From IMG/VR virus record IMGVR_UViG_3300027920_000641: DNA of 64,000 bases. One strand, written 5' to 3'. Positions 1 through 64,000 of this stretch are shown one piece after another. Origin of the DNA: a virus. Under the pieces are notes generated by a model, which worked only from the letters and a program-made list of their open reading frames with translations, did no database searches and was not told where the DNA came from. A program made the position numbers and the translations under genes. How positions within the stretch are numbered: the stretch's first letter is position 1; every line of letters begins with the position of its first letter.

Positions 1-140
1 ACACTAATATATGTTTCAACAATAAGGTCACCAGTCAAGATTAAGTTGCCTTCTATGACAAGTTCTCCTCTAATATCGCCTTCTTTTTTGTAATCATTCA
101 TATTTACCTTTCCACATAGTTTTTATACATTTTTACTACT

Positions 141-374
141 TCAATACATCGCATCCCTAGCCTCCTCAGCAGACTTAGTAGCAATGAGGTGGAGTTGCTT
201 TGAAAAAAATGGTTCTACTTTTTTATCAATAAAGTCCTTAATAGCCTGACACTCGTCACACATATCGAACTCAATATTATCCATATCATGCCAACCACCA
301 CAATAAGTACCATGATTTGATCTAATTTTTTTTAACATCAACGATGCTTCCTCAATCATTTGCTCTGTTGTCAT
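141..374 (-). CDS. hypothetical small Cys/His-containing protein
   Basis: ORF track 77 aa; CGGWH..CDEC motif; part of head-to-tail minus-strand array. Confidence 0.5.
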   Translation of the reverse strand: MTTEQMIEEASLMLKKIRSNHGTYCGGWHDMDNIEFDMCDECQAIKDFIDKKVEPFFSKQLHLIATKSAEEARDAMY

Positions 375-387
375 TCTGTCCTCCCTG

Positions 388-633
388 CTAACTTTTTACT
401 TTAGCCCCTCGCTCCATTCTTTCAATATACCTGTACTCATGCATCCTCAAAGATATGACTTTCTCATTTTGTTTACAGTCAAGTTCTACTCTCCTTGTAA
501 TGCCCCAATGCATTCCATGATGATAATTATCTGCATCAGACTCGTTTGGGAAAATAGCACGAGGTGTTTTTGAATTACCAGAGTTGTAAACAGCCCACAT
601 TATTACTTTCATAACGTATTTCCTGCTAACCAT
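388..633 (-). CDS. hypothetical protein
   Basis: ORF track 81 aa; overlaps next gene start by 8 nt, as is typical for this array. Confidence 0.45.
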
Positions 634-1150
634 CTACTATTACTCCAAGTGCTTTGAAAAAGTCATCAACTTGGCTTTTGTTAATCCTAGTTGTTCCACC
701 CTTGCCGTAAAACTTTACATGCCAAAAGTCAGCACTTCCCAAGTCAGCACCTCTCAAGTTAGCACCTCCCAAGTAAGCACTTCCCAAGTCAGCACCTCTC
801 AAGTTAGCACCTCCCAAGTCAGCACCTTCCAAGTCAGCACTTCCCAAGTAAGCACTTCCCAAGTAAGCACTTCCCAAGTCAGCACCTCTCAAGTTAGCAC
901 CTCCCAAGTTAGCACCTCTCAAGTTAGCACTTCCCAAGTCAGCACTTACCAAGTCAGCACTTCCCAAGTTAGCACCTTCGCTTACAGCTTCCTCAACAGC
1001 TTCTTTTATAGTTGTTTTCTCACTCTCGTATAAAACTTCTCCAGCAAGTGTCTTAATCTGGATTTTAGTTTTACTGGTATTTTTATCCTTCTCCACTTGT
1101 TCTTTTATCAAGGCGTAAGTTTCGTCGCTTATTGTTATTGTTTTAGACAT
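626..1150 (-). CDS. pentapeptide-repeat protein
   Basis: About 20 tandem A(D/N)LxX pentapeptides ([28 protein letters not shown]...); the opposite-strand ORF 671..1033 is its shadow. Confidence 0.85.
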
Positions 1151-1364
1151 TCTGTCCTCCTTTGCCTACTAACCATCTAAATAATACTGATGCAAATACT
1201 GTATCTTCAATAACTTCTAAATCCTCCCACCACTGATTGTCAAAGAACATACCCCAATGGTCACGTAGAGTTTTGGCGAGTTCTTCCCGTAGTGATTCGG
1301 GGAGTTGGTTGTATTCAGCTTCGGTTTGTTCAATCATAGTTTTTTTAACCTTTGGTTTTATCAA
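1143..1364 (-). CDS. hypothetical protein
   Basis: ORF track 73 aa, overlapping starts/stops with neighbours. Confidence 0.45.
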
Positions 1365-1539
1365 TTATTTCAGAGATACATTTGCCACATATATCAAACG
1401 TTCTATCTATGGTATCTGAGTTTGGAGGGTCATATTTTATAGATATTGTTCCATATTTTCGTAAAATATGGCCCTCTGACATTGGGTATAACCGTTCTGT
1501 TTCTTTACAAAAATCACACTTGAAGATATTTGCAATCAT
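1345..1539 (-). CDS. hypothetical zinc-ribbon protein
   Basis: CDFC...CGKC two CxxC pairs, 64 aa. Confidence 0.45.
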   Translation of the reverse strand: MIANIFKCDFCKETERLYPMSEGHILRKYGTISIKYDPPNSDTIDRTFDICGKCISEIIDKTKG

Positions 1540-1694
1540 AGTTGTGCCCTATCGACATTTAATAAATCTCGCAGCTCTGCTTGAAGTTGTTTGCGGCCAA
1601 TCTTAACTCCATATTCAAAGATTTTTTTCAGTTCCTCTTTGTGTTTTTTTTTGTTTTCTTTTTCTTGTTTAGTTAGTTTCATAAAATCTTTTCG

Positions 1695-1913
1695 TCAACC
1701 AACTCTTACTAAGGAACCATTGAATATTTCGTATTTACCTTCTTTGCTTTCTATTCTTTTCTTTCCGCATTCACATTCGCTGCAGATCGCTGTTCCATCA
1801 ACCAGCTGGTAAGAACCAGAGTAGCTACTGTAACTTTGCGTTTTGATCGGATATTTAAGCTTTTTTACCGCGAAGTGGTGCGTATGAAACAGCTTTTTGA
1901 TAAAATTGTTCAT
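1695..1913 (-). CDS. hypothetical Cys-containing protein
   Basis: ORF track 72 aa; CSECECGKK; GGAGAAACAAA-ATG RBS. Confidence 0.45.
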   Translation of the reverse strand: MNNFIKKLFHTHHFAVKKLKYPIKTQSYSSYSGSYQLVDGTAICSECECGKKRIESKEGKYEIFNGSLVRVG

Positions 1914-2179
1914 TTTGTTTCTCCAGCCAGTTTTTTATTTATCTTTGTTTTATCAATCCAGTTAAGCTTCCTGTACATCTGTTTAAAATTATTGAACAGC
2001 CTACTATCAAAAATACCCTCTTTTTTCTGCTTATTACGATGTTGCTTGATTCTTTTCATTTATTGTCTCTCCTTGAATATTTTTACTACTTTCATCTTCA
2101 TCATATTGTGACTCATACATTCCAGTTAGATAGTCAGTAACTAGTTCGTCAAATATTTTGTCATTAATGTCGTCTAGGT

Positions 2180-2920
2180 TCATGTATCTTTTTTCCCGCA
2201 AACAACGCACTCTTTGTATGTGGATAACTTATTTGATGTTGCTTCGCATTCTAGCCAGTAGGGTCGAGCTACTCTAACCATTTTCCATTGATGCCGATGA
2301 TCAACTCTTGCGTGCATTACTGCGTGTTTGCGATACTTGAAAGCAGTTAGTACGTCCTCTAGTGAAACTGGTTTGAATCTTTGGGGGTCTGCTCCAACAT
2401 CAAAGTGGTTTTCTGTTGTGAGAATACCCCTGTGATCGTTTCCATGAAGATGGCCGTGTATGTTGTACCACCCGACGGGCAGATCAGTAACTGGCTCATG
2501 GGTAAATAAAAGATGGAATCTATACTTAATATCTATACCTTTAGCGAAGTCTATCTCTAGAAGCTTGTAGCAATCTGGAATAACCGTAAATCCGCAGTCA
2601 GCATACCACCCAACCGAGTGTTTGTCATGATTCCCGAGAACCAGATACTTCTTACCCATAAGCTTCCTAGTCCACTTAATTGTTTCCTGTTTATTAACCA
2701 TCGTTAGGTCTCCCAGGTGTAGCACCGTGTCCTGGTCATTAACTACTTTGTTCCACGCTGAAACAATCTCTTCGTTAAATGATTCAGTTCTTTCTCCAAT
2801 TTCAAATAGTTTTGAGTGGCCAAAGTGTGTGTCTGCAGTTAAGTATGTAGAGGTGGTAATTTTCATAAGAATAAAATTAATAGTCCAGTAATCCAGCTTA
2901 TTCCCATACAGACCGCGCAA
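2180..2920 (-). CDS. calcineurin-like metallophosphoesterase
   Basis: Motifs DTHFGH ... LGDL ... GNHD ... HGHLHG in canonical order; alternative start at 2866 (MKITT). Confidence 0.8.
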   Translation of the reverse strand: MRGLYGNKLDYWTINFILMKITTSTYLTADTHFGHSKLFEIGERTESFNEEIVSAWNKVVNDQDTVLHLGDLTMVNKQETIKWTRKLMGKKYLVLGNHDKHSVGWYADCGFTVIPDCYKLLEIDFAKGIDIKYRFHLLFTHEPVTDLPVGWYNIHGHLHGNDHRGILTTENHFDVGADPQRFKPVSLEDVLTAFKYRKHAVMHARVDHRHQWKMVRVARPYWLECEATSNKLSTYKECVVCGKKDT

Positions 2921-2984
2921 AACGCGAAGAAACGGCGTTTTATTGTTTCGATGCTACTTTCCACGTTCTCTCCTAGTCCACTTT

Positions 2985-3302
2985 CTATTTACACTCTACG
3001 TTATACTGACCAGACAACAGCATTGGTTTGTCTGTTTTAGGCATTGTGCTGGATGACGAATATCCACTATGTCCCCCGCTACTCCAGTCATACCAAGGGT
3101 ATCTTGGGTAAGTTGGATAGGTCTTAATTAGCTCAATGACGACTGGTCTATTCCAGTTGTTTATCACGGTGTTTGTCTCAAGCGTAAATTGTTTCCACTC
3201 GTTATTGGGGAATAGTTGCTTGAGAGTTTTGATCAGACTATCTAGTTTAACCGACTCCTCTAACTTGATGGTTTTTTTACTTGTGTCGATTTGTAGTTTC
3301 AT
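2985..3302 (-). CDS. hypothetical protein
   Basis: ORF track 105 aa. Confidence 0.5.
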   Translation of the reverse strand: MKLQIDTSKKTIKLEESVKLDSLIKTLKQLFPNNEWKQFTLETNTVINNWNRPVVIELIKTYPTYPRYPWYDWSSGGHSGYSSSSTMPKTDKPMLLSGQYNVECK

Positions 3303-3335
3303 TTTTCCTTTTGTTAACTTTTTATAAACCTCATG

Positions 3336-3782
3336 CTATTCAACAAAGAGATCAAGACAGGCGTAAGCAGCATTCCTCATTGGTTTAGGCATAGCGTCAT
3401 TTTCATCCATTTCTAGAATATCTGCCGCCATCTGATAAATTGACTCCCTTGTGTTGTTTGACTCTAGGTGTTTTAAAGTACAGTTACAGTATTCTTCCTG
3501 TAATCCGTCGGAGTTGCAGGCCTCAACGAATCCAATTTCAAAATCTTGCCACTGGGAGTTACTGATACCAGTTCTACCTCTTTCTTCGGCATATTCCTGG
3601 ATTTCGGTTAAGCTGTATTTTTTCTCTCCCACATCTGGTTTTACAATCCATGCTATTATGATAAACCCAGCGATCGCCAGTCCTACAAGGACGAGGGCAT
3701 TTTTTGTTTGTTCTTTCATTTTGACCTTTTTAACTAATTTGTACTTGTCACTAAGGGGCTTCGTAAAGCCCCCTAGTCGCAA
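3336..3782 (-). CDS. membrane protein (single TM), possible NfeD-like partner of SPFH protein
   Basis: Hydrophobic segment ALVLVGLAIAGFIIIAWIV; immediately downstream of the SPFH gene. Confidence 0.5.
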   Translation of the reverse strand: MRLGGFTKPLSDKYKLVKKVKMKEQTKNALVLVGLAIAGFIIIAWIVKPDVGEKKYSLTEIQEYAEERGRTGISNSQWQDFEIGFVEACNSDGLQEEYCNCTLKHLESNNTRESIYQMAADILEMDENDAMPKPMRNAAYACLDLFVE

Positions 3783-3783
3783 G

Positions 3784-4614
3784 TCATTGCCCCGTGATGT
3801 TCATTAGGAGCTGGTTGTCTCCACTAATTACATTTGGCAACACTCCATTCCATTTCTCATAGAACTTGTTTTGGAGTACCTGAGAGGAGAGTGATTCTTG
3901 TAGCAATCTCTGCTTTTCAGCTTCAGCCTCGGCCTCGGTGATCGTCTGATCTTTCTTAAACTTGGCTGCTTCTGCCTGATTTTTAGCTGTTTCAATCTTC
4001 ACAGCCTCAATCTGCTTGGCTTCAATGGCGTTGATATAGTCCTCTTTGAACTTGATTTCCCTGATACCAACCGAGTCAAGAATGATTCCATTTTCCTCAA
4101 ATGTGCTTCTGAGTGAATCAGCAATCTTGTTTTGCACTTCTACTACGTTGCCAGTGTAGAGTTGATTAGCTTCAAACTCTCTAGGTATGTTTCTAGCCCA
4201 AATCCTAGACTCAGTTTTGACTATCTTTTCTACCAAGGCATTCTCCCCACCAATGTTTTGAGCCACGTAGGTAGCCATTGTTGGGTCAACTGAGAACCGA
4301 ATGGTGTAATACACATCTACCTGCTGGCCATCGCTGGTATTGGTGTCCACTGGGTAGTCTTTGTAGTCTGCCTCAGAGCCTTTTTGCTTTTCCTCAGGGG
4401 TGGTTTCATACGTTACTTTTTTGGTTGAGTAACTGATTGTTCCCTGAATGAACGGAGTAATAAAGTGTGCTCCAGGCTCAAGCACTCGACCAGTTACTTT
4501 CCCAAACTGGGTTACTACTTTAACCTCTCCAGTGCTGACTGTTTTGAATGAGAGAAAAAAAACAAGTATTGCTATTCCCCCCAGTGTTCCAAGCGCATAG
4601 AGTATCTTCTCCAT
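3784..4614 (-). CDS. SPFH/band-7 (stomatin/prohibitin/HflC-like) membrane protein
   Basis: N-terminal TM then GEVKVVTQFGKVTGRVLEPGAHFITPF SPFH core; Glu/Ala/Lys-rich coiled-coil C-terminus. Confidence 0.8.
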   Translation of the reverse strand: MEKILYALGTLGGIAILVFFLSFKTVSTGEVKVVTQFGKVTGRVLEPGAHFITPFIQGTISYSTKKVTYETTPEEKQKGSEADYKDYPVDTNTSDGQQVDVYYTIRFSVDPTMATYVAQNIGGENALVEKIVKTESRIWARNIPREFEANQLYTGNVVEVQNKIADSLRSTFEENGIILDSVGIREIKFKEDYINAIEAKQIEAVKIETAKNQAEAAKFKKDQTITEAEAEAEKQRLLQESLSSQVLQNKFYEKWNGVLPNVISGDNQLLMNITGQ

Positions 4615-4634
4615 AATTCTCCTTTATTATTTTA

Positions 4635-5048
4635 CTACTTTACTACTTCTCTGAAAATAAAAGTTCCCTTAGTATCCTGTTTTTGTCTGCGCCTAGTCCT
4701 AACGGCCGATGAGGTTGCTTCTAAGTTCGGGAAGATTTCCTGCAATTTGCGCCTAGCCCTAGCTACAGTTTCATAACTTGGCAGATCTCCAGAGATTAGA
4801 TCTTCAAGTAAAATCGCTTCTTTATCTCCGAACCAAACCCTCTCTGTCCAGTTGTGCTCGTTCACAATCTTGCCCATTTGTCTGAAGACTTCAGTGAGCA
4901 ATAGTTTGTCTGAGTTCCTGGTTTCAGGCTTATTGATGAGTATATTCTTGATTAAGTCGTATGTTTTCATTTTGCTCCATAAAAATACATGGTAAAGAGT
5001 ATGTAAATTACTGTTGTAATAATAAAAATAAAGACCAAGTTTATCCAT
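4635..5048 (-). CDS. hypothetical protein
   Basis: ORF track 137 aa. Confidence 0.5.
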   Translation of the reverse strand: MDKLGLYFYYYNSNLHTLYHVFLWSKMKTYDLIKNILINKPETRNSDKLLLTEVFRQMGKIVNEHNWTERVWFGDKEAILLEDLISGDLPSYETVARARRKLQEIFPNLEATSSAVRTRRRQKQDTKGTFIFREVVK

Positions 5049-5058
5049 CGATTAAATG

Positions 5059-5265
5059 TCATGCTGTTTTTTCCTTTCTGTCTTCTCGATATTTATCCCA
5101 TCGTTTTTTTGCACTGATCTTCCCCATATTGGAAAAATACTCTCGACCCTTTTCCTTGTTTTTAGCCCCACCAGCACGTCCTAGGGAAGCCATGTATTCC
5201 GATATGATGGGATTTACTGTTGATTTTGTCATATTACTTTCTAAGACTGATCCCCCAAGGGACAC
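5059..5265 (-). CDS. small KGG-motif stress-protein-like peptide
   Basis: GRAGGAKNKEKGREYFSNMGKISAKKRW resembles the KGG-repeat general stress proteins (YciG-like). Confidence 0.4.
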   Translation of the reverse strand: MSLGGSVLESNMTKSTVNPIISEYMASLGRAGGAKNKEKGREYFSNMGKISAKKRWDKYREDRKEKTA

Positions 5266-5458
5266 TCTTATTTCTTTTTTTAACGGCGCTAGCTAACTTT
5301 AGCGCCTTTAGTACGATCTCAGTTCTTTTCCCATTATTTAAGTAGAGATCTTCTACGAAAGCAATGGTTAGTGCGTGGATTAAATCACTATCTTCCCCAA
5401 TAGTTTTTACCTTGATTGTATTGGTATTTTTCTCAATGGAGAAAACAGTTTTGCTCAT
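5234..5458 (-). CDS. hypothetical protein
   Basis: ORF track 74 aa. Confidence 0.45.
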   Translation of the reverse strand: MSKTVFSIEKNTNTIKVKTIGEDSDLIHALTIAFVEDLYLNNGKRTEIVLKALKLASAVKKRNKSVPWGISLRK

Positions 5459-5580
5459 ATAATTTCCTTAATTACCATTTCTAACATTGAGTAAGTGAAA
5501 AACAATGCAAATGCTATTACTAGAATTGTTGCTGATCCAAAGAACAGGATCAAATAGGTTGCTGGGAATATATTCTTCAT
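5455..5580 (-). CDS. small hydrophobic membrane peptide (41 aa)
   Basis: Self-translated MKNIFPATYLILFFGSATILVIAFALFF...; stop overlaps downstream ATG (ATGA); sigma70-like promoter just upstream; coordinates approximate. Confidence 0.3.
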   Translation of the reverse strand: MKNIFPATYLILFFGSATILVIAFALFFTYSMLEMVIKEII

Positions 5581-5618
5581 ATTTTTCTTTCTAATAGTAT
5601 CATATTATGCCATGTTTG

Positions 5619-5795
5619 TCAATGACTCTTTATACACAGGGGGTTCTCTTTATCTTGGTTTATCAACATAGTTTTCATTTTGCAGACAGCAAGTATATCT
5701 CCAGATGGCTCATAAAGTCTCCCAGACAAAAAGAATAGACTGGACGAAGCTATCATGCATAACAAAATTACAATTTTCAAAGTTGTTTTTTTCAT
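5619..5795 (-). CDS. small secreted peptide (58 aa) with signal-peptide-like N-terminus
   Basis: Self-translated MKKTTLKIVILLCMIASSSLFF...; GAGGGG RBS; coordinates approximate. Confidence 0.3.
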   Translation of the reverse strand: MKKTTLKIVILLCMIASSSLFFLSGRLYEPSGDILAVCKMKTMLINQDKENPLCIKSH

Positions 5796-5870
5796 AAGTT
5801 CCCCTCTAGCTCGGGGGATCTTCTCGCTAGTTTTACAACCACCGAGAGATCTCCCCTTTATTGACTAGCA

Positions 5871-6116
5871 TTATTTGCCAGACTCCAATACTGCTTCTAG
5901 TACCACGGCGTACTTATTGCCGTCTTTGTCGAAGATTGTGTCTACCAAGAATGCTTCCTCTACCTTGCACCCAGTTTCTTCGATATTGACTGCTCGATAA
6001 ATCTTGCAAACCTCTCTGTTTGCCGACTCAACTGCTTCCTCTGGGCTATTCGCCGCGACTGAAACCGAGTCCTCTTCCGCTGTTTCTGTTACATACCTTA
6101 CGTCGTAAAATTGCAT
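5871..6116 (-). CDS. hypothetical protein
   Basis: ORF track 81 aa. Confidence 0.5.
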   Translation of the reverse strand: MQFYDVRYVTETAEEDSVSVAANSPEEAVESANREVCKIYRAVNIEETGCKVEEAFLVDTIFDKDGNKYAVVLEAVLESGK

Positions 6117-6316
6117 ATATTTTCTTTCTATTTTTACTAATTACTACTTGACTTTTTTTCTCTAGTCATATAGAGTTATTTTAATCTTTTTTTACATAGC
6201 TTTGTTCCTTAAAATAAGCGCTTAGTAAGAGGGTTCTGGCTATAAGTTTAAACCTGTTATGACTTAGCTCAGTTTCGGTTACCTGCCAAGGAGTGAGTAA
6301 CTGAGTACCAGACTTT

Positions 6317-6775
6317 TTATCTTTCAAACTCTAAGCCTTCTTTTGCAATCACACTAATCCCTCTAGTTTTTGCCCATTTCAGCGCTCCTTGCCACTCTGT
6401 GTCAGTGAAGTCTCCATCGCTAGACACCCTAATTGATGGTATGAAGTTCCCCAAAACTAAGTACACCTTCATCACATATTCGTCATATGGTTTAAACGCA
6501 GTTTTACAACAAGTAAAGTACTCATTGTCTACCGTAAAATACCAACCGCTGTCTTTTGGGTTTGATGAGTACCAGCAGGTTTCGTGTCCATCTTCTCCCT
6601 TACCATTAAACCTGATTTCCTCTTTTGTTACCAGCGGTTTACTTGGGTCGTTATATTCGAGTTGCAGTATTTCCTTTTCCCAACCCTCCTCAATTACTTC
6701 CTTGAGTATCTCCAGTGCTTTATCTGGAATATCCTCTGGTTTCTTAGTGTTGTATAGATAGTGTGTGTAGCCCAT
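6317..6775 (-). CDS. hypothetical protein
   Basis: ORF track 152 aa. Confidence 0.55.
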   Translation of the reverse strand: MGYTHYLYNTKKPEDIPDKALEILKEVIEEGWEKEILQLEYNDPSKPLVTKEEIRFNGKGEDGHETCWYSSNPKDSGWYFTVDNEYFTCCKTAFKPYDEYVMKVYLVLGNFIPSIRVSSDGDFTDTEWQGALKWAKTRGISVIAKEGLEFER

Positions 6776-6784
6776 ATATTCTCC

Positions 6785-7087
6785 TTATTTAATTATTGTT
6801 TTGATACCGACCTCTGTCCAGTGCATGTCCCGCTCTATTCCTAGCCCAAACCGCCCGCGGTACGATTGCAATTCTTCTAGTGCGAATGATCCCCACTCAT
6901 CGTTATGATCTTTGAAGATAGATACATATCCAAAAAAGATTTGATCTTTTGGGTCATATTCGGTTGCATACCAGTCTCCAGCCCCAGTGGGGTTGAAAAA
7001 GTGAGCCACCACAATGGGGTTCTCTTTTCCTTCTTGATTACCGATCTTAGCAAATCTTTCTTCCAAGCCTTTTGTCATTAGTTTCAT
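6785..7087 (-). CDS. hypothetical protein
   Basis: ORF track 100 aa. Confidence 0.5.
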   Translation of the reverse strand: MKLMTKGLEERFAKIGNQEGKENPIVVAHFFNPTGAGDWYATEYDPKDQIFFGYVSIFKDHNDEWGSFALEELQSYRGRFGLGIERDMHWTEVGIKTIIK

Positions 7088-7380
7088 AAGACTCCTATCT
7101 TTTTTAATAGCCCTTGCTCCACAAAAGCTATGTGCCTACTTGGTACTTCTTTGTCAAATATCCTCTTGAAAGCAGATGTTTTAATCACTGCAATTGACCC
7201 AGTATTTTCTTCGATTAATAACACCCCCTTAGTCAAGTACTGTTCCCTACACTCATCGCGTGGTTCGGGTGTAACGGTGTGCATTTCGAAGGTTGGTTTT
7301 AATCTTCGATCCATGAGTAGCGTGCCAGTATCTTTTCTGCAAATCGGGCAAACCGCTAGTGTTACATAAGATTTCTCCAT
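7084..7380 (-). CDS. hypothetical protein
   Basis: ORF track 98 aa; GGGGGGAAGT-ATG RBS; promoter TTGACA-16-TATAGT upstream. Confidence 0.5.
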   Translation of the reverse strand: MEKSYVTLAVCPICRKDTGTLLMDRRLKPTFEMHTVTPEPRDECREQYLTKGVLLIEENTGSIAVIKTSAFKRIFDKEVPSRHIAFVEQGLLKKIGVL

Positions 7381-7400
7381 ACTTCCCCCCTTATTACTAT

Positions 7401-7428
7401 ACTATACTATATTCTCCACAATTGTCAA
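7401..7428 (-). promoter_or_regulatory. sigma70-type promoter (TTGACA-16-TATAGT)
   Basis: Reverse complement reads TTGACAattgtggagaatatagTATAGT; about 14-nt leader to the ATG at 7380. Confidence 0.5.
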
Positions 7429-7453
7429 TATATCTTTCTATATCAAACTATTC

Positions 7454-7624
7454 CTACAACAAATTGATGATGCTGTATTCCTCATTAATGTATTCGATAT
7501 TTGCAACATCTTCTGGGTGTATCTCTGCAAACTTATTTTTTGCATCTTCCAGATCGATTGCTTCTATGACTGCGAGTTCAAAGTCATGTTTATCGGTTTC
7601 CTTAACTCCAAAATAGTAGTTCAT
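7454..7624 (-). CDS. hypothetical small protein (56 aa)
   Basis: Self-translated MNYYFGVKETDKHDFELAV...; GGGGG RBS 5 nt before ATG; ATGA overlap with upstream gene. Confidence 0.4.
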   Translation of the reverse strand: MNYYFGVKETDKHDFELAVIEAIDLEDAKNKFAEIHPEDVANIEYINEEYSIINLL

Positions 7625-7788
7625 AGAACCCCCTTTGCTTCCTCAATTATTTTCATTACTATTGCCTGAGCAACTCCCTGCAAATCACTGGTGGTGTACT
7701 CATCTCGTTTATAAACTAAGTCGAGTATTTCATCTGTGTACTTCAATTCGATCATTACTTTTTTCAGTGCTTTTTCTTCTATTGTCAT
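7621..7788 (-). CDS. hypothetical small protein (55 aa)
   Basis: Self-translated MTIEEKALKKVMIELKY...; GGGGGGAATT-ATG motif. Confidence 0.4.
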   Translation of the reverse strand: MTIEEKALKKVMIELKYTDEILDLVYKRDEYTTSDLQGVAQAIVMKIIEEAKGVL

Positions 7789-7812
7789 AATTCCCCCCTT
7801 GTACTAACTTCT

Positions 7813-7841
7813 ATTATAGCACACTGAGTGTTATATGTCAA
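7813..7841 (-). promoter_or_regulatory. consensus sigma70 promoter (TTGACA-17-TATAAT)
   Basis: Reverse complement TTGACAtataacactcagtgtgcTATAAT; member of a repeated roughly 30-nt promoter family. Confidence 0.65.
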
Positions 7842-7844
7842 TAG

Positions 7845-8054
7845 TTATTTTCCCCCCATCTCGGTCGCTTCTACCAAATGGTTATAAGTACGCTTTTTTT
7901 CAATAGTAAACTCAAACCCGTTTATCATCTGCATAATTGTTGACACTGGTAGGCGGTACTCGTTGCCCTCATCATCAAAAACCCTCAATTGATTATTTGC
8001 GTACATTGTATTCAGTGTTTCAATAACAACTATTTTCTGACCCGCTATTTTCAT
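7845..8054 (-). CDS. hypothetical protein
   Basis: ORF track 69 aa. Confidence 0.45.
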   Translation of the reverse strand: MKIAGQKIVVIETLNTMYANNQLRVFDDEGNEYRLPVSTIMQMINGFEFTIEKKRTYNHLVEATEMGGK

Positions 8055-8056
8055 AA

Positions 8057-8215
8057 TTACTCCTCTTTATACTCCTCATACTCCTCTACTTCTTTTTTGA
8101 ATAGTTCTGGCTTATATGTGCCATTTGCTATATCAACCAGTGTTTCAATCGCATCAACCTCTGGGCTACTTGTACCCAACCATTTTTCTACCATTTCAAA
8201 AGTAACTTTGGTCAT
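8057..8215 (-). CDS. hypothetical small acidic protein (52 aa)
   Basis: Self-translated MTKVTFEMVEKWLG...; GGGGGAATT-ATG motif. Confidence 0.4.
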   Translation of the reverse strand: MTKVTFEMVEKWLGTSSPEVDAIETLVDIANGTYKPELFKKEVEEYEEYKEE

Positions 8216-8224
8216 AATTCCCCC

Positions 8225-8383
8225 TTATTCACTATCTTTATACGCTTCTGGCGAGGTAACTACTTCATGTTCAGTACTATCAACCTCCCCACTCATAACT
8301 AACTCGATTGCTCCTGCTTCATCTTTGGCTTCTACTCGTTCTGCTCTCATCTGGCAATCATAAACAACTGTAAAAAATGGCAT
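8225..8383 (-). CDS. hypothetical small protein (52 aa)
   Basis: Self-translated MPFFTVVYDCQMRAERVEAKDEAG...; AAAGGAAATT-ATG. Confidence 0.35.
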   Translation of the reverse strand: MPFFTVVYDCQMRAERVEAKDEAGAIELVMSGEVDSTEHEVVTSPEAYKDSE

Positions 8384-8397
8384 AATTTCCTTTCTAA

Positions 8398-8556
8398 TTA
8401 ACTATTGGCATTTAATATGTTCAACTCTTTTCTTATTTTTTCAACTAACTCATCTACCTCGTCTCCGTCTAGTGGTTCATTATCATTAAATGATAAGACT
8501 AATTTGTGTATTTTTTCTGCCGATGTCTTTGCGATCCAACTCTTGATATTCTTCAT
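8398..8556 (-). CDS. hypothetical small protein (52 aa)
   Basis: Self-translated MKNIKSWIAKTSAEK...; GGAGGAGGT-ATG RBS. Confidence 0.4.
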   Translation of the reverse strand: MKNIKSWIAKTSAEKIHKLVLSFNDNEPLDGDEVDELVEKIRKELNILNANS

Positions 8557-8702
8557 ACCTCCTCCGTATCGTATATTTCTACCGCGTACAGTCCGTTCTT
8601 GATTGCGAAGTCAACTCTCTTTAGTGCTTCTGCTTCATTTTCCGCTTCTGGGTGTTCATCAAGCGTGATATCGATAAAGTATCTGATCATTTTTTTCTTC
8701 AT
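8553..8702 (-). CDS. hypothetical small protein (49 aa)
   Basis: Self-translated MKKKMIRYFIDITLDEHPEAE...; G6 RBS; ATGA overlap. Confidence 0.35.
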   Translation of the reverse strand: MKKKMIRYFIDITLDEHPEAENEAEALKRVDFAIKNGLYAVEIYDTEEV

Positions 8703-8728
8703 ATTTTCTGCCCCCCTTTATATCTTCT

Positions 8729-8757
8729 ATTATAACATACTGTCTGTTATATGTCAA
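8729..8757 (-). promoter_or_regulatory. consensus sigma70 promoter (TTGACA-17-TATAAT)
   Basis: Reverse complement TTGACAtataacagacagtatgtTATAAT. Confidence 0.65.
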
Positions 8758-8766
8758 GCATCATTT

Positions 8767-8946
8767 CTAAGTAACTTTTTTTGTTTTTTCCCTATCAATT
8801 AATAATTCCGAGTCAACTAGCTTGTAGACTTGCTCCATAATTCCATCGACTGTTTGATCTGCTAACTCGTGCTGTAAAGTCTTAATAAGTCTTGACCTGA
8901 TCACGATGTTTCTAGACAATAGTTTCTGCATTTCTGGCGTGTTCAT
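8767..8946 (-). CDS. hypothetical small protein (59 aa)
   Basis: Internal start MNTPEM of track ORF 8767..9018; GGGAGATT-ATG; ATGA overlap with upstream gene stop. Confidence 0.4.
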   Translation of the reverse strand: MNTPEMQKLLSRNIVIRSRLIKTLQHELADQTVDGIMEQVYKLVDSELLIDREKTKKVT

Positions 8947-9263
8947 AATCTCCCATCTCCCAAGTCCTCCCAGATCTCCGCTAGTAAATCCATATCTGGG
9001 TACTCGGTACACTTGCAAACTACTTTGCCCGTCTGTTGTCTATATCCCCCGTATGGGTATCTGTTCTCTTGCCAGAATGGTACAATCTCGTGGTATTTCC
9101 CCGTATTTAGTACAATCAACCCTCCCCAATCTCCCGCACTACTCATGGTGTCCATGTACTCGACTCTTACAACCGCTTTATACTTTCCAAATATGTCCTT
9201 AGCATCGTACCAACCAAGCCCTCCCTGTTCCCATTTTCTGTCTAGTAGGTGTTTAATTGTCAT
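8943..9263 (-). CDS. hypothetical protein
   Basis: ORF track 106 aa. Confidence 0.5.
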   Translation of the reverse strand: MTIKHLLDRKWEQGGLGWYDAKDIFGKYKAVVRVEYMDTMSSAGDWGGLIVLNTGKYHEIVPFWQENRYPYGGYRQQTGKVVCKCTEYPDMDLLAEIWEDLGDGRL

Positions 9264-9337
9264 AGTCCTCCCGTGCTACTTGATACTATTCGTTCCAATT
9301 TCCAATAACTTTATTTACAGCTCCCATATATTCCCCC

Positions 9338-9514
9338 TTATGCTACTAAGCTTTTTACAATTTCAATTGCGTCTGCATCTTGTTCTAACCATTGTTGGAG
9401 TAGCAATAGCATTTCAAACTTGGCTAGCTTCTTCACTTGTGCTTGTGCATCGCTCCAGTTCCCGTTGACATAGTTATCTATGATTGCTTGCCATTTTTCA
9501 TATCTTGTTGGCAT
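9338..9514 (-). CDS. hypothetical small protein (58 aa)
   Basis: Internal ATG (MPTRYEKW) of the track ORF, preceded by GGGGGAATT-ATG. Confidence 0.45.
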   Translation of the reverse strand: MPTRYEKWQAIIDNYVNGNWSDAQAQVKKLAKFEMLLLLQQWLEQDADAIEIVKSLVA

Positions 9515-9524
9515 AATTCCCCCT

Positions 9525-9701
9525 TTATATTTCAAAATACGTATATCCTAAAAGACCATTTTCTACTTTTTTAAAGTGTTTTTTTAACTCGACAATATAT
9601 TCTTGACTTAATCCTCCTGTACAGATACTTATATTATTTCCACCCGCTCTTTTAATTGAGTTCTTAACATACCTGACTGTTTTTTTAATTCCTAGCTTCA
9701 T
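9525..9701 (-). CDS. hypothetical small basic protein (58 aa)
   Basis: Self-translated MKLGIKKTVRYVKNSIKRAGG...; G8 run upstream of ATG; coordinates approximate. Confidence 0.3.
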   Translation of the reverse strand: MKLGIKKTVRYVKNSIKRAGGNNISICTGGLSQEYIVELKKHFKKVENGLLGYTYFEI

Positions 9702-9713
9702 GCCCCCCCCTTA

Positions 9714-9926
9714 TTACACAATACAATTGTCTGCTACTTTGGTCTTGTTGATTGCTCCCCCTTTGTTTAACCAACCATCTGAGATTAGAGCCTGAGCAGT
9801 TCTCCCGTAACTACCTTGGAGTTCCCAAGCACGTCCACTTTTTACTAAGAATGAAAAAAGCTTGAGTGTCTGGAGGTCTGATAGTTCCCCCGCTTCATAT
9901 GCTATTATTTGATCTAGTAGTGTCAT
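9714..9926 (-). CDS. hypothetical protein (70 aa)
   Basis: Internal start MTLLDQ of the track ORF, preceded by GGGGGGCAAGTT-ATG; the longer form would overlap the upstream gene. Confidence 0.45.
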   Translation of the reverse strand: MTLLDQIIAYEAGELSDLQTLKLFSFLVKSGRAWELQGSYGRTAQALISDGWLNKGGAINKTKVADNCIV

Positions 9927-9951
9927 AACTTGCCCCCCTTTATTACTTATT

Positions 9952-9980
9952 ATTATAACATACCGTGTGCTATATGTCAA
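9952..9980 (-). promoter_or_regulatory. consensus sigma70 promoter (TTGACA-17-TATAAT)
   Basis: Reverse complement TTGACAtatagcacacggtatgtTATAAT. Confidence 0.65.
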
Positions 9981-9987
9981 GTCCAAT

Positions 9988-10638
9988 TTAGCCCGCAAAC
10001 CTGTATTGGAGTGGTACACCTGATTTGATGTATTTCTTAGCTTGTTCCAGATGCTTTTTGTGTTTCTCCTCGATGTCATAATCGACCACCGACTGTGCTT
10101 CTTTTAGGGTATCGTCATACCCGTAATACCCCCAACACGAGTCGACACTTTTCCCCTCTGGATCATTTACCATGTAACCATATACATCGCCACTGATATA
10201 TTGATCGAACGTCTTGACCTCGTTCTCGGCTATTCTCTTAGCATCTGCAATCAGTTTCTTTGTTACCCTCTTGGTGTTCCAATTCTTGCGTATGTCCTCT
10301 TTGGTAACTACAATCCAACCCACTTGCCCACTATCCCATCGATCCGAAAACGGGTAACATCTCATCGTGATCCCGCTATGTTCATAGACAAAAAGTGGTA
10401 AAATAACTGCAATCTCCCCAACCGTCTCAGTGATCCAACCCACGAATGAGTCGTAATCGTCGACATACATGGTGTCCCCGTGTTTATCGCTGTAATAACT
10501 CTCTGGTATGATCGTATCGCCAAGTGTCCAGTTTCTTGACCTGTAATACATTGTTGCCAAGTTATCCCAGTCTCTCGGCGTCATATCGCTAGTATCTTGT
10601 TTAATCTCTATGGTATAACCTCTGTATTCTTCTTGCAT
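9988..10638 (-). CDS. hypothetical protein
   Basis: ORF track 216 aa; GGGGGGAATT-ATG. Confidence 0.55.
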   Translation of the reverse strand: MQEEYRGYTIEIKQDTSDMTPRDWDNLATMYYRSRNWTLGDTIIPESYYSDKHGDTMYVDDYDSFVGWITETVGEIAVILPLFVYEHSGITMRCYPFSDRWDSGQVGWIVVTKEDIRKNWNTKRVTKKLIADAKRIAENEVKTFDQYISGDVYGYMVNDPEGKSVDSCWGYYGYDDTLKEAQSVVDYDIEEKHKKHLEQAKKYIKSGVPLQYRFAG

Positions 10639-10647
10639 AATTCCCCC

Positions 10648-10998
10648 CTATTTAATTTTTACTTGTGAAGACTCAATATACTCAATTTCTTTGATTGCAT
10701 CTTGTAAAGCGTCCTCTTTGTTTGCCCTAGCTATATTTAGTGTGTTTTGCCACAAAAAACTCCCCTTACTATCCGTGCATCTAACTATTGCTTGATACAC
10801 TGGTTTACCTATTCCAATTGCTCTGGTGTGTGGTGTTAGCATGTCCCCCCCCTGCTTGGTGCAGTACTCTACCGCATCAACTATGTTACTAAAATACTTT
10901 GGTATTACTAAATCCAGCCCGTACACGGCGTAAAACTTTTCTGTTCCCTCTACCCCCATGAACAGCTTATAATCTTTGATGAAGTCAATTAGTATCAT
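10648..10998 (-). CDS. hypothetical protein
   Basis: ORF track 116 aa; preceded by the conserved leader element ggtagcaagtag..agggggacatc-ATG. Confidence 0.5.
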   Translation of the reverse strand: MILIDFIKDYKLFMGVEGTEKFYAVYGLDLVIPKYFSNIVDAVEYCTKQGGDMLTPHTRAIGIGKPVYQAIVRCTDSKGSFLWQNTLNIARANKEDALQDAIKEIEYIESSQVKIK

Positions 10999-11014
10999 GA
11001 TGTCCCCCTCTTTA

Positions 11015-11066
11015 CTACTTGCTACCGTGAGCGGGTCATTACAACCCGCCCCCGCTAGTAACTAGC
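11015..11066 (-). promoter_or_regulatory. conserved double-hairpin leader element, copy 1
   Basis: The palindrome gctagtaactagc plus the hairpin gcgggt-N7-acccgc plus a conserved ctacttgctacc leader; a near-identical copy lies at 12709-12758. Confidence 0.45.
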
Positions 11067-11613
11067 CTATTTGGTAGTGTCTAACCGTGAACGGGTTATA
11101 TCCCTCAACCTTGGTACTATTCAGCTTTTCAACATCTAGATTGACTTGATCGAACGTGTTGACGTCTGGATTTTTGATCCCCGCAACTGCTAGCTTAATT
11201 GTCTCATCAAGTATCGGCAAAACTTCATCTGGTTTCGCCCCGCAATAGGTGCAAATTGCCGTTGCTTCAATTCTCATGAATTGATATAACCTACTGTATA
11301 AATACTTGCGTTGCTCGGTTGTGAATAATTCCCAGTTATCGGATATCCAACTACACAACCCGCCCAAGTCCTCGACCTTGTAAAAACTCCTGACTTTAAA
11401 CTTGCAGAACCCATCGGTTTGATCGAGTAACATAATGTCGTGATATGTTCCCGCGTGTGGTTTATTTAATTTCCCCGTTTTTGGATTGATCGATTGAGTA
11501 ACCCCGCGAAAACCCTTGTTGGCTTTAAACTCGACCCAGAAAAACATACTAGTTCGTAATCGCCCGTATGGGTAGTCAGTTACCTCTACTTTTTTTGTAC
11601 TATGCTGTAGCAT
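11062..11613 (-). CDS. hypothetical protein
   Basis: ORF track 183 aa; GGGGGAAATT-ATG. Confidence 0.55.
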   Translation of the reverse strand: MLQHSTKKVEVTDYPYGRLRTSMFFWVEFKANKGFRGVTQSINPKTGKLNKPHAGTYHDIMLLDQTDGFCKFKVRSFYKVEDLGGLCSWISDNWELFTTEQRKYLYSRLYQFMRIEATAICTYCGAKPDEVLPILDETIKLAVAGIKNPDVNTFDQVNLDVEKLNSTKVEGYNPFTVRHYQIG

Positions 11614-11660
11614 AATTTCCCCCTTGCTATTTTATTACTATTCTTGACTAATTATCTCTA

Positions 11661-11689
11661 ATTCTAGCATACCGAGTGTTATAAGTCAA
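11661..11689 (-). promoter_or_regulatory. sigma70-type promoter (TTGACT-17-TAGAAT)
   Basis: Reverse complement TTGACTtataacactcggtatgcTAGAAT, the same family as 7813/8729/9952. Confidence 0.5.
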
Positions 11690-11708
11690 TAGGTATTTCT
11701 ATATCAAA

Positions 11709-12191
11709 CTATCTCATTTCAAAAATGATTTCTACATCACACAACCCACCGCAACCCAAATTGTCCCGCGTTTTTCTTGACAAATCCGCCACCCTACCAT
11801 GGCGTGCAAATCCGCCTGTATCAGTTACTATCGCCGTCGTGGTTGCCCCCGTTTCCGTGTTTTTGATAGTAACCTGCTTGTTGAGTAGCTTGTACTTGCG
11901 TACCGTCTCGGGTACAAGTGCAATTGTAGCCTTGTTGTCATCTAGTTTTTCCCCGTTCGCCATGATCAACCCATCATTGCAACCCAAACAGCCACCAGTC
12001 CAGTAGTAGGACGCTTGACCCCTGACAGTCAATGGTGCAATGGTAGGCGTCGGCGTAGGTGTAGCCGTTGGCGTTGGCGTAACCTCTACGGTCTCAGCTT
12101 GTGCCACTTGTGCCATTGGTTCGCGTTCCCGTGCAACCTGCAGACCACCAAGGCACAACCCCACCCCAACCAGTACAATTTCTATTTTCAT
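11709..12191 (-). CDS. secreted 3D-domain (MltA/YabE/Rpf-type) protein with TPTP linker
   Basis: Signal peptide MKIEIVLVGVGLCLGGLQVA, (TP)n linker, C-terminal KATIALVPETV...TDTGGFARHGRVADLS matching the 3D-domain pattern. Confidence 0.5.
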   Translation of the reverse strand: MKIEIVLVGVGLCLGGLQVAREREPMAQVAQAETVEVTPTPTATPTPTPTIAPLTVRGQASYYWTGGCLGCNDGLIMANGEKLDDNKATIALVPETVRKYKLLNKQVTIKNTETGATTTAIVTDTGGFARHGRVADLSRKTRDNLGCGGLCDVEIIFEMR

Positions 12192-12265
12192 ACATTCTTT
12201 GCTACTTGCTCGAGTAGTTTTGTGGCTTTTTTAACTTGCATAAGTTCCCCCCTTTATACTTGATA

Positions 12266-12466
12266 CTAGATTGATACATTTAACCCAAACCGCCCCGCCG
12301 TTACTATCTGGACGCCGTCATACCCGTTATCGCTTGCGTACTGTTTCCAGTCTGCTAGCGTCCCGACAGGTGCAAACCCGCCCGCCCCCGCCAATTGATA
12401 CTCTCGATCAACTTCTGGCGTACTATCTTTGCTATAGCTTGCCCGCTTGATGTATAGCGTGGTCAT
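12266..12466 (-). CDS. hypothetical protein (66 aa)
   Basis: Internal start MTTLYIK of the track ORF, preceded by GGGGGAATT-ATG. Confidence 0.4.
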   Translation of the reverse strand: MTTLYIKRASYSKDSTPEVDREYQLAGAGGFAPVGTLADWKQYASDNGYDGVQIVTAGRFGLNVSI

Positions 12467-12498
12467 AATTCCCCCTTGATACTTTATACTATAGGTCG

Positions 12499-12693
12499 TT
12501 ACTTGCCTACTAGATCCCAATTATGAGTTACACCCAGAGATTGCCAATATGCGATACTCTCACACTCGTATATCTGTTTCTTGAGCGTGCATATATCGCG
12601 GTTATTCGCCAACCACGTATTACGTTGATTGATTGGATCAAACCCGCCAAGCTTGCATAGTTCTGCAACCGTTAGCCGTGTATAGTGTCTCAT
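12499..12693 (-). CDS. hypothetical protein
   Basis: ORF track 64 aa; preceded by the conserved leader element copy 2. Confidence 0.45.
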   Translation of the reverse strand: MRHYTRLTVAELCKLGGFDPINQRNTWLANNRDICTLKKQIYECESIAYWQSLGVTHNWDLVGK

Positions 12694-12708
12694 GATGTCC
12701 CCCTTCTG

Positions 12709-12758
12709 CTACTTGCTACCATAAGCGGGTACGGATACCCGCCTAGCTAGTAACTAGC
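12709..12758 (-). promoter_or_regulatory. conserved double-hairpin leader element, copy 2
   Basis: ctacttgctacc + gcgggta-cgga-tacccgc hairpin + gctagtaactagc palindrome. Confidence 0.45.
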
Positions 12759-13119
12759 GTTCTATAAAGTGCATTTTACCGTCTACTTCGAGCGTAATAG
12801 CTTCTTGTCCCCACTCTCGAGCCTTTGCAAGTGTGAAGTTCAATACATTCTCGGCGTGCTTCTCTAGATCCTCGGTGGTCATGTTAACCGTAACTTTGAT
12901 GATGTTTTCAGTTACAATATCCCCCGCGTTACTCTTGTAATATCCCAAGCTTCTCTGGCTTGAGTTCGCCCCGCCTACTAAACCCGTGAAAAATAATGAT
13001 ACCTCGGACGCTCTAGCGTTGTGCTGGTCTCTGGTTATCTTGGTTCGTACCTCTTGTGTGCTAGGCACTTGAAAAGTGATACTGTGATCTAGTGTGAACA
13101 TGTTGTCAAATACTGTCAT
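12754..13119 (-). CDS. hypothetical protein
   Basis: ORF track 121 aa. Confidence 0.5.
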   Translation of the reverse strand: MTVFDNMFTLDHSITFQVPSTQEVRTKITRDQHNARASEVSLFFTGLVGGANSSQRSLGYYKSNAGDIVTENIIKVTVNMTTEDLEKHAENVLNFTLAKAREWGQEAITLEVDGKMHFIER

Positions 13120-13129
13120 ATAGTCCTCT

Positions 13130-13321
13130 CTATTGGTTTATACTTTGATACAGTTCTATATCGATCTTCTCTAGTTCCCCGAGTACCTCTGGAGAAAAAC
13201 TGTCAATCTCTTCTCTGGCTTGATCTGGATCGAAGAAAAACTCGGTTGTCTCCTCGAGTCTCTCGACTTCAGCCCGTAGGTTTTCAGATCTGGTGTGATC
13301 TGGTCGGTTGTGTTCTGTCAT
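13130..13321 (-). CDS. hypothetical acidic protein
   Basis: Track ORF 13130..13369; likely start at the internal MTEHNRP, preceded by GGGGGGACAGC-ATG. Confidence 0.45.
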   Translation of the reverse strand: MTEHNRPDHTRSENLRAEVERLEETTEFFFDPDQAREEIDSFSPEVLGELEKIDIELYQSINQ

Positions 13322-13432
13322 GCTGTCCCCCCTCTTGTAATTATTACGTAAGCCGTTGTAGTGGCTCATTTTAGGCTTTTTACTTGTTTGATATCTTATA
13401 CTGCTAGTTTTAAATTGTAAGCCGTTCTGGTG

Positions 13433-13486
13433 CTATCTAGTAGCTATCTAGTACTTGTCTAGTGTTATCTAGTACTTTGCTAGTGG
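13433..13486. repeat. iteron-like array: 5 direct repeats YTRTCTAGTRS at 10-11-bp phasing
   Basis: ctatctagtag / ctatctagtac / ttgtctagtg / ttatctagtac / tttgctagtgg in tandem; a further ctgctagtt copy at about 13401. Confidence 0.6.
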
Positions 13487-13770
13487 CTTAGATGTACACC
13501 AGTTCCCGCCTATCTGGGTTGTCTGGGTTTTTTTGTGAATGTGCGTGTCTGCTGTCTATTATGGGGATAACAAGCAGATTGTAAACTAGATCTTACTGTA
13601 TCAAACTGTATCATTTGTAGTCAGTTTTCAATTACTTATGCTATTCAGTCGTGCAATTGATAATTATTAAGCCGTTATAGATACGCACTCGAGGTGGATT
13701 GGATCGTATAAGATATATTATGCGACGTAGTGTGCATAGTACTACATACGCGACATGGGTATATATTACT

Positions 13771-13964
13771 TGCGTGCGTGCGTGCATGCCCCTGCTACAG
13801 GGGGGAGGGGGGGTACTACCTCGAGCGTCCAGAGGAAACTATATCTATCTATATCAGAATATATCACCCCCCGCACAGGGGGAAGGGGGTAAAGCCCAAG
13901 CTTATTGTATAAGTCCTGGACGGGATATGTGTCACATCTGGATATGGGGGGGCACCCCCCCATG
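13771..13964. promoter_or_regulatory. GC-rich structured island: (TGCG)3 tract plus three C-run/G-run hairpins with flanking G-runs
   Basis: tgcgtgcgtgcgtgc; CCCCTGctaCAGGGGGgaGGGGGGG; CCCCCCgcacaGGGGGaaGGGGG; GGGGGGGcaCCCCCCC; predicted ORFs in this region are probably spurious. Confidence 0.55.
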
Positions 13965-14014
13965 GTACAAAAAGCCTAAATATTATTGAACTCAAAAAAT
14001 TTTTTGAAAAATTT

Positions 14015-15016
14015 CTACAATTTCAGGTCAGAACCATCATAGGGCCTGTTGCAGTTGCACTCGGCGCAAATGTATCTGAGGTTAGATTGAGCATGTGCTC
14101 CTCCCGCTGCAAGGGGAAGAATATGATCGAGGTGTTTTCCATCTGGGTAATGAGAGTTATCAGCCATTAGTTTTCCACAAACTGGACAGTTAATGGTGTT
14201 TTGTTTTAAATCAATTAACCATTGTGAACTAACTCTCTCTACACCATTCTTTCTCTTTAGAGCTCTTCTCTTACCCTCTTTATTTCTTGAATCAGCACTT
14301 CCCTCTGGGGAGGAATAATAACACTTCTTGCAATATCCATGCCCTTTGTGTGGATATCTTTGGCTGTGACAATTACGACAGTTTTGATAAGACTCACTCC
14401 ACCTTCTAAGCACACATTCATGGGAACAATAGTGAGTTCTTTTTGATGGACATACCAAATAATTTGTTCCGCATGTCCAACAAGTTCTGCTTTCTTTAAT
14501 TGTATTAGCAAGTTTAAATTTTTTAGCGTAAAAAAGACCAACACATCTTCTAGAACAAAACCTACCTTCACCATCGCGAGGATTCTTTTCTTTAAAAAAT
14601 TGTGTTCCGCATACTTCGCAGTGACCTATCTCTCGTTTTTTGTGACACATCTTACACAGACCATTGCCAACATGTTTTCTTTTAGTAGTTCCGCACCTAA
14701 CGCATTGAGGGTATTCCCTAGACCAGGTAAGAAGTTTTTTGTAGGTATAGGGAGAAGATGGACTTTTCCGCAAAGCATGATAGTTTTTCATTTGACAGGA
14801 ACGCGAACAATATTTCCCCGCCCCATTACGTCGCTGAGAAGGACAGTTAACATACGCGATGGGAACATACTCCTTTTTGCAAAACTGGCAGATTCTAGAA
14901 AGAACTGGCTTTATTCTACTTTTACTAGAACAACTGCGAGAACAATAGAGTCCTTTAGATGACCCTTTGGGTAGAAATAGCTCGTGACAGAATAAACACT
15001 CGGCAGGCTGGCGCAC
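14015..15016 (-). CDS. Cys-rich multi-zinc-ribbon HNH endonuclease
   Basis: At least 6 CxxC...(F/Y)CSRxC ribbons followed by the C-terminal HLDHILPLAAGGAHAQSNLRYICAECNCNR HNH motif. Confidence 0.7.
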   Translation of the reverse strand: MRQPAECLFCHELFLPKGSSKGLYCSRSCSSKSRIKPVLSRICQFCKKEYVPIAYVNCPSQRRNGAGKYCSRSCQMKNYHALRKSPSSPYTYKKLLTWSREYPQCVRCGTTKRKHVGNGLCKMCHKKREIGHCEVCGTQFFKEKNPRDGEGRFCSRRCVGLFYAKKFKLANTIKESRTCWTCGTNYLVCPSKRTHYCSHECVLRRWSESYQNCRNCHSQRYPHKGHGYCKKCYYSSPEGSADSRNKEGKRRALKRKNGVERVSSQWLIDLKQNTINCPVCGKLMADNSHYPDGKHLDHILPLAAGGAHAQSNLRYICAECNCNRPYDGSDLKL

Positions 15017-15050
15017 TTGGTCAGTATAACAGAATATTCCATGTCTATCA

Positions 15051-15079
15051 TTGACATTTGCGACATTGTCTGTTATAAT
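15051..15079 (+). promoter_or_regulatory. consensus sigma70 promoter (TTGACA-17-TATAAT)
   Basis: TTGACAtttgcgacattgtctgtTATAAT; the predicted TSS coincides with the ATG at 15087 (leaderless). Confidence 0.6.
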
Positions 15080-15086
15080 TACTGGT

Positions 15087-15524
15087 ATGATTAAAATATT
15101 TCCTCAAGTAGAACAGAAAATAGTAACTCTATATGTTAAAAAGAAGCTTTCTTGTAGAGAAATTAAGGAAGAACTTGGTTTAAACATCTCTGTTCGCCAG
15201 ATACAGAGGCGTTTGGGGAAACTAGGAGTGATTCGCAAGCCTGGAGAGGCATTTGCACTAGCTGTTGCCCAGGGAAAAGTGACTTATTACCGCAAGCCGA
15301 AGTCTTTAAATGCCCCAAAAACGGTTCTTTCTACTCTACAGCGGCACAGAGTACTTAGTAGAGATGAATTCAGGTGTCAAGACTGTGGAAATAAGGTTGA
15401 AGATGGTATTCGACTAGAAGTTGTTTTTAAAAATGGGAATATATTGGATAAGCGAGATGAGAATCTTCATTCTTTGTGTAATTTGTGTAGACTTGGTAGA
15501 CAACGGAGTGAAACTGCCTATTGA
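15087..15524 (+). CDS. HTH-domain protein with degenerate HNH-like zinc finger
   Basis: LSCREIKEELGLNISVRQIQRRL HTH; C-terminal CQDCGN...LHSLCNLCR; track ORF trimmed to the first ATG downstream of the promoter. Confidence 0.45.
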   Translation: MIKIFPQVEQKIVTLYVKKKLSCREIKEELGLNISVRQIQRRLGKLGVIRKPGEAFALAVAQGKVTYYRKPKSLNAPKTVLSTLQRHRVLSRDEFRCQDCGNKVEDGIRLEVVFKNGNILDKRDENLHSLCNLCRLGRQRSETAY

Positions 15525-15662
15525 CTTTTGGCTTTTAGCTAGTTACGCTCTGTACGACGTCGCAACGCGAGTGTTCGCGTCGCTAGTACGAGCGTAAAAG
15601 TTCGAAAAAAAGGGAAAAGCACCATATTTATCTTTAGGATTACTAAGGATTTTAACGAAAGG

Positions 15663-15851
15663 GTGAATATGATTGGGATTTTGATAACTATAGTTATCTT
15701 TTTGGTAATTTTTTATATTGCTAAGTTGATTATTGCCAGTCTCGGCTTGCCTGCGAATATTGTGCAAATTATCTACCTGGTAATGGGCCTACTAGCACTG
15801 CTCTACTTGCTAAGCCTGTTTGGTTTGTTCTCATTTCCTGGAGTAAGGTAG
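15663..15851 (+). CDS. small membrane protein (2 TM)
   Basis: ORF track 62 aa, almost entirely hydrophobic. Confidence 0.45.
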   Translation: MNMIGILITIVIFLVIFYIAKLIIASLGLPANIVQIIYLVMGLLALLYLLSLFGLFSFPGVR

Positions 15852-16231
15852 AGACTGCTGACCTTAAGAATGGTCTTGACAAATCTTCGTTACTTGAGTA
15901 ATATATAGGTGTCTTAGTTCTATTTGGTTTACAAGAAAACACTCAAACTCTGGGTGTTTTTTTGTTACTAAGCGCTTATTCTGAGTATTGACTTCATGTA
16001 GTAAAGATGATATACTGTTGTCATCAAAAGCACAGTTAATAAATTGAGTATTTACTCGTGTTCTTGTCGCAAGCCACCTTGCTAGTGGTCTATGTCAAAA
16101 CAGAGTTGCCTCGAGTGAGAACCAAAGGAGGACAAGAGTGGTGAATAATCTCACGAACTGCAGTTTGCTACCATATAGACTGATCTATCTAGTCATGGTG
16201 GCACGAGTAAGTACTTAATAAGAAAGGGAAT

Positions 16232-16648
16232 ATGAAGCCAGAAGAAGTTACACAATACATGAATGCTCTAAATCAGGGAATTGCTGATCTAGCAACCAAA
16301 CTGCAACAACCAGCAGAAAAAATATTCGAGTTGTTTCTAAGACAAAACTATGTCAAAGGAGTGGTGGGTATTTTCCAAATTATTGCAATTATCATAGGCA
16401 CAGTATTTCTTGTTAAGTTTTTTCAATGGGGAACTAAAAAAGATAAAGACTGTTGTGGTGGCAATAAGTTCTCAGATCCAGATTATTTTCCCCATATAAT
16501 GCTTTGTATAGGAATGGCTATTGTTATTTTGATTTCTTGGATTGCAGTTCTTTTTGGTGGATTTGAAGACGTCATATCTCGATTCATTAATCCAGACTAC
16601 ATGGTTATCAAAGATATTGTCTATTTAATACAACATAATACAAATTAA
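16232..16648 (+). CDS. membrane protein (2 TM)
   Basis: ORF track 138 aa with two long hydrophobic helices; AAGAAAGGGAAT-ATG. Confidence 0.5.
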   Translation: MKPEEVTQYMNALNQGIADLATKLQQPAEKIFELFLRQNYVKGVVGIFQIIAIIIGTVFLVKFFQWGTKKDKDCCGGNKFSDPDYFPHIMLCIGMAIVILISWIAVLFGGFEDVISRFINPDYMVIKDIVYLIQHNTN

Positions 16649-16658
16649 AAAGGAGCTT

Positions 16659-16886
16659 ATGCCAACAGATACATTTCGAAAAGCGTACACGGAGTTAACC
16701 GATTTACAGAAAGAAAACGTGGCTGTTATTAAGGAAGCCGCTGTTATCTTGGAGGAGGAATTCAACCATGCCGTTCCAACTGATGAAAGAAGTGAGCGAA
16801 GCCGCTGCATGGCCATTGCTAGAACTAATTTAGAACAAGCTATTATGTGGGCAATCAAGGGTGTTACTACTCCAAGTGAAAAATAA
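16659..16886 (+). CDS. hypothetical protein
   Basis: ORF track 75 aa; AAAGGAGCTT-ATG. Confidence 0.5.
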   Translation: MPTDTFRKAYTELTDLQKENVAVIKEAAVILEEEFNHAVPTDERSERSRCMAIARTNLEQAIMWAIKGVTTPSEK

Positions 16887-17046
16887 GCTCATTAAACTAC
16901 TAGGTGGGTATACTGAGGAAGAGGTAGAAAAAATGATCTTTTCCGCTCTTTGTAAATACAAGTTAATCAAAATGCTCAAGAAAAACAACGGAACTGATAA
17001 ATTACCAGACTACGATACTTTTACTGATGGAATGAGGGAGAGATGA
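16861..17046 (+). CDS. hypothetical small protein
   Basis: ORF track 61 aa; possible start at the internal Met (16933) after GAGGAAGAGG. Confidence 0.35.
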   Translation: MLLLQVKNKLIKLLGGYTEEEVEKMIFSALCKYKLIKMLKKNNGTDKLPDYDTFTDGMRER

Positions 17047-18260
17047 AAACATTTTGTTTTGGAACACCAGACGAGGGAGCTTTAACCCAAGCACGTAATT
17101 GCGAAGCGGAAGCAGAAAAGATAATTCTAATGGCTGATAACCATAAAGGCTATGGTATGCCAGTTGGAGGCGTGGCTGTCTACAAAAATAAGGTAAGTCC
17201 AGCAGGTGTGGGATTTGATATATCTTGTGGTAATAAAGCGGTCAAGCTCGATATTGATTATGATTCTATTAAAGACAGATTACCAGAATTAGCAGGTCAG
17301 ATATGGGAAAATCTCTCATTTGGCATTGGTAGAAAGAATGAAACCCCAGTATCACACGACTTATTTAACGACCCATCGTGGCAAGAGGTTGACTTTTTGA
17401 GAGAAAGACCTGAGTTAAAATTAAAAGCAGAACAACAGTTAGGTACAATCGGTTCAGGCAATCATTATGTAGATGTGTTTAGGGATGAAAACAATCAAGT
17501 TTGGGTTGGTGTTCATTTTGGTAGTAGGGGATTCGGACACACTATTGCTTCTCATTTTATGCAGTTAGCTGGTGACAATCCAAATATTATGGATGAGACA
17601 CCCCACACACTGTCTCTCGATACAAAAGAGGGGCAAGACTATTTTAGGGCTATGGAGTTAGCAGGTAGATACGCTTATGCTGGGCGTGATTGGGTATGTG
17701 AAACAGTTGCTAATATCTTGGGTGGAAAGATAGTTGATGAGGTTCACAATCATCACAACTACGCTTGGAAAGAAACACATGGTGGAATTGAGTATGTGGT
17801 TGTGAGAAAAGGTGCTACTCCTGCATTTCCTGGTCAAAAGGGATTTGTTGGTTCAACTATGGGTGGTGTTTCAGTAATTATTGAGGGAGTGGATAGTGAG
17901 AGATCAAAAGAAGCATTTTATTCTGCTATGCACGGGGCTGGTAGGGTTATGAGTCGAACTCAGGCTGCTGGCAAGTGGAAAAAATCAGTTGAAACTAGAA
18001 CTAAGCCAGATGGAACTGAATATCAGTTTAAGAAAAGAGTGAGAACTCAAGGGCTGGTCGATTGGGATAAAGTAAAAGCTGAATTGATTGGAAAAGGGAT
18101 TATTCTCAAAGGTGGTGGGGTAGATGAAGCCCCAGAAGCATATAAGAATCTTGAGGAAGTCTTAGAGTTACATAAAGGAACTATCAACATTTTACACAGA
18201 TTAACACCACTAATTGTGTGTATGGCTGGTAGTGACGAGTTTGACCCGTACCAAGACTAG
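17043..18260 (+). CDS. rtcB: RtcB RNA 3'-phosphate/2',3'-cyclic-phosphate ligase
   Basis: GTIGSGNHYVDVFRDENNQVWVGVHFGSRGFG and SAMHGAGRVMSRT are near-identical to E. coli RtcB motifs (GTLGTGNHFIEI...HSGSRGIG; HGAGRVMSRT); 405 aa versus 408 aa. Confidence 0.9.
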   Translation: MKTFCFGTPDEGALTQARNCEAEAEKIILMADNHKGYGMPVGGVAVYKNKVSPAGVGFDISCGNKAVKLDIDYDSIKDRLPELAGQIWENLSFGIGRKNETPVSHDLFNDPSWQEVDFLRERPELKLKAEQQLGTIGSGNHYVDVFRDENNQVWVGVHFGSRGFGHTIASHFMQLAGDNPNIMDETPHTLSLDTKEGQDYFRAMELAGRYAYAGRDWVCETVANILGGKIVDEVHNHHNYAWKETHGGIEYVVVRKGATPAFPGQKGFVGSTMGGVSVIIEGVDSERSKEAFYSAMHGAGRVMSRTQAAGKWKKSVETRTKPDGTEYQFKKRVRTQGLVDWDKVKAELIGKGIILKGGGVDEAPEAYKNLEEVLELHKGTINILHRLTPLIVCMAGSDEFDPYQD

Positions 18261-18292
18261 TCTTTATATAGTAATTGTGATACCATACATAC

Positions 18293-18766
18293 ATGGTTAA
18301 AGGATTCAAACATAGTGAGGAAACAAAACAGTTAATTTCAAAAGCTGCAAAAGGAAAAGGGAAGGGCGGCTTTAATGTTAAAATTAATTGTCCTAGTTGC
18401 CAATTAATAATGTCCCCCGCCAATTTAGCAAAACATCTTGGTAGGTGCGAGAAGACAAGGGGGCTCTTTCTTATGGGTAAAGAATTAAGTGTCAAAGAAC
18501 AAAAAATACTCAGAATGATTTTGAAGCCAACAGGATGGACTTTAGAAAATTATATATATCAACATAACAAACAAAATGATAGGTGTTATATTTGTGGAGA
18601 ATTGACCAAGAAAAGACTCTATGCAGACCATTGCCACAAAGAAAACAAACCTAGAAAACTACTTTGCGTCTTGTGCAATACAGGACTTGGGGCTTTTAGA
18701 GATGACAAACAAATACTATTAAAGGCTGTATCATATTTAACGGAGTTTGACCCGTATAAAGATTAA
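18293..18766 (+). CDS. Endonuclease VII-like (T4 gp49 family) HNH nuclease
   Basis: N-terminal CPSC..C zinc ribbon; DHCHKENKPRKLLCVLCNTGLG matches the DHxH..RGLLC..CN..G Endo VII signature. Confidence 0.7.
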   Translation: MVKGFKHSEETKQLISKAAKGKGKGGFNVKINCPSCQLIMSPANLAKHLGRCEKTRGLFLMGKELSVKEQKILRMILKPTGWTLENYIYQHNKQNDRCYICGELTKKRLYADHCHKENKPRKLLCVLCNTGLGAFRDDKQILLKAVSYLTEFDPYKD

Positions 18767-18779
18767 ATAGGAGGAAGAA

Positions 18780-18875
18780 ATGTCAGAAATCGAAATACTA
18801 AGGGGAAAAACACTTACTGAAATAACTGGTAAAGCTGGTGACGATGAACTTTTAGGAGTGGGGGACAAGGAATGA
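18780..18875 (+). CDS. hypothetical small protein (about 31 aa)
   Basis: AGGAGGAAGAA-ATG RBS; self-translated MSEIEILRGKTLTEITGKAGDDELLGVGDKE; coordinates approximate. Confidence 0.3.
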   Translation: MSEIEILRGKTLTEITGKAGDDELLGVGDKE

Positions 18876-18950
18876 CCCCTCTCACTCCGATTTCGAAAGA
18901 AATTCCCCTACTGCCAGGTGTTTATAAAGTAGTAATTATTAGGAGAAAAT

Positions 18951-19343
18951 ATGTTCAACTTCAACCAACCCCAGCCAGTTACTAAGGAAAGCAAGAGTAC
19001 TCTCGAATTGATCAAGCGCAGGCATGACATGGAGAGAGAGGAAGATAGGCGCAGACATGAAATGGAAATCAGGGAGATCGCGGCTAGGCATGCAATTGAG
19101 CTAGAAAAAAAAGACTTCGAGATCAAACATTTTAAAGATGAAGAAATTAAAAAGTTAGAAGGCAAGCTTCAAGAAGCGTCAATAACTATTGCTGTTTTGC
19201 AAAAAGAAAATAAGATGCTAGATAAAATTGTTGATCTAAATGGAGATATTGTCGATGTTAAAAACCTAGTAACGAAGTTGATTGATAAACTCCCTCAAAT
19301 AGATTTAAAAAGTCTGACGGTAAACAACAATGGCAACAGTTAA
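18951..19343 (+). CDS. coiled-coil protein
   Basis: ORF track 130 aa; Glu/Lys/Arg-rich heptads; AGGAGAAAAT-ATG. Confidence 0.5.
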   Translation: MFNFNQPQPVTKESKSTLELIKRRHDMEREEDRRRHEMEIREIAARHAIELEKKDFEIKHFKDEEIKKLEGKLQEASITIAVLQKENKMLDKIVDLNGDIVDVKNLVTKLIDKLPQIDLKSLTVNNNGNS

Positions 19344-19665
19344 TAACCCATGGGGATTGTTTCCCAGGGGGGGTGTTCCATACGGAAATGCTTGGCTTGA
19401 ATATCAAGCTGGGTTAATTGCAGCGGACTTCGGCAGGGAGTACCTAATGGAGTACGGTATTTCCCCAACAGTTGTGGCCAATCAGAATCTGCAGCCAATC
19501 TCTCTTGCCAGCATGGAGCGGGCAGTCCGTGAATTACCGAGGTGGGTGGAGGAACCGCCTGGTCAAGTGTGTCGGGAATTCCAACATCCCGATGAATGTG
19601 AGGAGCTCACTATAAAGAAAAACAAGACTTTGCACAAGCTGTATTTCGAAAGGTTTAGAAAGTAG
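19330..19665 (+). CDS. hypothetical protein
   Basis: ORF track 111 aa. Confidence 0.5.
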   Translation: MATVNNPWGLFPRGGVPYGNAWLEYQAGLIAADFGREYLMEYGISPTVVANQNLQPISLASMERAVRELPRWVEEPPGQVCREFQHPDECEELTIKKNKTLHKLYFERFRK

Positions 19666-19667
19666 CG

Positions 19668-19895
19668 ATGAACAAAAAATCGTCACCAGACCATCCAGAG
19701 GGATATATATTCTTCCATAATAGAAAGGGAATTAGGGTATTTGAATCCGAATTCGCAATGGGCAGCACTGTCCCTGTTTCTCACAAGATGACTTTCCTAG
19801 AGAGGTTTATTGAAGAACTTAAACAGCGCTGGCTGTGGTTTAAACTCAACCGTCGGCTTCGCAAGGCATGGAAAGCTAGTTCCTCAAAAAAATGA
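19668..19895 (+). CDS. hypothetical protein
   Basis: ORF track 75 aa. Confidence 0.45.
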   Translation: MNKKSSPDHPEGYIFFHNRKGIRVFESEFAMGSTVPVSHKMTFLERFIEELKQRWLWFKLNRRLRKAWKASSSKK

Positions 19896-19929
19896 GGTAT
19901 GATAGAATGCTATTTTTGTAAGAACAATC

Positions 19930-20304
19930 ATGAGAAAAGCAGAGTTCAAAGACTATATTTTCACCGCACAAATACTGATTACCTTTGGGAGCATGAAGGA
20001 AATTAGTGAGTATATTGAAAAAAAATATAAAGTTAAATTTGACTTACATCCACAATGGGGTGCATTTTCTGGAGAACTAGATGGCAAGTATCACATGCAT
20101 TTTGAAGAATACGGGTTTAAGCCAATAGTACACGAGACTAATCATGCTGCTTTTGACATACTCAATGACAGGGGAATCAGGCTAACTCCTCACACTAAAG
20201 AGGTGTTCGCATATTATCAATCATGGCTGGCTAGTAAGTGTCGAGATTATTTGGAACAGTGGACTCAGTCCAAAGTAGATAGATATAGAAAGGGGAAATC
20301 ATGA
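19930..20304 (+). CDS. hypothetical protein
   Basis: ORF track 124 aa. Confidence 0.5.
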   Translation: MRKAEFKDYIFTAQILITFGSMKEISEYIEKKYKVKFDLHPQWGAFSGELDGKYHMHFEEYGFKPIVHETNHAAFDILNDRGIRLTPHTKEVFAYYQSWLASKCRDYLEQWTQSKVDRYRKGKS

Positions 20305-20513
20305 GTGGAGGATTTTGCGATGTTTGTGGAAAGCCTACTCAGGCAGTACCGAGTAACCCGAACCGTTTTCGAAGAACTTGTTCTGAGGAGTGTTTGGGAA
20401 AACTAAGAACCATGAATGCCAGGAAGAGTCCGTTGAGGCTCATGACATATAGCAAGAAATACAAACTACCATCTGATATGGGCAACTCAAGAAAAGAGAT
20501 ATTATATGAATGA
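20301..20513 (+). CDS. zinc-ribbon protein
   Basis: CDVCGK...CSEEC. Confidence 0.45.
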   Translation: MSGGFCDVCGKPTQAVPSNPNRFRRTCSEECLGKLRTMNARKSPLRLMTYSKKYKLPSDMGNSRKEILYE

Positions 20514-20694
20514 TGATTTAGACGACTTATCGCCGACAGATAGTGAGGAATTGGACAGACTACTTAGCCCAGATGTCTTCTTCTGCAGATTTTGTGGAGA
20601 AGAGCTAGTTGGAGAAATGGTGCTTTTTAATCATGAGAAATGGTGCGGTAAGCCAGATGAGCTACCGAAAAAGACACTTGACAAAGATGTATAA
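20506..20694 (+). CDS. small zinc-finger protein
   Basis: CRFCGE...HEKWC C2HC pattern. Confidence 0.45.
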   Translation: MNDDLDDLSPTDSEELDRLLSPDVFFCRFCGEELVGEMVLFNHEKWCGKPDELPKKTLDKDV

Positions 20695-20714
20695 TATGGT
20701 ATAGTATAGAGAAT

Positions 20715-20915
20715 ATGGGAGTTCACAAAAGCGACTCATTTCCTTCATATAACATGTCTCCAACATCGGAGATAACAGAAATAATTTTGTTTGTTACGAT
20801 TTACGCAGGAGTTACGATTTGGTCTTTACTATCGGGGTATTTTATGCTTTTTTTCTGGATGCTAATTCCTCCAATTCTTTTCTTCTCCTGGTTATATAAA
20901 ATCCGCCATCCGTAG
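20715..20915 (+). CDS. small membrane protein
   Basis: ORF track 66 aa, 2 hydrophobic helices. Confidence 0.4.
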   Translation: MGVHKSDSFPSYNMSPTSEITEIILFVTIYAGVTIWSLLSGYFMLFFWMLIPPILFFSWLYKIRHP

Positions 20916-20961
20916 CGATGGTATTGACAGTCATCATTTAGTCATATAGTGTATAACTATA

Positions 20962-21180
20962 ATGGCGAGAATTATCATTTCCCTTACGGACGAACTTTTA
21001 GAAGAGCTTAACGAGTATACTCAGCGTAGATCTTATAATCGTTCAGAGTGTATTCGTCATGCTATTAGGAATCTTATTCAGGAAGGAGTAATGTATGCAG
21101 TTCCTCAAAAAAATATTTCAGAAAAAGCTAACAATGTCAGATCTTTCAATTCAGAGGGATTGGGAGTTAGTAACTCGTAG
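20962..21180 (+). CDS. ribbon-helix-helix (CopG/Arc-like) DNA-binding protein
   Basis: MARIIISLTDELLEELNEYTQRRSYNRSECIRHAIRNLIQEG is a typical RHH fold signature. Confidence 0.6.
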   Translation: MARIIISLTDELLEELNEYTQRRSYNRSECIRHAIRNLIQEGVMYAVPQKNISEKANNVRSFNSEGLGVSNS

Positions 21181-21451
21181 CTACGCACCGCCTCGCAAAG
21201 ACCTAGCTGGTCTTAACTTGTCTGAGGAGTTAGCTCAAAAGGCTATTTGTGGAGTAACTACCTACCTATGGCAAGACAGAAACTCAGGCGATTTACGCAA
21301 GGAAGAAATGCTCGGGAATGATTCAGACGAACTTGCTGAACTTGTAGAGAAGGTTGAGAGATCTGGAATGCAGTATATCAAACTCAATGGCAATGTATAT
21401 GCTATTGCTAAATGGGTGCCGTCTAACGATCAGACAGTTCCTTTGAAATAA
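21134..21451 (+). CDS. hypothetical protein
   Basis: Track ORF 21095..21451; start moved to the internal Met to limit overlap with the RHH gene. Confidence 0.4.
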   Translation: MSDLSIQRDWELVTRSYAPPRKDLAGLNLSEELAQKAICGVTTYLWQDRNSGDLRKEEMLGNDSDELAELVEKVERSGMQYIKLNGNVYAIAKWVPSNDQTVPLK

Positions 21452-21455
21452 CATT

Positions 21456-22004
21456 ATGGGAGAACCAGTTGTACTAGATGTAACTGATAGTCATAAGCTT
21501 GTTAAAACTGACGTGCCTACGCGCAAGGGTGGTAAGAAGCCGAAGACGATGACCATGACCTCAAAAGATGGCAAGATTATCGAGGTTGAAGTAACCGAGT
21601 TATTCATGCGCGAATATCTTAAAAATGGTGGAAACGCTACCGCCGCCATAAGGAAAATCTTGCCAGAAACTCAGGCCGCTACCGCTGCCCAGCTGGGTTC
21701 GCATTATCTTGGCCAGGCTAAAAAAAGAGGTCTTTTTAGGGTTATTATCGAAAAGAAGGGCTATCATCTTGGGAAGCTAATGGATGTGGCGCTTGAGAAA
21801 ATGGATGAGTCTAAAAGACCAGACTGGTGGGACCGCATTATGAAGCTAGGCGGATATGAGGACTTCACTCCAGCTGGGGGGAATCAGACGGCCGTTACAG
21901 TGACCGCTAATATCTTTGAGGCCCACAGAAAAATCAAATCAGACTATGTTGATGGAGAAGTAGAAGATATTGAAAATCCTGCCGATAATGAAGATAAATT
22001 ATAA
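21456..22004 (+). CDS. terS: terminase small subunit
   Basis: FMREYLKNGGNATAAIRK matches the TerS (Terminase_2) helix-turn-helix signature; immediately upstream of TerL. Confidence 0.65.
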   Translation: MGEPVVLDVTDSHKLVKTDVPTRKGGKKPKTMTMTSKDGKIIEVEVTELFMREYLKNGGNATAAIRKILPETQAATAAQLGSHYLGQAKKRGLFRVIIEKKGYHLGKLMDVALEKMDESKRPDWWDRIMKLGGYEDFTPAGGNQTAVTVTANIFEAHRKIKSDYVDGEVEDIENPADNEDKL

Positions 22005-23577
22005 GAAATTTATTTTAGAGAATTTCAAGGTTTTAGACAAAGAGACGCAGATACCAGTTCCTTTTGAGCTTAATGTTGTCCAGGAAAAGTATTATGATAT
22101 TTTGCAGGAACAGTATGGCGCAGAGATGGAGGGAGTACGAGAAATTGTGCTTAAGGCTCGTCAGGAGGGTATGTCTAGTTTTATCCTTGCCCTTTTTACT
22201 GTCGATTTTTTGCTTCGTCCATATTCAGTTTCCATCTGTATTTCTCACAGAAAAGATGCTACTGATATTCTATTCAAGAAAGTTAAATTCTACATTCATT
22301 GCTATCTAGAGAATCTTGCCAAGAAGCTTGACGTTCCAGTTGAGAAGATTGAGAAGGAGTGGTTGTTATCAGATAACAAGTCTTTAATTGAAAACGCTGA
22401 GAATCATGCTACTTTCTACATTGGTACTGCTGGAGCCAAGGTTGGTGGTCGAGGTGGATCTGCTCGGAACATACTTTTCTCAGAAACTGCTTTCTATCAG
22501 GATACAGAACTGGTGACTGCACAAGAAATCGTGGTAGGTACAGCGCAGCAGGTTCCTCAGGGCAGAGGTATGATTTTCCTAGAATCAACGGCTAATGGTG
22601 AGGGTAATTATTACCAGGCAGAGTGGGAGCGTTCTAATTTGCCAGCTAGACCAGACGGTACTAAGCATAGTATCTACTACCCAAGGTTTTTTGGCTGGGA
22701 GGATTTCTATACTGAGGAATGGGTTAACCAGAAACGAGGAGAATTTCCTACCGAAAAGCTATGGAAGCAGGAATATCCGCGTACAAGTGAGGAGGCGTTT
22801 ATTACCTCTGGTACCCCATATTTCAATAATGAAATTCTTGACGCTATGATGAAGGCTGCGCCAGATCCCGTCCTACAAGGCAAGTTTTCTCCAGATGGAT
22901 CATTAGACCTTTTGACTGATGATGAAAACCCACTGGTTCGTATTTATAGACAACCAAAGTATGGAGAGCAATTCGTCATCTTTGCCGATCCAGCTGATTC
23001 CCAGGACTTTTGTGCCGCGGTAGCTTGTTCGAAGAAGGAGTATGATTTTCCCATTGTCTTTAACGCAGTACTGGCTTCATCTCAGTTTGGTTATGAATTA
23101 TACGCAATGGCAAAATATGTGTTCAATCTTACGGGATTATGGCCAAAGCTAGCTGTCGAGAGAAACACTGGTCAGGCTACTATCTATGTTCTCAAGACGC
23201 TGAACTATCCAGATCTTTTTAGAATGGTTGACTTTGCTTCTACCGCAGGTACGTATGAAAAAGGAGAAATCGGTTGGGTTACTACTGGGCAACTGTCTGG
23301 TGGAGAACTACAGGGAACAAGAAGAAAAATGCTAGATGACTTTGCTCTGGCAATTGGCCAGAAGATGCCTCGAATTTATGATAAACAGCAAATTAAGCAA
23401 ATGAAGGGGTTCCAGATTTATAAGGGTAGAGCTCGAGCAAAGTCAAATATGAAAGATGACCTTGTTATGGCTAGTTGTGGAGCATGGCAGGTACAAATTT
23501 TAACTCCCTCTCTTGATTGGGGAGATTATGACGCGGAGGCAATGAAACAAAATCGCGAGAAATGGAGATTTAAGTAA
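21970..23577 (+). CDS. terL: terminase large subunit
   Basis: Deviant Walker A LKARQEGMSSF, acidic nuclease-domain residues (FADPADSQDF), 535 aa, between TerS and portal; alternative start 21988. Confidence 0.8.
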   Translation: MKILPIMKINYKKFILENFKVLDKETQIPVPFELNVVQEKYYDILQEQYGAEMEGVREIVLKARQEGMSSFILALFTVDFLLRPYSVSICISHRKDATDILFKKVKFYIHCYLENLAKKLDVPVEKIEKEWLLSDNKSLIENAENHATFYIGTAGAKVGGRGGSARNILFSETAFYQDTELVTAQEIVVGTAQQVPQGRGMIFLESTANGEGNYYQAEWERSNLPARPDGTKHSIYYPRFFGWEDFYTEEWVNQKRGEFPTEKLWKQEYPRTSEEAFITSGTPYFNNEILDAMMKAAPDPVLQGKFSPDGSLDLLTDDENPLVRIYRQPKYGEQFVIFADPADSQDFCAAVACSKKEYDFPIVFNAVLASSQFGYELYAMAKYVFNLTGLWPKLAVERNTGQATIYVLKTLNYPDLFRMVDFASTAGTYEKGEIGWVTTGQLSGGELQGTRRKMLDDFALAIGQKMPRIYDKQQIKQMKGFQIYKGRARAKSNMKDDLVMASCGAWQVQILTPSLDWGDYDAEAMKQNREKWRFK

Positions 23578-23578
23578 T

Positions 23579-23911
23579 ATGCAAAATATACCAAACACAG
23601 ACTATTACGAGTCAAGAAAATACAATAACCAGAAATTTATGGAACTAATAAAGGTCAATATGCCAGAGTTCTATATTCTGGCAGATATGGTAACAAAGTG
23701 TCAGGCAAATCCTTCCATACTTTTCCATGTTATTAAGCATATGGGCGAAATTGCTAACGGCACTGGTTTTGGTCAGGTGCACATTGTTATTGAAGAAGGG
23801 GTAGCGAGATTTGTTCGCGGAGAACACTCTACCAGGCTAAATGAACCAGTTATTTTTAATTTAGGTGAGTCTTCAACCGATGAAATAGGGCCGTCGGAGA
23901 AGATGGGATAA
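23579..23911 (+). CDS. hypothetical protein
   Basis: ORF track 110 aa. Confidence 0.5.
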   Translation: MQNIPNTDYYESRKYNNQKFMELIKVNMPEFYILADMVTKCQANPSILFHVIKHMGEIANGTGFGQVHIVIEEGVARFVRGEHSTRLNEPVIFNLGESSTDEIGPSEKMG

Positions 23912-23993
23912 AATAATTTAGGTTGTTGACATGTTGAATTGTAGTATGATAGTGTCCTTTGACATAGGTTGATCAGAGAAACAATCTCGGTTT

Positions 23994-24047
23994 ACCGACC
24001 AATACAACTCTCAAGAATAGTAGGGTTTTCCGTGGTCGGTTTTTTTG
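23994..24047 (+). terminator. putative intrinsic terminator (8-bp stem, long loop, T7 tract)
   Basis: accgacca ... tggtcggttttttt upstream of the portal gene; coordinates approximate. Confidence 0.35.
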
Positions 24048-24063
24048 TACCTATAGGTTTTTT

Positions 24064-26217
24064 ATGGCTGTAGCTGACAAAAGTAAATCAAAAAACAAAG
24101 AAGGTCAAATATTCACTGACGTTAAACGTCATATGGAACTTGGCTTTCAGGAGACTGATAGGCGAACCACGGGTAAGAACCGTATCGGAGCTATTTCATT
24201 TAACGAAGCAGATGAGCTTTTCCGCTCATGGTTAGATGAGGCCTCCTGGCCATACGACGCCCTGTTATTTGATCCTCGCATTTTTACTTTCATTTTCGAA
24301 AAGACTTCAAGATTAATTTCTAATAAACCAAAGGGCAAGCTGACTCCTAGAGAGGGCTCAGATATGCTTTCTGCCAAAATTAATAATTCTCTTCTGGATT
24401 TCCAATGGGATAATTCTAATATTGGTGGCACCATGCTTTCAAAATGGTCATTAATGGATATTAATGCCCGCAAGTATGGTTCATCTTTCGCGCTTGTTCC
24501 ATGGAGATATGAGACGGATGATAGAGACCGCACTGTTTTCGATGGTCCAGACATGAAGGTTCTGAACAACAGAGATATAGCTCATGACCTTTCTGCCACC
24601 GCTATCGAGAACTGTAACTGGTTCCAGGTTCGCCAATATGTAACGTTCCAAGACTTGCAAAATGTTAACGATGCTGCCCGCACTGGTCCAGTGTACAAGA
24701 ATCTAGATGTCCTTAAGGAGAAGGTTTCTACCGCAGAAGTCCATGGTGGAGAGAATGGTGGAGATACTAGATCAGTCAACTGGTTATCAAGGAATCGATC
24801 CATCTCTGGTTTGGAATTAGATCCAGTCGGCAAAGATCCTGTTTTCAGGACAATTGAAATAGTAACCGAGTATCGTAGAAATCGCTGGATAACTATTGCT
24901 CCAAAACACGGAGTGGTTATTAGAGATATCGAGAACCCATACCAGAATAATGAAATCCCTATTGTCATGTTGCGTTACTATCAAATAGATGATGACCTTT
25001 ATGGTCTAAGTGAGATAGAGCCAATTAAGGGGTTACAGAAAGCTATTAACGCTCTTCTATGCCAGTATGTTGATGAGATCAATCAGAAACTCTATTCCCC
25101 TATTGCCATTGGGCCAGGAGTTCGACAACACACTCTGGAGTGGGGAAAAGGCGCTCGTTGGATAATGAACAACCCAATGCAGGATTTCAGAATTGTTGAG
25201 TCTAGATCAGATGCTGCTCAGTACTTCAACAATACCTATGGAGTTTTAGTTAATGCCATGATGACTGCCCTTGGGGAATCATCACTTGGAGTTTCTAACA
25301 CACAACCATACCAGACAGATAAGACTGCTACCGAGGTTAAGGCTCTTCAACTTCAGCGTAACGCCAGAGACAATTATAACCAGATTTTCTTGGGTGAGGC
25401 AATCAAACGCCAATATATGCTATGGCATTCAATGAACCAAGCTCTTTTATTCTCTGATCCAAAAACTGCTCACTATATTATCAGAATTAGTGGAAGTGAC
25501 GCACTTAGATATTTCCAAGAACGTGGTTTAGATAAGATGTCTTTCGATGCAGACATTGCTGGAACTCAATTCGAGACAGAGAACATCCTCGGTATTAGAA
25601 AAGACCCAGAGAAGGTGCTGTCAAACAGTATGCTTCCAGTCTATCCTATTGCCATTGAGGAAGAAGGAACAACCCGCTTTGAGCCAAAGTTGAAGCTAGA
25701 GCAGGGAACCAGCAGAAGCGGACAATTATATGTTACGCCAGATGATCTGAAGGGTGTTTTTGACTTTTCGATTGACGTTCAATCTATGCAGGTTTCTGCT
25801 GATGAAGAGCAAAAGCAGGGAAGACAGCAGGCTATCCAAATGATCAGCACTAATCCAAATGTAATTCAAATGCTTCAATCAGAAGGTGTCAAGCCGAAGT
25901 TCAAAGACTTATTTGTCCAATGGTTAGAAGACCTGGGATTCCCAGATGCCGATAGGTTTTTTGAGAGTGCTGGTCAAGGCGCTGCTGAGGGCGGTGACCC
26001 AATGGCTGCTATCAAAGAAGCAATGGCTAAGGCGGGTGGCGGCGCAGAGGAAGCTGGGGCACCACCAACAGATACTGTCCCCTCTGGTATACCAGGAGGA
26101 ACTAATCCTAACGCAGGTGGGGAAGCTCCACAAGCAACTCCATTTGCAGTAAATAGGGATTCTGGGCAAGGGCTAGGTCCGATAAGTCCAAAGTCATTAG
26201 GAGAAATGGGAGCATAA
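24064..26217 (+). CDS. putative portal protein
   Basis: 717 aa, position directly after the terminase genes, Gly/Ala/Pro-rich acidic C-terminal tail; no motif verification possible. Confidence 0.55.
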   Translation: MAVADKSKSKNKEGQIFTDVKRHMELGFQETDRRTTGKNRIGAISFNEADELFRSWLDEASWPYDALLFDPRIFTFIFEKTSRLISNKPKGKLTPREGSDMLSAKINNSLLDFQWDNSNIGGTMLSKWSLMDINARKYGSSFALVPWRYETDDRDRTVFDGPDMKVLNNRDIAHDLSATAIENCNWFQVRQYVTFQDLQNVNDAARTGPVYKNLDVLKEKVSTAEVHGGENGGDTRSVNWLSRNRSISGLELDPVGKDPVFRTIEIVTEYRRNRWITIAPKHGVVIRDIENPYQNNEIPIVMLRYYQIDDDLYGLSEIEPIKGLQKAINALLCQYVDEINQKLYSPIAIGPGVRQHTLEWGKGARWIMNNPMQDFRIVESRSDAAQYFNNTYGVLVNAMMTALGESSLGVSNTQPYQTDKTATEVKALQLQRNARDNYNQIFLGEAIKRQYMLWHSMNQALLFSDPKTAHYIIRISGSDALRYFQERGLDKMSFDADIAGTQFETENILGIRKDPEKVLSNSMLPVYPIAIEEEGTTRFEPKLKLEQGTSRSGQLYVTPDDLKGVFDFSIDVQSMQVSADEEQKQGRQQAIQMISTNPNVIQMLQSEGVKPKFKDLFVQWLEDLGFPDADRFFESAGQGAAEGGDPMAAIKEAMAKAGGGAEEAGAPPTDTVPSGIPGGTNPNAGGEAPQATPFAVNRDSGQGLGPISPKSLGEMGA

Positions 26218-26218
26218 T

Positions 26219-26557
26219 ATGGCAGAAACTAATCAAGTCAAAACCAACCTTACTGAGGAAGAAGAGAGAGAGTTACGCCAAGGGCAAGATCTCTACGCTA
26301 TGACTAAATCAGCTGGCTGGGCAACTATAGAGGCATGGTTAAGGGACCTTTCTTTTCACTCTTGGGTTGATCCAAGAGATATCGAAAACAGCCCTAACTC
26401 TGAGAAGGAGTATCTGTGGAGAGAGTTAAACGCATTTTATGCCGCTAACAACGCTAGGGAGTTAATGGAGAGAGTACAAAAAGCCATTAACCAAAGTGAG
26501 TATCTCAGCAAGGTAAAGACTGGAGATATAAAGCGCGGTGTAGGAATGAAAATATAA
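26219..26557 (+). CDS. hypothetical head-morphogenesis protein
   Basis: ORF track 112 aa, between portal and scaffold. Confidence 0.45.
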   Translation: MAETNQVKTNLTEEEERELRQGQDLYAMTKSAGWATIEAWLRDLSFHSWVDPRDIENSPNSEKEYLWRELNAFYAANNARELMERVQKAINQSEYLSKVKTGDIKRGVGMKI

Positions 26558-26559
26558 TT

Positions 26560-26841
26560 ATGACAAATATAGGGTTACTGCCACCTTTACCACCAAGTGA
26601 CAGAGACTCTCTTGATCAGAACAGATATGACGGATTCTATAAAGTTAAGGCAAGAGATTTTTGGGGAGAGAATGAGATCCACCACCTGGATGGCTCCCCA
26701 ACAAAGAGCTGTAAGCACGAGTTTACATCTCAGAAAGGAGGAGTCAGGTGCACTAAGTGCAACTTTGGGCTTCTTGGAGTAGGGCTTTCCGCTAAAGACG
26801 GAGTGGCCTTAGTCCAAGGAGAGCCAATCAGCTTTCCTTAA
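26560..26841 (+). CDS. hypothetical protein
   Basis: ORF track 93 aa. Confidence 0.45.
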   Translation: MTNIGLLPPLPPSDRDSLDQNRYDGFYKVKARDFWGENEIHHLDGSPTKSCKHEFTSQKGGVRCTKCNFGLLGVGLSAKDGVALVQGEPISFP

Positions 26842-26928
26842 GAATGTTGGCAATTCCAGCCACACACACTCAGACGCGGATGCACGCGCGTCATATCATT
26901 AACTAGTGCATGAAAGGAGGTGAGTGAT

Positions 26929-27786
26929 ATGGAACCAAACACATCTAGTGCCCAAGCAGCACAGCCTAACACTCAGGTGGCAGAACCAGTAACAGCGCCA
27001 GTACAACCTGTACAAATACAGGCGCCGATTACGGAACCATCGCAGGATGCAGTAGCTGGTCGAACGAGAGAGCAGTTTGACAAACTACTAGAGAGCAACA
27101 GTCGTCTCTATGAGCAGAACGAACTGATGCGAAAGGAAATGCAGGACAGACTCGGTGGTTTACCACAGAGTGCTCCAGCAGCTCCGCAACCTGATCGGTC
27201 AAAGGCTCCAGCGGCTAATACTGATTACGACTTCTATGAAGTTGATCCGACCTCGGGAGAGACATTTATCAACCGAGAAAAGCTCAACAAATATATGAAG
27301 GACATTCAGGAAAAAGCTAACAGAGCCGAAGTAACAGTGCAAAACATTGTTAAGACGACCGAAGAGAGAGAAATTGAGCGACAAAATACCGAAGCATACG
27401 CTGTCTACCCAGAGCTCAAACTGGGAGCAGAAAAGTTCGATGCAAGCTTCTACCGTCAGGTAAGAGGCACGCTGACAGACTCAATGCTAAACGCAGGTGA
27501 ATACGGTGGTCGCCCATTAACCTTTAAAGAGGCTGCTGATTTTGTGAGGGGCATAGCTCCTGGTGCAACTCCAGTAGCAGATCAAGGAACTTCTTCAGCG
27601 AATGAAGGAGCGGCTTTGAAAGAGGCGGGGTCAGCCCAAGTGTCGTCCCAGCATCAACAGCAGATACCACTGCAAGATGCTGATGAGCTCAGAGCTCTAC
27701 AGGTAGCGACGCGATATGGAAGCACTGAAGCCCTAGCTGAACGCATTAAGCACTCTCCGCATATTAAGGCTGGAGAGCAAGCCTAG
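26929..27786 (+). CDS. putative scaffolding protein
   Basis: AAAGGAGG RBS 7 nt before the ATG at 26929; acidic, Ala/Gln/Pro-rich, coiled-coil (REQFDKLLESNSRLYEQNELMRKEMQDRL); position between portal and capsid. Confidence 0.5.
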   Translation: MEPNTSSAQAAQPNTQVAEPVTAPVQPVQIQAPITEPSQDAVAGRTREQFDKLLESNSRLYEQNELMRKEMQDRLGGLPQSAPAAPQPDRSKAPAANTDYDFYEVDPTSGETFINREKLNKYMKDIQEKANRAEVTVQNIVKTTEEREIERQNTEAYAVYPELKLGAEKFDASFYRQVRGTLTDSMLNAGEYGGRPLTFKEAADFVRGIAPGATPVADQGTSSANEGAALKEAGSAQVSSQHQQQIPLQDADELRALQVATRYGSTEALAERIKHSPHIKAGEQA

Positions 27787-27910
27787 TAATGGTTGATACC
27801 ACTTCTACCATTACTGGAAATTAGCAGTGGTAGAAAGGACAAAAAAATATGGCCTGGGGTTGATTAAACGGCCCCATATAATGAAGCCAAATGCTGGAAC
27901 ACCCTAAAGC

Positions 27911-27938
27911 TTGACTTACTTAAATTATGGCGTATAAT
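27911..27938 (+). promoter_or_regulatory. sigma70-type promoter (TTGACT-16-TATAAT) for the LAGLIDADG gene
   Basis: TTGACTtacttaaattatggcgTATAAT; the ATG at 27949 sits at the predicted TSS. Confidence 0.55.
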
Positions 27939-27948
27939 AGTAGCCATA

Positions 27949-28464
27949 ATGAGTGACAATAGTCAAGATATTACAATGGGCAATCAGCAGGAAAGACTGC
28001 TCTTTAAGATTGGATACCTCATAGGTATCATCGATGGAGAAGGATCTTGCCAGTTTGGATATAAATATCTTTATAAAGGATGTAAGGTTTTTACTCCTAA
28101 AATAACTATTTATAATACCAACCCAGCAATCATTCTTCAAACGAAAACATTCTTGGACGAATTGGGTTTTTCTTATTACTGTTACGCCACAAAAATGCAT
28201 GGGAAAGAACAGTGGCTAGGATGGAGAGTAGAATTAATAGGTTTGAAAAGAATCAAAGAATTGACAGATCTATTGCTACCATATCCAAGCGGTAAAAAAG
28301 AAAGATTGCAGGTGCTGAATGATTTTTGCACCTACAGATTGTCTAAGAATAAAGAAAAATATGCAGAAGAGGACCAAAAATATTTTATAAAGTTGCGCGA
28401 TTTGAATCGACTTTATAGGGGAAAAAGAGCAGAATCCTCAGAGACTACACGCTTCACGGTTTAG
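27949..28464 (+). CDS. LAGLIDADG homing endonuclease (single-motif)
   Basis: KIGYLIGIIDGEGSC is a LAGLIDADG motif; 171 aa; alternative start 27976. Confidence 0.75.
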   Translation: MSDNSQDITMGNQQERLLFKIGYLIGIIDGEGSCQFGYKYLYKGCKVFTPKITIYNTNPAIILQTKTFLDELGFSYYCYATKMHGKEQWLGWRVELIGLKRIKELTDLLLPYPSGKKERLQVLNDFCTYRLSKNKEKYAEEDQKYFIKLRDLNRLYRGKRAESSETTRFTV

Positions 28465-28659
28465 CGCCGATGATATAGTCCGAACTCCATCGAAATATGG
28501 AGACTGAACAAGAAATTAGTTCAGAGTATCAAATAACATTGATATATCAACAATTTTGCTTATCACTTATCAGGACGCTGCAAGACGCGAGGATTTACTT
28601 GACGTTATTGGAGATGTTTCACCAGATAAAGTTTAGTCTGGCACTAGGTTTAATTATGA

Positions 28660-28688
28660 TTGACAAGTTAATAGGGCAGTGATACACT
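28660..28688 (+). promoter_or_regulatory. sigma70-type promoter (TTGACA-17-TACACT) for the HNH gene
   Basis: TTGACAagttaatagggcagtgaTACACT; ATG 28695 at the predicted TSS. Confidence 0.5.
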
Positions 28689-28694
28689 ACACAA

Positions 28695-29201
28695 ATGACT
28701 ACTGTCTCAGGTGTATGTGCACAATGCGGAGTTTTTTTTACGGCTTTTAATCGTAAGGAATCTAAGAATTCTTTTTGTAATCAAAAATGTTATTTTGCAT
28801 TCAAAAGATTACACAGACCAGAAGCAAACTGTATTTGTGAATGGTGTCAAGAAAAATTCTATAGAAAACAATCCGCTATCAAGAATGGAGAAGGAAAATT
28901 CTGTTCAAGAAAATGCAAACATACAGCACAAAGAGAAGGTATAATTATTAGGGGAGAGTCATACAACGATAGACACTTGATTAGGCAATCATCAGCTTAT
29001 AAGAGCTGGAGAGCAGCAGCTAAGAAACTTAAAGGTAATCGTTGTGAAAAGTGCGGTGCAGAGGAAGGTAAAAAGTGTGATTGTTGCGGATATATAATTT
29101 ATCTGCATGTTCATCACATTAAACCATTCTCAACATACCCAGAACTTAGATTCGATCCATCTAATGCTTCTGTATTGTGTCCTAAATGTCATCATAATTG
29201 A
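28695..29201 (+). CDS. HNH homing endonuclease
   Basis: Zinc ribbons (FCNQKC, GKFCSRKC) followed by the HVHHIKPFSTYPELRFDPSNASVLCPKCHH HNH motif. Confidence 0.8.
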   Translation: MTTVSGVCAQCGVFFTAFNRKESKNSFCNQKCYFAFKRLHRPEANCICEWCQEKFYRKQSAIKNGEGKFCSRKCKHTAQREGIIIRGESYNDRHLIRQSSAYKSWRAAAKKLKGNRCEKCGAEEGKKCDCCGYIIYLHVHHIKPFSTYPELRFDPSNASVLCPKCHHN

Positions 29202-29416
29202 GCGGGTGAAAAATAATTAGAGGTGAATTGCTGGAAAGTCCAGAAAGGATAATCAGCAGCCAAGCCAAGGAATTGCGAAAGGTTCTTGGAAGGTTCGACG
29301 GTCAGGACTGAGGAAACAATAATGTCCACAAGTGCCTCTCCCGAAAGGGAAGATATGACCTGAACTATACGGTTGAACGCATAGAAGCAAGAAATAGAAA
29401 ACTTGCGATAACACAA

Positions 29417-30247
29417 TTGGAAACACCTTTGATGACTCTCTTTGGTACATCAACAGTAGCAAACACTCTACACGAGTGGTTGAAACTAAACGTTAGTCGC
29501 CCAGTATCTGTTACGGCAGATATTGAAGGAGCTGACACTACTTTTGGTGACTTGACACAACCTTCAAGAGAAAGTAACGTAACTCACATCATCAAGCAAG
29601 CAGTTCAAGTTTCACGCACAGAACGACGTGTTAATGTCGCAGCTATGGGTGATCCTTATGCTTTCCAAAAAGCAGAGGCTCTTCGAGAGCTTAAAATGAA
29701 GATGGAATATGCCCTTCTTAACTCTACTAAAGCATCTGGTTCATCTGGTGTTGCTCGTTACATGACGGGTATTGATGCCTTCATCACTTCTATCGTAACA
29801 GCTCGTAACTCTGGTACTTCGTACTCAGAAACCGAACTTAACGATATGTCTGCTGATGGGTATCTCGCTGTGAGATCTGACAAAGTGTTCGACATGTTGC
29901 TATGTACTGTCAAAATCAAGCAAGCAATTGCTGGTTTCGGTGGTAACTCAACACGTTACATCGACGCATCTGAACGACGTTTAACCAAGGATATCTTGGT
30001 TTACGATTCAGCCGTTGGTTCACACAAAATCATGCATCACAGAGATGTTAGAAACACTGCTGGGTCTGTAACCGTTTATGGTCTTCGCGAGGAGATGCAT
30101 AAAGTTGCTTATCTCGACAAACCTATGTTTGAAGAGTTAGCAAAAGTTGGAGACGCAGATCGTGGACATTGGGTAACTGAGTTCACGGCAGAAGTGCTTG
30201 AGGAAAAAGCTGACATGAAGCGTACTGGTTATAATCAAAACGGATAA
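29417..30247 (+). CDS. putative major capsid protein
   Basis: First large ORF after scaffold; 276 aa; positional inference only, no motif confirmation. Confidence 0.45.
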   Translation: METPLMTLFGTSTVANTLHEWLKLNVSRPVSVTADIEGADTTFGDLTQPSRESNVTHIIKQAVQVSRTERRVNVAAMGDPYAFQKAEALRELKMKMEYALLNSTKASGSSGVARYMTGIDAFITSIVTARNSGTSYSETELNDMSADGYLAVRSDKVFDMLLCTVKIKQAIAGFGGNSTRYIDASERRLTKDILVYDSAVGSHKIMHHRDVRNTAGSVTVYGLREEMHKVAYLDKPMFEELAKVGDADRGHWVTEFTAEVLEEKADMKRTGYNQNG

Positions 30248-30425
30248 GTTTTTTGATTAGTAACTATAGTCCAACGACAGATTAAAACGGAGGGTATCTA
30301 TCACGCTCCTAGTCGTTGAAAAGATAGACATTAAGTATTTCTCCTGACAAGGTTTGAATACTTAAATCAATATAAACTGGGGCCTCTGTGTTTTGCAAAC
30401 CTCACGGGGGCTCCAGTAGATACAT

Positions 30426-30812
30426 ATGCAACCAATTGTTATTAACGAAAACGGTAAAATAAGAGAAGTCGAGAAAGTAGAACTCGCTGAAAAGATTGTG
30501 GAGATGCGCGGCAAGAAAGACCCGTGGGAAGTTATAGATAAACTTTTGGGGGTCTGGGCCACAACTACTCCAGATGAAGTCGAGGCAGTTCTGATCAATG
30601 TGGACCAGTACAGAGAGTCACAGCATGATCAAGAATTTGGCCAGACGGATAATGGGAAAGATTTTGAAAGAAGATTCAAACTGGCTTTTCCTAGAAATTT
30701 AATGTTAATGATTCGTACTCAGTATAAGGCAGATGAGCTGCCAATGGACCAGAAGTTTTTTGAAGAATTTGGGAAGAGGTACCCGATATTCAAAGTTAGC
30801 CAGAAAGATTAA
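30426..30812 (+). CDS. hypothetical protein
   Basis: ORF track 128 aa. Confidence 0.5.
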   Translation: MQPIVINENGKIREVEKVELAEKIVEMRGKKDPWEVIDKLLGVWATTTPDEVEAVLINVDQYRESQHDQEFGQTDNGKDFERRFKLAFPRNLMLMIRTQYKADELPMDQKFFEEFGKRYPIFKVSQKD

Positions 30813-30814
30813 TT

Positions 30815-31126
30815 ATGCCAGCAACAAGAATCAACGAGATCGAGCGAGCCTACTTCATTCGAAAGCTTGGTGGGACTAATCTTCCCAGCAAACCATTTAA
30901 CCAGATAAAAAGAGAATATATAGCTGCTTTTGTAGGTGGAGCCAGTGGGAAAATTAGTATGAGTGAGCTTGAGACCCTCTGGCTAAGAAAGATTGCTGCA
31001 GACTTTGGTTATACTCCAGAAGAAAGCACTCCTGGTTTATGGAAGCAGGCAGTTATGAGCATAGCTCAAGTTCCATCTAGGTTTGTCGAAGAGAACAGAA
31101 TGATATTTTTTATTAACGCTAGTTGA
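30815..31126 (+). CDS. hypothetical protein
   Basis: ORF track 103 aa. Confidence 0.5.
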   Translation: MPATRINEIERAYFIRKLGGTNLPSKPFNQIKREYIAAFVGGASGKISMSELETLWLRKIAADFGYTPEESTPGLWKQAVMSIAQVPSRFVEENRMIFFINAS

Positions 31127-31173
31127 CAAAACAATGGTTAGTGACATAGCGTATGCATTAACAAGGAGTTTAT

Positions 31174-31350
31174 ATGAGAACATCTGCACCGAAATCAACA
31201 ACATCTGGAAGCAAGTCGGCTGCCCCTTTTGGCAAAGACGCAATGCCTACTAATGCTGCCAAACTAGGTACATTAGGTACTATGTTAAAGGCCATTAGAC
31301 ACATTGGGCGTCCAGAAAAAAGTGCGACGAAACCACCGTTCGCAAAGTAA
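31174..31350 (+). CDS. small basic Lys/Ala-rich protein (58 aa)
   Basis: AAGGAG RBS 5 nt before the ATG; self-translated MRTSAPKSTTSGSKSAAPFGKDAMPTNAAKLGTLGTMLKAIRHIGRPEKSATKPPFAK; the minus-strand ORFs overlapping it are probably shadows. Confidence 0.4.
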   Translation: MRTSAPKSTTSGSKSAAPFGKDAMPTNAAKLGTLGTMLKAIRHIGRPEKSATKPPFAK

Positions 31351-31415
31351 AAATAAGCGCTTATTACTATAGAGTGGAGTGTTATGAAGCAGCTTTTGCG
31401 CACTAACACCGACTT

Positions 31416-33890
31416 ATGAAAGATAGCTTGTCGAAAATACACCTCAACATGATCGTCGGTGACTTCGAGTCACCAGAAACTCTTGATAGATCCATAAACT
31501 CAGTGAAAAAGTACGTAGACGATATCTACGTTACTGTCACTTACTCAGACAAAATCCCTACTAAAAAGTCCAAATTAATTATTCTGCTCAAGAAGCATAA
31601 GGCTCATATATCATATTTCAAATGGGTATACGATTTTTCTGCTGCTCGGCAGTTTGCTCTAGATCAAGTTCCTGTTGCTCCAGACAGCTTAGTTTACTGG
31701 CAAGACACAGATGACGTCCTAGCCAATGGTGAGTCTTTAAGAAGCATTGCCGATGAAATGGTTGAGCGCCAAGTTTCTGCCACATACTTTGACTACTGGT
31801 ACCAGGTTGAGCTCGATGAAAAAGGAGAAGTTGCTGAGATTTTAGTTAAGCATAGAAGAGAGCGCATTATTCGTCACGATAATACTTGGAAATGGGTGGG
31901 CGCTCTTCACGAGACCCTAATAGAGCAGAAGCAAGAGAATCTTATCAGGGAATTCAGGCCAGAGTGTTATGTGGTTCATCTACCAGCAAATACTCATGCC
32001 GATGTTAATATTGAGAGAAACATTGAAATATTAGAAGAGACCGCGAAAAAACAAGAGGGCAAGGATCCAAGAACTCTTATTTATCTGGCTAAGGCATACT
32101 TTGACAAAGCCAAGATGTCTGTAGGCGATGATAGGAAGATCTATTCGAATCTAGCCCTAACACTTTTCCATGACTATTTAGAGGGAAGCGGTAAGCCTGG
32201 AACAGAAGATTATCGACCTGCCTCTGGTTGGAAAGAGGAGCGATCTAGTGCCTATTCCTATGTTGCGGAAATAGCGCTGTTGTCTCAGTCTCCAGAGATT
32301 GCTATTCAGGCGTATCTTTCTGCTATCACGGAAGCTCCAGAGTTTCCAAACTACTATGTTGATCTAGCAATGGCTTACCTAGCTACTAATGACTATAAGA
32401 AAGCAAAACACTGGCTTAGGGTTTCAACCGCTGTTCCTCAGCCATCGACAACTATGATCACATTCCCAAGAGAGTTGAAGACTAGGGCTCTCGAGGTTTC
32501 TTTCCAGATTAACCTACATGAAGGAAAATTTGATGAAGCGGTACAAGACTGCGAAATGCTTGCTAAGATACTTCCTAAAGATGAGGTTATAAAAGATAGG
32601 CTCAAGACAGTGATTGCCCTTGGAAACCTAAACAAGGCTTGCCAGTCTGCTGTCTTTCTTGGAAAATATCTAGAGTCAGTCGGAGAACCAGAGAAAGTTC
32701 CTCATCTGATCAAGTCGTTCTCTAAAGATATGGAAAAAGAGAAGTTTGCCTCAGAGATGAGACATCGCTTCAATCCAGTTAGAAGATGGGAAGAAGATGA
32801 ACTAGCTATTCTTTGTGGCCCTGGCTATGAGGAGTGGACTCCAGATTCAATAAAAACTGGTCTTGGTGGTAGCGAGGAGGCAGTTGTTTATCTCTCCAAT
32901 GAGTTGAAGAAGCTCGGTTGGAAAGTGACTGTCTATGCTAACCCAGGTGGTAAGGCTGGAGATTTCGATGGCGTCAAATATGAACCATGGTATAACCTTA
33001 ATCCTCTGGATTCCTTCAATGCATTAGTCTTGTGGAGAGCTATTGGGTTTGTAGACGTTAACCCAAGAGCAAAGTTCACTATGCTATGGCTCCACGATGT
33101 TCCAAACAATCCAGATTTTACTCAAGAAAGAGTCGACAAGGTTGACAAAATAGCTGTATTATCAGAGTACCACCGATCGCTACTTCGCGTGTATAAGGAT
33201 GGAGAGTATATCCCTATGCCTGATGATAAAGTTTTCTTGACAGGTAATGGAATTCCCGAACTTGGACTAGAAACCTGGCATGGCAACCCTAAGAAAATTA
33301 TCTATGCCTCATCTATTGACAGGGGCCTAGTTTATTTGCTGAACAATTGGAAGAGGGTCATTGCAGAAGTTCCAGAGGCAGAGTTACATGTCTACTATGG
33401 TTTCGAGATTTTTGATATTATGCACCGAGACAACCCAGAGAGAATGAGGTGGAAAGAGCAAGTTCTTGGGCTAATGAACCAGCCTGGTATTATCTACCAC
33501 GGTAGAGTTGGACACGAGGAGCTGAATAAGGCATATAATAGTAGCGGTGTATGGGCGTACTCTACCGACTTTACGGAGATCAGCTGTATTTCCGCGATGA
33601 AAGCTCAGGCGCTGGGTGCTATCCCAGTAACAATGACTTTGGCTGCTCTCGATGAGACAGTTAAGAATGGTGTCAAAATTGATGCAGATATCACTTTGCC
33701 AGAGGTACAGGCGGAATATGCTGATGCTCTGATCAAGGTTTTGAAAGATGAAAAATATCAAGAAAGAATTAGAAAAAACATGATGGTCTGGGCTCGCAAA
33801 CAGTTTGCTTGGAGTAATGTTGCTGCAATTTGGGATGAGACTATGCGCGTCTGGGTTCAGAATCCAAATAAACATTGGGAGTTTAAGTAA
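31416..33890 (+). CDS. multidomain glycosyltransferase: N-terminal GT-A (GT2-like, DxD) + central TPR repeats + C-terminal GT-B (GT4-like)
   Basis: N-terminus YVTVTYSDK...WQDTDD; TPR-like LIYLAKAYFDKAKM / YVDLAMAYLATNDYKKAKHWL; C-terminus GHEELNKAYNSSGVWAYSTDFTEISCISAMKAQALGAIPV, a GT-B EX7E-type motif. Confidence 0.65.
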   Translation: MKDSLSKIHLNMIVGDFESPETLDRSINSVKKYVDDIYVTVTYSDKIPTKKSKLIILLKKHKAHISYFKWVYDFSAARQFALDQVPVAPDSLVYWQDTDDVLANGESLRSIADEMVERQVSATYFDYWYQVELDEKGEVAEILVKHRRERIIRHDNTWKWVGALHETLIEQKQENLIREFRPECYVVHLPANTHADVNIERNIEILEETAKKQEGKDPRTLIYLAKAYFDKAKMSVGDDRKIYSNLALTLFHDYLEGSGKPGTEDYRPASGWKEERSSAYSYVAEIALLSQSPEIAIQAYLSAITEAPEFPNYYVDLAMAYLATNDYKKAKHWLRVSTAVPQPSTTMITFPRELKTRALEVSFQINLHEGKFDEAVQDCEMLAKILPKDEVIKDRLKTVIALGNLNKACQSAVFLGKYLESVGEPEKVPHLIKSFSKDMEKEKFASEMRHRFNPVRRWEEDELAILCGPGYEEWTPDSIKTGLGGSEEAVVYLSNELKKLGWKVTVYANPGGKAGDFDGVKYEPWYNLNPLDSFNALVLWRAIGFVDVNPRAKFTMLWLHDVPNNPDFTQERVDKVDKIAVLSEYHRSLLRVYKDGEYIPMPDDKVFLTGNGIPELGLETWHGNPKKIIYASSIDRGLVYLLNNWKRVIAEVPEAELHVYYGFEIFDIMHRDNPERMRWKEQVLGLMNQPGIIYHGRVGHEELNKAYNSSGVWAYSTDFTEISCISAMKAQALGAIPVTMTLAALDETVKNGVKIDADITLPEVQAEYADALIKVLKDEKYQERIRKNMMVWARKQFAWSNVAAIWDETMRVWVQNPNKHWEFK

Positions 33891-33901
33891 AAGGAGGTTA
33901 T

Positions 33902-34102
33902 ATGCAATTTAATGAACCAAAATCTACAACGGGGGAATGTCCTGTTTGTCATAAGCCAGTGATTAGAAGAACAACTAGGGGTGGAGTAAACTTCTGCTCT
34001 AGGGTGTGTGCTAGTGCCCCAAAGTATGCACAGCGCTACCGCGGAAGCTCGTCTGGTCCACTGGATAGACCAACAATGGTATCAAAAACTAAATTAGTAT
34101 AA
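33902..34102 (+). CDS. zinc-ribbon protein
   Basis: CPVCHK...FCSRVC; AAGGAGG RBS. Confidence 0.5.
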   Translation: MQFNEPKSTTGECPVCHKPVIRRTTRGGVNFCSRVCASAPKYAQRYRGSSSGPLDRPTMVSKTKLV

Positions 34103-34114
34103 AGAAAGGACTGT

Positions 34115-34333
34115 ATGCCCGATAATAACCCAGTAACAGTAAGCGAGGAGATTGCAGACTTATTAAATCTATCTCTAGCTCTAGCTAACGCCGTAGAGTA
34201 TCGCTTCATGGCTCCAGATCATGGGGCGATCATATGGAAGAAGTTTTTACGCTCTTCCTCTATTGACGTACAAAAAGTAGAAGTCGTAAAAGAAGATAAG
34301 AAAGCCTTGAAAGGAGGAGTCTATGTTAGTTAA
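34115..34333 (+). CDS. hypothetical protein
   Basis: ORF track 72 aa. Confidence 0.45.
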   Translation: MPDNNPVTVSEEIADLLNLSLALANAVEYRFMAPDHGAIIWKKFLRSSSIDVQKVEVVKEDKKALKGGVYVS

Positions 34334-34817
34334 AAAAGTTAACCCAGATTGGATGCCGTCTGAGAATCCAGGTATCAAAGTTGGAGAGACCATTGAAATT
34401 ACCAATCCGAGACAACTTGTACTAGATGGTACTGTAGTTGCCGTTGGTGAACATGGTGAGGAGCAAAGTCCATATGAGTTGTATGGTGTGTTAGTAGATG
34501 CCGAACTTGAAGAGTTTAAAGAATTCGCTAAGATGAAGCAAGCAAACGCTTTAAAGAAGAGGTTGGAATCAGAACAAGAGGATTTGCAAAAACTCTCCGC
34601 TGAGTTAGATAAAAAAGAAGCTATGGTTACTCCAGCTGCGCCTGCCCCTGCGCCAGTAGCTGCCCCAGCTACGGTAGAACCAGTCGCTCCAGCTACTAGT
34701 GAGCCAGTTAGATATACCGATGCTACAGCATGGTCAGAGCTTGTAAAAGCTGGTAATGCCCGTGGTATATATAAAGTCGGTATGAACAAAAAAGAGCTTG
34801 TTGCTGCTCTAAACTAG
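34323..34817 (+). CDS. hypothetical protein with Ala/Pro linker
   Basis: ORF track 164 aa; AAGGAGGAGTCT-ATG; the opposite-strand 180-aa ORF is a low-complexity shadow. Confidence 0.5.
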   Translation: MLVKKVNPDWMPSENPGIKVGETIEITNPRQLVLDGTVVAVGEHGEEQSPYELYGVLVDAELEEFKEFAKMKQANALKKRLESEQEDLQKLSAELDKKEAMVTPAAPAPAPVAAPATVEPVAPATSEPVRYTDATAWSELVKAGNARGIYKVGMNKKELVAALN

Positions 34818-34830
34818 AAAGGAGGGGACT

Positions 34831-35712
34831 ATGGCGATAAAGAATCGTCAAACGATCCTTTTTATCTATGACATGGAACCAGAAATGGTTCCGCTATGGA
34901 AAGACGGCTTGTGGGCCGCTCTTCAGATTCTCAGGAAAGATTTCAGCGTAGTAATGGTGAATCTGCAAGAAAAACCTGGTTTTGATTCCCTGGCCACCAC
35001 AAATGGTTCGAAGATATTTGCGCTTGCCTGGGGGGCATTTGGTAGTAGACCAGAACAGTTCTTGTTTGGTCGCCCGAATCAGTTCTATGCAGCTCGCGGT
35101 TTGTGTCTAGCTGGTTATTCTCTTCCATCGCTTGGGTTAACTAATAACTACGATGTCGTATTCTACGAAAACAACTGGGCGCTGGAGTGGTTGAAATCTC
35201 CCCAAGTAAGTCGGGTGTTTAAAAACGAGCCAGCCTTGGTTCATGCCTTTGGAGTTAATACCAATATTTTTAAACCAGACGATGCTTTAAAATACGGAGC
35301 TAATGCACCAGTTTTAGATTATCTCTCAGTTGGTAGCTTTTCATACTGGAAACGTCATCAGAACTTAATTCAGAAAAAAGGAGTTAGACTGGCTGTTGGA
35401 CAAGTTCAGAAAAACAACCTTGTTGAATCGGTAGATATAATGGGTCAGCTTATGTTGAACGGTGTGGGTGTGATGGATTCCATTGAACCGTGCAAGCTGC
35501 AAGCACTTTACAATTTGGCTAACGTTGTTTATATTGGTGCTGAACTAATGGGCGGTGGTGAGAGAGCAGTTTTAGAAGCTAGGGCTTGTGGCAGAAACGT
35601 AGAGATAGAAAAAGACAACCTAAAATTAGCAGAATTGCTTCATTCTCCCATTTGGGATGAGGAATATTATGCGTATAGTCTTCGAGAGGCTATAACAAGT
35701 GCCATTTTGTAA
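34831..35712 (+). CDS. glycosyltransferase-like protein (GT-B C-terminal-like)
   Basis: AAAGGAGGGGACT-ATG; NLANVVYIGAELMGGGERAVLEARACGRNVEI resembles the GT-B donor-binding motif. Confidence 0.4.
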   Translation: MAIKNRQTILFIYDMEPEMVPLWKDGLWAALQILRKDFSVVMVNLQEKPGFDSLATTNGSKIFALAWGAFGSRPEQFLFGRPNQFYAARGLCLAGYSLPSLGLTNNYDVVFYENNWALEWLKSPQVSRVFKNEPALVHAFGVNTNIFKPDDALKYGANAPVLDYLSVGSFSYWKRHQNLIQKKGVRLAVGQVQKNNLVESVDIMGQLMLNGVGVMDSIEPCKLQALYNLANVVYIGAELMGGGERAVLEARACGRNVEIEKDNLKLAELLHSPIWDEEYYAYSLREAITSAIL

Positions 35713-35769
35713 TAAAAAGCCGTTTTTGAGCCTTACACGGGCTCGTCTCGAGTAAAAAAGTATGAAAAT

Positions 35770-36363
35770 ATGTTATCTATAGTCATTCCGACCTATACAT
35801 TGAATAAAGAGCTAGAGGAACTAGCAATAAGATGCCTTCTCAGTTACAAAGACTATGCCGACGAAGTGATTGTAACGGAAGATGGCGGAATGTTTTCTCC
35901 AATGTTAATGGAAATGTCCGATCATTATATTTATAACAAAAAGAATGTCGGGTTTACACGAAACGTGAACACTGGTTGGAGATTTTCTAGTGGCGACTAT
36001 ACTGCCATCATTAACTCCGACACAGAGTTAACTAGTGGCAATTTGGCTGATTTGTGTATTCCTGGAAAAGTAACGAGCCCACATATTTCTAACCAATATA
36101 TTGATAGACTAGCTGGACCGTTTTTTGTAGTTCCTGAAACGGTGAAAGAAGAGCGTGGTCTTTTGATCGAAGATATGAAAACCTATTCATCAGATTCTGA
36201 GTTTGACGCGAGGGTAGCTGACATCTTTATGAAGGTTCCTTCTGTAGTTATTTACCACGAGCAGGCACAAACAGTAAAAGCGGCTGGGGTTGAGGGTGGT
36301 GCAGAACAAGCTAGGGATAGGGAAATTTATGCTCAGCTCATAAGGGACGGAAAGGCAAAATGA
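35770..36363 (+). CDS. family-2 glycosyltransferase
   Basis: MLSIVIPTYT N-terminus, VTEDGG, NVGFTRNVNTGW, as in the GT-A fold. Confidence 0.65.
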   Translation: MLSIVIPTYTLNKELEELAIRCLLSYKDYADEVIVTEDGGMFSPMLMEMSDHYIYNKKNVGFTRNVNTGWRFSSGDYTAIINSDTELTSGNLADLCIPGKVTSPHISNQYIDRLAGPFFVVPETVKEERGLLIEDMKTYSSDSEFDARVADIFMKVPSVVIYHEQAQTVKAAGVEGGAEQARDREIYAQLIRDGKAK

Positions 36364-37025
36364 GAAAGCCCACTGCTCATTGCATTGATTGCGATAAGCT
36401 AATCTGGACATCACACAACCAGCTTCGTTGCAAATCTTGCTCTTTGAAAGGATCATTAAACCCTAATTGGAATCCACATCGAATTAGAACTTGCAAACTA
36501 TGTGGGTCTAAGGTCAGTAAAAATAGTAGCGGTTTATGTCAGCCTTGTTATAGGAGAAATATCCCAACTAAATTAGAAAATCCGTTGTCAAAGGGGAGAT
36601 ATCAGCCCTGTTTAGTCTGTGATCAACCAGTCTGGGTTCCTCCTTGTTATTTTGGGATTAAAAAGTTATGTAGCTCGAAATGTAAAAGCATATACTGGTC
36701 ACAAAAAACAGGTGATAAGAATTTTAACTGGAGGGGCGGTTCCTCCTTTGGCAATTACCCATCTGGATTTAATCGAATCTTAAAAGAAATTATCAGGAAA
36801 AGGTGCGGCAGAGTATGTTTGGGGTGTGGGAAAATGGAAGAGGATGAGTTAAGATCATTAAATAAGAAATTATCAGTTCATCACGTTGATTATAATAAAG
36901 ATAATTTAAATTTAAACAACTTAATATTGTTGTGCTCTTCTTGTAACAGTAAGGCCAATGCTAACAGACCGAGTTGGACATATTATTATCAAGTAAGATA
37001 TGGATTATTACAATATGAAAATTAA
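36360..37025 (+). CDS. HNH endonuclease with multiple zinc ribbons
   Basis: CIDC..CKSC, CKLCG..CQPCY, then LSVHHVDYNKDNLNLNNLILLCSSCNSKAN as the HNH motif. Confidence 0.75.
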   Translation: MRKPTAHCIDCDKLIWTSHNQLRCKSCSLKGSLNPNWNPHRIRTCKLCGSKVSKNSSGLCQPCYRRNIPTKLENPLSKGRYQPCLVCDQPVWVPPCYFGIKKLCSSKCKSIYWSQKTGDKNFNWRGGSSFGNYPSGFNRILKEIIRKRCGRVCLGCGKMEEDELRSLNKKLSVHHVDYNKDNLNLNNLILLCSSCNSKANANRPSWTYYYQVRYGLLQYEN

Positions 37026-37449
37026 TTTAGGAAGTGGAACAGATTACAGAAAGGGATGGATTAATATTGAGGTGTCTAAAGATGTAAAGGCAGATTATTA
37101 TCTTGACGTTGCGAAAGAAGTGTTGCCGTTTGCCGATGGTTCTATCGATCATATAGAAGCTATAGACTTGTTTGAACATATTTTATATCCTATTTTCACA
37201 TTCAATGAATGTTGGAGAGTTTTAAGAAAGAATGGGACAATGTATATTGAAGTACCCTATGGAGGTACAGAGGATTACTATAAAGATCCAACTCACGTGA
37301 GACCTTTTATCCCAAAAACATTCAAATATTTTGCGGAGTGGAATACCTCTCCAGCTTATGGAATCAAAACATGGGAAATTATTAGAATCCACTCAACATT
37401 GGGCGGAGAAAATCAAAATAGAATTTATGTCACCATGAGAAAACCATGA
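37000..37449 (+). CDS. class I SAM-dependent methyltransferase (Methyltransf_11-like)
   Basis: INLGSG (motif I), LPFADGSIDHIEAIDLFEHI, VLRKNGTMYIEVP (post-II/III). Confidence 0.65.
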   Translation: MDYYNMKINLGSGTDYRKGWINIEVSKDVKADYYLDVAKEVLPFADGSIDHIEAIDLFEHILYPIFTFNECWRVLRKNGTMYIEVPYGGTEDYYKDPTHVRPFIPKTFKYFAEWNTSPAYGIKTWEIIRIHSTLGGENQNRIYVTMRKP

Positions 37450-38270
37450 CAATCTATCTTAATTGTGAAGATAACAAGATCACGCTAAATAAGAAAAACT
37501 ACCTGATGAGGGCAGCTGAGCAGATGGGTATTAACGTTTTTTTCCAGTGGACTCCTCCCTGTGAAGCTGAATTTGTTCTTAATATTGAGCCATACTCCAC
37601 TCTAAGAACTGGAACCAAATGGACTGGGGCATGGTGGATAGACACGCTCTTAGACAATGTTAGATTCAATACTGAGTTTTCTTATATAGATACAATCTTT
37701 CTCGCAGGCAATTCCCATAGGATAGAGCCCAGAGATAATCATCGGCTGCTTTTCCAAGCTGCGGATTCTGAGATTCATAGACCAGTGGCAGTAGAAAAAG
37801 ACTGTGACTTCATTTTAGCTGGGTCTATGGGTCTAGACATTTATAGGGAAAGAGAGGCCGCAATCAAAGCACTTAGAAGTGAGGGTTTTGTTTTTGTAGG
37901 AGCGGGGAAAGACTTTGCTCCCAATGAATATGTTAAACAATTGAATAGGGCAAAAGTCCAGTTTATTCGTTCAATGGATGTTGATGGCCATGGTGAAGTT
38001 GCTCAAAGATTTTTTGAATGCCTAGCTATTGGCCCAGTGCTTACTAATTGGACGGATGACTTAGTCCACACTGGCCTAGTTGAGGGAGTTGATTACTTAG
38101 CATATCGTACTATTGATGAGCTTGTGCAAAAAATGCACATGTTGGTAGATGATCATAGTTATGCTCAGAAAATTGCAGAAAATGGTAGATACAAGTCGAG
38201 GCTATATCATACATACCAACATAGGGTTCTAACCATTATGGAAGTAATAAGGGAATATTCTTTGCCATGA
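37446..38270 (+). CDS. glycosyltransferase, GT-B fold (Glycos_transf_1-like C-terminal domain)
   Basis: RFFECLAIGPVLTNWTDDLVHTGLVEGVDYLAYRTIDELVQKMHMLVDD matches the E..A.G.PV...DG GT1/GT4 signature. Confidence 0.5.
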   Translation: MTIYLNCEDNKITLNKKNYLMRAAEQMGINVFFQWTPPCEAEFVLNIEPYSTLRTGTKWTGAWWIDTLLDNVRFNTEFSYIDTIFLAGNSHRIEPRDNHRLLFQAADSEIHRPVAVEKDCDFILAGSMGLDIYREREAAIKALRSEGFVFVGAGKDFAPNEYVKQLNRAKVQFIRSMDVDGHGEVAQRFFECLAIGPVLTNWTDDLVHTGLVEGVDYLAYRTIDELVQKMHMLVDDHSYAQKIAENGRYKSRLYHTYQHRVLTIMEVIREYSLP

Positions 38271-38815
38271 TAGATAGTGACCACTCTAAAAAACAAGATC
38301 TTTTCTGGGAGCATTGGGTTGGCCCAATGAACCATTCGGTTAGAAACAAGCGTTTCTTCTGGTGTCTTGAGAAAATGAAGGAGCAAAAGATTAAAACAGT
38401 GATGGATGTTGGGTGTGGTCCAGGATGGCACACAAAGATACTTTTTGATTCTGGCTATGATGTAACTGGCAGCGATATAAGTATCGAGGCAATAAAAATA
38501 GCTAGAGAGAATTTTCCAGATTTGAAATTTCTAGAAATATCTGCTGAGGCCATCGATGGAAGATTCGATGCCATTATTTGTTTGGCAGTACTTAGCATGG
38601 TTGAAGATGACGACAGGGCTGTTCGCCAGCTGGCAAGACATGCACAACTAGGCTACTTTTCTTTACCTACCTACGCAGACCACGAGTTGCACTTGAGGAA
38701 ATATGATCTAGAAAGTGCTAAGAGGCTAATGGAGAAGTATGGAGAAATTATCAATATCGAGATTATGGGTGACCAAGTAATGGTAGAGATAAGATTCTAT
38801 GATAAAACTATTTGA
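38267..38815 (+). CDS. class I SAM-dependent methyltransferase
   Basis: VMDVGCGPGWHTKILFDSGYDVTGSDIS (motif I plus acidic loop), FDAIICLAVL. Confidence 0.8.
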   Translation: MIDSDHSKKQDLFWEHWVGPMNHSVRNKRFFWCLEKMKEQKIKTVMDVGCGPGWHTKILFDSGYDVTGSDISIEAIKIARENFPDLKFLEISAEAIDGRFDAIICLAVLSMVEDDDRAVRQLARHAQLGYFSLPTYADHELHLRKYDLESAKRLMEKYGEIINIEIMGDQVMVEIRFYDKTI

Positions 38816-39647
38816 ACTATACCAGCCACCAGAAGTAGAGATTGCGATCTCGCAAGTTTTAAAGAGTGGCAGATATGTGAAGGGTCCACTTGCTATAGAG
38901 TTCGCTCGGGTTTGGGCAGCTCGGTGTGGAATGAAATACGGAGTATCTGTTGGAAGTGGCGCCCAGGCGCTAGAACTGGCTATACGGGCAGTTTTTGGAG
39001 ATGGGAGATCAACTATTACCTATACTCCCCATACCTTTAAGGCAGTTCCTAACGCAATCAGATTAATGGGTCACATCGCTATCGGACAGCTTTATGAACC
39101 GATGTTATATGCACACCATATCCATGATCACAAACTGGACTATGTTCCATTTCTTGAGGATTGCTCTCATTGTCATGGAGTTGAGCCAGTTGCTGAGACG
39201 GCTATTTTTTCCTTATTTCCAGCAAAAATACTGGGAGCCGTTGGAGAAGCTGGGGTGATTGTAACTAACAACATAAATGTTTTCAAGTTTTGTTCCCAAC
39301 TGGCAGATCATGCTGAACCAGATGGTACAAATGCCAGAATGGATGAAATTCAGGCGGCAGCCCTACTGGCTAAGTTACCGTATTTAGATAGATGGACACA
39401 AAGAAGAAAAGAAATAGTCAAAATGTATGATGCTGGACTTGGGATGCATACCCCTGGGGAGTATCACTACATGTACTGTATCGATGGAAACCAGGGTATG
39501 GTTGATAAGTTATTGTCATTTGAAATTGAATCCAAACTAGTCTATAATGAACCATACGTAGCCCTGCCATTCTACCCAGAATTGACTAATGAACAGGTGC
39601 GAGAAATCATAAGATGCGTCACTCAATTATCGGAAACGGCTTTATAG
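38799..39647 (+). CDS. DegT/DnrJ/EryC1/ArnB-family sugar aminotransferase (short form)
   Basis: VLKSGRYVKGPLAIEFARVWAARCGMKYGVSVGSGAQALELAIRA is the DegT N-terminal signature; FSLFPAKILGAVGEAGVIVTNN is the PLP-Lys region; 282 aa versus about 370 typical. Confidence 0.6.
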   Translation: MIKLFELYQPPEVEIAISQVLKSGRYVKGPLAIEFARVWAARCGMKYGVSVGSGAQALELAIRAVFGDGRSTITYTPHTFKAVPNAIRLMGHIAIGQLYEPMLYAHHIHDHKLDYVPFLEDCSHCHGVEPVAETAIFSLFPAKILGAVGEAGVIVTNNINVFKFCSQLADHAEPDGTNARMDEIQAAALLAKLPYLDRWTQRRKEIVKMYDAGLGMHTPGEYHYMYCIDGNQGMVDKLLSFEIESKLVYNEPYVALPFYPELTNEQVREIIRCVTQLSETAL

Positions 39648-40423
39648 CCGAGAAACACGCTGAAGCGATTAAGCAGTATGGTGGAGAGCTCTACGGTAGT
39701 TATGATACTATTCCCTCCAGAGCAAAATACGGAATTCCTTTTTCTAACCCAGAAGAGCTAATTGAGAAAAGTGACGTTATTCATATTTGTGCCCCAAATG
39801 TTTTTCATATTCCCTATCTCAATATGTGTAAGGGTAAAAAGGTGATTGTTGAGAAACCTATCGGGATTAGTGTTGAGCAGACTAAGTTGATTACCAATAA
39901 TAATGCGGCCGTGTGCTACCAGAGGAGATTCAATAAACAGTGTCAAGAAATAAAAATGATGTGTGGCATAGAGAAGCCTACCCATATTTTTGCTAACATT
40001 TTCGTACAAAGAGATCCTCAATACTGGGAGTGTTGGAGGGGGGACAAAGATTATTCTGGTGGTGGAGCATTCATGAATATTGGTATTCACTATCTTGATT
40101 TAATGCAGTGGTGGACTGGAGAAGCTGGTAGGGTAGAAAAAGCCGAAATAGGGGTGTTTGACAGGGCTGTAGATGAGGGTGGTTCTGCTGAGCTGGTTTT
40201 TGGAGAGACTAAGGCAAGAATGCTCTTATCGTCACGATTCCATAAGAGGGAAATAGAGGTAATGGTAGTTTGGAAAAATAGGACTTTTATATACGATGTT
40301 GATGATGCCACTCATCTAGATGTTATGCGGGATTATCTGGGAAATGGAATTTCTTTTGTTACTCCAAGAGAAGCAATCCCCAGTCTCAAATTAGCAGAAG
40401 AGATATATAAAATAAGCGCTTAG
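39614..40423 (+). CDS. Gfo/Idh/MocA-family NAD-dependent sugar oxidoreductase (WbpB-like)
   Basis: IIGNGFIAEKHAEAI Rossmann motif, VIHICAPNVFH, EKPIGISVEQ, the classic family motifs. Confidence 0.75.
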   Translation: MRHSIIGNGFIAEKHAEAIKQYGGELYGSYDTIPSRAKYGIPFSNPEELIEKSDVIHICAPNVFHIPYLNMCKGKKVIVEKPIGISVEQTKLITNNNAAVCYQRRFNKQCQEIKMMCGIEKPTHIFANIFVQRDPQYWECWRGDKDYSGGGAFMNIGIHYLDLMQWWTGEAGRVEKAEIGVFDRAVDEGGSAELVFGETKARMLLSSRFHKREIEVMVVWKNRTFIYDVDDATHLDVMRDYLGNGISFVTPREAIPSLKLAEEIYKISA

Positions 40424-40425
40424 TA

Positions 40426-41169
40426 ATGAAAATAAGTGTAGTAACACCAAGTATAAGAAAGGAAGGACTTTATGTCGTCAAAGAAGCTCTCAAAAGGCAA
40501 ACAAACCAGGACTTCGAATGGCTCATTGGGAGCTCGTTCGATCCAAAAATACCAGATGGGATCTGGGTTAGAGACGATTTTCTGGGTGGGTATTGGTCTC
40601 TTAACCGTATTTACAATCGGCTTTTTAGCAGGGTATCAGGTGAAATTGTGGTTTCCTGGCAAGATTGGATATACGCCGATAGAGAAGCCCTTGATAAATT
40701 CTTGTTCAATGTCTCCAGAGTATCAGCAGTGGTATCAGGAGTCGGTGATCAATATGAAAGAGTCGGACAGTTCGGCAAACCTGAAATAAAAATATGGTCT
40801 GATCCAAGAAAGACCGACAAATATGGCAGTTTCTATGAATGCAATCCGAGTGATGCCGAGTGGAATTTCTGTGCTTTCCCCACTTCATTTATCTATGATG
40901 TGGGGGGTTTTTGTGAAAAGTTAGATTGGACTGGGTTTGGAATGGATGGATATCAGGTTAATGAGAGATGGGATCTTTTGGGTTATAAATTTTATCTTGA
41001 CCAAGCTAATGAGTCTTATACTATTAGGCATGATAGAAGTGCCCATGGAGGAAAGGAAAACTGGAATCAAAATAATAATCTTTCAAATGGTCAATATGAA
41101 AAGGTTCGTCAGGAGTTTATTAATAAGGGAGAATGGCCAAGAATGAAATATTTAGGCATTAATAAATAG
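40426..41169 (+). CDS. family-2-like glycosyltransferase
   Basis: MKISVVTPSIRKEG N-terminus of GT-A type; 247 aa. Confidence 0.5.
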   Translation: MKISVVTPSIRKEGLYVVKEALKRQTNQDFEWLIGSSFDPKIPDGIWVRDDFLGGYWSLNRIYNRLFSRVSGEIVVSWQDWIYADREALDKFLFNVSRVSAVVSGVGDQYERVGQFGKPEIKIWSDPRKTDKYGSFYECNPSDAEWNFCAFPTSFIYDVGGFCEKLDWTGFGMDGYQVNERWDLLGYKFYLDQANESYTIRHDRSAHGGKENWNQNNNLSNGQYEKVRQEFINKGEWPRMKYLGINK

Positions 41170-41174
41170 TTGCT

Positions 41175-41909
41175 ATGTCATACAAAAATAAAGCAGATGC
41201 CTTGTTATATTATAAAAAATGGTATCAAAAAGTAAAACATCGTTATTCCAAGTTGTGTATTCATTGTCAAAATAGTTTTCAAACAAGATATAAACAACAA
41301 TCATGCTGTTCACTGGCCTGTGCTGGAGCACATAGAAAAAATACAGTTATTTGTTTACAATGTGGTAGAGCTTTTTATGCACCTCCTTCAAAGAAAAGAA
41401 GATTCTGTTCACAAAAGTGTTTTATGTCGTCTCCAGCTCAAAAAGAGGTAATGAGAATACGCATGCAACAGCGATGGGCAGATGGGGAATTTAAAGATTT
41501 TAAGTGGCCTGGACCCTCCGCCGAATACAGAGAGTGTTGTAGAGCGAGATTCAGAAAACTAACGGGAAATAGAAATCATATGTGGAAGGGCGGTATCTCA
41601 AAGGTAAAAAATCAAGTCAGAAAAATGCCAGAATATAAAAAGTGGAGAAATAGTATTTTTGAACGTGACAACTACACATGTTTACTATGTGGTGGGAGAA
41701 GCAAAAAGGGTTGTCATCAGGATATAAATGCAGATCATCACCCAATTGCTTTTGCTAAAATTATTGCAGAAAACAATATCGAGAATATACGGAATGCTTC
41801 TGTTTGTACGTTATTATGGGATATTAACAATGGGAGAACTCTTTGTCTCAATTGTCATAAAGATGTGACTTTTAAAAACCTGGCCAGTCTTGGACTTTCT
41901 AAAACGTAG
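41175..41909 (+). CDS. HNH endonuclease with multiple zinc ribbons
   Basis: CIHC..CCSLAC, CLQCG..FCSQKC, CLLCGG...HHPIAFAKII...LCLNCHKD. Confidence 0.75.
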   Translation: MSYKNKADALLYYKKWYQKVKHRYSKLCIHCQNSFQTRYKQQSCCSLACAGAHRKNTVICLQCGRAFYAPPSKKRRFCSQKCFMSSPAQKEVMRIRMQQRWADGEFKDFKWPGPSAEYRECCRARFRKLTGNRNHMWKGGISKVKNQVRKMPEYKKWRNSIFERDNYTCLLCGGRSKKGCHQDINADHHPIAFAKIIAENNIENIRNASVCTLLWDINNGRTLCLNCHKDVTFKNLASLGLSKT

Positions 41910-41924
41910 TTAGTGTGATATGAC

Positions 41925-42404
41925 ATGTGTATGACAGAAAAAGTGGTAGCGCCAGTCTCTGCACCAGTAGTTGCACCAGTTGCTGCACAATCTCCCACTG
42001 TTCAAATTACTGTTCAGAATCCAACCCAGACAGCTCCAGTAGAAACTCCTAAAGAAGTTCCACCGTTATCTGGACCAGATACGGATACTATTATTCCTAA
42101 AGAACCATACTACATGGACCCTATGTTTTATGAGGTGGCTAATTACTTTGGAATTAAGCAAGAAGAATATTCTGCCGCGAAACTTAAATTGTCAGATATA
42201 GTTGACTACATTATCCAGGAAAAGAAATCTAATAAAACTGAAGACATTATCATTGGCCTTAGAGAGCTAGAAGACTCAGTGCAACCCCCAGCTTGGGGAG
42301 AACGCAGGTATACCAACGTACATCGCTATGTTCGTTTAGCGAGTAAAAAGAATGCTATTGAGCAGGCTATGGGCGCGTTTAAAAAAGGAGGTTTCAGTGG
42401 GTAA
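41925..42404 (+). CDS. hypothetical protein with Pro/Val/Ala-rich N-terminus
   Basis: ORF track 159 aa. Confidence 0.5.
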   Translation: MCMTEKVVAPVSAPVVAPVAAQSPTVQITVQNPTQTAPVETPKEVPPLSGPDTDTIIPKEPYYMDPMFYEVANYFGIKQEEYSAAKLKLSDIVDYIIQEKKSNKTEDIIIGLRELEDSVQPPAWGERRYTNVHRYVRLASKKNAIEQAMGAFKKGGFSG

Positions 42405-42768
42405 TCTATCTGGCAGAATGCCAACCCAAGCATTGGACAAGGAACAATCGGACAGGGTAGAACGCCGAAGAAGAGTGGCCACATACGTTGACGGGAATGT
42501 AATTGCGTATGAGTCTGTGAATTTCACTGTCTCAGAAGACCAGTCTGTTTTGAATGTTATTACGGACTTGGGGCGTAAATGCCACACTGGTTATTTCATC
42601 AATGATGGACCAGGAGATATCAAGGTTGAGTTCAGCATCGATGGGACAAACTATGGTGGTCTTCACGTATTGCGTGGCGGAGATGCCATTTCCTTAGATG
42701 ATCTGAATATTAGTAAAATACGGCTAACTTACGTAGATGACTGTGAGTTTCGCTGTCTAGTGGGGTAA
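42397..42768 (+). CDS. hypothetical protein
   Basis: GTG start 5 nt after AAGGAGG; track ORF 42352..42768 trimmed. Confidence 0.45.
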   Translation: MGNLSGRMPTQALDKEQSDRVERRRRVATYVDGNVIAYESVNFTVSEDQSVLNVITDLGRKCHTGYFINDGPGDIKVEFSIDGTNYGGLHVLRGGDAISLDDLNISKIRLTYVDDCEFRCLVG

Positions 42769-42769
42769 T

Positions 42770-43006
42770 ATGAGCACAATTATACCGAGAAGAAGTTCTG
42801 GGGAAGTAACTACTTTAATTGATGACGCGGGCGGTGACACGACCTATTTTGGGCGAGCTAAACTCGGGACTGCCACCAATGTCTCAAAATGGCAAATACT
42901 GCGCATATCAGTGGACGGAACAGTAGTTATGTTCCAGTACGCAAATGGTAGTCGAAGATACAACCAAAAGTGGGATGATAGGGCAGATTTAACATATTCT
43001 AATTAG
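42770..43006 (+). CDS. hypothetical protein
   Basis: ORF track 78 aa. Confidence 0.45.
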   Translation: MSTIIPRRSSGEVTTLIDDAGGDTTYFGRAKLGTATNVSKWQILRISVDGTVVMFQYANGSRRYNQKWDDRADLTYSN

Positions 43007-43027
43007 TAATTTTTCGGAATAACCAGA

Positions 43028-43885
43028 GTGGCATTGTTAACAATCATAATTCCATCGAAAACTGAGCGTTTTTTAGAAAAGACGATTCGTGATGTTCTGC
43101 TCAACGCAACTGGTGATATTGAGATTTTACCTATTCTAGATGGTTACAGTGTCCCAAAAGAGGAGTTTGTTGATGACGCTCGAGTCAGGTATCTTTCGAT
43201 GCCTCCATCAAAACATACTCAAAAACGACAGGGTATTAATCTTGGAGTTGCAGAGGCAACTGGTGAGTATGTGATGTCTCTTGATGCGCACTGTTTGGTG
43301 GCCAGAGGTTTTGATGAACAATTAATTAAGGACCACCAACCAAACTGGGTGCAAATCCCTCGTAGACACAGGCTTGACGCAGAAAAATGGGACTTACAAC
43401 CACAGGGGGATAAAAGACCGCCTATTGATTATGAATATATTATGTTTCGTCCACTAATTTCAAAAGATCAAATGGGTTTGCACGGTTTCAAGTGGGAATC
43501 AAAGACCATTGAAAAAATGGATATACCCATCGATGACACAATCACTTTCCAGGGTTCCTGCTGGTTCATGACTAAAGACTGGTTTAATAAAATGGGTTTC
43601 ATGGATCTTGCCTACACGGGTTGGGGTCAAGAGGCAGAGGAAATCAGTTTTACTACCTGGAAGAATGGCGGTAGAGTAGTGACTAACAAGAATACTTACT
43701 ACGCTCACCTTCACAAGGGGGCTAAGTATGGGCGCATGTACTGGATGAGTCGAGATGAAAATCGTAAGAGCTATGCATATTCTTCCGATTTCTGGTTGAA
43801 TAAAAACAGGGACTTTTTTATTAGTTTAGTAGAAAAATTTATGCCCATGCCAGGGTGGCCAAAGGATTGGAGAAAGTTATTATGA
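43028..43885 (+). CDS. family-2 glycosyltransferase (DAH-motif type)
   Basis: LLTIIIPSKTERFL, ILPILDG, MSLDAHC, QGSCWFMTKDWF; paralogous to the N-terminal domain of 45930..47534. Confidence 0.65.
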   Translation: MALLTIIIPSKTERFLEKTIRDVLLNATGDIEILPILDGYSVPKEEFVDDARVRYLSMPPSKHTQKRQGINLGVAEATGEYVMSLDAHCLVARGFDEQLIKDHQPNWVQIPRRHRLDAEKWDLQPQGDKRPPIDYEYIMFRPLISKDQMGLHGFKWESKTIEKMDIPIDDTITFQGSCWFMTKDWFNKMGFMDLAYTGWGQEAEEISFTTWKNGGRVVTNKNTYYAHLHKGAKYGRMYWMSRDENRKSYAYSSDFWLNKNRDFFISLVEKFMPMPGWPKDWRKLL

Positions 43886-44490
43886 ATGCACTAGATTATT
43901 TTGTTGACAAATATAAAATAGATTTGAGTCAGCCTTCTCCTATTTTTGTTCCAATCGGTAGGTTCAAGGATATCCCAAAACTTTTTGCAGAGCTTGGATA
44001 TACTGAAGGCGCCGAGATTGGGGTATATCGAGGTAGTTATAGTGAAACTCTACTTAAAAGAATCCCTAATTTGCACCTTATTGGAGTCGATTTGTGGGAG
44101 ACTTATCGGGGTTATAAAGATTTCTCTTCAACAGATATAGTTGATGCCGAATCAGAAGCCAGAGAACGTACCAAAAAATACAATTGTCAGATGGTTAAGG
44201 GGTGGAGTGACGAAGTTGCAAAAACAATTCCCGACGAAAGTTTGGACTTTGTTTTTATTGATGGCAATCATAACTACGAATGGTGTGTATGGGATCTTGC
44301 TAACTGGTCGAGAAAAGTTAAAAAAGGCGGTATTATTTATGGGCATGATTACGATGACTATTCTAGGTCGAAACGGTGGGCAGAGATGCAAGTTATTCCA
44401 GCGGTAAACGGATGGATGGAGGCGAAAAAAATTAGTCCCTGGTTTGTAATTACAAACAATAAGAATCGTTGCTGGATGTATGTTAAATAG
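43855..44490 (+). CDS. class I SAM-dependent O-methyltransferase (Methyltransf_24/TylF-like)
   Basis: GAEIGVYRGSYS, LIGVDLWE, DFVFIDGNHNYEWCVWDL, GGIIYGHDY. Confidence 0.65.
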   Translation: MAKGLEKVIMNALDYFVDKYKIDLSQPSPIFVPIGRFKDIPKLFAELGYTEGAEIGVYRGSYSETLLKRIPNLHLIGVDLWETYRGYKDFSSTDIVDAESEARERTKKYNCQMVKGWSDEVAKTIPDESLDFVFIDGNHNYEWCVWDLANWSRKVKKGGIIYGHDYDDYSRSKRWAEMQVIPAVNGWMEAKKISPWFVITNNKNRCWMYVK

Positions 44491-45166
44491 GGTTTCAATC
44501 ATTATCCCAGTTTATCAAAGTCACGAAATCGTAAGAAGGCAGTTGCTTTATTTGGATCGACTAAGTCTTCCGATCGAAGTAATTATAGTTGATGACAATT
44601 CAACTCCGCCTATTGACGGGGCAACATTACGGATGAACAACGATTTAGCATGGACACAGGGACTTGCCCGTAATGCTGGAGCAGAGTATGCATCTGGGAA
44701 TTATTTGTTTATGACAGATATAGACCATATTCTTTCGAAAGAAGCCATTGAGGATGCCCTAGTTTTCACGGGAAATAAAATGATATTTAGAAGACAAATA
44801 GCCATACTCGATGAAAACGGAGAAATTAGACAAGACAGTACCACCCTGGAGGATTGGGGTTACGAGAATAAAAACCTAGGCGCCTCTGTTCATGGAAATA
44901 CGTTTGTAATTAAGAAGACGGTTTTTGATGAACTTGGTGGCTATGACGAGCATGCTTGTACTAGAGGGTATCACCCTGTTTCTAGGAGTGGCGATGATTG
45001 TTTTTTTAACTCTAAATGGAATAAGAAATATAGGGGGGAAGCTCCAGCCGTTGGAAGAGATATTTATATGTTTCCCATCGGTCGATTTCATAAAAATGGC
45101 GATCTAAATCCGAAGGGCCTATTCCATAATTTAAGTCAAAGCAAGCAAGAAAGGATGTACAAATGA
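44480..45166 (+). CDS. family-2 glycosyltransferase
   Basis: VSIIIPVYQS, EVIIVDDNS, GLARNAGAEYASGNYLFMTDIDHIL (DxD). Confidence 0.8.
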   Translation: MLNRVSIIIPVYQSHEIVRRQLLYLDRLSLPIEVIIVDDNSTPPIDGATLRMNNDLAWTQGLARNAGAEYASGNYLFMTDIDHILSKEAIEDALVFTGNKMIFRRQIAILDENGEIRQDSTTLEDWGYENKNLGASVHGNTFVIKKTVFDELGGYDEHACTRGYHPVSRSGDDCFFNSKWNKKYRGEAPAVGRDIYMFPIGRFHKNGDLNPKGLFHNLSQSKQERMYK

Positions 45167-45948
45167 ACAAAGCGATAATTGGCTATGGCTGGGTTGGAAA
45201 GGCGATGAGCGTCCTTTTCCCAGATGCTTTTATTTATGACCCATATTATTTTGACGATTCTGGTTCTGTTTTTTTGAGTGATCAAAATGTCGTTAATGAA
45301 TGTGATGTTGCTTTTATATGTGTTCCGACTCCAAGTATTGACGGAGGGAAACTGGATGTCTCTATTGTGGAAGAAATTGTTGGCTGGTGCAAATGCCCAC
45401 TGATTGTTATCCGCTCTACTGTCAACCCAGGAACCTGTGATTATCTTGCAAAAAAGTATAATAAGCGCTTAGTGATGCAACCAGAGTATTTAGGAGAAAC
45501 CATTAACCACCCGATGACCGACCAAAAAACTCGTCCATTTCTAATCATCGGTGGTGAACCCGATGACCGAAGAATGCTGATTGATCTTTACACATCAGCT
45601 TATAACGCTAACATCAACATCCGACAAGTAACTGCTTATGAAGCAGAAGTTATCAAACTCTCTGAGAACAGAGCTATAGCCTTCAAAATTGCTGAGTGTC
45701 AGGAGTTATATGATGTCTGTATGGCCTCAGGCGTTGATTACTATGTTATAAGAGAGGCGGTTTATTCTGACGACCCGCGCTTTAACCTATGGTGGACATT
45801 CATTTATCCAGAAAGAAGGGGGTTCAATTCCAAGTGTTTGCCAAAGGATGTATACGCTTGGGCAGCTTGGGCAGAATCAGTCGGTTATAAACCAGCGGTA
45901 ACAAGAGCATTGCTTGAAAGGAACAAACAATGGACCTCTCAATTTTAA
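45163..45948 (+). CDS. UDP-glucose/GDP-mannose dehydrogenase-family protein (short, WbpA-like)
   Basis: IIGYGWVGKA NAD motif, CDVAFICVPTPS, catalytic-Cys motif FNSKCLPKDV; 261 aa, so the C-terminal UDP-binding domain is absent. Confidence 0.6.
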   Translation: MNKAIIGYGWVGKAMSVLFPDAFIYDPYYFDDSGSVFLSDQNVVNECDVAFICVPTPSIDGGKLDVSIVEEIVGWCKCPLIVIRSTVNPGTCDYLAKKYNKRLVMQPEYLGETINHPMTDQKTRPFLIIGGEPDDRRMLIDLYTSAYNANINIRQVTAYEAEVIKLSENRAIAFKIAECQELYDVCMASGVDYYVIREAVYSDDPRFNLWWTFIYPERRGFNSKCLPKDVYAWAAWAESVGYKPAVTRALLERNKQWTSQF

Positions 45949-47534
45949 TTCCAGCAAGATCAGAAATGTTCTTAGCAAGAACAATACAGGATTTATTAGA
46001 ACACATCGAGGGTAATACCGAGATACTGGTCGGCCTCGATGGAGCTTGGGCTGACCCTCCTATTACCGACAACCCGAAAGTTACTATAGTCCATGTCTCA
46101 GAGGCTATTGGTCAAAGAGCCATGACTAATCAGTTGTGTCGCCTTTCTAAGGCAAAGTATGTGATGAAGGTAGATGCTCATTGTGCGTTTGATCAGGGGT
46201 TCGATGTCAAGATGATAGCGGATATGCAAGATAACTGGACAATGGTTCCAATTATGCGCAATCTTCACGCGTTTAACTGGGTTTGTTCTGAAGGGCACAC
46301 TCGTTACCAGGGACCCTCTGGTGCCTGTGAAAAATGTGGAAAAGAAACAACTAGAGATATAGTATGGATTCCTAAAACCAATCCTAGTAGTACCTCATAT
46401 TGTTTTGATCCAGAGCCGCATTTTCAATATTTCGGTGAATTCAAAAATAGACCAGAGGGAAAAGGGGATTTAACTGAAACAATGAGCCTCCAGGGTTCAT
46501 GTTTTATGATGACTAGAGATAAGTATTGGGAGTTGAATATCAGCGACGAGGAGTTTGGTTCATGGGGCAGTCAAGGAATAGAAGTAGCCTGTAAAACATG
46601 GCTGTCTGGCGGTCGCGTCGTAGTTAATCATAAAACATGGTACGCTCACCTGTTCAGAACACAAGGTGGTGATTTTTCGTTTCCTTATCCCCAGTCTGGG
46701 AAAGCTGTCAGTAATGCCAAGAAGAAAGCAAAAGATCTCTTTTTTAATAATAAATGGGATAAACAGATTCATCCCCTATCATGGTTAGTAGAAAAATTCT
46801 GGCCAGTACCAGGTTGGACTGAAAATGATCTCAAATCTCTTAAGAAAGAGCCAACCAAAGGGGTTCTTTATTACTCAGACAACGCCCTCAATATGCGCTT
46901 AGCCAGTAGAGTACGTCAACAAATTCAGAAATCAGGACTACCAGTCACCTCGGTCACTCTCAAACCGACTCCTTTTGGTAAGAATATAGTTATTAAAGAA
47001 CCAAGGGGTTACTTGACTATGTTTAAGCAAATTCTTGCTGGTCTTGAAGCAATGACTGAAAACATTGTCTATTTCTGCGAACATGATGTCCTATACCATC
47101 CAGATCATTTTAAGTTTACACCAGAAGATCAGTATAAGTTTTATTACAATGGCAACTACTGGTTTGTCAGATTGAAGGATGGCTTTGCTATTCACTATGA
47201 TGTCAGTCCTCTTTCTGGCCTTGTTGGTTATCGAGAGCAACTTATTGTCCATTTCAAAGAACGCGTTAGTATGATAGAAAAATTAGGAGACGAGTATAAA
47301 CCGCTTCATATGGGTTTTGAACCAATGACCCATAAGCGAATCAAGTGGAATAACTGGTTTGAGTATGAGATATTTATGCCAGAGAATCCGAATATAGACT
47401 TGGCGCACGAAGGCAATTCTACTTGGAAGCGGTGGAAACAAAAAGACTTTATTAAAAAACCAGCATTTTGGGAAGAAGGCACAATAGATACTATCCCAGG
47501 ATGGGAAAGCATAAAAGAAATTTTGAAACAATAA
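45930..47534 (+). CDS. family-2 glycosyltransferase (DAH-motif type) with large C-terminal extension
   Basis: LSILIPARSEMFL, ILVGLDG, MKVDAHCAF, QGSCFMMTRDKYW; 534 aa. Confidence 0.6.
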   Translation: MDLSILIPARSEMFLARTIQDLLEHIEGNTEILVGLDGAWADPPITDNPKVTIVHVSEAIGQRAMTNQLCRLSKAKYVMKVDAHCAFDQGFDVKMIADMQDNWTMVPIMRNLHAFNWVCSEGHTRYQGPSGACEKCGKETTRDIVWIPKTNPSSTSYCFDPEPHFQYFGEFKNRPEGKGDLTETMSLQGSCFMMTRDKYWELNISDEEFGSWGSQGIEVACKTWLSGGRVVVNHKTWYAHLFRTQGGDFSFPYPQSGKAVSNAKKKAKDLFFNNKWDKQIHPLSWLVEKFWPVPGWTENDLKSLKKEPTKGVLYYSDNALNMRLASRVRQQIQKSGLPVTSVTLKPTPFGKNIVIKEPRGYLTMFKQILAGLEAMTENIVYFCEHDVLYHPDHFKFTPEDQYKFYYNGNYWFVRLKDGFAIHYDVSPLSGLVGYREQLIVHFKERVSMIEKLGDEYKPLHMGFEPMTHKRIKWNNWFEYEIFMPENPNIDLAHEGNSTWKRWKQKDFIKKPAFWEEGTIDTIPGWESIKEILKQ

Positions 47535-47535
47535 C

Positions 47536-47922
47536 ATGTATAATGCAGAAATAAAAGCATCAATTTTAAGTTTTTGTATACTCTTAATTATAAGTCCATT
47601 AGCAGTACATAATCAAGTGAATGATTATCGTATAGAAAATAAGTTACAACCGTTAGTATTTAATAAGAGTTTGTGTAAAGTAGCAGAAGTACGAGCGAAT
47701 CAGATACAAACAGATTGGTCACACAAAAGTTTTTTTAAAGAAGTAAAAAAAATTAAATATGCACAAGCTGGTGAAAATTTAGCAAAAGATTTTAATAATG
47801 AAGAAGATTTAGTAAATGCATGGATAAACTCAAAAGCGCATAGACAAAATTTATTAAGACCATATACACGGCATTGTATAGCTTGTGTTAATAATCATTG
47901 TGTACAAATACTTATAAGGTAG
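47536..47922 (+). CDS. secreted CAP/SCP/PR-1-like (YkwD-type) protein
   Basis: Signal peptide, then GENLAKDFNNEEDLVNAWINSKAHRQNLLRPYTRHC matching the SCP-like GEN...W..S.gHr.N.L pattern; strongly AT-rich codon usage. Confidence 0.55.
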   Translation: MYNAEIKASILSFCILLIISPLAVHNQVNDYRIENKLQPLVFNKSLCKVAEVRANQIQTDWSHKSFFKEVKKIKYAQAGENLAKDFNNEEDLVNAWINSKAHRQNLLRPYTRHCIACVNNHCVQILIR

Positions 47923-47942
47923 CAAATTAATAAAATTATTTT

Positions 47943-48617
47943 ATGAAAAAAACAATTTTCACTTTAAATGTTAATAGTTACTCACCAGAAATAACAACAC
48001 TTACATATCCTCTTATTCATAAGTATGCTGAAAAAATAGGTGCTGATTTTTATGTTATTTCAAAACGTAAATATCCAGATATGCCTGTAACATATGAAAA
48101 ATTGCAAATTTATGATTTAGCAAGAGAAATGGGCAATGATTGGAATATTTATCTTGATTCAGATACATTAGTACATCCAGATACAGTTGATTTTACATCT
48201 TTAATTTCTAAAGATACAGTTATGCACAATGGTGCAGACATGGCAAGCATTCGCTGGAGATATGATAATGTATTTTTGCGAGATGGTAGAGATATTGGAT
48301 CATGTAACTGGATGGCAATTGCTTCTGATTGGTGTTTAGATCTTTGGAGTCCACTTGATATTCCGCTTCAAGAAGCGTTAAATAATATTTTTCCTACAGC
48401 AAATGAATTGCAAACAAATATTACTAAAGAACATTTAATCGATGACTATACTTTGTCAAGAAATATCGCGCGATATGGATTAAAATTTATTACAGCAAAG
48501 GATGTAATGAAACAAAAGGGTATTGAGGCTGCTAATTTTTTCTGGCATCAATACACATTACCAACAGATGAAAAGGTGGTGGAAATTAGAAAAATAATTA
48601 AAGCGTGGGGGATATAA
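47943..48617 (+). CDS. putative GT-A-fold glycosyltransferase-like protein
   Basis: YLDSDTLV DxD-like motif; AT-rich like the preceding gene. Confidence 0.35.
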   Translation: MKKTIFTLNVNSYSPEITTLTYPLIHKYAEKIGADFYVISKRKYPDMPVTYEKLQIYDLAREMGNDWNIYLDSDTLVHPDTVDFTSLISKDTVMHNGADMASIRWRYDNVFLRDGRDIGSCNWMAIASDWCLDLWSPLDIPLQEALNNIFPTANELQTNITKEHLIDDYTLSRNIARYGLKFITAKDVMKQKGIEAANFFWHQYTLPTDEKVVEIRKIIKAWGI

Positions 48618-48618
48618 A

Positions 48619-49533
48619 ATGGCCGCAAATTCAATCTCATTTAATAATAATAATACTTGGACAGCACCTAATAATGATATTGTAATGGTTGAGTGTTGGG
48701 GCGCAGGCGGTGGTGGAGGTTCAACAACATCTGCATCTATAGCTTCTGGTGGTGGAGGTGGTGGAGCGTATGCTAGAGCCAATGTGCAAGTGGTAGCAGG
48801 TAGAACATACAGTATACAAGCTCCTCCTGGTGGTGCTAATGGTGCTGCCAATGCCAACGGTGTAAGTGGTGTATATTCACAATTTGCATGGAATAACACA
48901 AATAACTGGACAACTTATGTCAGAGCAGCTGGTGGATTATTTGGTAGAGCTACTACTACTAGAGGTGCTGGTGGAACAGTCGCTAATAGTTTTGGTGATA
49001 TTGCTTTTGCTGGAGGAGTCGGAGCTAATGGTGTAAATGCTACAGGTATAGGAGGCGGTGGTGGTGCAGCAGCAGGAAATGCAAATGCTGGTGCGGCTGC
49101 TTCAGGTGCAACTGGTGGTACTGGTGCGAATGGTGGAGGAAATGGAGCGACTGGTGGAGCAAGTGGAGCTAATGCTACGGACAACGCTGAAGCACCAGGT
49201 GGAGGTGGAGCTGGAGCTGGAAATAATACTGGAACTGGTAGATGGGGTAGTCCTGGCAAAAATGGCACTGTAAAAATCACATTTAATGACAACGCTACAA
49301 TAAGTGGAAAAGTTACAACGGTCGGAGCAAACCAAGCTGATGCAAGAGTAATGGTTATAGCATCAACTGATAATAATGCAGCAAATAGTTTTCTAGTAGG
49401 AGTAGCCACAGCAAATGCCGAAGGAAACTGGACTATGACAGTACCATCGGCAAAAGTAATATCAGCCGTAGCCCAACACAACAATGCCACAGCACAATAT
49501 ACAAGCAAGGCTGCCCCGTTTGTAGCAAGTTAA
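48619..49533 (+). CDS. glycine-rich domain protein (minor-tail/fibre-like)
   Basis: WTAPNNDIVMVECWGAGGGGGS...GGGGGGAYARANV resembles the conserved Gly-rich domain of phage minor tail proteins; the 197-aa minus-strand ORF opposite is a shadow. Confidence 0.5.
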   Translation: MAANSISFNNNNTWTAPNNDIVMVECWGAGGGGGSTTSASIASGGGGGGAYARANVQVVAGRTYSIQAPPGGANGAANANGVSGVYSQFAWNNTNNWTTYVRAAGGLFGRATTTRGAGGTVANSFGDIAFAGGVGANGVNATGIGGGGGAAAGNANAGAAASGATGGTGANGGGNGATGGASGANATDNAEAPGGGGAGAGNNTGTGRWGSPGKNGTVKITFNDNATISGKVTTVGANQADARVMVIASTDNNAANSFLVGVATANAEGNWTMTVPSAKVISAVAQHNNATAQYTSKAAPFVAS

Positions 49534-49534
49534 T

Positions 49535-52500
49535 ATGGCATATACCGTACCAGCTACTAATGCAATGAATTTTGCGTTAGAGGTACATACTCCACCAGCT
49601 ACCAATGCAATGAATTTTGAGATTGCCGATGGGACAGCTCCAACGGTTGCTTTGAACACACCAGCGGATAGCTCAGGCATAAATGATACAACTCCAACAT
49701 TAAATTTTACTGGAACAGATGAAGAAGAAGATGATGTTGAATATCAAGTACAAATATCGCCAGCAAAAACAACGCTTGCATTAGAACTCAGAGAAAACTC
49801 AAACGATTTTCATAATAACTTTGACGGAACTGATACAAATATTTCCTATGGAATGACTACCACAAAATTATCAGCAATATTTAATGGAACATCGTCAAAA
49901 ATACTAATTACCAATACAATAGCAAGTCTGAGCGTTTTTTCTATTGGTTTGTATGTTTACACAACGGACAATGTGTCTGAGAGAAAGTATTTTGTTAGAG
50001 ATGCGACTAGTGGTACAGATTGGGCATTTTATGTGGGGCAGTATGACGGAAAATATTATTGGGGTATGCAAACAGATACTTGGCATACATACTATACATT
50101 AACTACTGTAGGACTAAATGAGTGGAAGTCAATCATATTCACTTATGATGGTACAACTGCAAAACTTTATGTAAATACAAGTTTGATTGATACACAAACG
50201 CCTGGCAGTATTGTCAGCCAAACTAGCAAACCATTCAAGCTAGGCTATTTAGATACGCAACAATTTCATTCTGGTTCTTTATTTAATTTTTTTGTATTTG
50301 ATTATGTTATATCAGAGGATGAAAGAAATGCTCTGTTTGCTTGTGGTGGGGTTGGATTAAATTATCCCTTTTTTGTTGAACCACCTGGGGCAGAAACATA
50401 TAGTTTCCCCTATGCTCTCAGTTATCAATCAACATTAGATAGTGGTTTTACATCTGGACATCCATTCGGCTCTGGTGATGCGATAGATTTTACTATACCG
50501 ATTACCGATGAGCTTGATGTTGGCACTGAGTATTTCTGGCAAGTAAGAGCTAAAGATCCGCTTGGGAGCACTATATATGGAGATTGGAGTGCAATGAGGT
50601 CATTTGAGGTATTATCTTCATCTAGTCAAAGTCCAAGTCAAAGTCCAAGCCTTAGTCCATCAAGTTCTGTTTCACCAAGTGAAGCGTCAACATGGTACAA
50701 CGCAAGCTGGTTATATAGAGTAAAAGTTACTGTTTTGGCCACAGAAGTTGATGTAGATTGCACAAATTTTCCAGTTTATTGTGACTTATCTGATTTACCT
50801 GCTGATTTTCATACTAATGTAAAAGCAAATGGCGCAGATATTAGAATAACAAAAGCAGATGGCACAACAGAAATTCCAAGAGAAGTAGTTTTCTATGATC
50901 AGGCTACTGATACTGGAGAACTTCATTTTAAAGGTGATATAGATTCTGATACAGATACTGATTTTTATGTTTATTATGGAAATTCTGGTGCCACTGAGCC
51001 AGCCATAGATTCTACTTATGGTGCAGAAAATGTCTGGTCATCAGATTATGAGGTTGTTGCGCATATGCAGCAAGATCCTAGTGGAGGTGCACCTCAGATA
51101 TTAGATAGTACTACTAATGATGTAGATGGCACAACAAATGGTTCGATGGCATCAGGTGATTTAGTTGCTGGGCAGTTGGCAGGTAATGCTTTAGATTTAG
51201 ATAGTGATGATTGGATAAATTTTGGTGATAATGGTGATTATAGAACTTATGATAAAACAGTGTCGATATGGGTAAGTACGAGTGATACAGATGCTTATAT
51301 AGTGGCAAAATCAAAGTATGGTGCAGAATCAGGTAGATGGGCAATAGGTACTCCAACAACTCCAACATCTTTTGTTAATGTAGGTGGCACAGATTCTGTG
51401 ATGTCATCAGCTTCGGCAATAAATAGCAGTTGGCACTTATTGACAATGGTTGTTGATAGAAACAGTTATCACAAAATGTATGTTGATGGTCAACAAGTTG
51501 CATCAAATACAGGAACAAATATTACTAATTATTCTGCTTCAGATTTGAATACAGCAAATATACTTCTTGTAGGTGGTTATAATGATGCCGCAGGAACAAG
51601 TATACACGCTTCTGCTTTTAAATATGTTGGAAAAGTAGATGAACTAAGAGTAAAGAAAGCAGCAGATTCAGCAGAATGGATCTCGACTGAATATAACAAT
51701 CAATCAAGCCCAAGTACTTTTTATGATGTAGGAATACAAGAAGAAAATACAGCTGCTTCTTCATCAGTATCTCCTAGTCAAAGTCCAAGCTTAAGTCCTA
51801 GTTCAAGTATAAGTCCTTCGCAAAGTCCTAGCCAAAGTCCAAGTCTTAGTCCTAGTTCAAGTGTTTCTCCATCATTTCCTCCAGATGTAAATACGTATTA
51901 TTTTGATGAAAGTGATGAAGGAGTAACAGATCCAAATAATGTTTGGACGAATGATGCAAATGCTTTTGACAGTGATGCGACTCCTTCAACGTATGCTAGT
52001 ACATCAACAGTTGGTTCTGTCTCTAGTAATTATCTAAAGGCTGAAGGAACTTCTGCTCCAAGTTCAGCTACAACAACTATTACTCAGGTTAGAGCTAGAA
52101 TGTATGGCAGGAGTGGTTGGGGTAGTTATCTTACTCTTACCGCACCGACAGGAGGATGGGATTGGGGACATGTCGCTGCATTAGAAATTAAATGTTATTC
52201 TACAAGTTCAGAAACTGGCAATGTTAGTGCTACTGTTTATACTGATGGTTTAGGAGAATCACTTGGAGAAATTTCGAGCAATAGTGCTTTGCCTGGATCT
52301 AGAGTTTATAAAATTGAAATCGAAGTTACTTCTGATCCTGTTGATGAATCGTCATCTATTAGTCCAAGTGTAAGTCCAAGTTTAAGTCCTAGCCAAAGTC
52401 CTTCACTTAGTCCATCATCTAGTGTAAGTCCTAGCCAAAGTCCTTCACTTAGTCCATCATCTAGTGTAAGTCCAAGTCAAAGTCCTAGTCAAAGTCCAAG

Positions 52501-54157
52501 CTTAAGTCCTAGCTCAAGTGTAAGCCCTAGTCAGAGTCCTAGTCAAAGTCCTAGTCTTAGTCCATCATCTAGTGTAAGTCCTAGTCAAAGTCCTAGCCAA
52601 AGTCCTAGTCTTAGTCCTAGCTCAAGTGTAAGTCCTAGTCAAAGTCCTAGTCAAAGCCCTAGTCTTAGTCCATCATCTAGTGTAAGTCCTAGTCAAAGTC
52701 CTAGTCAAAGTCCTTCACTTAGTCCTAGCTCAAGCATAAGTCCTAGTCAAAGTCCTAGTCAAAGCCCTAGCCTTAGTCCATCATCTAGTGCAAGCCCTAG
52801 TCAAAGCCCTAGTCAAAGTCCAAGCCTTAGTCCTAGCTCAAGCGTAAGTCCTAGCCAAAGTCCTAGTCAAAGCCCAAGTCTTAGTCCTAGTTCAAGTGTA
52901 AGTCCTTCACAAAGTCCTAGTCAAAGTCCAAGTCTTAGTCCTAGTTCAAGCGCAAGTCCTTCACAAAGCCCTAGTCAAAGTCCAAGTTTAAGTCCTAGTT
53001 CAAGTGTAAGTCCTTCACAAAGTCCTAGTCAAAGTCCTTCACTTAGTCCATCATCTAGTGTAAGTCCTAGTCAAAGTCCTAGTCAAAGCCCTAGTCTTAG
53101 TCCATCATCTAGTGTAAGTCCTAGTCAAAGTCCTAGCCAAAGCCCTAGCCGCAGTCCTAGTAGCTCTGTCAGTCCATCCGAAATATCGTCTGAGTCTTCA
53201 TCGATATCACCATCTAGTTCACTTTCTCCAAGTGTTTCTCCATCACTTAGTGCCAGTCAAAGTCCTTCACTTAGTCCAAGCAGTTCAGTTAGTTCATCTC
53301 TCAGTCCTAGTTCCAGCAAATCACCTAGTGAAAGTCTTTCCCTCAGTCCTTCAGCAAGTCAGAGCCCAAGTAAATCTCCAAGTCAATCCCCCTCCCTTAG
53401 TCCAAGTAGTTCTGCTAGTCCCAGTCAATCTCCGAGTGCAAGTCCTTCTATTTCTCCAAGTTCAAGTAAGTCACCTAGCCAGTCACCTTCGGTTAGTCCA
53501 AGTCTTTCTCCCTCTAGTTCAAAAAGTCCAAGTCAAAGCCCTTCAGAGTCTCCTAGTTTAAGTCCCTCAAGTAGTGAAAGCCCTTCTCAATCTCCATCAG
53601 GGTCACCATCTTTTTCACCAAGTGCCTCGATCAGTCCATCAGTCTCTCCTTCCCAATCTCCTAGTTTAAGTCCATCTACTTCTCAGTCACCAAGTCAATC
53701 ACCCTCCATCTCTCCTAGCCTATCACCAAGCAGTTCAAAAAGTCCAAGTCAAAGCCCCAGTCAAAGTCCCTCACTTAGTCCTTCCTCAAGTGCAAGTCCT
53801 AGTCAAAGTCCTTCCTCAAGTCAATCTCCAAGCATAAGCCCATCTGTATCCCCAAGTAGCAGTGTTTCTCCATCCACAAGTCCAAGTTCGTCTCAATCAC
53901 CCAGTCAGTCTCCATCTGTTTCAGAAAGTGAATCTCCATCTATCTCGCCATCTCCTAGCCTTAGTCCTAGCTCTAGTGTAAGTCCAAGTCAGAGCCCTAG
54001 TTTGTCTCCATCAAGTAGTGAATCTGCATCTGTATCTCCTTCGCCATCCCCACCTTTTTCTTCTGGCTATTCAAAACTGGCATATTTTGATAATGAAGTT
54101 GGTTATTATATTCGTATGATTGGTCATATCCCTTACTACAAAAAAGTTATTGAATAA
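49535..54157 (+). CDS. giant fibre/adhesin-like protein: LamG/ConA-like domains + DUF2341-like domain + about 15 tandem 18-aa Ser-Pro repeats
   Basis: WHLLTMVVDRNSYHKMYVDGQQVA and NEWKSIIFTYDGTTAKLYVN match the LamG pattern; WYNASWLYRVKVTV..NFPVY...DIRIT..DGTTEIP...FYVYYGN matches the DUF2341 pattern; (SPSQSPSQSPSLSPSSSV)n. Confidence 0.75.
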   Translation: MAYTVPATNAMNFALEVHTPPATNAMNFEIADGTAPTVALNTPADSSGINDTTPTLNFTGTDEEEDDVEYQVQISPAKTTLALELRENSNDFHNNFDGTDTNISYGMTTTKLSAIFNGTSSKILITNTIASLSVFSIGLYVYTTDNVSERKYFVRDATSGTDWAFYVGQYDGKYYWGMQTDTWHTYYTLTTVGLNEWKSIIFTYDGTTAKLYVNTSLIDTQTPGSIVSQTSKPFKLGYLDTQQFHSGSLFNFFVFDYVISEDERNALFACGGVGLNYPFFVEPPGAETYSFPYALSYQSTLDSGFTSGHPFGSGDAIDFTIPITDELDVGTEYFWQVRAKDPLGSTIYGDWSAMRSFEVLSSSSQSPSQSPSLSPSSSVSPSEASTWYNASWLYRVKVTVLATEVDVDCTNFPVYCDLSDLPADFHTNVKANGADIRITKADGTTEIPREVVFYDQATDTGELHFKGDIDSDTDTDFYVYYGNSGATEPAIDSTYGAENVWSSDYEVVAHMQQDPSGGAPQILDSTTNDVDGTTNGSMASGDLVAGQLAGNALDLDSDDWINFGDNGDYRTYDKTVSIWVSTSDTDAYIVAKSKYGAESGRWAIGTPTTPTSFVNVGGTDSVMSSASAINSSWHLLTMVVDRNSYHKMYVDGQQVASNTGTNITNYSASDLNTANILLVGGYNDAAGTSIHASAFKYVGKVDELRVKKAADSAEWISTEYNNQSSPSTFYDVGIQEENTAASSSVSPSQSPSLSPSSSISPSQSPSQSPSLSPSSSVSPSFPPDVNTYYFDESDEGVTDPNNVWTNDANAFDSDATPSTYASTSTVGSVSSNYLKAEGTSAPSSATTTITQVRARMYGRSGWGSYLTLTAPTGGWDWGHVAALEIKCYSTSSETGNVSATVYTDGLGESLGEISSNSALPGSRVYKIEIEVTSDPVDESSSISPSVSPSLSPSQSPSLSPSSSVSPSQSPSLSPSSSVSPSQSPSQSPSLSPSSSVSPSQSPSQSPSLSPSSSVSPSQSPSQSPSLSPSSSVSPSQSPSQSPSLSPSSSVSPSQSPSQSPSLSPSSSISPSQSPSQSPSLSPSSSASPSQSPSQSPSLSPSSSVSPSQSPSQSPSLSPSSSVSPSQSPSQSPSLSPSSSASPSQSPSQSPSLSPSSSVSPSQSPSQSPSLSPSSSVSPSQSPSQSPSLSPSSSVSPSQSPSQSPSRSPSSSVSPSEISSESSSISPSSSLSPSVSPSLSASQSPSLSPSSSVSSSLSPSSSKSPSESLSLSPSASQSPSKSPSQSPSLSPSSSASPSQSPSASPSISPSSSKSPSQSPSVSPSLSPSSSKSPSQSPSESPSLSPSSSESPSQSPSGSPSFSPSASISPSVSPSQSPSLSPSTSQSPSQSPSISPSLSPSSSKSPSQSPSQSPSLSPSSSASPSQSPSSSQSPSISPSVSPSSSVSPSTSPSSSQSPSQSPSVSESESPSISPSPSLSPSSSVSPSQSPSLSPSSSESASVSPSPSPPFSSGYSKLAYFDNEVGYYIRMIGHIPYYKKVIE
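52351..53170 (+). repeat. tandem 54-nt coding repeat (about 15 copies) encoding SPSQSPSQSPSLSPSSSV
   Basis: Near-identical units with synonymous variation; continues as degenerate Ser-Pro repeats to about 54060. Confidence 0.85.
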
Positions 54158-54240
54158 TGACTGATTATCTAGTTGACTAAATTATTTTAGTTAGATATAG
54201 TGACAAGAAAATAGTTAGATAGCAAAGCAATTGCGTTTAA

Positions 54241-54268
54241 CCACCTAATAAAAGAGGTGGTTTTTTTT
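54241..54268 (+). terminator. rho-independent terminator
   Basis: ccacct-aataaaag-aggtgg followed by T8. Confidence 0.75.
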
Positions 54269-54298
54269 ATTACTAAGCGCTTATTACAAGGAAATTCT

Positions 54299-54982
54299 AT
54301 GTCAAGACTAACAGTTGAATCCATCATGCAAGCTATTGCCGCTACTGTTAATCAGGAGTCTGCGGCTCCTAGTTCTGGATCTAGTGAGTGGAGTTTGTGG
54401 CTTCAATATATTAATCGATCTTATAGCGAGTGGGTTCAAGCAAACGACTGGGAATCGTTAAGAAAAACTTATTTTCCTAGCATTACAGGGTCGTCAATGG
54501 CTTCGGTCCCGCTTCCTCTTGATTTCAGGAAACTAGCTGCTAGTCCGATTTTGTATGGAGGTACCACTAGTGGAGAAGAAGTCCCAGAGGTTCTGCTAGA
54601 ACAAAGACGACAGTTTAATGAGACAGACAAGTTTTTTTCTACTATTGGAAATCACTCAGACGGCTTTACTCTTTTATTCCATCCAGCCACTCTTGCTTCT
54701 GGAGCCTCATTGGAAGTGCAGTACTACTCAACTCCTACGTCGCTTGCCTCTCCATTGGAAGTACCGATTACTAGTGATCCTCAGTACCTGATTGATAGGT
54801 CAATAGCATATATTCTGGAAGCTCGCTCAGATCCTAGATTTCAACTAGAGGAGAATAAGGCAAGAGATAGGCTGATGGCTATGATAGAAAATGTGAATGC
54901 GGCTAAATATAATTCTTATGCTGGAAGCGCACCTGTTTTGACTACTTTAAGAAAATCTGGTTTCCGTTTAGGAAGAAACTAG
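54299..54982 (+). CDS. hypothetical structural protein
   Basis: Track ORF 54257..54982 trimmed to the first ATG after the terminator and palindrome. Confidence 0.5.
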   Translation: MSRLTVESIMQAIAATVNQESAAPSSGSSEWSLWLQYINRSYSEWVQANDWESLRKTYFPSITGSSMASVPLPLDFRKLAASPILYGGTTSGEEVPEVLLEQRRQFNETDKFFSTIGNHSDGFTLLFHPATLASGASLEVQYYSTPTSLASPLEVPITSDPQYLIDRSIAYILEARSDPRFQLEENKARDRLMAMIENVNAAKYNSYAGSAPVLTTLRKSGFRLGRN

Positions 54983-55135
54983 GAAAGGATTACTACGCCA
55001 ATAGTTCGGTTAAAACCACCAGTCTTCAATCCACCAAAGGAGAGTATTGTCACATATGATACTTGGAGAAAAGGCTTAAATCTTCTACTCAGAGAGAATG
55101 AGATAGAAAAGTCAGAGGCAGTAAATCTTACTAAT

Positions 55136-56947
55136 TTGTTGTTAATTGGATCTGGGGTTCCAACAAAAAGATGGGGTTCCCATGATCATTTTGTTGGTTC
55201 TCCAACCCTTAGTTTGTCAACTCGATTTATTTTGCCAGTTAAGGATGTTGATGAATCTAGGCAGGTTTTATCATTTACAGACTGGGGGAACCTGGTCAAA
55301 AAATCTGGTGCCTCATACACAAAATTGACTGGAGCTTCTTGGGCGTCTGGGTCTCAGTTAGAGGGAACCCAGCTTGGTGGAAATGTTTATTTAGTTAGTC
55401 CTGGAAGAGAAATGGTTAGATATGATTTCGAAAACCTAATATCTTTTCCAACTCTTTCCACTCCAGAGACCCCACTGGCCAGTAACGTTTCTGGAGCAAC
55501 TGGGGCATATACTTGGTCTTGGAGAGTCACTGCAGTATCAAAATCTGGTGGAGAAACAATAGGATCAACTCCTATTTCTTTGGCCTCTATGCCACAAAAT
55601 CTGGCTGATACTCTTATCAGAGTTGCTTGGACAGCAGTTTCCGCAGCTTCTGGAGATCTGACTGGATACAATATTTATCGAGGAGACCCAGGAGACGAGA
55701 AGTGGATTGGAGGAGTGGGTCCAGCAATTACTGCTTTCTTTGATAGTGGGGCGGCGGCCAATGATCCTTTCAGAACAGTCCCAGTTACAAACTCCACTGG
55801 TGGTCCAAAGGCAAAATATATTATTCGCTTCCAAGATAGGCTAATTATCGCAGGGATCCCTGGAGAGCCAACTAAGATTCTTATTTCTGGTCGTTATCCA
55901 GACCAAGAACGTTTCGACTGGTATGCTGGTGGTGGATATGTCCTGATAGAACCAGATTCTGGTGAGCACATTACTGGGCTGGGTATTCACCAAGAGAAAC
56001 TAGTTGTTTTCAAAGAGAACTCCGTGTGGCAACTCAGCTTGAACCAGATCCAGTTTGGTCAATACTTGATTCTAGATCCACAATATAAGTTGTTGACCGC
56101 CTCTCAAGGCTGTTCTTCTCACAGGTCAATTGTTGCCGTAGAGAATGATTTGATGTTTTCTAACCGCAAGGGTATCTATATTTTACGATATGAGCCTCAA
56201 TTATTGACTGTTTTGAATGCTAATGAAATTTCTGCAAAAATCAAACCATTTTTTGAGGGTTTATCAGACGCAGACCTAGTTTCTTCAGCAGGTGGCTATA
56301 TAGATAAAAAATACGTTCTTTCATTTCCAAATAGCAAAAAAACAATTGTGTTCGATAGAGAAAGACTTTCTTTTACTGGACCATGGACTACTCCATTTGG
56401 TATTAGCCAGTGGGCTAAGTATGTTGATGTAGCTGGGGAAGAAAAATGGATAGCGGCAGATTCAACAGATGCTTACGTTACTGAGTTTTCGAAAATATAT
56501 CCAGATGATAAAAATACTGCCATTCGCACTATTTTCAAGTCTAAAAAAGAGGACTTCGGAGATTGGACAATTTTTAAAACCATTAATGAAGTGTTTATGA
56601 ACTTCCGTTCGCTCAGGGGATCTGTCGATATAAACATTTATCTCGAGGAGAGAAGTGGAAATACGGTAGCCGCCAAATCGTTTACGCTCACATCCGCTGG
56701 TTCCTCTGGTACCTCTGGTTTCGGAACAGATATGTTTGGTTCTACTCCCTTTGGGCTTACAGAAAATGACCCAGAGTTTAGCGATGATGAGTTTCCTCGC
56801 AAAGCTTTTATTTATAAGTCTTCTCGTATTTTCCAGATTGAAGTTCGTACTATTGGAAAAACGGATATTTACGAATTACTGGGAATAAAAGTAGTTGCTA
56901 TTCCCCAATCTAGAGGAAATTCGCCCAGTGCATGGAACGTATCTTAG
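55136..56947 (+). CDS. hypothetical tail/structural protein (603 aa)
   Basis: Long ORF in the tail module; the 5' end is uncertain (TTG at 55136, the first in-frame ATG is much later). Confidence 0.5.
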   Translation: MLLIGSGVPTKRWGSHDHFVGSPTLSLSTRFILPVKDVDESRQVLSFTDWGNLVKKSGASYTKLTGASWASGSQLEGTQLGGNVYLVSPGREMVRYDFENLISFPTLSTPETPLASNVSGATGAYTWSWRVTAVSKSGGETIGSTPISLASMPQNLADTLIRVAWTAVSAASGDLTGYNIYRGDPGDEKWIGGVGPAITAFFDSGAAANDPFRTVPVTNSTGGPKAKYIIRFQDRLIIAGIPGEPTKILISGRYPDQERFDWYAGGGYVLIEPDSGEHITGLGIHQEKLVVFKENSVWQLSLNQIQFGQYLILDPQYKLLTASQGCSSHRSIVAVENDLMFSNRKGIYILRYEPQLLTVLNANEISAKIKPFFEGLSDADLVSSAGGYIDKKYVLSFPNSKKTIVFDRERLSFTGPWTTPFGISQWAKYVDVAGEEKWIAADSTDAYVTEFSKIYPDDKNTAIRTIFKSKKEDFGDWTIFKTINEVFMNFRSLRGSVDINIYLEERSGNTVAAKSFTLTSAGSSGTSGFGTDMFGSTPFGLTENDPEFSDDEFPRKAFIYKSSRIFQIEVRTIGKTDIYELLGIKVVAIPQSRGNSPSAWNVS

Positions 56948-56964
56948 TTTAAAAGGATAAAAAT

Positions 56965-57642
56965 ATGACAGAAAAACTTTGGAAAGCAGCAACAACAAAT
57001 GCTTTCTCAACAACTCTTGATGGAAGTATCACGCTCTCTGACCAAACCATAACTCTTACGTCGGTGGTTGGGCTAGAGGCTCCAGGGATTCTAGTTATCG
57101 ATAGACAAGACGGCAACGAACTTAACACCCCTGGTTTACGCGAGTACATTTCTTTTGAGGGTATCTCTGGAAATGATCTTACAGATGTTACTAGAGGAGT
57201 AGGCAACTCAACTGCCCAATCTCACTCTTCTGGAGCCTTGGTAGAAGAAGCTTTATCAGTGACCCATTGGAACGACGCAGTAACTTACAATACGGCTTCT
57301 CGTACAAGAATAGCTCAACTAGAGGCTGACAAACTTTTATTTTCTGAAACAGATGGGGCAACTGTAACTTTTGATTTAGACGAATCTAAGATTCAGACGG
57401 TTGTACTAGGTGGGAATAGAACCTTAGTCGTAAGCAATGCAGCGATTGGAGAAGTTTTTGTCATTCGTTTAAAGCAGGGAGCTGGCGGAAGTAAGGCGGT
57501 AACTTGGTGGGACACTATCGCATGGCCAGGAGGTTCTGCCCCATCTCTTTCTACAGCTGAGGATGCAGTAGATACTTTCGGGTTTATTTGCACAGCAGAA
57601 AATATGTATGACGGTTATTTTATAGGATTTGCGTTAGCATAA
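56965..57642 (+). CDS. tail fibre-like protein, paralogue A (shared N-terminal anchor domain)
   Basis: About 105 N-terminal aa roughly 75% identical to 59095..59874 (KLWKAATTNAFSTTLDGSIT...STAQSHSSGALVEEALSVTHWND); AAAAGGATAAAAAT-ATG. Confidence 0.55.
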   Translation: MTEKLWKAATTNAFSTTLDGSITLSDQTITLTSVVGLEAPGILVIDRQDGNELNTPGLREYISFEGISGNDLTDVTRGVGNSTAQSHSSGALVEEALSVTHWNDAVTYNTASRTRIAQLEADKLLFSETDGATVTFDLDESKIQTVVLGGNRTLVVSNAAIGEVFVIRLKQGAGGSKAVTWWDTIAWPGGSAPSLSTAEDAVDTFGFICTAENMYDGYFIGFALA

Positions 57643-57653
57643 AAGGAGTCTTT

Positions 57654-57842
57654 ATGACAGAAACAGTTTTTAGAATCGTTGGATTTGAGATCAAAACTCC
57701 AGAGGGAAACTTCATGGAGAGTTGCACCTTTTGGATATATGCCAAGAAGGAAGATGAAGCTATGAAAATAGCCAAGTCTAAAGGAATCAAGAAAAAATAC
57801 TGGCAGACAATAGAAGTAATAGAGAAAAAAGAAAATGCTTAG
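57654..57842 (+). CDS. hypothetical small protein
   Basis: ORF track 62 aa; AAAGGAGTCTTT-ATG. Confidence 0.45.
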   Translation: MTETVFRIVGFEIKTPEGNFMESCTFWIYAKKEDEAMKIAKSKGIKKKYWQTIEVIEKKENA

Positions 57843-59076
57843 TCCTAACGTTATTATTCCGTTTTCTGGAAATCACGCTGATGTTCCCTCTGGTTTTGCT
57901 AGAGTTACCGATCTAGACGGCAAGTACCCAAAAGGGTATGGTGCGGAAGTAATTAATACTTCTGGTGGAGCTGCAACACATACTCATACTAGTCCTGGTC
58001 ACACTCACTCACTTGCCCCCCATACTCATACTGCTACCTTACCATCTCCTGGGACAAGTGGCGGTACTAGATCTTCTGGGGGAGATTTGCCTGTTTTGAA
58101 TCATACGCACTCGGTTACTACTGATAACCCGAGCTCAACAACATCTTCTTCGACAGCAGTAACCTATGGTTCTTGCTCGAATGATCCTCCATACTACACT
58201 GTTATTTTTATCAAATCTAATGGCTATAGTTTTATTCCTCCGAATGGCATGGTTATAAGAGAGTCTACTACTAGACCTGGGATGACATTCCACTCTGCTT
58301 CTGCTGGAAAATATCTCAAGGGAGCTGGGACTGGGGCCAATGCTGGTGGGACTGGTGGCTCTGTTACCAATGTTCACAATATTACGCATGGTCATACGAT
58401 TGGCGCCCATACACATACTTTTACCTCATCAACTTTATCTCCAACAATAACTTCTCCAGATACGTGGGAGATGGTGAGGGGTGCTCATAATCACTCTGGG
58501 ACTACTGGAAATAGCTCGTCTGATACGGTAAATAATAATACTGATGACTTAACGACTACGGAAACTGTTGAACCATCTCACAGAAAACTTAATCCATTTA
58601 TAAACGATGGAGCCAGTGGTGTTCAGGCTGATGTTGGAGACATAGCTCTCTGGCTAGATTCAGTTAGCACCATCCCCCCCAACTGGTTAATTTGCGATGG
58701 AACTAATGATACTCCTAACATGACCGATGTTTTCTTAAAAAATAACACCACTGCTACGAGTACATCTACTGGTGGTAGTAACACTCATACTCATGCTGCG
58801 CAGGGTCATACTCACACTGGAGCATCTCATACGCACTCTGTTCCATCAGTATCACATACGGCTGGCAATGGTAATTCTCCTGGAGGATCAGTCGGAGATG
58901 GTATGCTTGCTCCTTCCCCACACGCTTCGACCACAACAAGTTCTACGGCATTATCTCTGTCTTCAGCCAATACAACGGCCGATAGTTCTGGTAATCAACC
59001 AGCTTATTTAACAGTTGCGTATATTCAGATGAAATTTTCTATTATAGGAGGTGGATTTTTATTCAATCTACTTTAA
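57835..59076 (+). CDS. tail-collar-domain fibre protein (three tandem collar-like modules)
   Basis: Three occurrences of the (F/Y)LKG..GG...H.H..GHTH..HTH motif, with PNWLICDGT and PPNGMVI starts, matching the phage tail-collar pattern. Confidence 0.6.
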   Translation: MLSPNVIIPFSGNHADVPSGFARVTDLDGKYPKGYGAEVINTSGGAATHTHTSPGHTHSLAPHTHTATLPSPGTSGGTRSSGGDLPVLNHTHSVTTDNPSSTTSSSTAVTYGSCSNDPPYYTVIFIKSNGYSFIPPNGMVIRESTTRPGMTFHSASAGKYLKGAGTGANAGGTGGSVTNVHNITHGHTIGAHTHTFTSSTLSPTITSPDTWEMVRGAHNHSGTTGNSSSDTVNNNTDDLTTTETVEPSHRKLNPFINDGASGVQADVGDIALWLDSVSTIPPNWLICDGTNDTPNMTDVFLKNNTTATSTSTGGSNTHTHAAQGHTHTGASHTHSVPSVSHTAGNGNSPGGSVGDGMLAPSPHASTTTSSTALSLSSANTTADSSGNQPAYLTVAYIQMKFSIIGGGFLFNLL

Positions 59077-59094
59077 TATTTAACAAGGAGCAAT

Positions 59095-59874
59095 ATGGCA
59101 AATAAACTTTGGAAAGCAGCAACAACAAATGCTTTCTCAACAACTCTTGATGGAAGTATCACTGACTCAAGTAGTAGTATTGTTTTAACTTCTACGACTG
59201 GGCTTCAGGCCCCTGGTGTCTTGGTTATAGATAGGCAGGATGGGAATGGAGAGAATACTACTGCTATTCGAGAGTACGTTACATTTACGAGCATTAGCGA
59301 TAAGACCCTAAACTTGGTAGGAAGGGGAGCAGCTGGGTCAACTGCCCAATCTCACTCTTCTGGCGCCCTAGTTGAGGAAGCTCTATCAGTTACTCACTGG
59401 AATGACTTATTATCTTTTTTAGAAATTTCTCATAATTCGCTAGGTGGGATTGCTAGTACTTCTCTAGCTAGTCTTTCCGCACTTAGGGTACACAACCACC
59501 TAGACGCGTCAGGAGCCTCCATTTCGGGCATATTCCCGATCCACCCAGGCTGGCTAGTGGGCAGGGGTGTTTCTTTACCAACTACAACTGTTGGCAAGCC
59601 ACTGCCAGTGCCACAATCTGGAACAATCAGGTTCTTCAGCGCAGTTCTTCGTTCTCCTGCCTCTGGATCAGACTTGATTATTGATATCAACAAAAACTTT
59701 TCGACTATTTTCACAGATCAGGGAACTCGTTTAACTATTCCTGGAGGAGGAACATACGCATCTACCGCATCTATCGCAGTTACCAGTATCGTTTCTGGAG
59801 ATATTTTATCTATGGATATTGACCAAGGGGGTGGATCAGCACAAGACTTAACAGTTCTAGGGAGAATAGAGTAA
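59095..59874 (+). CDS. tail fibre-like protein, paralogue B
   Basis: N-terminal domain homologous to 56965..57642; divergent C-terminus; AAGGAGCAAT-ATG. Confidence 0.55.
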   Translation: MANKLWKAATTNAFSTTLDGSITDSSSSIVLTSTTGLQAPGVLVIDRQDGNGENTTAIREYVTFTSISDKTLNLVGRGAAGSTAQSHSSGALVEEALSVTHWNDLLSFLEISHNSLGGIASTSLASLSALRVHNHLDASGASISGIFPIHPGWLVGRGVSLPTTTVGKPLPVPQSGTIRFFSAVLRSPASGSDLIIDINKNFSTIFTDQGTRLTIPGGGTYASTASIAVTSIVSGDILSMDIDQGGGSAQDLTVLGRIE

Positions 59875-60401
59875 TGGCGAAAATCACGTTTTGTACCAGT
59901 GGGAAAAATTGTGCTGAAAAACTCCAAAAAACATACATCAAAAATTTGTTAACAGGAAAAGACTTTGGATGCGACTTCGTTCTAGTTGATCAAAGCGCAG
60001 ACGGCAATATATCCGAGTGGATTAAGGATAATTTATCTGGACACATAGATTCTGGCCTCTTATTTTACGATAGGGTTTCTATGGAATATAGCTATGGGGG
60101 TATCATGAACTTCGCTCATCGTTTGGGCAAGCAAGAACTACTTTGCAACTTACCTCCCGAAGCTGAGTTAAATAGTGATTTTATTGACTGGGTTATGACT
60201 CAATATTCCGTCAATGATAATGTTATTATAAAAAATATAGCTAACTCAAAGATGGTCCTGGTTAAAAGAAGTGACTTCACTGCGGTTAATGGTTACAACA
60301 CTGGCTTAACAAATCCAAAAGAAAGCCGCGATGATTTTATAAACAGAATTTTATCACTTGGAAGGAAAGTTTTAGAATATAAACTAATCATCAATACATA
60401 A
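59874..60401 (+). CDS. putative GT-A-like glycosyltransferase fragment
   Basis: MVLVKRSDFTAVNGYNTGL resembles the galactosyltransferase C-terminal (..vNGf.N.f.GWG) region; weak. Confidence 0.3.
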   Translation: MAKITFCTSGKNCAEKLQKTYIKNLLTGKDFGCDFVLVDQSADGNISEWIKDNLSGHIDSGLLFYDRVSMEYSYGGIMNFAHRLGKQELLCNLPPEAELNSDFIDWVMTQYSVNDNVIIKNIANSKMVLVKRSDFTAVNGYNTGLTNPKESRDDFINRILSLGRKVLEYKLIINT

Positions 60402-60403
60402 AT

Positions 60404-62002
60404 ATGTCCTACGCATATAAAGCCACAATAACAATTGACCACACAAAAGTCTCTGGTTCTGGTGATTTGACTGATTTTCCAGTCTTGATTTCTGGTACAT
60501 ATGATGGAACTGGCAGCGAGCCAGATTTAAGGGTGGGAACTAGCGGTGGCAATGTAACTTCTACGAGTGGGTACGATATTATTTTTACCTCTGACTCTGA
60601 TGGAAATACTCAACTTGACCACGAAATTGAAACCTATGTTTCAACTACTGGTGCGGTTTGTTTTTGGGTTAGATTACCGACACTTGACGGTGATGCAAGC
60701 ACAACTATCTATATGTGGTATGGCGATTCTGGTGTTACAACTTCTCAAGAAGATGTCGCTGGTGTATGGGATGCTGACTACGTTGGTGTATATCACTTAA
60801 AAGAAACCCCAGACCATACAGCGGATGAAGTAAAAGACTCTAGTGGTAATAATCATGGTACTGGAGCGGGAACCCTAACTTCAGTTACTGGCGCATTTGG
60901 TGGTAAAGCCATCAACTTTGGAGGAGCTGGTTATGTAGACTTAGGTGCTAGATCAGACCATAATTTTAGTGGCAACTTTACTGTATCGGCATGGGCATAT
61001 AACGCCAGCGGGGGAATAAGTAACTGTAACGTAGTTGCTCATGATCAAAGTACGGGCAGGCAGTGGGATATACATGTATCAGGGGATACAACTTTTTGGG
61101 CTGATGTTGCTAAGTCTGGCAGTTATAAAGTGGCAGAGGTTTCAAGTGGTTTTGCGAATGGGGCTTGGAAACATCTGGTGGGTAGATATAACGGCAGTAA
61201 TATTGAGGCATTTACTAATGGTTCAAAAACTACTGGAGAAGCCGTAACAGGCGCACCAGATAGTCACCCGACAACTCACTCATCAATCGGAACTTATTAC
61301 ACTTTTGGCTCTTATGTTTTTCCTGGATATATTGATGAAGTTAGGTTATCGAAGATTGCTCGGAGTGATGACTATCTGATTACTGAATACAATAATGGTA
61401 GCTCACCATCTACATTCTACACAATGGGAGATGAGACAGAGGCTGGCGGTCCATCATCTAGTCAAAGTCCAAGTGTAAGCCCCAGTCAGAGCCCCAGTCA
61501 AAGCCCCTCACTTAGTCCTAGCTCAAGCCAGAGTCCCAGTCAAAGCCCTTCACAGAGTCCAAGTCTTAGTCCTTCCTCAAGCATAAGTCCTAGCCAAAGT
61601 CCTAGTCAAAGCCCTAGCCGCAGTCCTAGTAGCTCTGTCAGTCCATCCGAAATATCGTCTGAGTCTTCATCGATATCACCATCTAGTTCACTTTCTCCAA
61701 GTGTTTCTCCATCACTTAGTGCCAGTCAAAGTCCTTCGCTTAGTCCAAGCTCAAGCCAGAGTCCCAGTCAGAGCCCTAGTCAATCCCCTTCACTTAGTCC
61801 TTCATCAAGTGTAAGCCCTAGCCAGAGCCCCAGTCAAAGTCCCTCACTTAGTCCTAGCCCAAGTCAAAGTCCTAGCCTTAGTCCTTCATCAAGTGTAAGC
61901 CCTAGCCAAAGCCCTAGCCAAAGCCCTAGTAGCTCAATTAGTCCGAGCGTTAGTCCATCACCATCTCCAGAAGATGATGAAAGTTACTGCTTTCTACTTT
62001 GA
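60404..62002 (+). CDS. DUF2341/LamG-domain protein with C-terminal Ser-Pro repeats
   Basis: N-terminus YKATITIDHTKVSG..DLTDFPVLIS...DIIFTSDSDGNTQLDHEIETYV...IYMWYGD matches DUF2341; NCNVVAHD...WKHLVGRYNGSNIEAFTNG matches LamG; C-terminal (SPSQSPSLSPSSS)n. Confidence 0.7.
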   Translation: MSYAYKATITIDHTKVSGSGDLTDFPVLISGTYDGTGSEPDLRVGTSGGNVTSTSGYDIIFTSDSDGNTQLDHEIETYVSTTGAVCFWVRLPTLDGDASTTIYMWYGDSGVTTSQEDVAGVWDADYVGVYHLKETPDHTADEVKDSSGNNHGTGAGTLTSVTGAFGGKAINFGGAGYVDLGARSDHNFSGNFTVSAWAYNASGGISNCNVVAHDQSTGRQWDIHVSGDTTFWADVAKSGSYKVAEVSSGFANGAWKHLVGRYNGSNIEAFTNGSKTTGEAVTGAPDSHPTTHSSIGTYYTFGSYVFPGYIDEVRLSKIARSDDYLITEYNNGSSPSTFYTMGDETEAGGPSSSQSPSVSPSQSPSQSPSLSPSSSQSPSQSPSQSPSLSPSSSISPSQSPSQSPSRSPSSSVSPSEISSESSSISPSSSLSPSVSPSLSASQSPSLSPSSSQSPSQSPSQSPSLSPSSSVSPSQSPSQSPSLSPSPSQSPSLSPSSSVSPSQSPSQSPSSSISPSVSPSPSPEDDESYCFLL

Positions 62003-62073
62003 TGCTTGACAACAGTGTCGTTAGCGTGATTGTATACACACACATAGTTATTCAGCCGAGAAACGGCGCTTAA

Positions 62074-62101
62074 CCACCCAGATAAAAAGGGTGGTTTTTT
62101 A
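62074..62101 (+). terminator. rho-independent terminator
   Basis: accaccc-agataaaaa-gggtggt followed by T6. Confidence 0.75.
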
Positions 62102-62118
62102 TTATAAAAGGAGAACAT

Positions 62119-63246
62119 ATGGCAGAATTTAATCTTAATAACTTAAGCCAAGCTGCTAGAGACGCAATGTTTAATCAGCTCAATAGTATCGCCAACGGGG
62201 GAGAGGTAATCGCAACGGCGGAAATCGAAGATGGTGCAGTTACTGAGGATAAAATAGCGACGGGGGCAGTAAGTGCTGGAAAATTAGCTAGCACTATTGA
62301 TCTGGCGTCAGTTGCTCTCACAAGTTTGAGAATTGAGTCTGGAACTCCAGTTAATGCTGTTGCGGCAACACAAACTCTAACTCTTACTGGAGTAATTGTC
62401 CCTGGATCTCATGCTGAAAGTGTTTTGACTAGTAATGGTACAAATGTTTCTGACACTAATACGGTAACAATTGGAACCACGGTTTATCGATTTAAAGACA
62501 CAATGGCTGCTGCCTATGATGTTAAGATTGGTGCAAGCGCAGCTATTTCTTTAGATAATTTGAAGGCCGCGATCAATGGGACTGGGACTGCTGGGGTAGA
62601 ATGGTTTGCTGGTACAGTTGCTCACCCAACAGTGGTAGCGACTGATAATGCCGATACAACTCAAAAGATTATTGCTCGAGTTCCTGGCACCGCTGCTAAT
62701 ACTGCGCCTACAACTATATCGGCCGCTACTCTCTCATGGCCAGATACTACACTGGGAGGAGGAACTGGAGATAGTAATCCAGGGGTGGCCACAGAAACAG
62801 TTACTATTGACACAGTAACTTACAGTTTCGTAAATGTCTTATCAGAGACCAATGGGGCAGCAGCAATAGCCAATCAGGTCCTGTTTGGCAATGACTCGGC
62901 AGCAGCTCTTGACAATCTTAAACTAGCCATTGATGCTGGCGCAACTATCGGTACTAATTATAGTACTGGAACTGTCGTGCACCCTACAGTTACAGCAACT
63001 ACAAACGCAAATGATTCTCAGATAGTAGCAGCGAGAACAAAGGGAGTTGCTGGCAATTCTATTGCTACCACAGCCACACTCGCTAATGGAGCCTGGGGAG
63101 ACACAACATTAGAAGGCGGTATCAACGGCACCGTTGGTCTTGCCAAAGAGATCCTTCTTGATGCCAGTTTTCTTTATGTCGCAATTGCGGCTAACACTAT
63201 TGCTGACGCCAACTGGAGAAGATTTACTGTAGGAAATGTTTATTAA
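62119..63246 (+). CDS. hypothetical structural protein with internal roughly 110-aa duplication
   Basis: AAAGGAGAACAT-ATG; the repeats NLKAAINGTGTAGVEWFAGTVAHPTVVATDNADTTQKIIARVPGTAANT and NLKLAIDAGATIGTNYSTGTVVHPTVTATTNANDSQIVAARTKGVAGNS. Confidence 0.55.
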   Translation: MAEFNLNNLSQAARDAMFNQLNSIANGGEVIATAEIEDGAVTEDKIATGAVSAGKLASTIDLASVALTSLRIESGTPVNAVAATQTLTLTGVIVPGSHAESVLTSNGTNVSDTNTVTIGTTVYRFKDTMAAAYDVKIGASAAISLDNLKAAINGTGTAGVEWFAGTVAHPTVVATDNADTTQKIIARVPGTAANTAPTTISAATLSWPDTTLGGGTGDSNPGVATETVTIDTVTYSFVNVLSETNGAAAIANQVLFGNDSAAALDNLKLAIDAGATIGTNYSTGTVVHPTVTATTNANDSQIVAARTKGVAGNSIATTATLANGAWGDTTLEGGINGTVGLAKEILLDASFLYVAIAANTIADANWRRFTVGNVY

Positions 63247-63256
63247 GGAGTAATTT

Positions 63257-63634
63257 ATGCCAGACCAACCTAATCTAGATAGTCTAAACTTCGACAAGAA
63301 TCCATTTATGGAAATGCTTGGCGGAGGGCTACAAGCTGCTCAACAAATGCCTCAAGAAGGTGGAGATGAGCAAGCAATGACAATGACTCAGCAGGGTGGC
63401 GGTGGTCAAGGCGCTCCACAAGTGGGGGCGGTTGGCGGGGCTGGTAAACCAAATCAGCTAGAGTATGGTCAAAATCCAGATAGAACAGGATTCCTTGTCT
63501 CTGCTATTCAACAACTAGAAAATTATATTAAGAATTCTACTCAGAAAGATGAGATTTCAACAGTCCGCGGACTGATTTCACTACTTTCTCAATTAGTAAA
63601 TAAAGACCAGCAGTCAATGGCTGCCGAGCTATAA
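63257..63634 (+). CDS. hypothetical protein (Gly/Gln-rich centre)
   Basis: ORF track 125 aa; AAGGAGTAATTT-ATG. Confidence 0.5.
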   Translation: MPDQPNLDSLNFDKNPFMEMLGGGLQAAQQMPQEGGDEQAMTMTQQGGGGQGAPQVGAVGGAGKPNQLEYGQNPDRTGFLVSAIQQLENYIKNSTQKDEISTVRGLISLLSQLVNKDQQSMAAEL

Positions 63635-63643
63635 AGGAGATAT

Positions 63644-63853
63644 ATGCCAATTGGAGTAAAAGGATTAGGATGGGATGTAGAAAAAAGTAGTTCTAAAAGG
63701 GGCCGCGATATTAAGAGTATGAAAAATACTAAAGTGGTTAGGCCATCTGCCACCCCAACCTCAAGACCTACCCTTACCCCACAGCAGATAAGATCAATCA
63801 AGCAATCGCCAAAGGGGAAGTTACCAAGTTTTTTAAATAAGTATTTAGCTTAA
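63644..63853 (+). CDS. hypothetical small basic protein
   Basis: ORF track 69 aa; TAAAGGAGATATAT-ATG. Confidence 0.45.
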   Translation: MPIGVKGLGWDVEKSSSKRGRDIKSMKNTKVVRPSATPTSRPTLTPQQIRSIKQSPKGKLPSFLNKYLA

Positions 63854-63864
63854 AGGAGATATAT

Positions 63865-64000
63865 ATGCCATCTTATGCAATGTCTAGTTCAACCAACCCG
63901 TGGGCTTTAAATTATAACCCATCCATGTCTGGTTTTAATAAGCTTCCGATGTCCAGTGAATCTAATCCAGCAGCTGCTGTTTATAGACCACGCACTGGAG
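63865..64000 (+). CDS. hypothetical protein (5' partial, runs off window)
   Basis: Same TAAAGGAGATATAT-ATG initiation context as the preceding gene; MPSYAMSSSTNPWALNYNPS... Confidence 0.4.
   Translation, partial: MPSYAMSSSTNPWALNYNPSMSGFNKLPMSSESNPAAAVYRPRTG

Follow-up and report, generated by a model that had tools for sequence, protein, structure and literature searches.

A 14-bp palindrome recurring across the genome of an uncultured SU10-like phage as a predicted regulator-binding site

Six copies and the genes around them

The window analyzed here, a 64,000-nucleotide stretch of IMG/VR record IMGVR_UViG_3300027920_000641, belongs to an uncultured phage of the SU10-like podovirus type with a genome of ~100 kb. 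It contains six exact copies of the 10-bp palindrome TAAGCGCTTA, at 6215, 15969, 31354, 40413, 45462 and 54274. Five of these positions were given correctly in the original prediction; the fifth copy, entered there at 45472, is at 45462, a typo-level error. All six fit the 14-mer AMTAAGCGCTTAKT, or A-M-TAAGCGCTTA-K-T (6/6 versus 0.01 expected), and the ranges below are those of the 14-mer.

Copy 1 (AATAAGCGCTTAGT, 6213..6226) lies in a 200-bp spacer between the minus-strand early genes 6317-6775 and 5871-6116. The -10 of a plus-strand promoter-like site (6148..6176, TTGACT-17-TAGAGT) is ~39 nt upstream of it; this site is located within the minus-strand early region, is directed at the copy and has a -10 region matching the late-type promoters. 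Copy 2 (ACTAAGCGCTTATT, 15967..15980) is found between two plus-strand transcription signals. Upstream is a promoter with a leader and an intrinsic terminator (15876..15963; TTGACA-17-TAATAT, hairpin ACACTC/GGGTGT plus T-run), and the copy starts 5 nt past the T-run. Directly downstream is a TG-extended sigma70-type promoter (15988..16016, TTGACT-17-TATACT), and the copy ends 9 nt upstream of its -35. The operon behind this promoter encodes a membrane protein, an Acb2/Tad1-like protein and RtcB.

Copy 3 (AATAAGCGCTTATT, 31352..31365) starts 3 nt past the stop codon of a small basic-protein gene (31174-31350), and 20 nt separate the end of the copy from the ATG (31384) of an 11-codon uORF, which overlaps the TPR-glycosyltransferase start at 31416 as ATGA. 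Copy 4 (AATAAGCGCTTAGT, 40411..40424) extends across the TAG stop (40421-40423) of a GFO/IDH/MocA oxidoreductase gene, with the next ATG (40426) 3 nt on. Copy 5 (AATAAGCGCTTAGT, 45460..45473) is intragenic and specifies codons N-K-R-L of a UDP-glucose/GDP-mannose dehydrogenase-like ORF (45163-45948). Copy 6 (ACTAAGCGCTTATT, 54272..54285) follows the T-run of a leader terminator (the terminator being at 54239-54270) and precedes both the ribosome-binding site and the start codon (ATG 54299) of the SU10-type adaptor gene. The plus-strand promoter, leader and terminator upstream of it (54173..54270; TTGACT-17-TATAGT, AACCACCT..AGGTGGTT plus T8) are kept in relatives, which are without the palindrome.

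The claims that one copy supplies the oxidoreductase stop and that another is inside the dehydrogenase gene both agree with this map, the copy at 40413 giving the TA of the TAG. Four copies were also said to be 15-60 bp upstream of gene starts. This is accurate for 54274 (15 nt to ATG 54299) and 31354 (52 nt to ATG 31416) and inaccurate for 40413 (only 3 nt to ATG 40426) and 15969 (~250 nt to ATG 16232).

Recurrence and placement along the genome

Enrichment of the palindrome was upheld by an exact-match count, since dinucleotide shuffles of the window contained a mean of 0.02 copies and a maximum of 1, versus 6 observed. Degenerate copies are nearly absent from the window. A single 1-mismatch copy was found, at 46892, matches with up to two mismatches are at background (23 total versus 28 expected), and no half-sites were detected, TAAGCGC being confined to the six copies. 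T/A is present at +/-7 on 12/12 flanks. Literature matches to the 10-mer were limited to primers and the plant ocs element.

The window was then lengthened with identical-strain contigs of the same phage genome, which generated a composite of 91,470 bp. Leftward, the contig stops ~300 bp past the window start, and a metagenome scan found none of this phage's own contigs and gave no extension. Three further exact copies lie outside the window, for a total of nine, 5-20 kb apart. TAAGCGCTTA is the only palindromic 10-mer with >2 copies in the composite. The spacing of ~10 kb is more even than random (CV 0.48, P=0.02), the smallest gap is 5,049 bp (P=0.006), and the even spacing is consistent with about one site per gene block. 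The outer flanks read A-[A/C]...[G/T]-T in 7/9 copies and GC...TT or GC...GG in the rest. The copies are unbiased in their orientation to transcription, the flank asymmetry is not significant, and no secondary motif co-occurs within +/-150 bp of the sites.

Of the nine copies, 6/9 are in non-coding spacers, 1/9 is at a stop/start junction and 2/9 are intragenic, while spacers make up only ~7% of the window. The copies cover the early region, the anti-defence operon (Acb2/Tad1-like, RtcB), the virion-glycosylation cluster, the tail module, the tRNA/recombination operon and the replication module. Control of the late or glycosylation genes, as originally proposed, is therefore too narrow a description.

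Two of the three additional copies lie in or against promoters. At ~90.2 kb of the genome (contig L125, 1277-1286) the palindrome fills the 17-bp spacer of a minus-strand TTGACA-17-TATAAT promoter (1293..1265), which matches the sigma70 consensus at 12/12 positions, as no other promoter in that 18 kb does, and leads into a tRNA array and SSB. At ~74.8 kb (contig L123, 12577) the copy is flush against the -35 of TTGACT-17-TATAGT. The third copy, at 81.3 kb, is intragenic. Dyads in promoter spacers are frequent in this phage group, so control from an operator in the spacer would fit the lineage.

The copies at 40413, 54274 and 31354 are 3-20 nt before start codons and two copies come after terminator T-runs, as might be expected of a signal acting in the transcript, whether for RNA processing, as a translational operator or within a terminator. 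We regard a role in RNA as highly improbable. A loopless 10-nt perfect palindrome cannot make a stable hairpin alone, folds around the sites have no common structure (z-scores -1.6, 0.15 and 1.2), with only the adjacent terminator folding, and no Rfam matches were obtained. Conservation is also indifferent to orientation relative to transcription, and the promoter-spacer copy would stay untranscribed from that promoter.

A phage-specific promoter read by the phage's own RNA polymerase or sigma factor was rejected, since early and late genes have TTGACA-type sigma70 promoters, copies occur 3-15 nt from start codons, and orientation is unbiased.

The original prediction also offered a homing-endonuclease or restriction-like target as an alternative. 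A palindrome of 10-14 bp that is perfectly invariant and conserved at its centre does resemble an enzyme site, and AGCGCT is the Eco47III/AfeI site. The consensus for the programmed nicks of phage T5 includes GCGC. The window also contains six HNH/EndoVII-type genes, at 14015-15016, 15051-15524, 18293-18766, 28695-29201, 36360-37025 and 41175-41909, the last assigned to the HNH type only from ~28-41% identity to HNH-type genes of relatives and lacking a Pfam match. However, the motif shows strong enrichment and no avoidance, and the endonuclease genes do not consistently adjoin it, 3/6 sites being >3 kb off. A symmetric site would be cut in both strands, and a nuclease target would leave unexplained why one copy occupies a promoter spacer and another directly adjoins a -35. 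A target for a sequence-specific nuclease or nickase, whether T5-like or homing/HNH, is thus quite unlikely in our estimation.

The predicted operator and known systems

Recurrence about every 10 kb, mostly between genes and once in the spacer of a perfect promoter, makes the site of a genome-wide regulator the most likely reading. The copy within the 12/12 promoter, the copy abutting a -35 and the copy at 15969, 9 bp upstream of a -35, have operator geometry and support the operator for a dimeric regulator first suggested from the six copies, which is the best-supported reading. We lean, by a modest degree, toward the view that the 14-bp palindrome is recognized sequence-specifically by a two-fold-symmetric (dimeric) DNA-binding protein with a genome-wide action on transcription by the host RNA polymerase. 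The enrichment, the invariance, the bias to non-coding DNA, the placement in promoters and the restriction to this lineage are observed; we infer the protein binding, the dimeric state and the direction of regulation. Several points count against an operator, among them the failure to find a binding protein and the absence of the motif from relatives, both described below. Nine invariant 10-mers with zero degenerate copies are unusual for a transcription-factor regulon. The distances to promoters are also heterogeneous, with three copies remote from any recognizable promoter.

Under the operator reading, a protein bound to the site filling the tRNA/SSB promoter spacer (~90.2 kb) would occlude or modulate RNA polymerase, and the sites that abut a -35 (74.8 kb) or shortly precede one (15969) might act in the same way. 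Past the leader terminators (15969 and 54274), the bound protein could be a roadblock, or the site could be a loading or anchoring point acting on the downstream gene block. The intergenic sites (6215, 31354 and 40413) and the intragenic sites (45462 and 81.3 kb) may likewise affect the downstream block as roadblocks or as loading or anchoring points.

The closest analogues appear to be KorB OB sites, CcpA cre boxes and mycobacteriophage stoperators. The CIR operators of the Streptomyces phage phiC31 are also highly conserved inverted repeats in multiple intergenic regions, but they are 17 bp long, cluster in the early region and are recognized by a known temperate-phage repressor. The stoperators of cluster A mycobacteriophages (L5 and relatives) resemble the present sites in that a short site occurs in many copies, in short intergenic gaps and in structural-gene regions, with a proposed block of elongation as well as initiation (PMC9283540). 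In contrast to the unbiased perfect palindrome, a stoperator has an asymmetric sequence aligned with the direction of transcription and binds the monomeric immunity repressor of a temperate phage (PMC9283540). No lysogeny genes were found in the 91 kb covered, and no repressor (of immunity or otherwise) or integrase was detected.

The palindrome, TAAGC|GCTTA, is contiguous and of even length with C-G at its centre, the signature of LacI/GalR-type operators (PMC4052901). Cre boxes are active upstream of the -35, over promoters and as roadblocks deep in genes (PMC3463425), a range of positions that matches the spread of the phage sites. The phage 10-mer corresponds to positions 3-12 of the fully symmetric cre TGTAAGCGCTTACA, and the core A4A5-N-C7G8-N-T10T11 of the consensus WTGNNARCGNWWWCAW (PMC3463425) is present, with AAGCGCTT in 9/9 copies. 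Yet the strongly conserved G2/C13 (outer TG...CA) occurs in 0/9 copies on either strand, cre boxes are degenerate whereas the phage copies are invariant, and a LacI-family gene was not found in the phage's 91 kb.

KorB OB sites of the IncP plasmid RK2, like ParB-parS systems, are multiple near-invariant contiguous palindromes, 13-16 bp long, over a mobile genome of 60-100 kb; the OB sites precede promoters by 4-10 bp or by 45 to >1000 bp (PMC11790492). The phage sites have a comparable arrangement, some closely preceding promoters, at a distance of a few bp, and others kilobases off or intragenic, and the AGC-GCT-flavoured centre is shared with the OB core TTTAGCGGCTAAA. The two sites that precede a -35 by 0 and 9 bp recall the proximal OB sites. 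These likenesses would be explained if the palindromes, perfect, dispersed and evenly ~10 kb apart with intragenic copies included, were KorB/ParB-type (OB- or parS-like) loading sites, from which a phage ParB/Srx-family protein slides or spreads to give long-range silencing or genome organization, in place of local action at an operator of the classical kind. Differences are evident in the half-site, ATAAGC in the phage and TTTAGC in KorB OB (TTTAGCSGCTAAA, PMC11790492), and in the setting, since KorB belongs to a plasmid and one of the phage sites is inside a promoter spacer. The phage yielded neither a canonical ParB/KorB domain nor a KorA-like partner. The parS consensus is TGTTNCACGTGAAACA, which the phage palindrome does not match.

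Candidate binding proteins and relatives

The binding protein may be phage- or host-encoded. Precomputed annotations and our own Pfam/PHROG scans of the ~91 kb identified no LacI, PBP, KorB or canonical ParB domain. Among small regulators just one is clear, an RHH protein (20962-21180). It was excluded as the binder because it is conserved in relatives without the motif, including L109, with an identical RIIISL beta-strand.

Outside the window, the same genome encodes a 241-aa ParB/Srx-like protein, which matches PHROG 12305 (E 4.7e-34) and has the GxxRxxA-type motif IDGQHRLLAA. Its best PDB match, the ParB/Srx regulator SbnI, is weak (E 0.06). There is no Pfam ParBc match, only a weak match to GmrSD_N (E 0.0096), and the C-terminal half gave neither a detectable HTH homologue nor a PDB profile match. 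Among 80 IMG/VR loci encoding homologues, repeated palindromic 10-mers are fewer than in shuffles (11 versus 16.4), TAAGCGCTTA is absent, and the long GC-containing palindromes have no common motif. This protein is a speculative candidate for the binder, and loading sites of the ParB/KorB type seem unlikely to us.

We hold out similarly little expectation for a broader proposal, in which the sites load a divergent phage ParB/Srx-family clamp, or else hijack a host regulator of the LacI/CcpA sugar-sensing type, and a lytic phage of ~100 kb thereby silences or times its gene blocks. If true, it would mean KorB-like long-range control, or a phage programme coupled to host carbon status. We know of no description of either in virulent phages. 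With a ParB/Srx-like protein or a host sugar regulator as the binder, the mechanism would be of broader interest. If the sites are operators of whatever kind, they would define a compact and readily testable regulon, reaching from the early genes to the tRNA arrays, in a large, uncultured and otherwise unannotated SU10-like podovirus-type family with genomes of ~100 kb. The 14-mer would offer a handle for capture of the regulator by DNA affinity, and a consensus promoter with a built-in putative operator would be a natural example reusable in synthetic circuits.

Conservation at the same gene starts in related phages, a check proposed with the original prediction, was not observed. The motif is missing at orthologous positions in all relatives with 55-75% protein identity, and so is not core circuitry of the family. 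By these comparisons it is lineage-specific. L209, which was set aside, has only the primase-helicase in common with this phage (80% aa); its portal is 37% identical and the motif is absent.

The relatives also bear on whether the palindrome is a recombination or module-boundary element that marks junctions of cassette exchange, in the manner of the promoter-stem-loop cassettes known from T4-type phages. Among them the glycosylation cluster is highly mosaic, and in L089 and L091 the homologue of gene 35770 comes directly before that of gene 40426, the window having ~4 kb of additional genes that end exactly at 40413. No partner copy is present at the left end of this ~4-kb insertion, though, the genes flanking copies 31354 and 54274 are syntenic in relatives, and no site-specific recombinase was found. 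A scan of IMG/VR for TTACTAAGCGCTTA (TTAC plus the motif) returned 73 contigs, all singletons at chance level, 0/73 with a second core copy. A boundary element is on this evidence very unlikely.

Two further observations concern coding DNA. An apparent compensatory change between L006 (TAAGCGCTTA) and L012 (TAAACGTTTA) is a synonymous change in codons S-N-K-R-L-F and is therefore not evidence. The repeated 14-mer ATTACTATARCAGA in L087, considered as a promoter, is instead a coding tandem repeat.

Copy number and position of the palindrome

Six exact copies of the 10-bp palindrome TAAGCGCTTA were found in the window, beginning at 6215, 15969, 31354, 40413, 45462 and 54274. Dinucleotide-preserving shuffles of the window gave a mean of 0.02 copies and a maximum of one, versus the six observed, which bears out the original prediction that the repeat exceeds chance. 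Five of the predicted start positions were correct, and the fifth, 45472, should read 45462. There was a single one-mismatch copy in the window, at 46892, and two-mismatch copies were at background level (all matches 23, versus 28 expected). The heptamer TAAGCGC is confined to the six copies within the window, and therefore the element is all-or-none. The extended 14-mer A-M-TAAGCGCTTA-K-T fits 6/6 window copies (0.01 expected), and T (A on the other strand) is present seven bases from the centre in 12/12 flanks. No co-occurring second motif was found within ±150 bp of the window copies.

Contigs of the identical strain, taken from the same series of samples and with 100% identity in the window overlap, were used to extend the sequence to a 91,470-bp composite. 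Three further exact copies of TAAGCGCTTA bring the total to nine, and no other palindromic 10-mer exceeds two copies in the composite. The nine copies are more evenly spaced than random points (CV 0.48, P=0.02), with a smallest gap of 5,049 bp (P=0.006). The enrichment of the palindrome is real and highly non-random.

Spacers of ≥30 bp, taken from a crude gene list, make up 7.2% of the window and contain 4/6 copies. Copy 6215 sits in the gap separating two early genes, and the -10 of a plus-strand late-type promoter (6148-6176) is 39 nt upstream of it. Copy 15969 begins 5 nt past a leader terminator's T-run; downstream, 9 nt separate its end from the -35 of a promoter at 15988-16016 (TTGACT-17-TATACT). 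Copy 31354 is in the spacer between a small basic-protein gene and the uORF/TPR-glycosyltransferase start, and copy 54274 in the spacer between a leader terminator and the ribosome-binding site of the adaptor gene. As predicted, copy 40413 spans the oxidoreductase stop codon, its end 3 nt from the next ATG, and copy 45462 is within a dehydrogenase-like gene. Placement 15-60 bp upstream of gene starts, claimed for four copies, applies to only two window copies.

Beyond the window, the copy at ~74.8 kb follows a run of six tRNA genes by 8 nt and directly abuts the -35 of TTGACT-17-TATAGT. At ~90.2 kb the palindrome is inside the 17-bp spacer of a promoter that reads TTGACA-A-TAAGCGCTTA-GTGAGG-TATAAT in the gene direction. 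This promoter drives the second tRNA array and SSB, and no other promoter in those 18 kb matches the consensus at 12/12 positions. The copy at ~81.3 kb is within a gene for a 278-aa product; its retention in a relative 81.6% identical is weak evidence, because 0.816^10 = 0.13.

A putative operator and its candidate binders

The promoter-linked copies point to a genome-wide operator for a putative dimeric regulator as the most probable reading of the palindrome, and we hold it with slightly better than even confidence; an operator for a dimeric regulator was also the original suggestion. Operators are classically found where three of these copies lie: in a promoter spacer, directly against a -35 and 9 bp before a -35. 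The palindrome is even and uninterrupted, and its central CG never varies, which points to a protein that binds as a symmetric dimer and reads the middle of the site. LacI/GalR proteins bind in this way (PMC4052901), and palindromes that are likewise contiguous are bound by ParB/KorB-type proteins (PMC11790492). Copies past terminators, at gene junctions and within genes would then serve as roadblocks or loading points; most CcpA cre boxes work as roadblocks beyond the start site (PMC3463425), and KorB can act from distal sites (PMC11790492). Readings of the palindrome as a nuclease, recombination or RNA element are less likely. RNA folding around the sites shows no shared structure, and the window has no Rfam matches.

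TAAGCGCTTA is identical to the central ten bases of a symmetric cre box, but no copy has the flanking TG...CA of cre, to which the strongly conserved G2 belongs. The palindrome is therefore not a canonical cre. KorB OB sites are alike in layout but differ in sequence. Mycobacteriophage stoperators also have a similar layout, whereas the phage palindrome is symmetric and orientation-free. The palindrome is a new example of an already known kind of arrangement, and would be of wider interest should its binder prove to be a clamp of the ParB type or a sugar regulator of the host.

No gene of LacI type was seen in the 91 kb, and a host factor may bind the palindrome. A phage-encoded candidate is a 241-aa ParB/Srx-like protein (14166-14891 of L125, a locus of the same genome; ~76.6-77.3 kb), which matches PHROG 12305 (E 4.7e-34) and contains an IDGQHRLLAA motif; its Pfam and PDB support is weak. 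Repeated palindromes were not in excess in 80 loci with homologues of this protein. That the palindrome is instead a ParB-type loading site is improbable. More than 300 IMG/VR phage proteins belong to the ParB/Srx-like family, the majority encoded on ~40-kb contigs, and the motif MEVIDGQHRL is invariant among them. An RHH protein (20962-21180) was rejected as the binder because the same DNA-reading strand is kept in relatives without the motif. The promoter of the RHH gene has a different dyad.

The palindrome in related phages

Relatives' loci (55-75% protein identity) were fetched via the portal, the adaptor, the 603-aa tail protein and the closest portal homologues. None has the palindrome at orthologous positions, so the conservation at the same gene starts that had been proposed as a check is absent. 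Upstream of the glycosyltransferase gene, two relatives (L109, L110) keep the flanking leader with unrelated bases in place of the palindrome. Upstream of the adaptor gene, three others (L088, L090, L091) keep the promoter-leader-terminator cassette without it. Because the relatives lack the motif at these positions, the palindrome is a lineage-specific addition in this phage.

One compared locus, L006, has two exact copies, at 3423 and 9477, both coding (TerL gene and scaffold gene). Locus L012, with 84-88% nucleotide identity to L006, has two-mismatch versions at both places (5074-5253, 10029), a difference that is suggestive, not decisive. A 20-nt stretch at the L006 scaffold copy, ATAGTAATAAGCGCTTATTT, is identical to the opposite strand at window copy 31354.

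Promoters, leaders and genome organization

The portal, capsid and adaptor are SU10-type. No nucleotide match to the window was found among 50,697 deposited phage records, and their proteins reach at most 31% identity to its capsid protein. The portal has homologues in a large family of uncultured phages, and the longest of their contigs group at 96-104 kb in length; identity to the nearest relative is only 73%. The early block (1-15 kb, minus strand) is driven by near-identical perfect sigma70 promoters, plus-strand genes begin at about 16 kb, and a large glycosylation cluster separates the head genes from the adaptor gene.

The early promoters (minus strand 7841-7813, 8757-8729, 9980-9952 and 11689-11661; plus strand 15051-15079) are perfect or near-perfect TTGACA-17-TATAAT with ~35 bp in common. 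The shared stretch includes a spacer dyad, ATAACA..TGTTAT / ACACT-N-AGTGT, possibly another and distinct kind of operator; the compared phage locus L209 has a similar dyad in a promoter spacer. The late-type promoter at 6148-6176(+), TTGACT-17-TAGAGT, is antisense into minus-strand early genes, and its -10 region is nearly identical to that of the RHH gene promoter at 20924. It could produce an antisense RNA for early-gene shut-off. Late-type promoters at 20924-20952, 31121-31149, 54173-54201 and 62006-62034 share a TTAGT-like spacer box that precedes a TATAGT-like -10 by ~3-4 nt. Relatives keep this box too, a hint that the sigma70 holoenzyme may be modified or assisted.

Plus-strand operon heads consist of a sigma70-type promoter, a 50-80-nt leader with a small hairpin, and an intrinsic terminator, followed by the gene. 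This layout (15876-15964, 23926-24045, 54173-54270 and 62006-62098, and upstream of the adaptor gene in L088, L090 and L091) is kept in relatives. By analogy with lambda PR'-tR' or T4 promoter-stem-loop cassettes, it suggests that late expression may be under antitermination control.

In the operon that follows copy 15969 are the genes for a protein with an Acb2/Tad1 hairpin domain (16659-16886; Pfam E 3e-13), a predicted anti-CBASS/Thoeris sponge, and for the RNA ligase RtcB (17043-18260). It looks like a counter-defence operon. An 11-codon uORF (31384-31419) with a good ribosome-binding site, GGAG, has an ATGA overlap with the TPR-glycosyltransferase start at 31416, which suggests translational coupling.

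Six HNH/EndoVII-type homing-endonuclease-like genes were found (14015-15016(-), 15051-15524(+), 18293-18766, 28695-29201, 36360-37025 and 41175-41909). The gene at 15051 encodes an HTH, and in its product other residues stand in place of the HNH histidines (LEVVFKNG); the gene at 41175 has no Pfam match, its HNH type being assigned solely from weak similarity to relatives' HNH-type genes. Several sugar-pathway genes near the HNH genes have partial Pfam domains (e.g. 37000-37449, 38799-39647, 45163-45948).

The window has no tRNA genes. Two arrays with 12 tRNAs in total lie beyond it, at 12012-12569 of L123, another locus of this genome (~74.2-74.8 kb), and 95-1273 of L125 (~90.2-91.4 kb); one has a perfect consensus promoter upstream and a palindrome copy at its edge. 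Near the arrays is a replication/recombination module (Prim-Pol/DnaB, DnaD-like loader, SSB, RecA-like, RusA, class II RNR, ThiF). A ~650-bp non-coding gap in the window (13370-14014), with no tRNA or Rfam matches, contains four to five ~11-bp iterons, GCTATCTAGTA, at 13432-13485 and other short repeats, and could be an origin or regulatory region. The early block also contains a pentapeptide-repeat protein gene at 626-1150(-). A 1540-aa Laminin-G/ConA-like protein (49535-54157(+)) has long degenerate short-period coding repeats (6-, 12- and 54-bp), which are shared with a 532-aa protein (60404-62002(+)).

Follow-up and report, generated by a model that had tools for sequence, protein, structure and literature searches.

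What keeps a group of neighbouring phage promoters alike not only in their hexamers but also in the spacer that separates them? The question is raised by a minus-strand array of very small genes in the 64-kb stretch of phage DNA analysed here (the window), for which a preliminary description had claimed at least five sites on a shared scaffold of about 30 nt, each with exact -35 and -10 hexamers at 17-bp spacing. Promoter-like sequence is present on the minus strand at all five coordinates, but the sites are not equivalent (Table 1). The hexamers and spacing are exact at 7813-7841, 8729-8757 and 9952-9980, whereas the site at 11661-11689 (TTGACT-N17-TAGAAT) agrees with the consensus at 10 of 12 positions, retaining A-11 and T-7, and the site at 7401-7428 combines TATAGT with a 16-bp spacer. 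Four of the five share the scaffold and form one repeat family (class A; family D2 in a repeat search of the window, four copies of 48 nt each); the fifth, 7401-7428, has a spacer unrelated to the class-A scaffold and belongs to a separate class. An exact site on the plus strand, at 15051-15079, had been missed.

A family of four promoter-like cassettes

Exact TTGACA-N17-TATAAT occurs four times in the window (three class-A copies and the plus-strand site), against 0.00 in 100 dinucleotide shuffles and an analytic expectation of ~0.03. The excess over expectation in the promoter scan is limited to such top-scoring sites; at low stringency, 46 promoter-like sites were counted where 42.8 were expected, which is no enrichment. 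A search of the 64 kb with a weight matrix derived from the class-A copies detects no fifth one; its runner-up is the plus-strand site at 15051-79, with 17 bits against ~42 for the copies.

The similarity extends well beyond the hexamers. Class-A spacers have a mean pairwise identity of 0.79, rising to 0.93 over the first 7 nt, compared with 0.33 in the 40 nt upstream, a similarity that was not reached once in 20,000 random draws. Conservation drops to background outside -35 to -7, with sharp edges at the -35 and -10 elements. All four copies have a 17-bp spacer, a TG extended -10 (TATGn or TGTGn directly before the -10), which as TRTGn occupies six of the 17 spacer positions (the 3' third), and an A-tract, AAAT, at -46 to -43.

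Table 1 Promoter-like sites and associated elements in the window
Feature	Position	Strand	Remarks
Class-A copy, TTGACA tataacactcagtgtgc TATAAT	7813-7841	-	Exact consensus with TG extended -10; 56-nt gap; heads genes 7621-7788 and 7454-7624
Class-A copy, TTGACA tataacagacagtatgt TATAAT	8729-8757	-	Exact; 64-nt gap; dyad 9/10 complementary; heads five genes of 49-69 aa, from 8553-8702 down to 7845-8054
Class-A copy, TTGACA tatagcacacggtatgt TATAAT	9952-9980	-	Exact; 61-nt gap; heads DUF7417 gene 9714-9926 and following genes
Class-A copy, TTGACT tataacactcggtatgc TAGAAT	11661-11689	-	Degenerate, 10/12; heads gene 11062-11613 and following genes
21-bp dyad TATARCAnnC-N-GnnTGYTATA	7815-7835; 8731-8751; 9954-9974; 11663-11683		Spans -29 to -9 of the class-A promoters
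Class-B site, TTGACA-N16-TATAGT(ATAG)	7401-7428	-	11/12; heads genes 7084-7380, 6785-7087 and 6317-6775
Class-B twin, TTGACA aagatgtataatatgg TATAGT ATAG	20678-20705	+	Upstream of 20715-20915 and RHH gene 20962-21180
Exact TTGACA-N17-TATAAT	15051-15079	+	Divergence point of two gene arrays
Upstream element ATAGTTTGATATAGAAA	7435-7451	-	3' end 6-7 nt upstream of -35; repeat family D3

The class-A copies sit in gaps of 56-95 nt, the sole sizeable gaps in that stretch of the minus-strand array, where other junctions are mostly overlaps or gaps of <15 nt. They are co-oriented with the small genes and precede G-run ribosome-binding sites by 12-37 nt. Measured from the -10, the distances at the five sites of the preliminary description are 10, 14, 12, 13 and 37 nt, at odds with the 15-40 nt given there. 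The proteins of the array have no Pfam matches and no homologs in relatives (a hyperplastic ORFan region). Because of their placement in gaps, their co-orientation with genes and the nearby G-run ribosome sites, the class-A copies are very probably promoters. The consensus hexamers, the spacing within 17 +/- 1 bp, the extended -10, the A-tract and the intergenic, co-oriented position point to recognition by RNA polymerase carrying the host primary sigma factor, probably of the sigma70/sigmaA type. Against this reading stands the distance of the capsid protein from cultured phages, at most 31% identity to that of any isolate. Strong host-polymerase promoters for the mini-gene array, as proposed earlier, are thus the best reading of this anatomy, from which promoter activity is predicted, and the layout suggests that transcription would be early. 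A further point against it is that just two of five predicted sigma70 promoters were validated in phage 7-11 (PMC8948821).

The remaining promoter-like sites do not carry the class-A scaffold. The two class-B sites, on opposite strands, are identical at 17 of 19 positions from -20 to -2. In the exact plus-strand site, the 5' part of the spacer differs from class A, and the 3' part, GTnTGTTATAAT, is common to both. A second, exact copy of ATAGTTTGATATAGAAA, the element upstream of the class-B site at 7401-7428, precedes the 11689 promoter at 11696-11712. Two exact and three weak copies are present in all, against 0.52 expected; the element may be UP-like or be bound by a factor.

A module indel bounded by two cassettes

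A sister strain, L091, is 94.6-99% identical to the window and has a fifth class-A copy. Two of its copies, at 6944-72 and 8424-52, flank a 1.48-kb module of six ORFan genes that is absent from the window, and both correspond to the window's site at 7813-7841. This single copy matches the left L091 copy up to and including TGCTATAATAG and the right one beyond it, placing the crossover inside TGCTATAATAG. The strain comparison shows that class-A copies act as recombination junctions, a role that the preliminary description did not take into account. Any direct repeat can yield such a deletion, however, so that serving as linkers may be incidental. Of the four indels that distinguish the strains, just one has cassettes at its ends; the other three lie at an RBS G-run or at short homologies within genes.

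The copy at 9952-9980 is identical in L091. The ortholog of the 11689 copy reads TTGACT tatagcactcggtatgt TATAAT and differs at three clustered positions in 29 nt, where a divergence of 2.2% predicts 0.64; each of the three is a variable position of the family. A single, clean conversion tract does not account for these changes, since position -21 is unconverted.

Promoter spacers in relatives and metagenomes

The analysis covered 74 kb of a genome of roughly 100 kb. Its genes include SU10_MCP, SU10_adaptor and SU10_portal-type genes; no T4-like matches were found in this phage, and neither a phage sigma factor nor a homolog of gp79 was seen in the 74 kb. The same architecture recurs in a relative with 66% portal identity, which has a five-copy promoter family of its own, TTGACA-NNN-TTGACA-ACTTATGN-TATAAT. 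Downstream of the 11689 copy lies a gene whose ortholog, in the context of a 73%-identical homolog, is preceded by TTGACA-N17-TACAAT with an unrelated spacer. A metagenome scan for the scaffold returned 40 single-copy matches in unrelated contigs, most with exact TTGACA/TATAAT and several very near the class-A copies (for example, TTGACATATAACATCTCGTATGTTATAAT); strong promoters being very numerous, we estimate that chance could account for these matches.

The spacer dyad and the basis of spacer conservation

Each class-A promoter contains a 21-bp dyad whose right half is the TRTGn extended -10 together with the start of the -10 hexamer, and whose left half (TATAACA, -29 to -23) is its mirror. 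In the 64-kb window, the motif occurs at the four class-A promoters only (0.22 expected). Its halves are complementary at 6-9 of 10 positions, and at 80% in register compared with 21-59% when slid. Folded as RNA, the dyads give -3.5, -5.7, -5.8 and 0 kcal/mol, with z-scores of -0.7 to -2.8 and +1.1, and are too weak to be hairpins; across the copies, no covariation or compensatory changes were found.

These values bear on the possibility that the element is a promoter-terminator cassette of the PeSL type, the inverted repeat forming a stem-loop that ends or attenuates upstream transcription. One PeSL subclass does have its stem-loop between -35 and -10 or overlapping the -10 (PMC2839356), as the inverted repeat does here. 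The folding and covariation tests largely refute this reading, however; the repeat is AT-rich with no T-run after it, a terminator scan was negative at the class-A sites, and stable hairpins stand as separate intergenic cassettes at 10996-11066 and 12691-12758, leaving it very improbable. The spacer might instead be kept purely as an optimum for host RNA polymerase, through DNA shape, AT-richness and the extended -10, each site having converged on it or retained it through selection for maximal strength, with no role for a regulator or for recombination. The six 3' positions are those of the TRTGn/TGn element (Voskuil & Chambliss 2002, as cited in PMC2613000), AT-rich spacers raise promoter activity (PMC2613000), and the 40 metagenome matches, several of them very near, occur in unrelated contigs. 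We nevertheless consider a pure polymerase optimum distinctly unlikely: both the related phage and the ortholog context pair unrelated spacers with equally good hexamers, the exact promoter at 15051 has a different 5' spacer in the same genome, the metagenome matches could be chance, and the cassette-bounded module indel is left unexplained.

An operator is the other candidate, with a dimeric phage or host protein reading the TATARCA half-sites and switching all class-A promoters off (or on) together in the manner of P22 Arc or plasmid CopG. The dyad is register-specific and confined to these promoters, and its variable positions -25 and -13 correspond across the symmetry axis. The invariant positions of its left half (ATA-CA--C) exactly mirror those of the right, and conservation ends abruptly where the promoter does, both of which a dimeric binding protein would predict as well. 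No specific contacts of RNA polymerase are known upstream of -15, including -29 to -23 (PMC2613000), overlap with a promoter is a feature of the Arc and CopG operators (PMC2724298), and a private spacer in each related phage is what a phage-specific regulator would lead one to expect. On the other side, TRTGn and TATA already account for the entire right half and the copies are mutually related, so that the dyad, reduced to one left half of 7-10 nt, is effectively one observation; no stand-alone dyad occurs elsewhere in 64 kb, and the conserved spacer of the relative with 66% portal identity is not a dyad. The conserved-spacer-binding regulator suggested in the preliminary description gains no support, six of the 17 positions being the known extended -10. 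The protein it had named as a possible binder is the RHH protein at 20962 (Pfam RHH_1). Nine portal relatives have sequence at this locus, and all of them keep the protein, at 44-64% identity and in synteny with the packaging genes; the one among them with visible early promoters has a different spacer. The RHH gene thus seems to follow the packaging genes and not the spacer. No other candidate binder was found. An operator thus seems unlikely to us, and we view with the same reserve the broader suggestion that a putative phage-specific dimeric protein reads the mirrored half-sites, either for joint shut-off of the class-A promoters or for recombination targeting; if it did, each phage of the lineage would carry a private 'dialect' of promoter-plus-operator linkers with which its early mini-gene modules are regulated and exchanged.

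Discussion

The account that we favour, and think probably correct, is that the four copies in the window (five in L091) are one host-polymerase promoter cassette, kept alike by descent and mutual recombination and serving as linkers for blocks of mini-genes. The cassette, ~30 nt long, would be read by RNA polymerase with a primary sigma of the sigma70/sigmaA type, and from each copy two to five very small ORFan genes would be transcribed as a short operon, behind a leader of just ~20-45 nt ending in a G-run ribosome site. Its predicted strength would come from stacked elements, namely the A-tract in an UP-like position, TTGACA, the 17-bp spacer, the TRTGn extended -10 and TATAAT. Common descent and continued recombination between copies would be the main reason for the conserved spacer, with a contribution from selection for a strong AT-rich spacer, and the cassettes would be the homologous linkers at which mini-gene blocks are gained or lost.

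A repeated strong promoter cassette is not a new phage design, and the present one illustrates the known design cleanly; a new biological question would be opened only if a spacer-binding factor were found. The cassettes provide a clean, testable set of natural promoters, predicted to be very strong, in an uncultivated phage lineage whose genome is ~100 kb long. Their practical value is modest: they could serve as promoter parts, and could mark where early gene modules begin and end in phage genomes from metagenomes.

We know of no description of a shared spacer scaffold in SPO1. The host-takeover module of that Bacillus phage (Stewart et al. 1998, as presented in PMC6873191) has no sequence relationship to this array. 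The TRTGn element (Voskuil & Chambliss 2002, as cited in PMC2613000) precedes the -10 in four of four class-A copies and explains just the 3' third of their conserved spacer. As with P22 Arc at Pant/Pmnt and CopG at Pcr (PMC2724298), a dyad-symmetric site of ~21 bp lies inside the core promoter, and this phage encodes an RHH-family protein; here, however, half of the dyad is the extended -10, the RHH gene seems to track the packaging module, and any binding is putative. The phiEco32-like phages (phiEco32, 7-11; PMC8948821) share the SU10/phiEco32-type capsid gene family and a diverse early cluster opposite to the late structural cluster, their early genes being transcribed from sigma70 promoters opposite to the late genes, as strong host-sigma promoters are predicted to do here. 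They differ in that 7-11 has two promoters at a genome end giving long transcripts, whereas the copies described here are spread through the array.

The closest likeness is to the PeSL cassettes of T4-type phages (PMC2839356, Arbiol et al. 2010; PMC4122927, Comeau et al. 2014), which are likewise repeated sigma70-consensus motifs with an A/T-rich upstream part, with a Shine-Dalgarno site and start codon at the 3' end of the cassette, concentrated in a hyperplastic ORFan region, and with indels between close relatives that are bounded by two copies and have their crossover in the interval from -10 to SD (in TGCTATAATAG in this phage). Unlike PeSLs, the class-A cassette has no stable stem-loop or terminator part, the phage is of the SU10 type (capsid, portal and adaptor) and not a T4-type myovirus, and a single cassette-bounded indel is seen. 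On the account favoured here, the PeSL idea would extend beyond T4-type phages, to early-promoter cassettes that both drive ORFan mini-genes and serve as their crossover points.

Consensus promoters and their repeat family

The minus strand was read across 7300-11800, and the whole window was scanned. Exact copies of TTGACA-N17-TATAAT occur four times in the window and not once in 100 dinucleotide shuffles of it. Low-stringency promoter-like matches show no excess over chance (46 in the window versus 42.8), and the meaning of the promoter scan is confined to its top-ranked matches. The preliminary description had proposed five exact promoters on one scaffold; this holds for 7813-41, 8729-57 and 9952-80, and in part for 11661-89, which belongs to the scaffold family but is inexact, whereas 7401-28 is inexact and carries another spacer.

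Consensus and near-consensus promoter sites (window positions)
Site	Strand	Promoter	Source
7813-41	-	exact TTGACA-N17-TATAAT	window scan
8729-57	-	exact TTGACA-N17-TATAAT	window scan
9952-80	-	exact TTGACA-N17-TATAAT	window scan
15051-79	+	exact TTGACA-N17-TATAAT	window scan
11661-89	-	near-exact, TTGACT-N17-TAGAAT	
7401-28	-	near-exact, TTGACA-N16-TATAGT	
20678-705	+	class-B twin, TTGACA-N16-TATAGTATAG	

An independent repeat search returned the four scaffold-sharing copies (class A) as a 48-nt family (7795-7842, 8711-8758, 9934-9981 and 11643-11690). Their spacers are 79% identical in pairwise comparison (n = 4), a similarity reached by 0 of 20,000 random draws; identity is 93% over the first seven bases (TATAACA), 54% over the central four and 33%, equal to background, over the 40 nt upstream of the copies. 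A weight matrix derived from the four found no fifth copy in the 64-kb window, and the 10 kb past its right end contain no consensus promoter. Because 7401-28 lacks the class-A spacer and is identical to 20678-705 at 17 of 19 positions from -20 to -2, these two sites were set apart as class B.

Promoter anatomy within the small-gene array

From 13321 down to 1, the minus strand is densely packed with an array of small genes that have G-run ribosome sites; the plus strand, from 15087, encodes RtcB, an Acb2/Tad1-like protein, a ribbon-helix-helix (RHH) protein, packaging proteins, the portal, an SU10-type capsid protein and glycosyltransferases. Between 7 and 13.4 kb, gene junctions are mostly overlaps or gaps of less than 15 nt, and the gaps holding promoters measure 56, 64, 61 and 95 nt for class A and 73 nt for the class-B site 7401-28. 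All four class-A copies (4/4) share the orientation of the array genes, and their -10 elements end 12-37 nt ahead of the G-run. Each has a TG extended -10 preceded by TA or TG, giving TRTGn, and AAAT at -46 to -43. A 17-nt upstream element, ATAGTTTGATATAGAAA, is present exactly at the class-A 11689 and class-B 7428 copies. Except for DUF7417, the proteins encoded downstream of the promoters have no family matches.

Other non-coding elements accompany the array. A 640-nt non-coding stretch upstream of it (13370-14010) contains a G7-TG-C7 palindrome (about 13940-13962) with more C-run/G-run pairs, a short (CACG)n run, five or six 11-nt repeats of the ACTAGATA type (13420-13490) and a weaker promoter, TTTACA-N16-CATAAT (13585-13558), with a diverged version of the upstream element ahead of it; the stretch could represent an origin, a genome end or a control region. 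Two intergenic gaps (10996-11066 and 12691-12758, minus strand) share a cassette of about 65 nt, in which GCTAGTtACTAGC and a GCGGGT-loop-ACCCGC hairpin are followed by GGTAGCAAGTAG..GGGGGACATCATG. These hairpin cassettes fold at -25.2 and -23.3 kcal/mol (z -4.3 and -2.7) and have no T-run; they could be RNA processing, stabilising or attenuator elements, that is, the lone stem-loop half of the promoter-early stem-loop (PeSL) cassette of T4-type phages. Near the left end, ORF 626-1150 (174 aa) contains about 16-23 tandem repeats of a 15-nt unit (681-1025, minus strand) that encode a five-residue protein repeat; the JGI contig Ga0268731_1000140 stops a few hundred bases past this end.

Plus-strand features

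The ATG (15087) of a 145-aa ORF lies just 7 nt beyond the 15051-79 promoter, with no ribosome site, which makes the mRNA of this region (15051-15524) a candidate leaderless one. This ORF has no Pfam or PDB match and matches an HNH-endonuclease PHROG weakly; on these grounds it was rejected as a regulator. Back to back with the promoter lies a promoter-like site, ATGATA-N17-TATACT with TG (15051-15023, minus strand), and a TCTGTTATA motif is common to both. Further downstream, a 75-aa protein (16659-16886) matches the hairpin domain of Acb2/Tad1, the anti-CBASS/anti-Thoeris sponge family (E 3e-13), and its gene immediately precedes that for RtcB RNA ligase (17043-18260); downstream of the 15051 promoter there is therefore what looks like a counter-defence cluster.

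Between the terminase-side genes and the portal, 23926-24066 (plus strand) holds a TTGACA-containing promoter-like site and, about 65 nt past it, a hairpin, ACCGACCA...TGGTCGGT, with T7, ending just ahead of an ATG (24064) that is in frame with, and lengthens, the portal ORF listed from 24364. The layout matches that at 9560-9690 of the related contig L002, and the element is a candidate for either a roughly 100-nt small RNA or a terminator/promoter unit. For the SU10-type major capsid gene (29417-30247, plus strand), the Pfam profile match begins at position 24; upstream lie a LAGLIDADG-like ORF (27949-28464) and an HNH ORF (28695-29201), and the region 27911-30247 includes some 215 nt of non-coding sequence that looks structured. 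One or more introns or homing-endonuclease insertions may split the capsid gene; Rfam at gathering threshold found no intron in this region, and Rfam and tRNA scans of the whole window gave no matches.

Probable recombination between promoter copies

Comparing strains gave the most informative evidence. The sister-strain contig L091 (SRR32414321) matches window 13888-3319 at 94.6-99% identity, differs from it by four indels, and has five class-A promoters. Two of these (L091 6944-72 and 8424-52) bracket a block of 1.48 kb with six ORFan genes, which the window lacks. Site 7813-41 of the window corresponds to the left L091 copy with its upstream flank up to TGCTATAATAG, past which it continues as the downstream flank of the right copy; as read from the sequences, this junction is the signature expected of homologous recombination between two cassette copies. 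The indel at 9526-9705 joins two RBS G-runs, and the segment is also missing from the related contig L012; the two further indels involve short homologies within genes. L012, L014 and L015 are 98.6-99.9% identical, too close to inform on promoters.

Strain variants (window versus L012 and L091) differ by entire mini-genes: a 58-aa gene (9525-9701) is absent from both L012 and L091, with its junction in the RBS G-runs, and the window has deletion scars with tiny remnant ORFs at 9264-9337 and 12192-12265, at which L091 carries 722 nt and 347 nt of additional genes.

In L091, the ortholog of the 11689 copy carries an exact TATAAT. Three clustered differences separate the two versions of this copy, versus 0.64 expected at 2.2% divergence, and each change leads to a state present in other copies. 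Such changes would be compatible with patchy gene conversion or selection; a single clean conversion tract does not fit their pattern.

Relatives and the RHH protein

Searches of 50,697 phage records by megablast (with the region) and tblastn (with the portal) yielded no match, and no isolate has a capsid protein more than 31% identical to this one. JGI samples 3300027913, 3300027923 and 3300027924 and several SRA runs contain near-identical contigs, and the lengths of two contigs of a single sample, 61.9 and 38.2 kb, point to a genome of about 100 kb. No literature was found on the sample accessions.

IMGVR_UViG_3300009285_003312 (66% portal identity) shares the layout of the window, with a leftward small-gene array and its own five-copy cassette, TTGACA-NNN-TTGACA-ACTTATGN-TATAAT, two copies of which are identical from -35 to -10 within unrelated flanks. 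L002 has a different repeated pair, and a contig encoding a 73%-identical homolog of the 183-aa protein has a TTGACA-N17-TACAAT promoter in the same place with an unrelated spacer. Thus, the architecture recurs, and the spacer is genome-specific except for the extended -10. In the relatives, conservation does not extend to the array proteins. In the promoter family of IMGVR_UViG_3300009285_003312 (8492-13292), the second -35-like hexamer lies 3 nt past the first, and in one copy both are altered together (TTGACG atc TTGACG versus TTGACA cgc TTGACA), which hints that the tandem hexamers may be kept identical.

The RHH protein (20962-21180, plus strand; 20962-22004 together with the next two ORFs) matches Pfam RHH_1, and its closest solved structure is the NikR N-terminal domain. 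With these two neighbours (118 and 182 aa) it is conserved and syntenic immediately upstream of the terminase-like gene: nine portal relatives have the RHH protein, and all ten have the two ORFs. The three probably belong to the packaging or late module and are not an early-gene regulator. This conservation with packaging genes argues against the protein reading a phage-specific spacer, and the earlier suggestion that it binds the class-A spacer is unsupported.

The conserved spacer

The four class-A sites are very probably functional primary-sigma promoters. That they act early is likely, judging from their layout and the parallel with phiEco32-like phages, in which a diverse early cluster of unknown function has host-sigma promoters and is transcribed opposite the late genes (PMC8948821); caution is due, as predicted sigma70 promoters were validated in only 2/5 cases (PMC8948821). 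A virion RNA polymerase would overturn the reading of early transcription by host polymerase, and was rejected: the 2110-aa downstream protein matches 'internal virion protein' only.

The six 3' positions of the spacer are the known extended -10/TRTGn element. For its conserved 5' part, we rank first, tentatively, copy-and-recombine linkers with concerted evolution; flanks would then derive from different modules, leaving sharp homology edges. Such edges also fit an operator for a putative dimeric protein, ranked second and unlikely. Positions -29 to -9 form a 21-bp dyad, because the 5' TATAACA is the reverse complement of TGTTATA; complementarity in the four copies is 8, 9, 8 and 6 of 10, and the dyad does not occur in the window outside them. 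Across seven distinct family sequences (window and L091), 80% of cells are complementary in register versus 21-59% when slid, and there is no covariation (439/500 shuffles score equally high). As RNA, the dyad folds at 0 to -5.8 kcal/mol with no T-run after it, and this weak folding, missing T-run and zero covariation largely rule out a hairpin terminator. That leaves two readings of the dyad, as a symmetric protein site or as a side effect of the extended -10.

Pure polymerase optimisation, ranked third, is less likely still. RNA polymerase has no known specific contacts in the spacer upstream of the extended -10, although AT-rich spacers increase promoter activity (PMC2613000). The exact scaffold pattern has 0 matches in IMG/VR; a looser one has 40 in metagenomes, all single-copy on unrelated contigs, with no multi-copy relative. 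Among these, the free positions of TATANCA/TGNTA are complementary in 10 of 30 distinct matches (25% expected), giving no signal. Interest would grow only with a demonstrated spacer-binding factor or a dedicated shuffling mechanism.

Comparison with known systems

The cassette-bounded recombination seen here matches that described for T4-type phages, in which crossover at PeSL cassettes falls between the -10 and the Shine-Dalgarno site (PMC2839356). Class A works like a PeSL cassette minus the stem-loop, in a phage of another lineage; it is not filed as PeSL because it lacks a stable stem-loop and the phage is not T4-type. The class-A region also resembles the promoter-rich host-takeover module of SPO1 (PMC6873191), and its promoters resemble the early promoters of phiEco32-like phages. 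Class A belongs to a known kind of arrangement, in which consensus early-promoter cassettes recur within an ORFan region of a phage.

What the first reader, a model, noticed from the sequence alone, without database searches (positions are those of the whole stretch)
11015..12758. Two copies of a conserved roughly 50-nt double-hairpin leader element upstream of unrelated early genes
Copy 1 is at 11015-11066 and copy 2 at 12709-12758. On the transcribed (minus) strand both read palindrome GCTAGTTACTAGC, then hairpin GCGGGT-loop-ACCCGC, then GGTAGCAAGTAG..AGGGGGACATC-ATG. The proteins they precede (10648..10998 and 12499..12693) are unrelated. The element therefore looks like a portable regulatory cassette: a phage-specific middle promoter, an RNase III processing site, or a transcriptional attenuator lacking a U-tract. 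The CTAGTA core is the same as in the iteron array, which hints at a common DNA-binding protein.
Basis: seen in the sequence. Interest (0 to 1): 0.5.

Follow-up and report, generated by a model that had tools for sequence, protein, structure and literature searches.

The report
Conserved hairpin between phage early genes
Two near-identical ~70-nt spacers between unrelated early genes of an uncultivated phage each fold into one long two-tier RNA hairpin that starts at the upstream gene's stop codon; the hairpin belongs to a small family shared with other phages and most likely punctuates the early mRNA by processing or stabilising it, rather than acting as a promoter or DNA-binding site.

Summary
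Window 11066-10996 and 12758-12691 (minus strand) share the blocks GCTAGTTACTAGC, GCGGGT-loop-ACCCGC, GGTAGCAAGTAG and AGGGGGACATCATG. The flanking proteins are unrelated.

The "double hairpin" reading is incomplete. GGTAGCAAGTAG is the imperfect complement of the palindrome, so each copy forms one 51-53-nt hairpin (-26 to -28 kcal/mol): a lower stem with conserved mismatches, an internal loop, and a GC-rich upper stem.

I found further members. A 94-99% identical strain has a variant copy and a third copy that this window has lost by deletion. Members also occur in four other phage contigs, three of which share no detectable protein with the window. All lie between same-direction genes in sense orientation. 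The upstream stop codon TAG is usually embedded in the 5' arm, and a ribosome-binding site usually follows 3-6 nt after the hairpin.

Eight distinct sequences give 93% pairing, with double changes in 12 of 17 pairs. Variants break the DNA palindrome but keep the pairing. There is no U-tract, no promoter and no Rfam match. The link to the iteron array is not supported.

Best reading: a cis-acting intercistronic RNA hairpin that works in processing or stability, like the T7 RNase III sites. The mechanism is inferred, not shown.

The parts
10996..11066 (-). Element copy 1, whole cassette: from the last codon and stop of the 183-aa gene to the ATG of the 116-aa gene
   Evidence: covariance model hit of 87.4 bits
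11014..11066 (-). Copy 1 long two-tier hairpin (53 nt): 5' arm 11066-11054, upper stem-loop about 11052-11028, 3' arm 11026-11014
   Evidence: MFE -27.7 kcal/mol, z -3.7; the sense strand folds 7 kcal/mol better than the antisense
11062..11064 (-). TAG stop codon of the 183-aa gene (11062-11613), embedded in the 5' arm
11003..11010 (-). Shine-Dalgarno sequence GAGGGGGA of the 116-aa gene, starting 3 nt after the last paired base of the hairpin
12691..12758 (-). Element copy 2, whole cassette: from the last codon and stop of the 121-aa gene to the ATG of the 64-aa gene
   Evidence: covariance model hit of 90.7 bits
12708..12758 (-). Copy 2 long two-tier hairpin (51 nt): 5' arm 12758-12746, upper stem-loop about 12745-12722, 3' arm 12720-12708
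   Evidence: MFE -26.2 kcal/mol, z -2.8; the orthologue in L003 folds at -30.1
12754..12756 (-). TAG stop codon of the 121-aa gene (12754-13119), embedded in the 5' arm
12698..12705 (-). Shine-Dalgarno sequence AAGGGGGA of the 64-aa gene
12229..12238 (-). Junction (CAAGTTAAAA microhomology) of a 357-nt deletion. In strain L003 the deleted segment holds two small genes separated by a third copy of the element
11661..11689 (-). Sigma-70-like promoter (TTGACT-17-TAGAAT, with TG) that presumably drives the operon 183 aa - hairpin 1 - 116 aa - 216 aa
   Evidence: no promoter-like site lies between the hairpin and the downstream ATG
13558..13585 (-). Sigma-70-like promoter (TTTACA-16-CATAAT) that presumably drives the operon 63 aa - 121 aa - hairpin 2 - 64 aa - 66 aa - 160 aa

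Best explanation
Each copy is a cis-acting structured RNA in the sense early transcript. It is an intercistronic hairpin of about 50 nt with two tiers. The lower stem is formed by (G)CUAGUUACUAG(C) pairing with (G)GUAGCAAGUAG and carries conserved mismatches. An internal loop separates it from a GC-rich upper stem of 7-10 bp. The hairpin begins at the stop codon of the upstream gene and ends a few nucleotides before the Shine-Dalgarno sequence of the next gene.

RNA polymerase reads through it, because the downstream genes have no promoter of their own. The folded hairpin then acts after transcription as mRNA punctuation. It could be a double-strand-specific cleavage site, of the RNase III type seen between phage T7 early genes. 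It could also be a barrier to 3'-exonucleases. Either way the cistrons on its two sides would acquire different stability and expression.

Shown here: the sequence family, the structure with covariation, the strand specificity and the fixed position. Inferred: that the hairpin is cleaved or protects RNA ends, and which enzyme acts on it.
For: - Folding. Both copies fold into the long hairpin, and no shuffle does as well.
- Differences between the copies. They avoid the arms: 0 of 37 arm positions against 15 of 21 elsewhere, p=2e-9.
- Closely related strain (L003, 94-99% identical over the shared region). Its copy 2 has A>G and C>U in the 5' arm. These turn an A x C mismatch into G-C and keep a U.G pair, giving -30.1 kcal/mol, but they break the DNA palindrome.
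- More members. There is a third copy in L003. Further members are in L004, L019 with two copies, L025 (detected independently by model R2 at E=4e-4) and L051. Their upper stems have completely different sequences.
- Covariation. In 8 distinct sequences 93.4% of cells pair and 12 of 17 pairs change on both sides; 0 of 500 shuffles reach this, and slid controls pair at 23-59%.
- Orthologous retention. L019a and L051 keep the element while their flanking proteins are only about 56% identical, and the lower stem shows two double compensatory changes.
- Strand. The sense strand folds better than the antisense in 8 of 8 members. All members lie in sense orientation between co-directional genes.
- Fit to RNase III substrates. 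The total helix length is about two turns with an internal loop, which is the reactivity pattern described for RNase III substrates that leave protective 3' hairpins (PMC1540722).
- Not a standard terminator. The same genome uses canonical U-tract terminators elsewhere, and these hairpins have no U-tract.
Against: - No RNA-end data exist, and the host is unknown.
- No phage-encoded RNase III was seen among the proteins scanned.
- The arms are conserved as sequence, not only as pairing. TAG-N4-TAG and a G x G mismatch are invariant, and an A x C mismatch recurs. A plain RNase III or exonuclease-barrier role does not require this.
- The covariation alignment was fitted to the model's structure, which leans towards that structure.
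- The family is small: 9 sequences of which 8 are distinct, or 10 with L025. Some of them are orthologues.
Confidence: 0.5

Rival explanations
1. Transcriptional attenuator. The stable hairpin makes RNA polymerase pause or partly terminate without a U-tract, perhaps with a factor. Genes distal to it would then be transcribed less than the promoter-proximal gene.
For: The hairpin is GC-rich, stable and intergenic, and it sits one or two genes after a promoter. The stem-loops of T4-type PeSL cassettes act as strong terminators in reporter assays (PMC2839356).
Against: No member has a U-tract. The phage's clear terminators do have U-tracts. Downstream genes depend on read-through because they have no promoter of their own. 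This reading does not explain why the lower-stem sequence and its mismatches are conserved.
Confidence: 0.2
2. Translation-gated switch or insulator. The stop codon lies in the 5' arm, so a ribosome terminating there melts the lower stem only and frees the 3' arm beside the next Shine-Dalgarno sequence. The element would then couple or insulate translation of the two cistrons, or expose the full duplex to nucleases only when upstream translation stops.
For: The upstream stop is the TAG at the same arm position in 7 of 9 members: with L003 copy 1 identical to window copy 1. TAG is only about 30% of stops in this genome. The 5' arm extends about 10 nt past the stop, roughly the reach of a terminating ribosome (my own knowledge of ribosome footprints and helicase position, not tested here). 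The hairpin ends 3-6 nt before the Shine-Dalgarno sequence in most members. The 5' arm can also form a small hairpin of its own in every member.
Against: The Shine-Dalgarno sequence is unpaired in all predicted folds. L025 has no clear upstream ORF. L019b has no recognisable Shine-Dalgarno sequence, and L051's lies about 18 nt after the hairpin. The embedded stop may simply reflect genome compaction.
Confidence: 0.15
3. Selfish or recombinational DNA element. It would be a miniature palindromic element (REP/MITE-like) or a promoter-less relative of PeSL cassettes. It would spread or persist because its conserved arms are substrates for a transposase or for homologous recombination that shuffles gene modules, with no direct regulatory role.
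For: The conserved termini with a variable interior are found between unrelated genes and in phages that share no protein with the window. Copies within one genome resemble each other more than copies in other phages do. At the position of L019b the relative L051 has an extra gene instead. The early arm is mosaic between strains.
Against: - There are only 2-3 copies per genome.
- No target-site duplication is seen.
- The element has a strict sense orientation and a fixed register to the stop codon and Shine-Dalgarno sequence.
- The interior changes by compensatory substitution rather than decaying.
- The orthologue is retained at about 56% flanking protein identity.
- The one indel seen in this window's lineage has its junction in coding microhomology, not at an element.
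- No convincing copy was found in 185,579 bacterial genomes.
Confidence: 0.12
4. Double-stranded DNA site. The palindrome GCTAGTTACTAGC would be an operator for a dimeric phage protein, possibly the one that binds the TACTAGATAGC iterons, or part of a phage-specific promoter.
For: It is a perfect 13-bp palindrome in both window copies. It shares TACTAG/CTAGTA with the iteron array at 13432-13485.
Against: The palindrome is broken in L003 copy 2, L019b and L051, while pairing with the 3' arm is kept or improved. CTAGTA is not enriched. There are no promoter hexamers. G.U pairs make the fold strand-specific.
Confidence: 0.04

Closest known systems
RNase III processing sites between early genes of coliphage T7 (R0.3-R1.3; the R1.1 substrate)
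   Same: They are intercistronic in early polycistronic mRNA. They are hairpins of about 50-60 nt with a lower stem, an internal loop and an upper stem totalling about two helical turns. Several paralogous copies occur per genome with shared sequence. They have no terminator function. Cleavage leaves a protective 3' hairpin (PMC1540722; the rest is from my own knowledge of T7).
   Different: There is no sequence or Rfam relationship. Cleavage is untested and the host is unknown. Here the upstream stop codon is built into the 5' arm and the arms are conserved across otherwise unrelated phages.
PeSL cassettes (promoter-early stem-loops) of T4-type phages
   Same: They are repeated cassettes of about 60-70 nt. 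Each fills the gap from the stop codon of one small early ORF to the Shine-Dalgarno sequence and start of the next, and each contains a stable stem-loop. They occur in plastic regions rich in ORFans (PMC2839356; PMC4122927).
   Different: PeSLs are defined by a consensus sigma-70 promoter, and this element has none. In this window promoter cassettes and hairpin cassettes occupy separate gaps. A role in shuffling is not shown.
REP/BIME and other small extragenic palindromes (e.g. Correia elements)
   Same: They are short imperfect palindromes just downstream of genes. They are transcribed and are known to stabilise upstream mRNA or to be RNase III targets. REPs close to a stop codon can affect translation of the upstream gene (my own knowledge, not verified here).
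   Different: Those elements occur in tens to hundreds of copies in bacterial chromosomes and are tied to RAYT or transposase activity. Here there are 2-3 copies per phage and none in the bacterial genomes scanned. The upper stem covaries instead of being copied.
Intrinsic (Rho-independent) terminators
   Same: A GC-rich stem-loop at the end of a gene.
   Different: There is no U-tract in any member, whereas the same genome has canonical U-tract terminators. Downstream genes need read-through.

Membership tests
T7-type RNase III processing site | Located between cistrons of a polycistronic (early) transcript, in sense orientation | tested here: met
   the same holds in L003, L004, L019 and L051
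T7-type RNase III processing site | About two helical turns of double-stranded RNA, often interrupted by an internal loop | tested here: met
   Predicted hairpin of 51-53 nt with a lower stem, internal loop and upper stem, supported by covariation. Criterion taken from PMC1540722
T7-type RNase III processing site | Site-specific cleavage by the host RNase III | not testable with these tools
   No RNA-end data; host unknown
PeSL cassette (T4-type phages) | Strong sigma-70-like early promoter within the cassette | tested here: not met
   No promoter-like site in 11066-10996 or 12758-12691; manual inspection
PeSL cassette (T4-type phages) | Stable stem-loop between the upstream stop codon and the downstream Shine-Dalgarno sequence and start | tested here: met
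PeSL cassette (T4-type phages) | Indels and replacements between related phages have their junctions in the cassettes | tested here: inconclusive
   The deletion that removed copy 3 has its junction in coding microhomology. L019b versus the extra gene in L051 is suggestive only
Intrinsic terminator | GC-rich hairpin followed directly by a U-tract | tested here: not met
   The tails are UAAAGAGG, CAGAAGGG and similar. The terminator scan does not list either hairpin on the transcribed strand. Canonical terminators exist elsewhere in the genome
REP/MITE-like mobile palindrome | Many dispersed near-identical copies; target-site duplication or an associated transposase | tested here: not met
   2 copies in 64 kb. 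No flanking duplication is visible. No convincing copy in the bacterial genome collection. A transposase was not searched for exhaustively
Palindromic DNA operator | Dyad symmetry conserved among homologous sites | tested here: not met
   GCTAGTTGTTAGC, TTAGTTTTTAGC and TTAGTCGCTAGC lose the dyad but keep pairing with the 3' arm
Any curated RNA family (Rfam 15) | Score at or above the family gathering threshold | tested here: not met
   0 matches over the whole window. The best sub-threshold hit scored 20 bits, E=1.3
Processive antitermination RNA (lambda nut, HK022 put) | boxA/boxB or the two-stem put architecture downstream of early promoters, with terminators to override | tested here: inconclusive
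   Position after early promoters fits. There is no Rfam match, three copies lie within 2 kb of one operon in L003, and no downstream terminators were identified

The most novel reading that the evidence does not exclude
The invariant arm features are TAG-N4-TAG in the 5' arm, GUA in the 3' arm, a G x G mismatch that never varies and a recurrent A x C mismatch. These could be the recognition code of a dedicated sequence-specific RNA-binding protein or endoribonuclease, encoded by the phage or the host. The embedded stop codon would then make access to the lower stem depend on whether a ribosome is terminating there. That would be a portable, translation-gated mRNA punctuation cassette exchanged horizontally among otherwise unrelated phages, a promoter-less counterpart of PeSLs.
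Probability: 0.15. Interest if true: 0.7.

Novelty: new variant of a known kind. Interest (0 to 1): 0.45.

Why it matters
Early regions of uncultivated phages are mostly ORFans with no known regulation. This element is a structured RNA motif supported by covariation and absent from Rfam. It gives a concrete handle on how such phages set the relative expression of neighbouring early genes.

Its fixed register is unusual: the stop codon sits inside the 5' arm and a ribosome-binding site follows just after the 3' arm. That makes a clean, testable model for interplay between translation termination, RNA folding and RNA decay.

Its presence in phages that share no detectable proteins also makes it a marker for exchange of regulatory cassettes, or for a common host factor.

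Tried and rejected
- Close relatives in public phage collections. Megablast of the region and tblastn of the portal against INPHARED gave nothing. The capsid protein is only about 30% identical to podovirus capsids.
- Relatives in IMG/VR. Protein-seeded locus searches with the 183-aa and 121-aa proteins found nothing. Three exact-pattern scans that required window-like blocks also found nothing.
- Metagenome scan.
- Bacterial genome scans. The first found 0. The second found 23 hits, none convincing: the cyanobacterial hits are heptamer-repeat regions, and L049 lies inside a 365-aa ORF.
- L001 is 100% identical to the window and adds nothing.
- Candidate extra copies were rejected. Window 20230-20306 (21.6 bits) does not fold (z +1.2), and L016 is not stable. 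The hairpins at 3740-3786 and 5813-5856 are analogous in position but are not family members by the model.
- Stop-codon readthrough was considered and rejected. The frame stays open only in copy 1; copy 2 and the L003 variant have in-frame stops or a shifted frame (read).
- A promoter reading was rejected after inspecting both strands by hand.
- A link between the element and the 183-aa protein was rejected. Homologues occur without the element nearby in L005-L012, and members occur without that protein.
- A literature search for the motif found nothing relevant.
- No function could be assigned to any flanking protein with Pfam, PHROGs, NCBIfam or PDB.
Full report
CONTEXT. The window is a phage-like genome with no close relative in the public phage collection. 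Its capsid protein is only about 30% identical to podovirus capsids. Genes on 1-15000 run on the minus strand and are small and mostly of unknown function. Structural genes (portal, capsid) run on the plus strand. The minus arm has several consensus sigma-70 promoters with an extended -10 at 9980, 8757, 7841, 7428 and 11689. It also has a very uniform ribosome-binding site, AAGGGGGGAATTATG.

THE OBSERVATION. Read on the minus strand:
- Copy 1 (11066..10996) is GCTAGTTACTAGC-GGGG-GCGGGT-TGTAATG-ACCCGC-TCAC-GGTAGCAAGTAG-TAAAGA-GGGGGACATC-ATG.
- Copy 2 (12758..12691) is GCTAGTTACTAGC-TAG-GCGGGT-ATCCGT-ACCCGC-TTAT-GGTAGCAAGTAG-CAGAA-GGGGGACATC-ATG.

The 13-mer and the 12-mer occur exactly only at these two places in 64 kb. 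The proteins on either side are unrelated. The differences between the copies are strongly non-random: 0 of 37 positions in the stem arms differ, against 15 of 21 in junctions, loop and spacer (p=2e-9). In both copies the TAG stop codon of the upstream gene is bases 3-5 of the first block.

STRUCTURE. Folding shows instead that GGTAGCAAGTAG is the imperfect complement of the palindrome. Each copy forms one hairpin of 51-53 nt at -27.7 and -26.2 kcal/mol, with z-scores of -3.7 and -2.8, and no shuffle folds as well. The hairpin has three parts:
- a lower stem with G x G, A x C and G x G mismatches;
- a small internal loop;
- a GC-rich upper stem of 7-10 bp.

The two-small-hairpin alternative is about 8 kcal/mol weaker.

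RELATIVES. Homologues of the adjacent 183-aa protein led to L003, a strain 94-99% identical over the shared region.
- Copy 1 is identical in L003.
- Copy 2 carries A>G and C>U in the 5' arm (GCTAGTTGTTAGC). These changes break the DNA palindrome, turn the A x C mismatch into G-C and keep a U.G pair. The hairpin is then stronger, at -30.1 kcal/mol.
- L003 also has a third copy between two small genes, with a covarying upper stem (GCGGTA/TACCGC) and a changed 3' arm. The window has lost that segment through a 357-nt deletion between CAAGTTAAAA microhomologies, with the junction at 12229-12238.

A covariance model built from these four sequences found a member in L004 (43.9 bits, E=5e-9). L004 shares only the 183-aa gene with the window. 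Its element lies between two other genes, has an inverted upper stem (GCCCGC/GCGGGC) and again has the upstream TAG stop at the same arm position.

A degenerate pattern scan of IMG/VR found members in L019 and L025. The model then found a second copy in L019, in the very next intergenic gap. Neither locus shares a detectable protein with the window.

L051 is a relative of L019 whose flanking protein is about 56% identical. It keeps the first element at the orthologous site, with two double compensatory changes in the lower stem (U-A to C-G, and C-G to U-A). At the second site it carries an extra gene instead of the element.

COVARIATION. On the model-fitted alignment of nine sequences (eight distinct), 93.4% of cells pair. 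Twelve of 17 pairs change on both sides. No shuffle out of 500 reaches any of the measures, and slid controls pair at only 23-59%. This alignment leans towards the model's structure. Against that, L025 was not in the training set and was still detected by the second model at E=4e-4.

The sense strand folds better than the antisense in 8 of 8 members. Every member lies in sense orientation between co-directional genes. The upstream stop is the embedded TAG in 7 of 9 members, although TAG is only about 30% of stops in this genome.

WHAT IT IS NOT.
- It is not a canonical terminator. No member has a U-tract, while the same genome has textbook U-tract terminators at about 15925-15962 and 54237-54268.
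- It is not a promoter. No hexamer pair is present, and the conserved blocks are accounted for by pairing.
- It is not a DNA operator shared with the iterons. The array at 13432-13485 (TACTAGATAGC repeats) shares only a 6-mer that is not enriched, and natural variants lose the dyad symmetry.
- It is not a known RNA family.
- It is not a host repeat. Two scans of 185,579 bacterial genomes gave no convincing member.

MOST LIKELY FUNCTION. The hairpins sit inside operons. One runs promoter 11689, 183-aa gene, hairpin 1, 116-aa gene, 216-aa gene. The other runs promoter 13585, 63-aa gene, 121-aa gene, hairpin 2, 64-aa gene and onward. Transcription must therefore pass through them.

Two helical turns of duplex interrupted by an internal loop is the anatomy of RNase III substrates. 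Such substrates are cut on one strand and leave a protective 3' hairpin (PMC1540722). The early-gene RNase III sites of phage T7 are the closest functional analogue (my own knowledge).

I therefore favour a post-transcriptional punctuation role. Cleavage, an exonuclease barrier, or both would uncouple the stability and expression of the cistrons on either side. This step is inferred, not shown.

Two other stable intercistronic hairpins without U-tracts lie on the same arm, at 3740-3786 and 5813-5856. They suggest that the phage uses this device more widely with other sequences.

WHAT REMAINS ODD. The arms are conserved as sequence, including mismatches that never get repaired, across phages with no other detectable similarity. 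The stop codon is also built into the 5' arm, so a terminating ribosome should open the lower stem but not the upper one. These features keep three readings alive:
- a sequence-specific RNA-binding factor;
- a translation-gated switch;
- horizontal spread as a portable cassette, comparable to T4-type PeSLs (PMC2839356; PMC4122927) but without their defining promoter.

VERDICT. The feature is real and its position and sequence were correctly described. The structural reading is corrected from two hairpins to one two-tier hairpin. The promoter and DNA-protein interpretations are rejected. The RNA-processing or attenuator interpretation is retained, with processing or stability preferred. It is a new, small family of a known kind of element and is of moderate interest.

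Noticed in passing
window 6215, 15969, 31354, 40413, 45462, 54274 (10-mers): The palindrome TAAGCGCTTA occurs 6 times (0.02 expected). It always follows an A/T-rich run and lies 3-25 nt before a start codon. Twice it comes directly after a canonical U-tract terminator. It is a candidate phage-specific promoter or regulator site for the plus-strand genes.
   Followed up: partly
window 7795-7842, 8711-8758, 9934-9981, 11643-11690; L003 7001-8420 and 4746-5469: A repeated cassette of about 48 nt carries a consensus sigma-70 promoter and a ribosome-binding site. Strain L003 has 1.4 kb of extra genes exactly where the window has the 7786-7845 promoter cassette, and 0.7 kb extra near window 9313. 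This suggests PeSL-like shuffling at promoter repeats.
   Followed up: partly
window 12191-12241 (minus strand): A 16-codon ORF is the scar of a 357-nt deletion relative to L003. The deletion fused the start of a 55-aa gene to the end of a 59-aa gene at the microhomology CAAGTTAAAA.
   Followed up: yes
window 13370-14015: A 650-nt non-coding stretch contains TACTAGATAGC iterons (13432-13485), a G7/C7 hairpin near 13950-13965, long G and C runs, and a short run of CACG repeats. It is a candidate origin of replication or non-coding RNA.
   Followed up: no
window 3740-3786 and 5813-5856 (minus strand): Two more stable intercistronic hairpins (-27 to -28 kcal/mol) lie between a stop codon and the next ribosome-binding site and have no U-tract. 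Both contain CTAG/ACTAG in their stems but are not family members by the covariance models. The 5813-5856 hairpin is identical in L003.
   Followed up: partly
window 626-1150 (minus strand): The 15-nt tandem DNA repeat at 726-977 encodes a pentapeptide-repeat protein (Pfam E=3e-24). It is not an iteron array.
   Followed up: yes
window about 16659-16886 (plus strand; L001 876-1103): A 75-aa gene has a precomputed Pfam hit to Acb2_Tad1_hairpin, so it is a possible anti-defence (cyclic-nucleotide sponge) gene.
   Followed up: no
window 14015-15016 (-), 17043-18260 (+), 18293-18766 (+): An HNH endonuclease, an RtcB RNA ligase and an endonuclease VII/NUMOD3 protein cluster around the divergent early/late junction.
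   Followed up: no
window 49535-54157 and 60404-62002: Long Ser/Pro/Gln-rich coding repeats with 12/18/54-nt periodicity lie in a 1540-aa ORF, and the same repeat type recurs in a 532-aa ORF. Separately, 56962-57286 and 59092-59416 are paralogous stretches at the starts of two neighbouring ORFs.
   Followed up: no
L021/L022/L026 and L015 (IMG/VR contigs): Other phage contigs carry tandem or nested arrays built from the same AGTTACTAG word, for example GTAGTTACTAGTCAGTAAGTTACTAGTCAGTAAGTTACTAG. These differ from the hairpin family and are unexplained.
   Followed up: no
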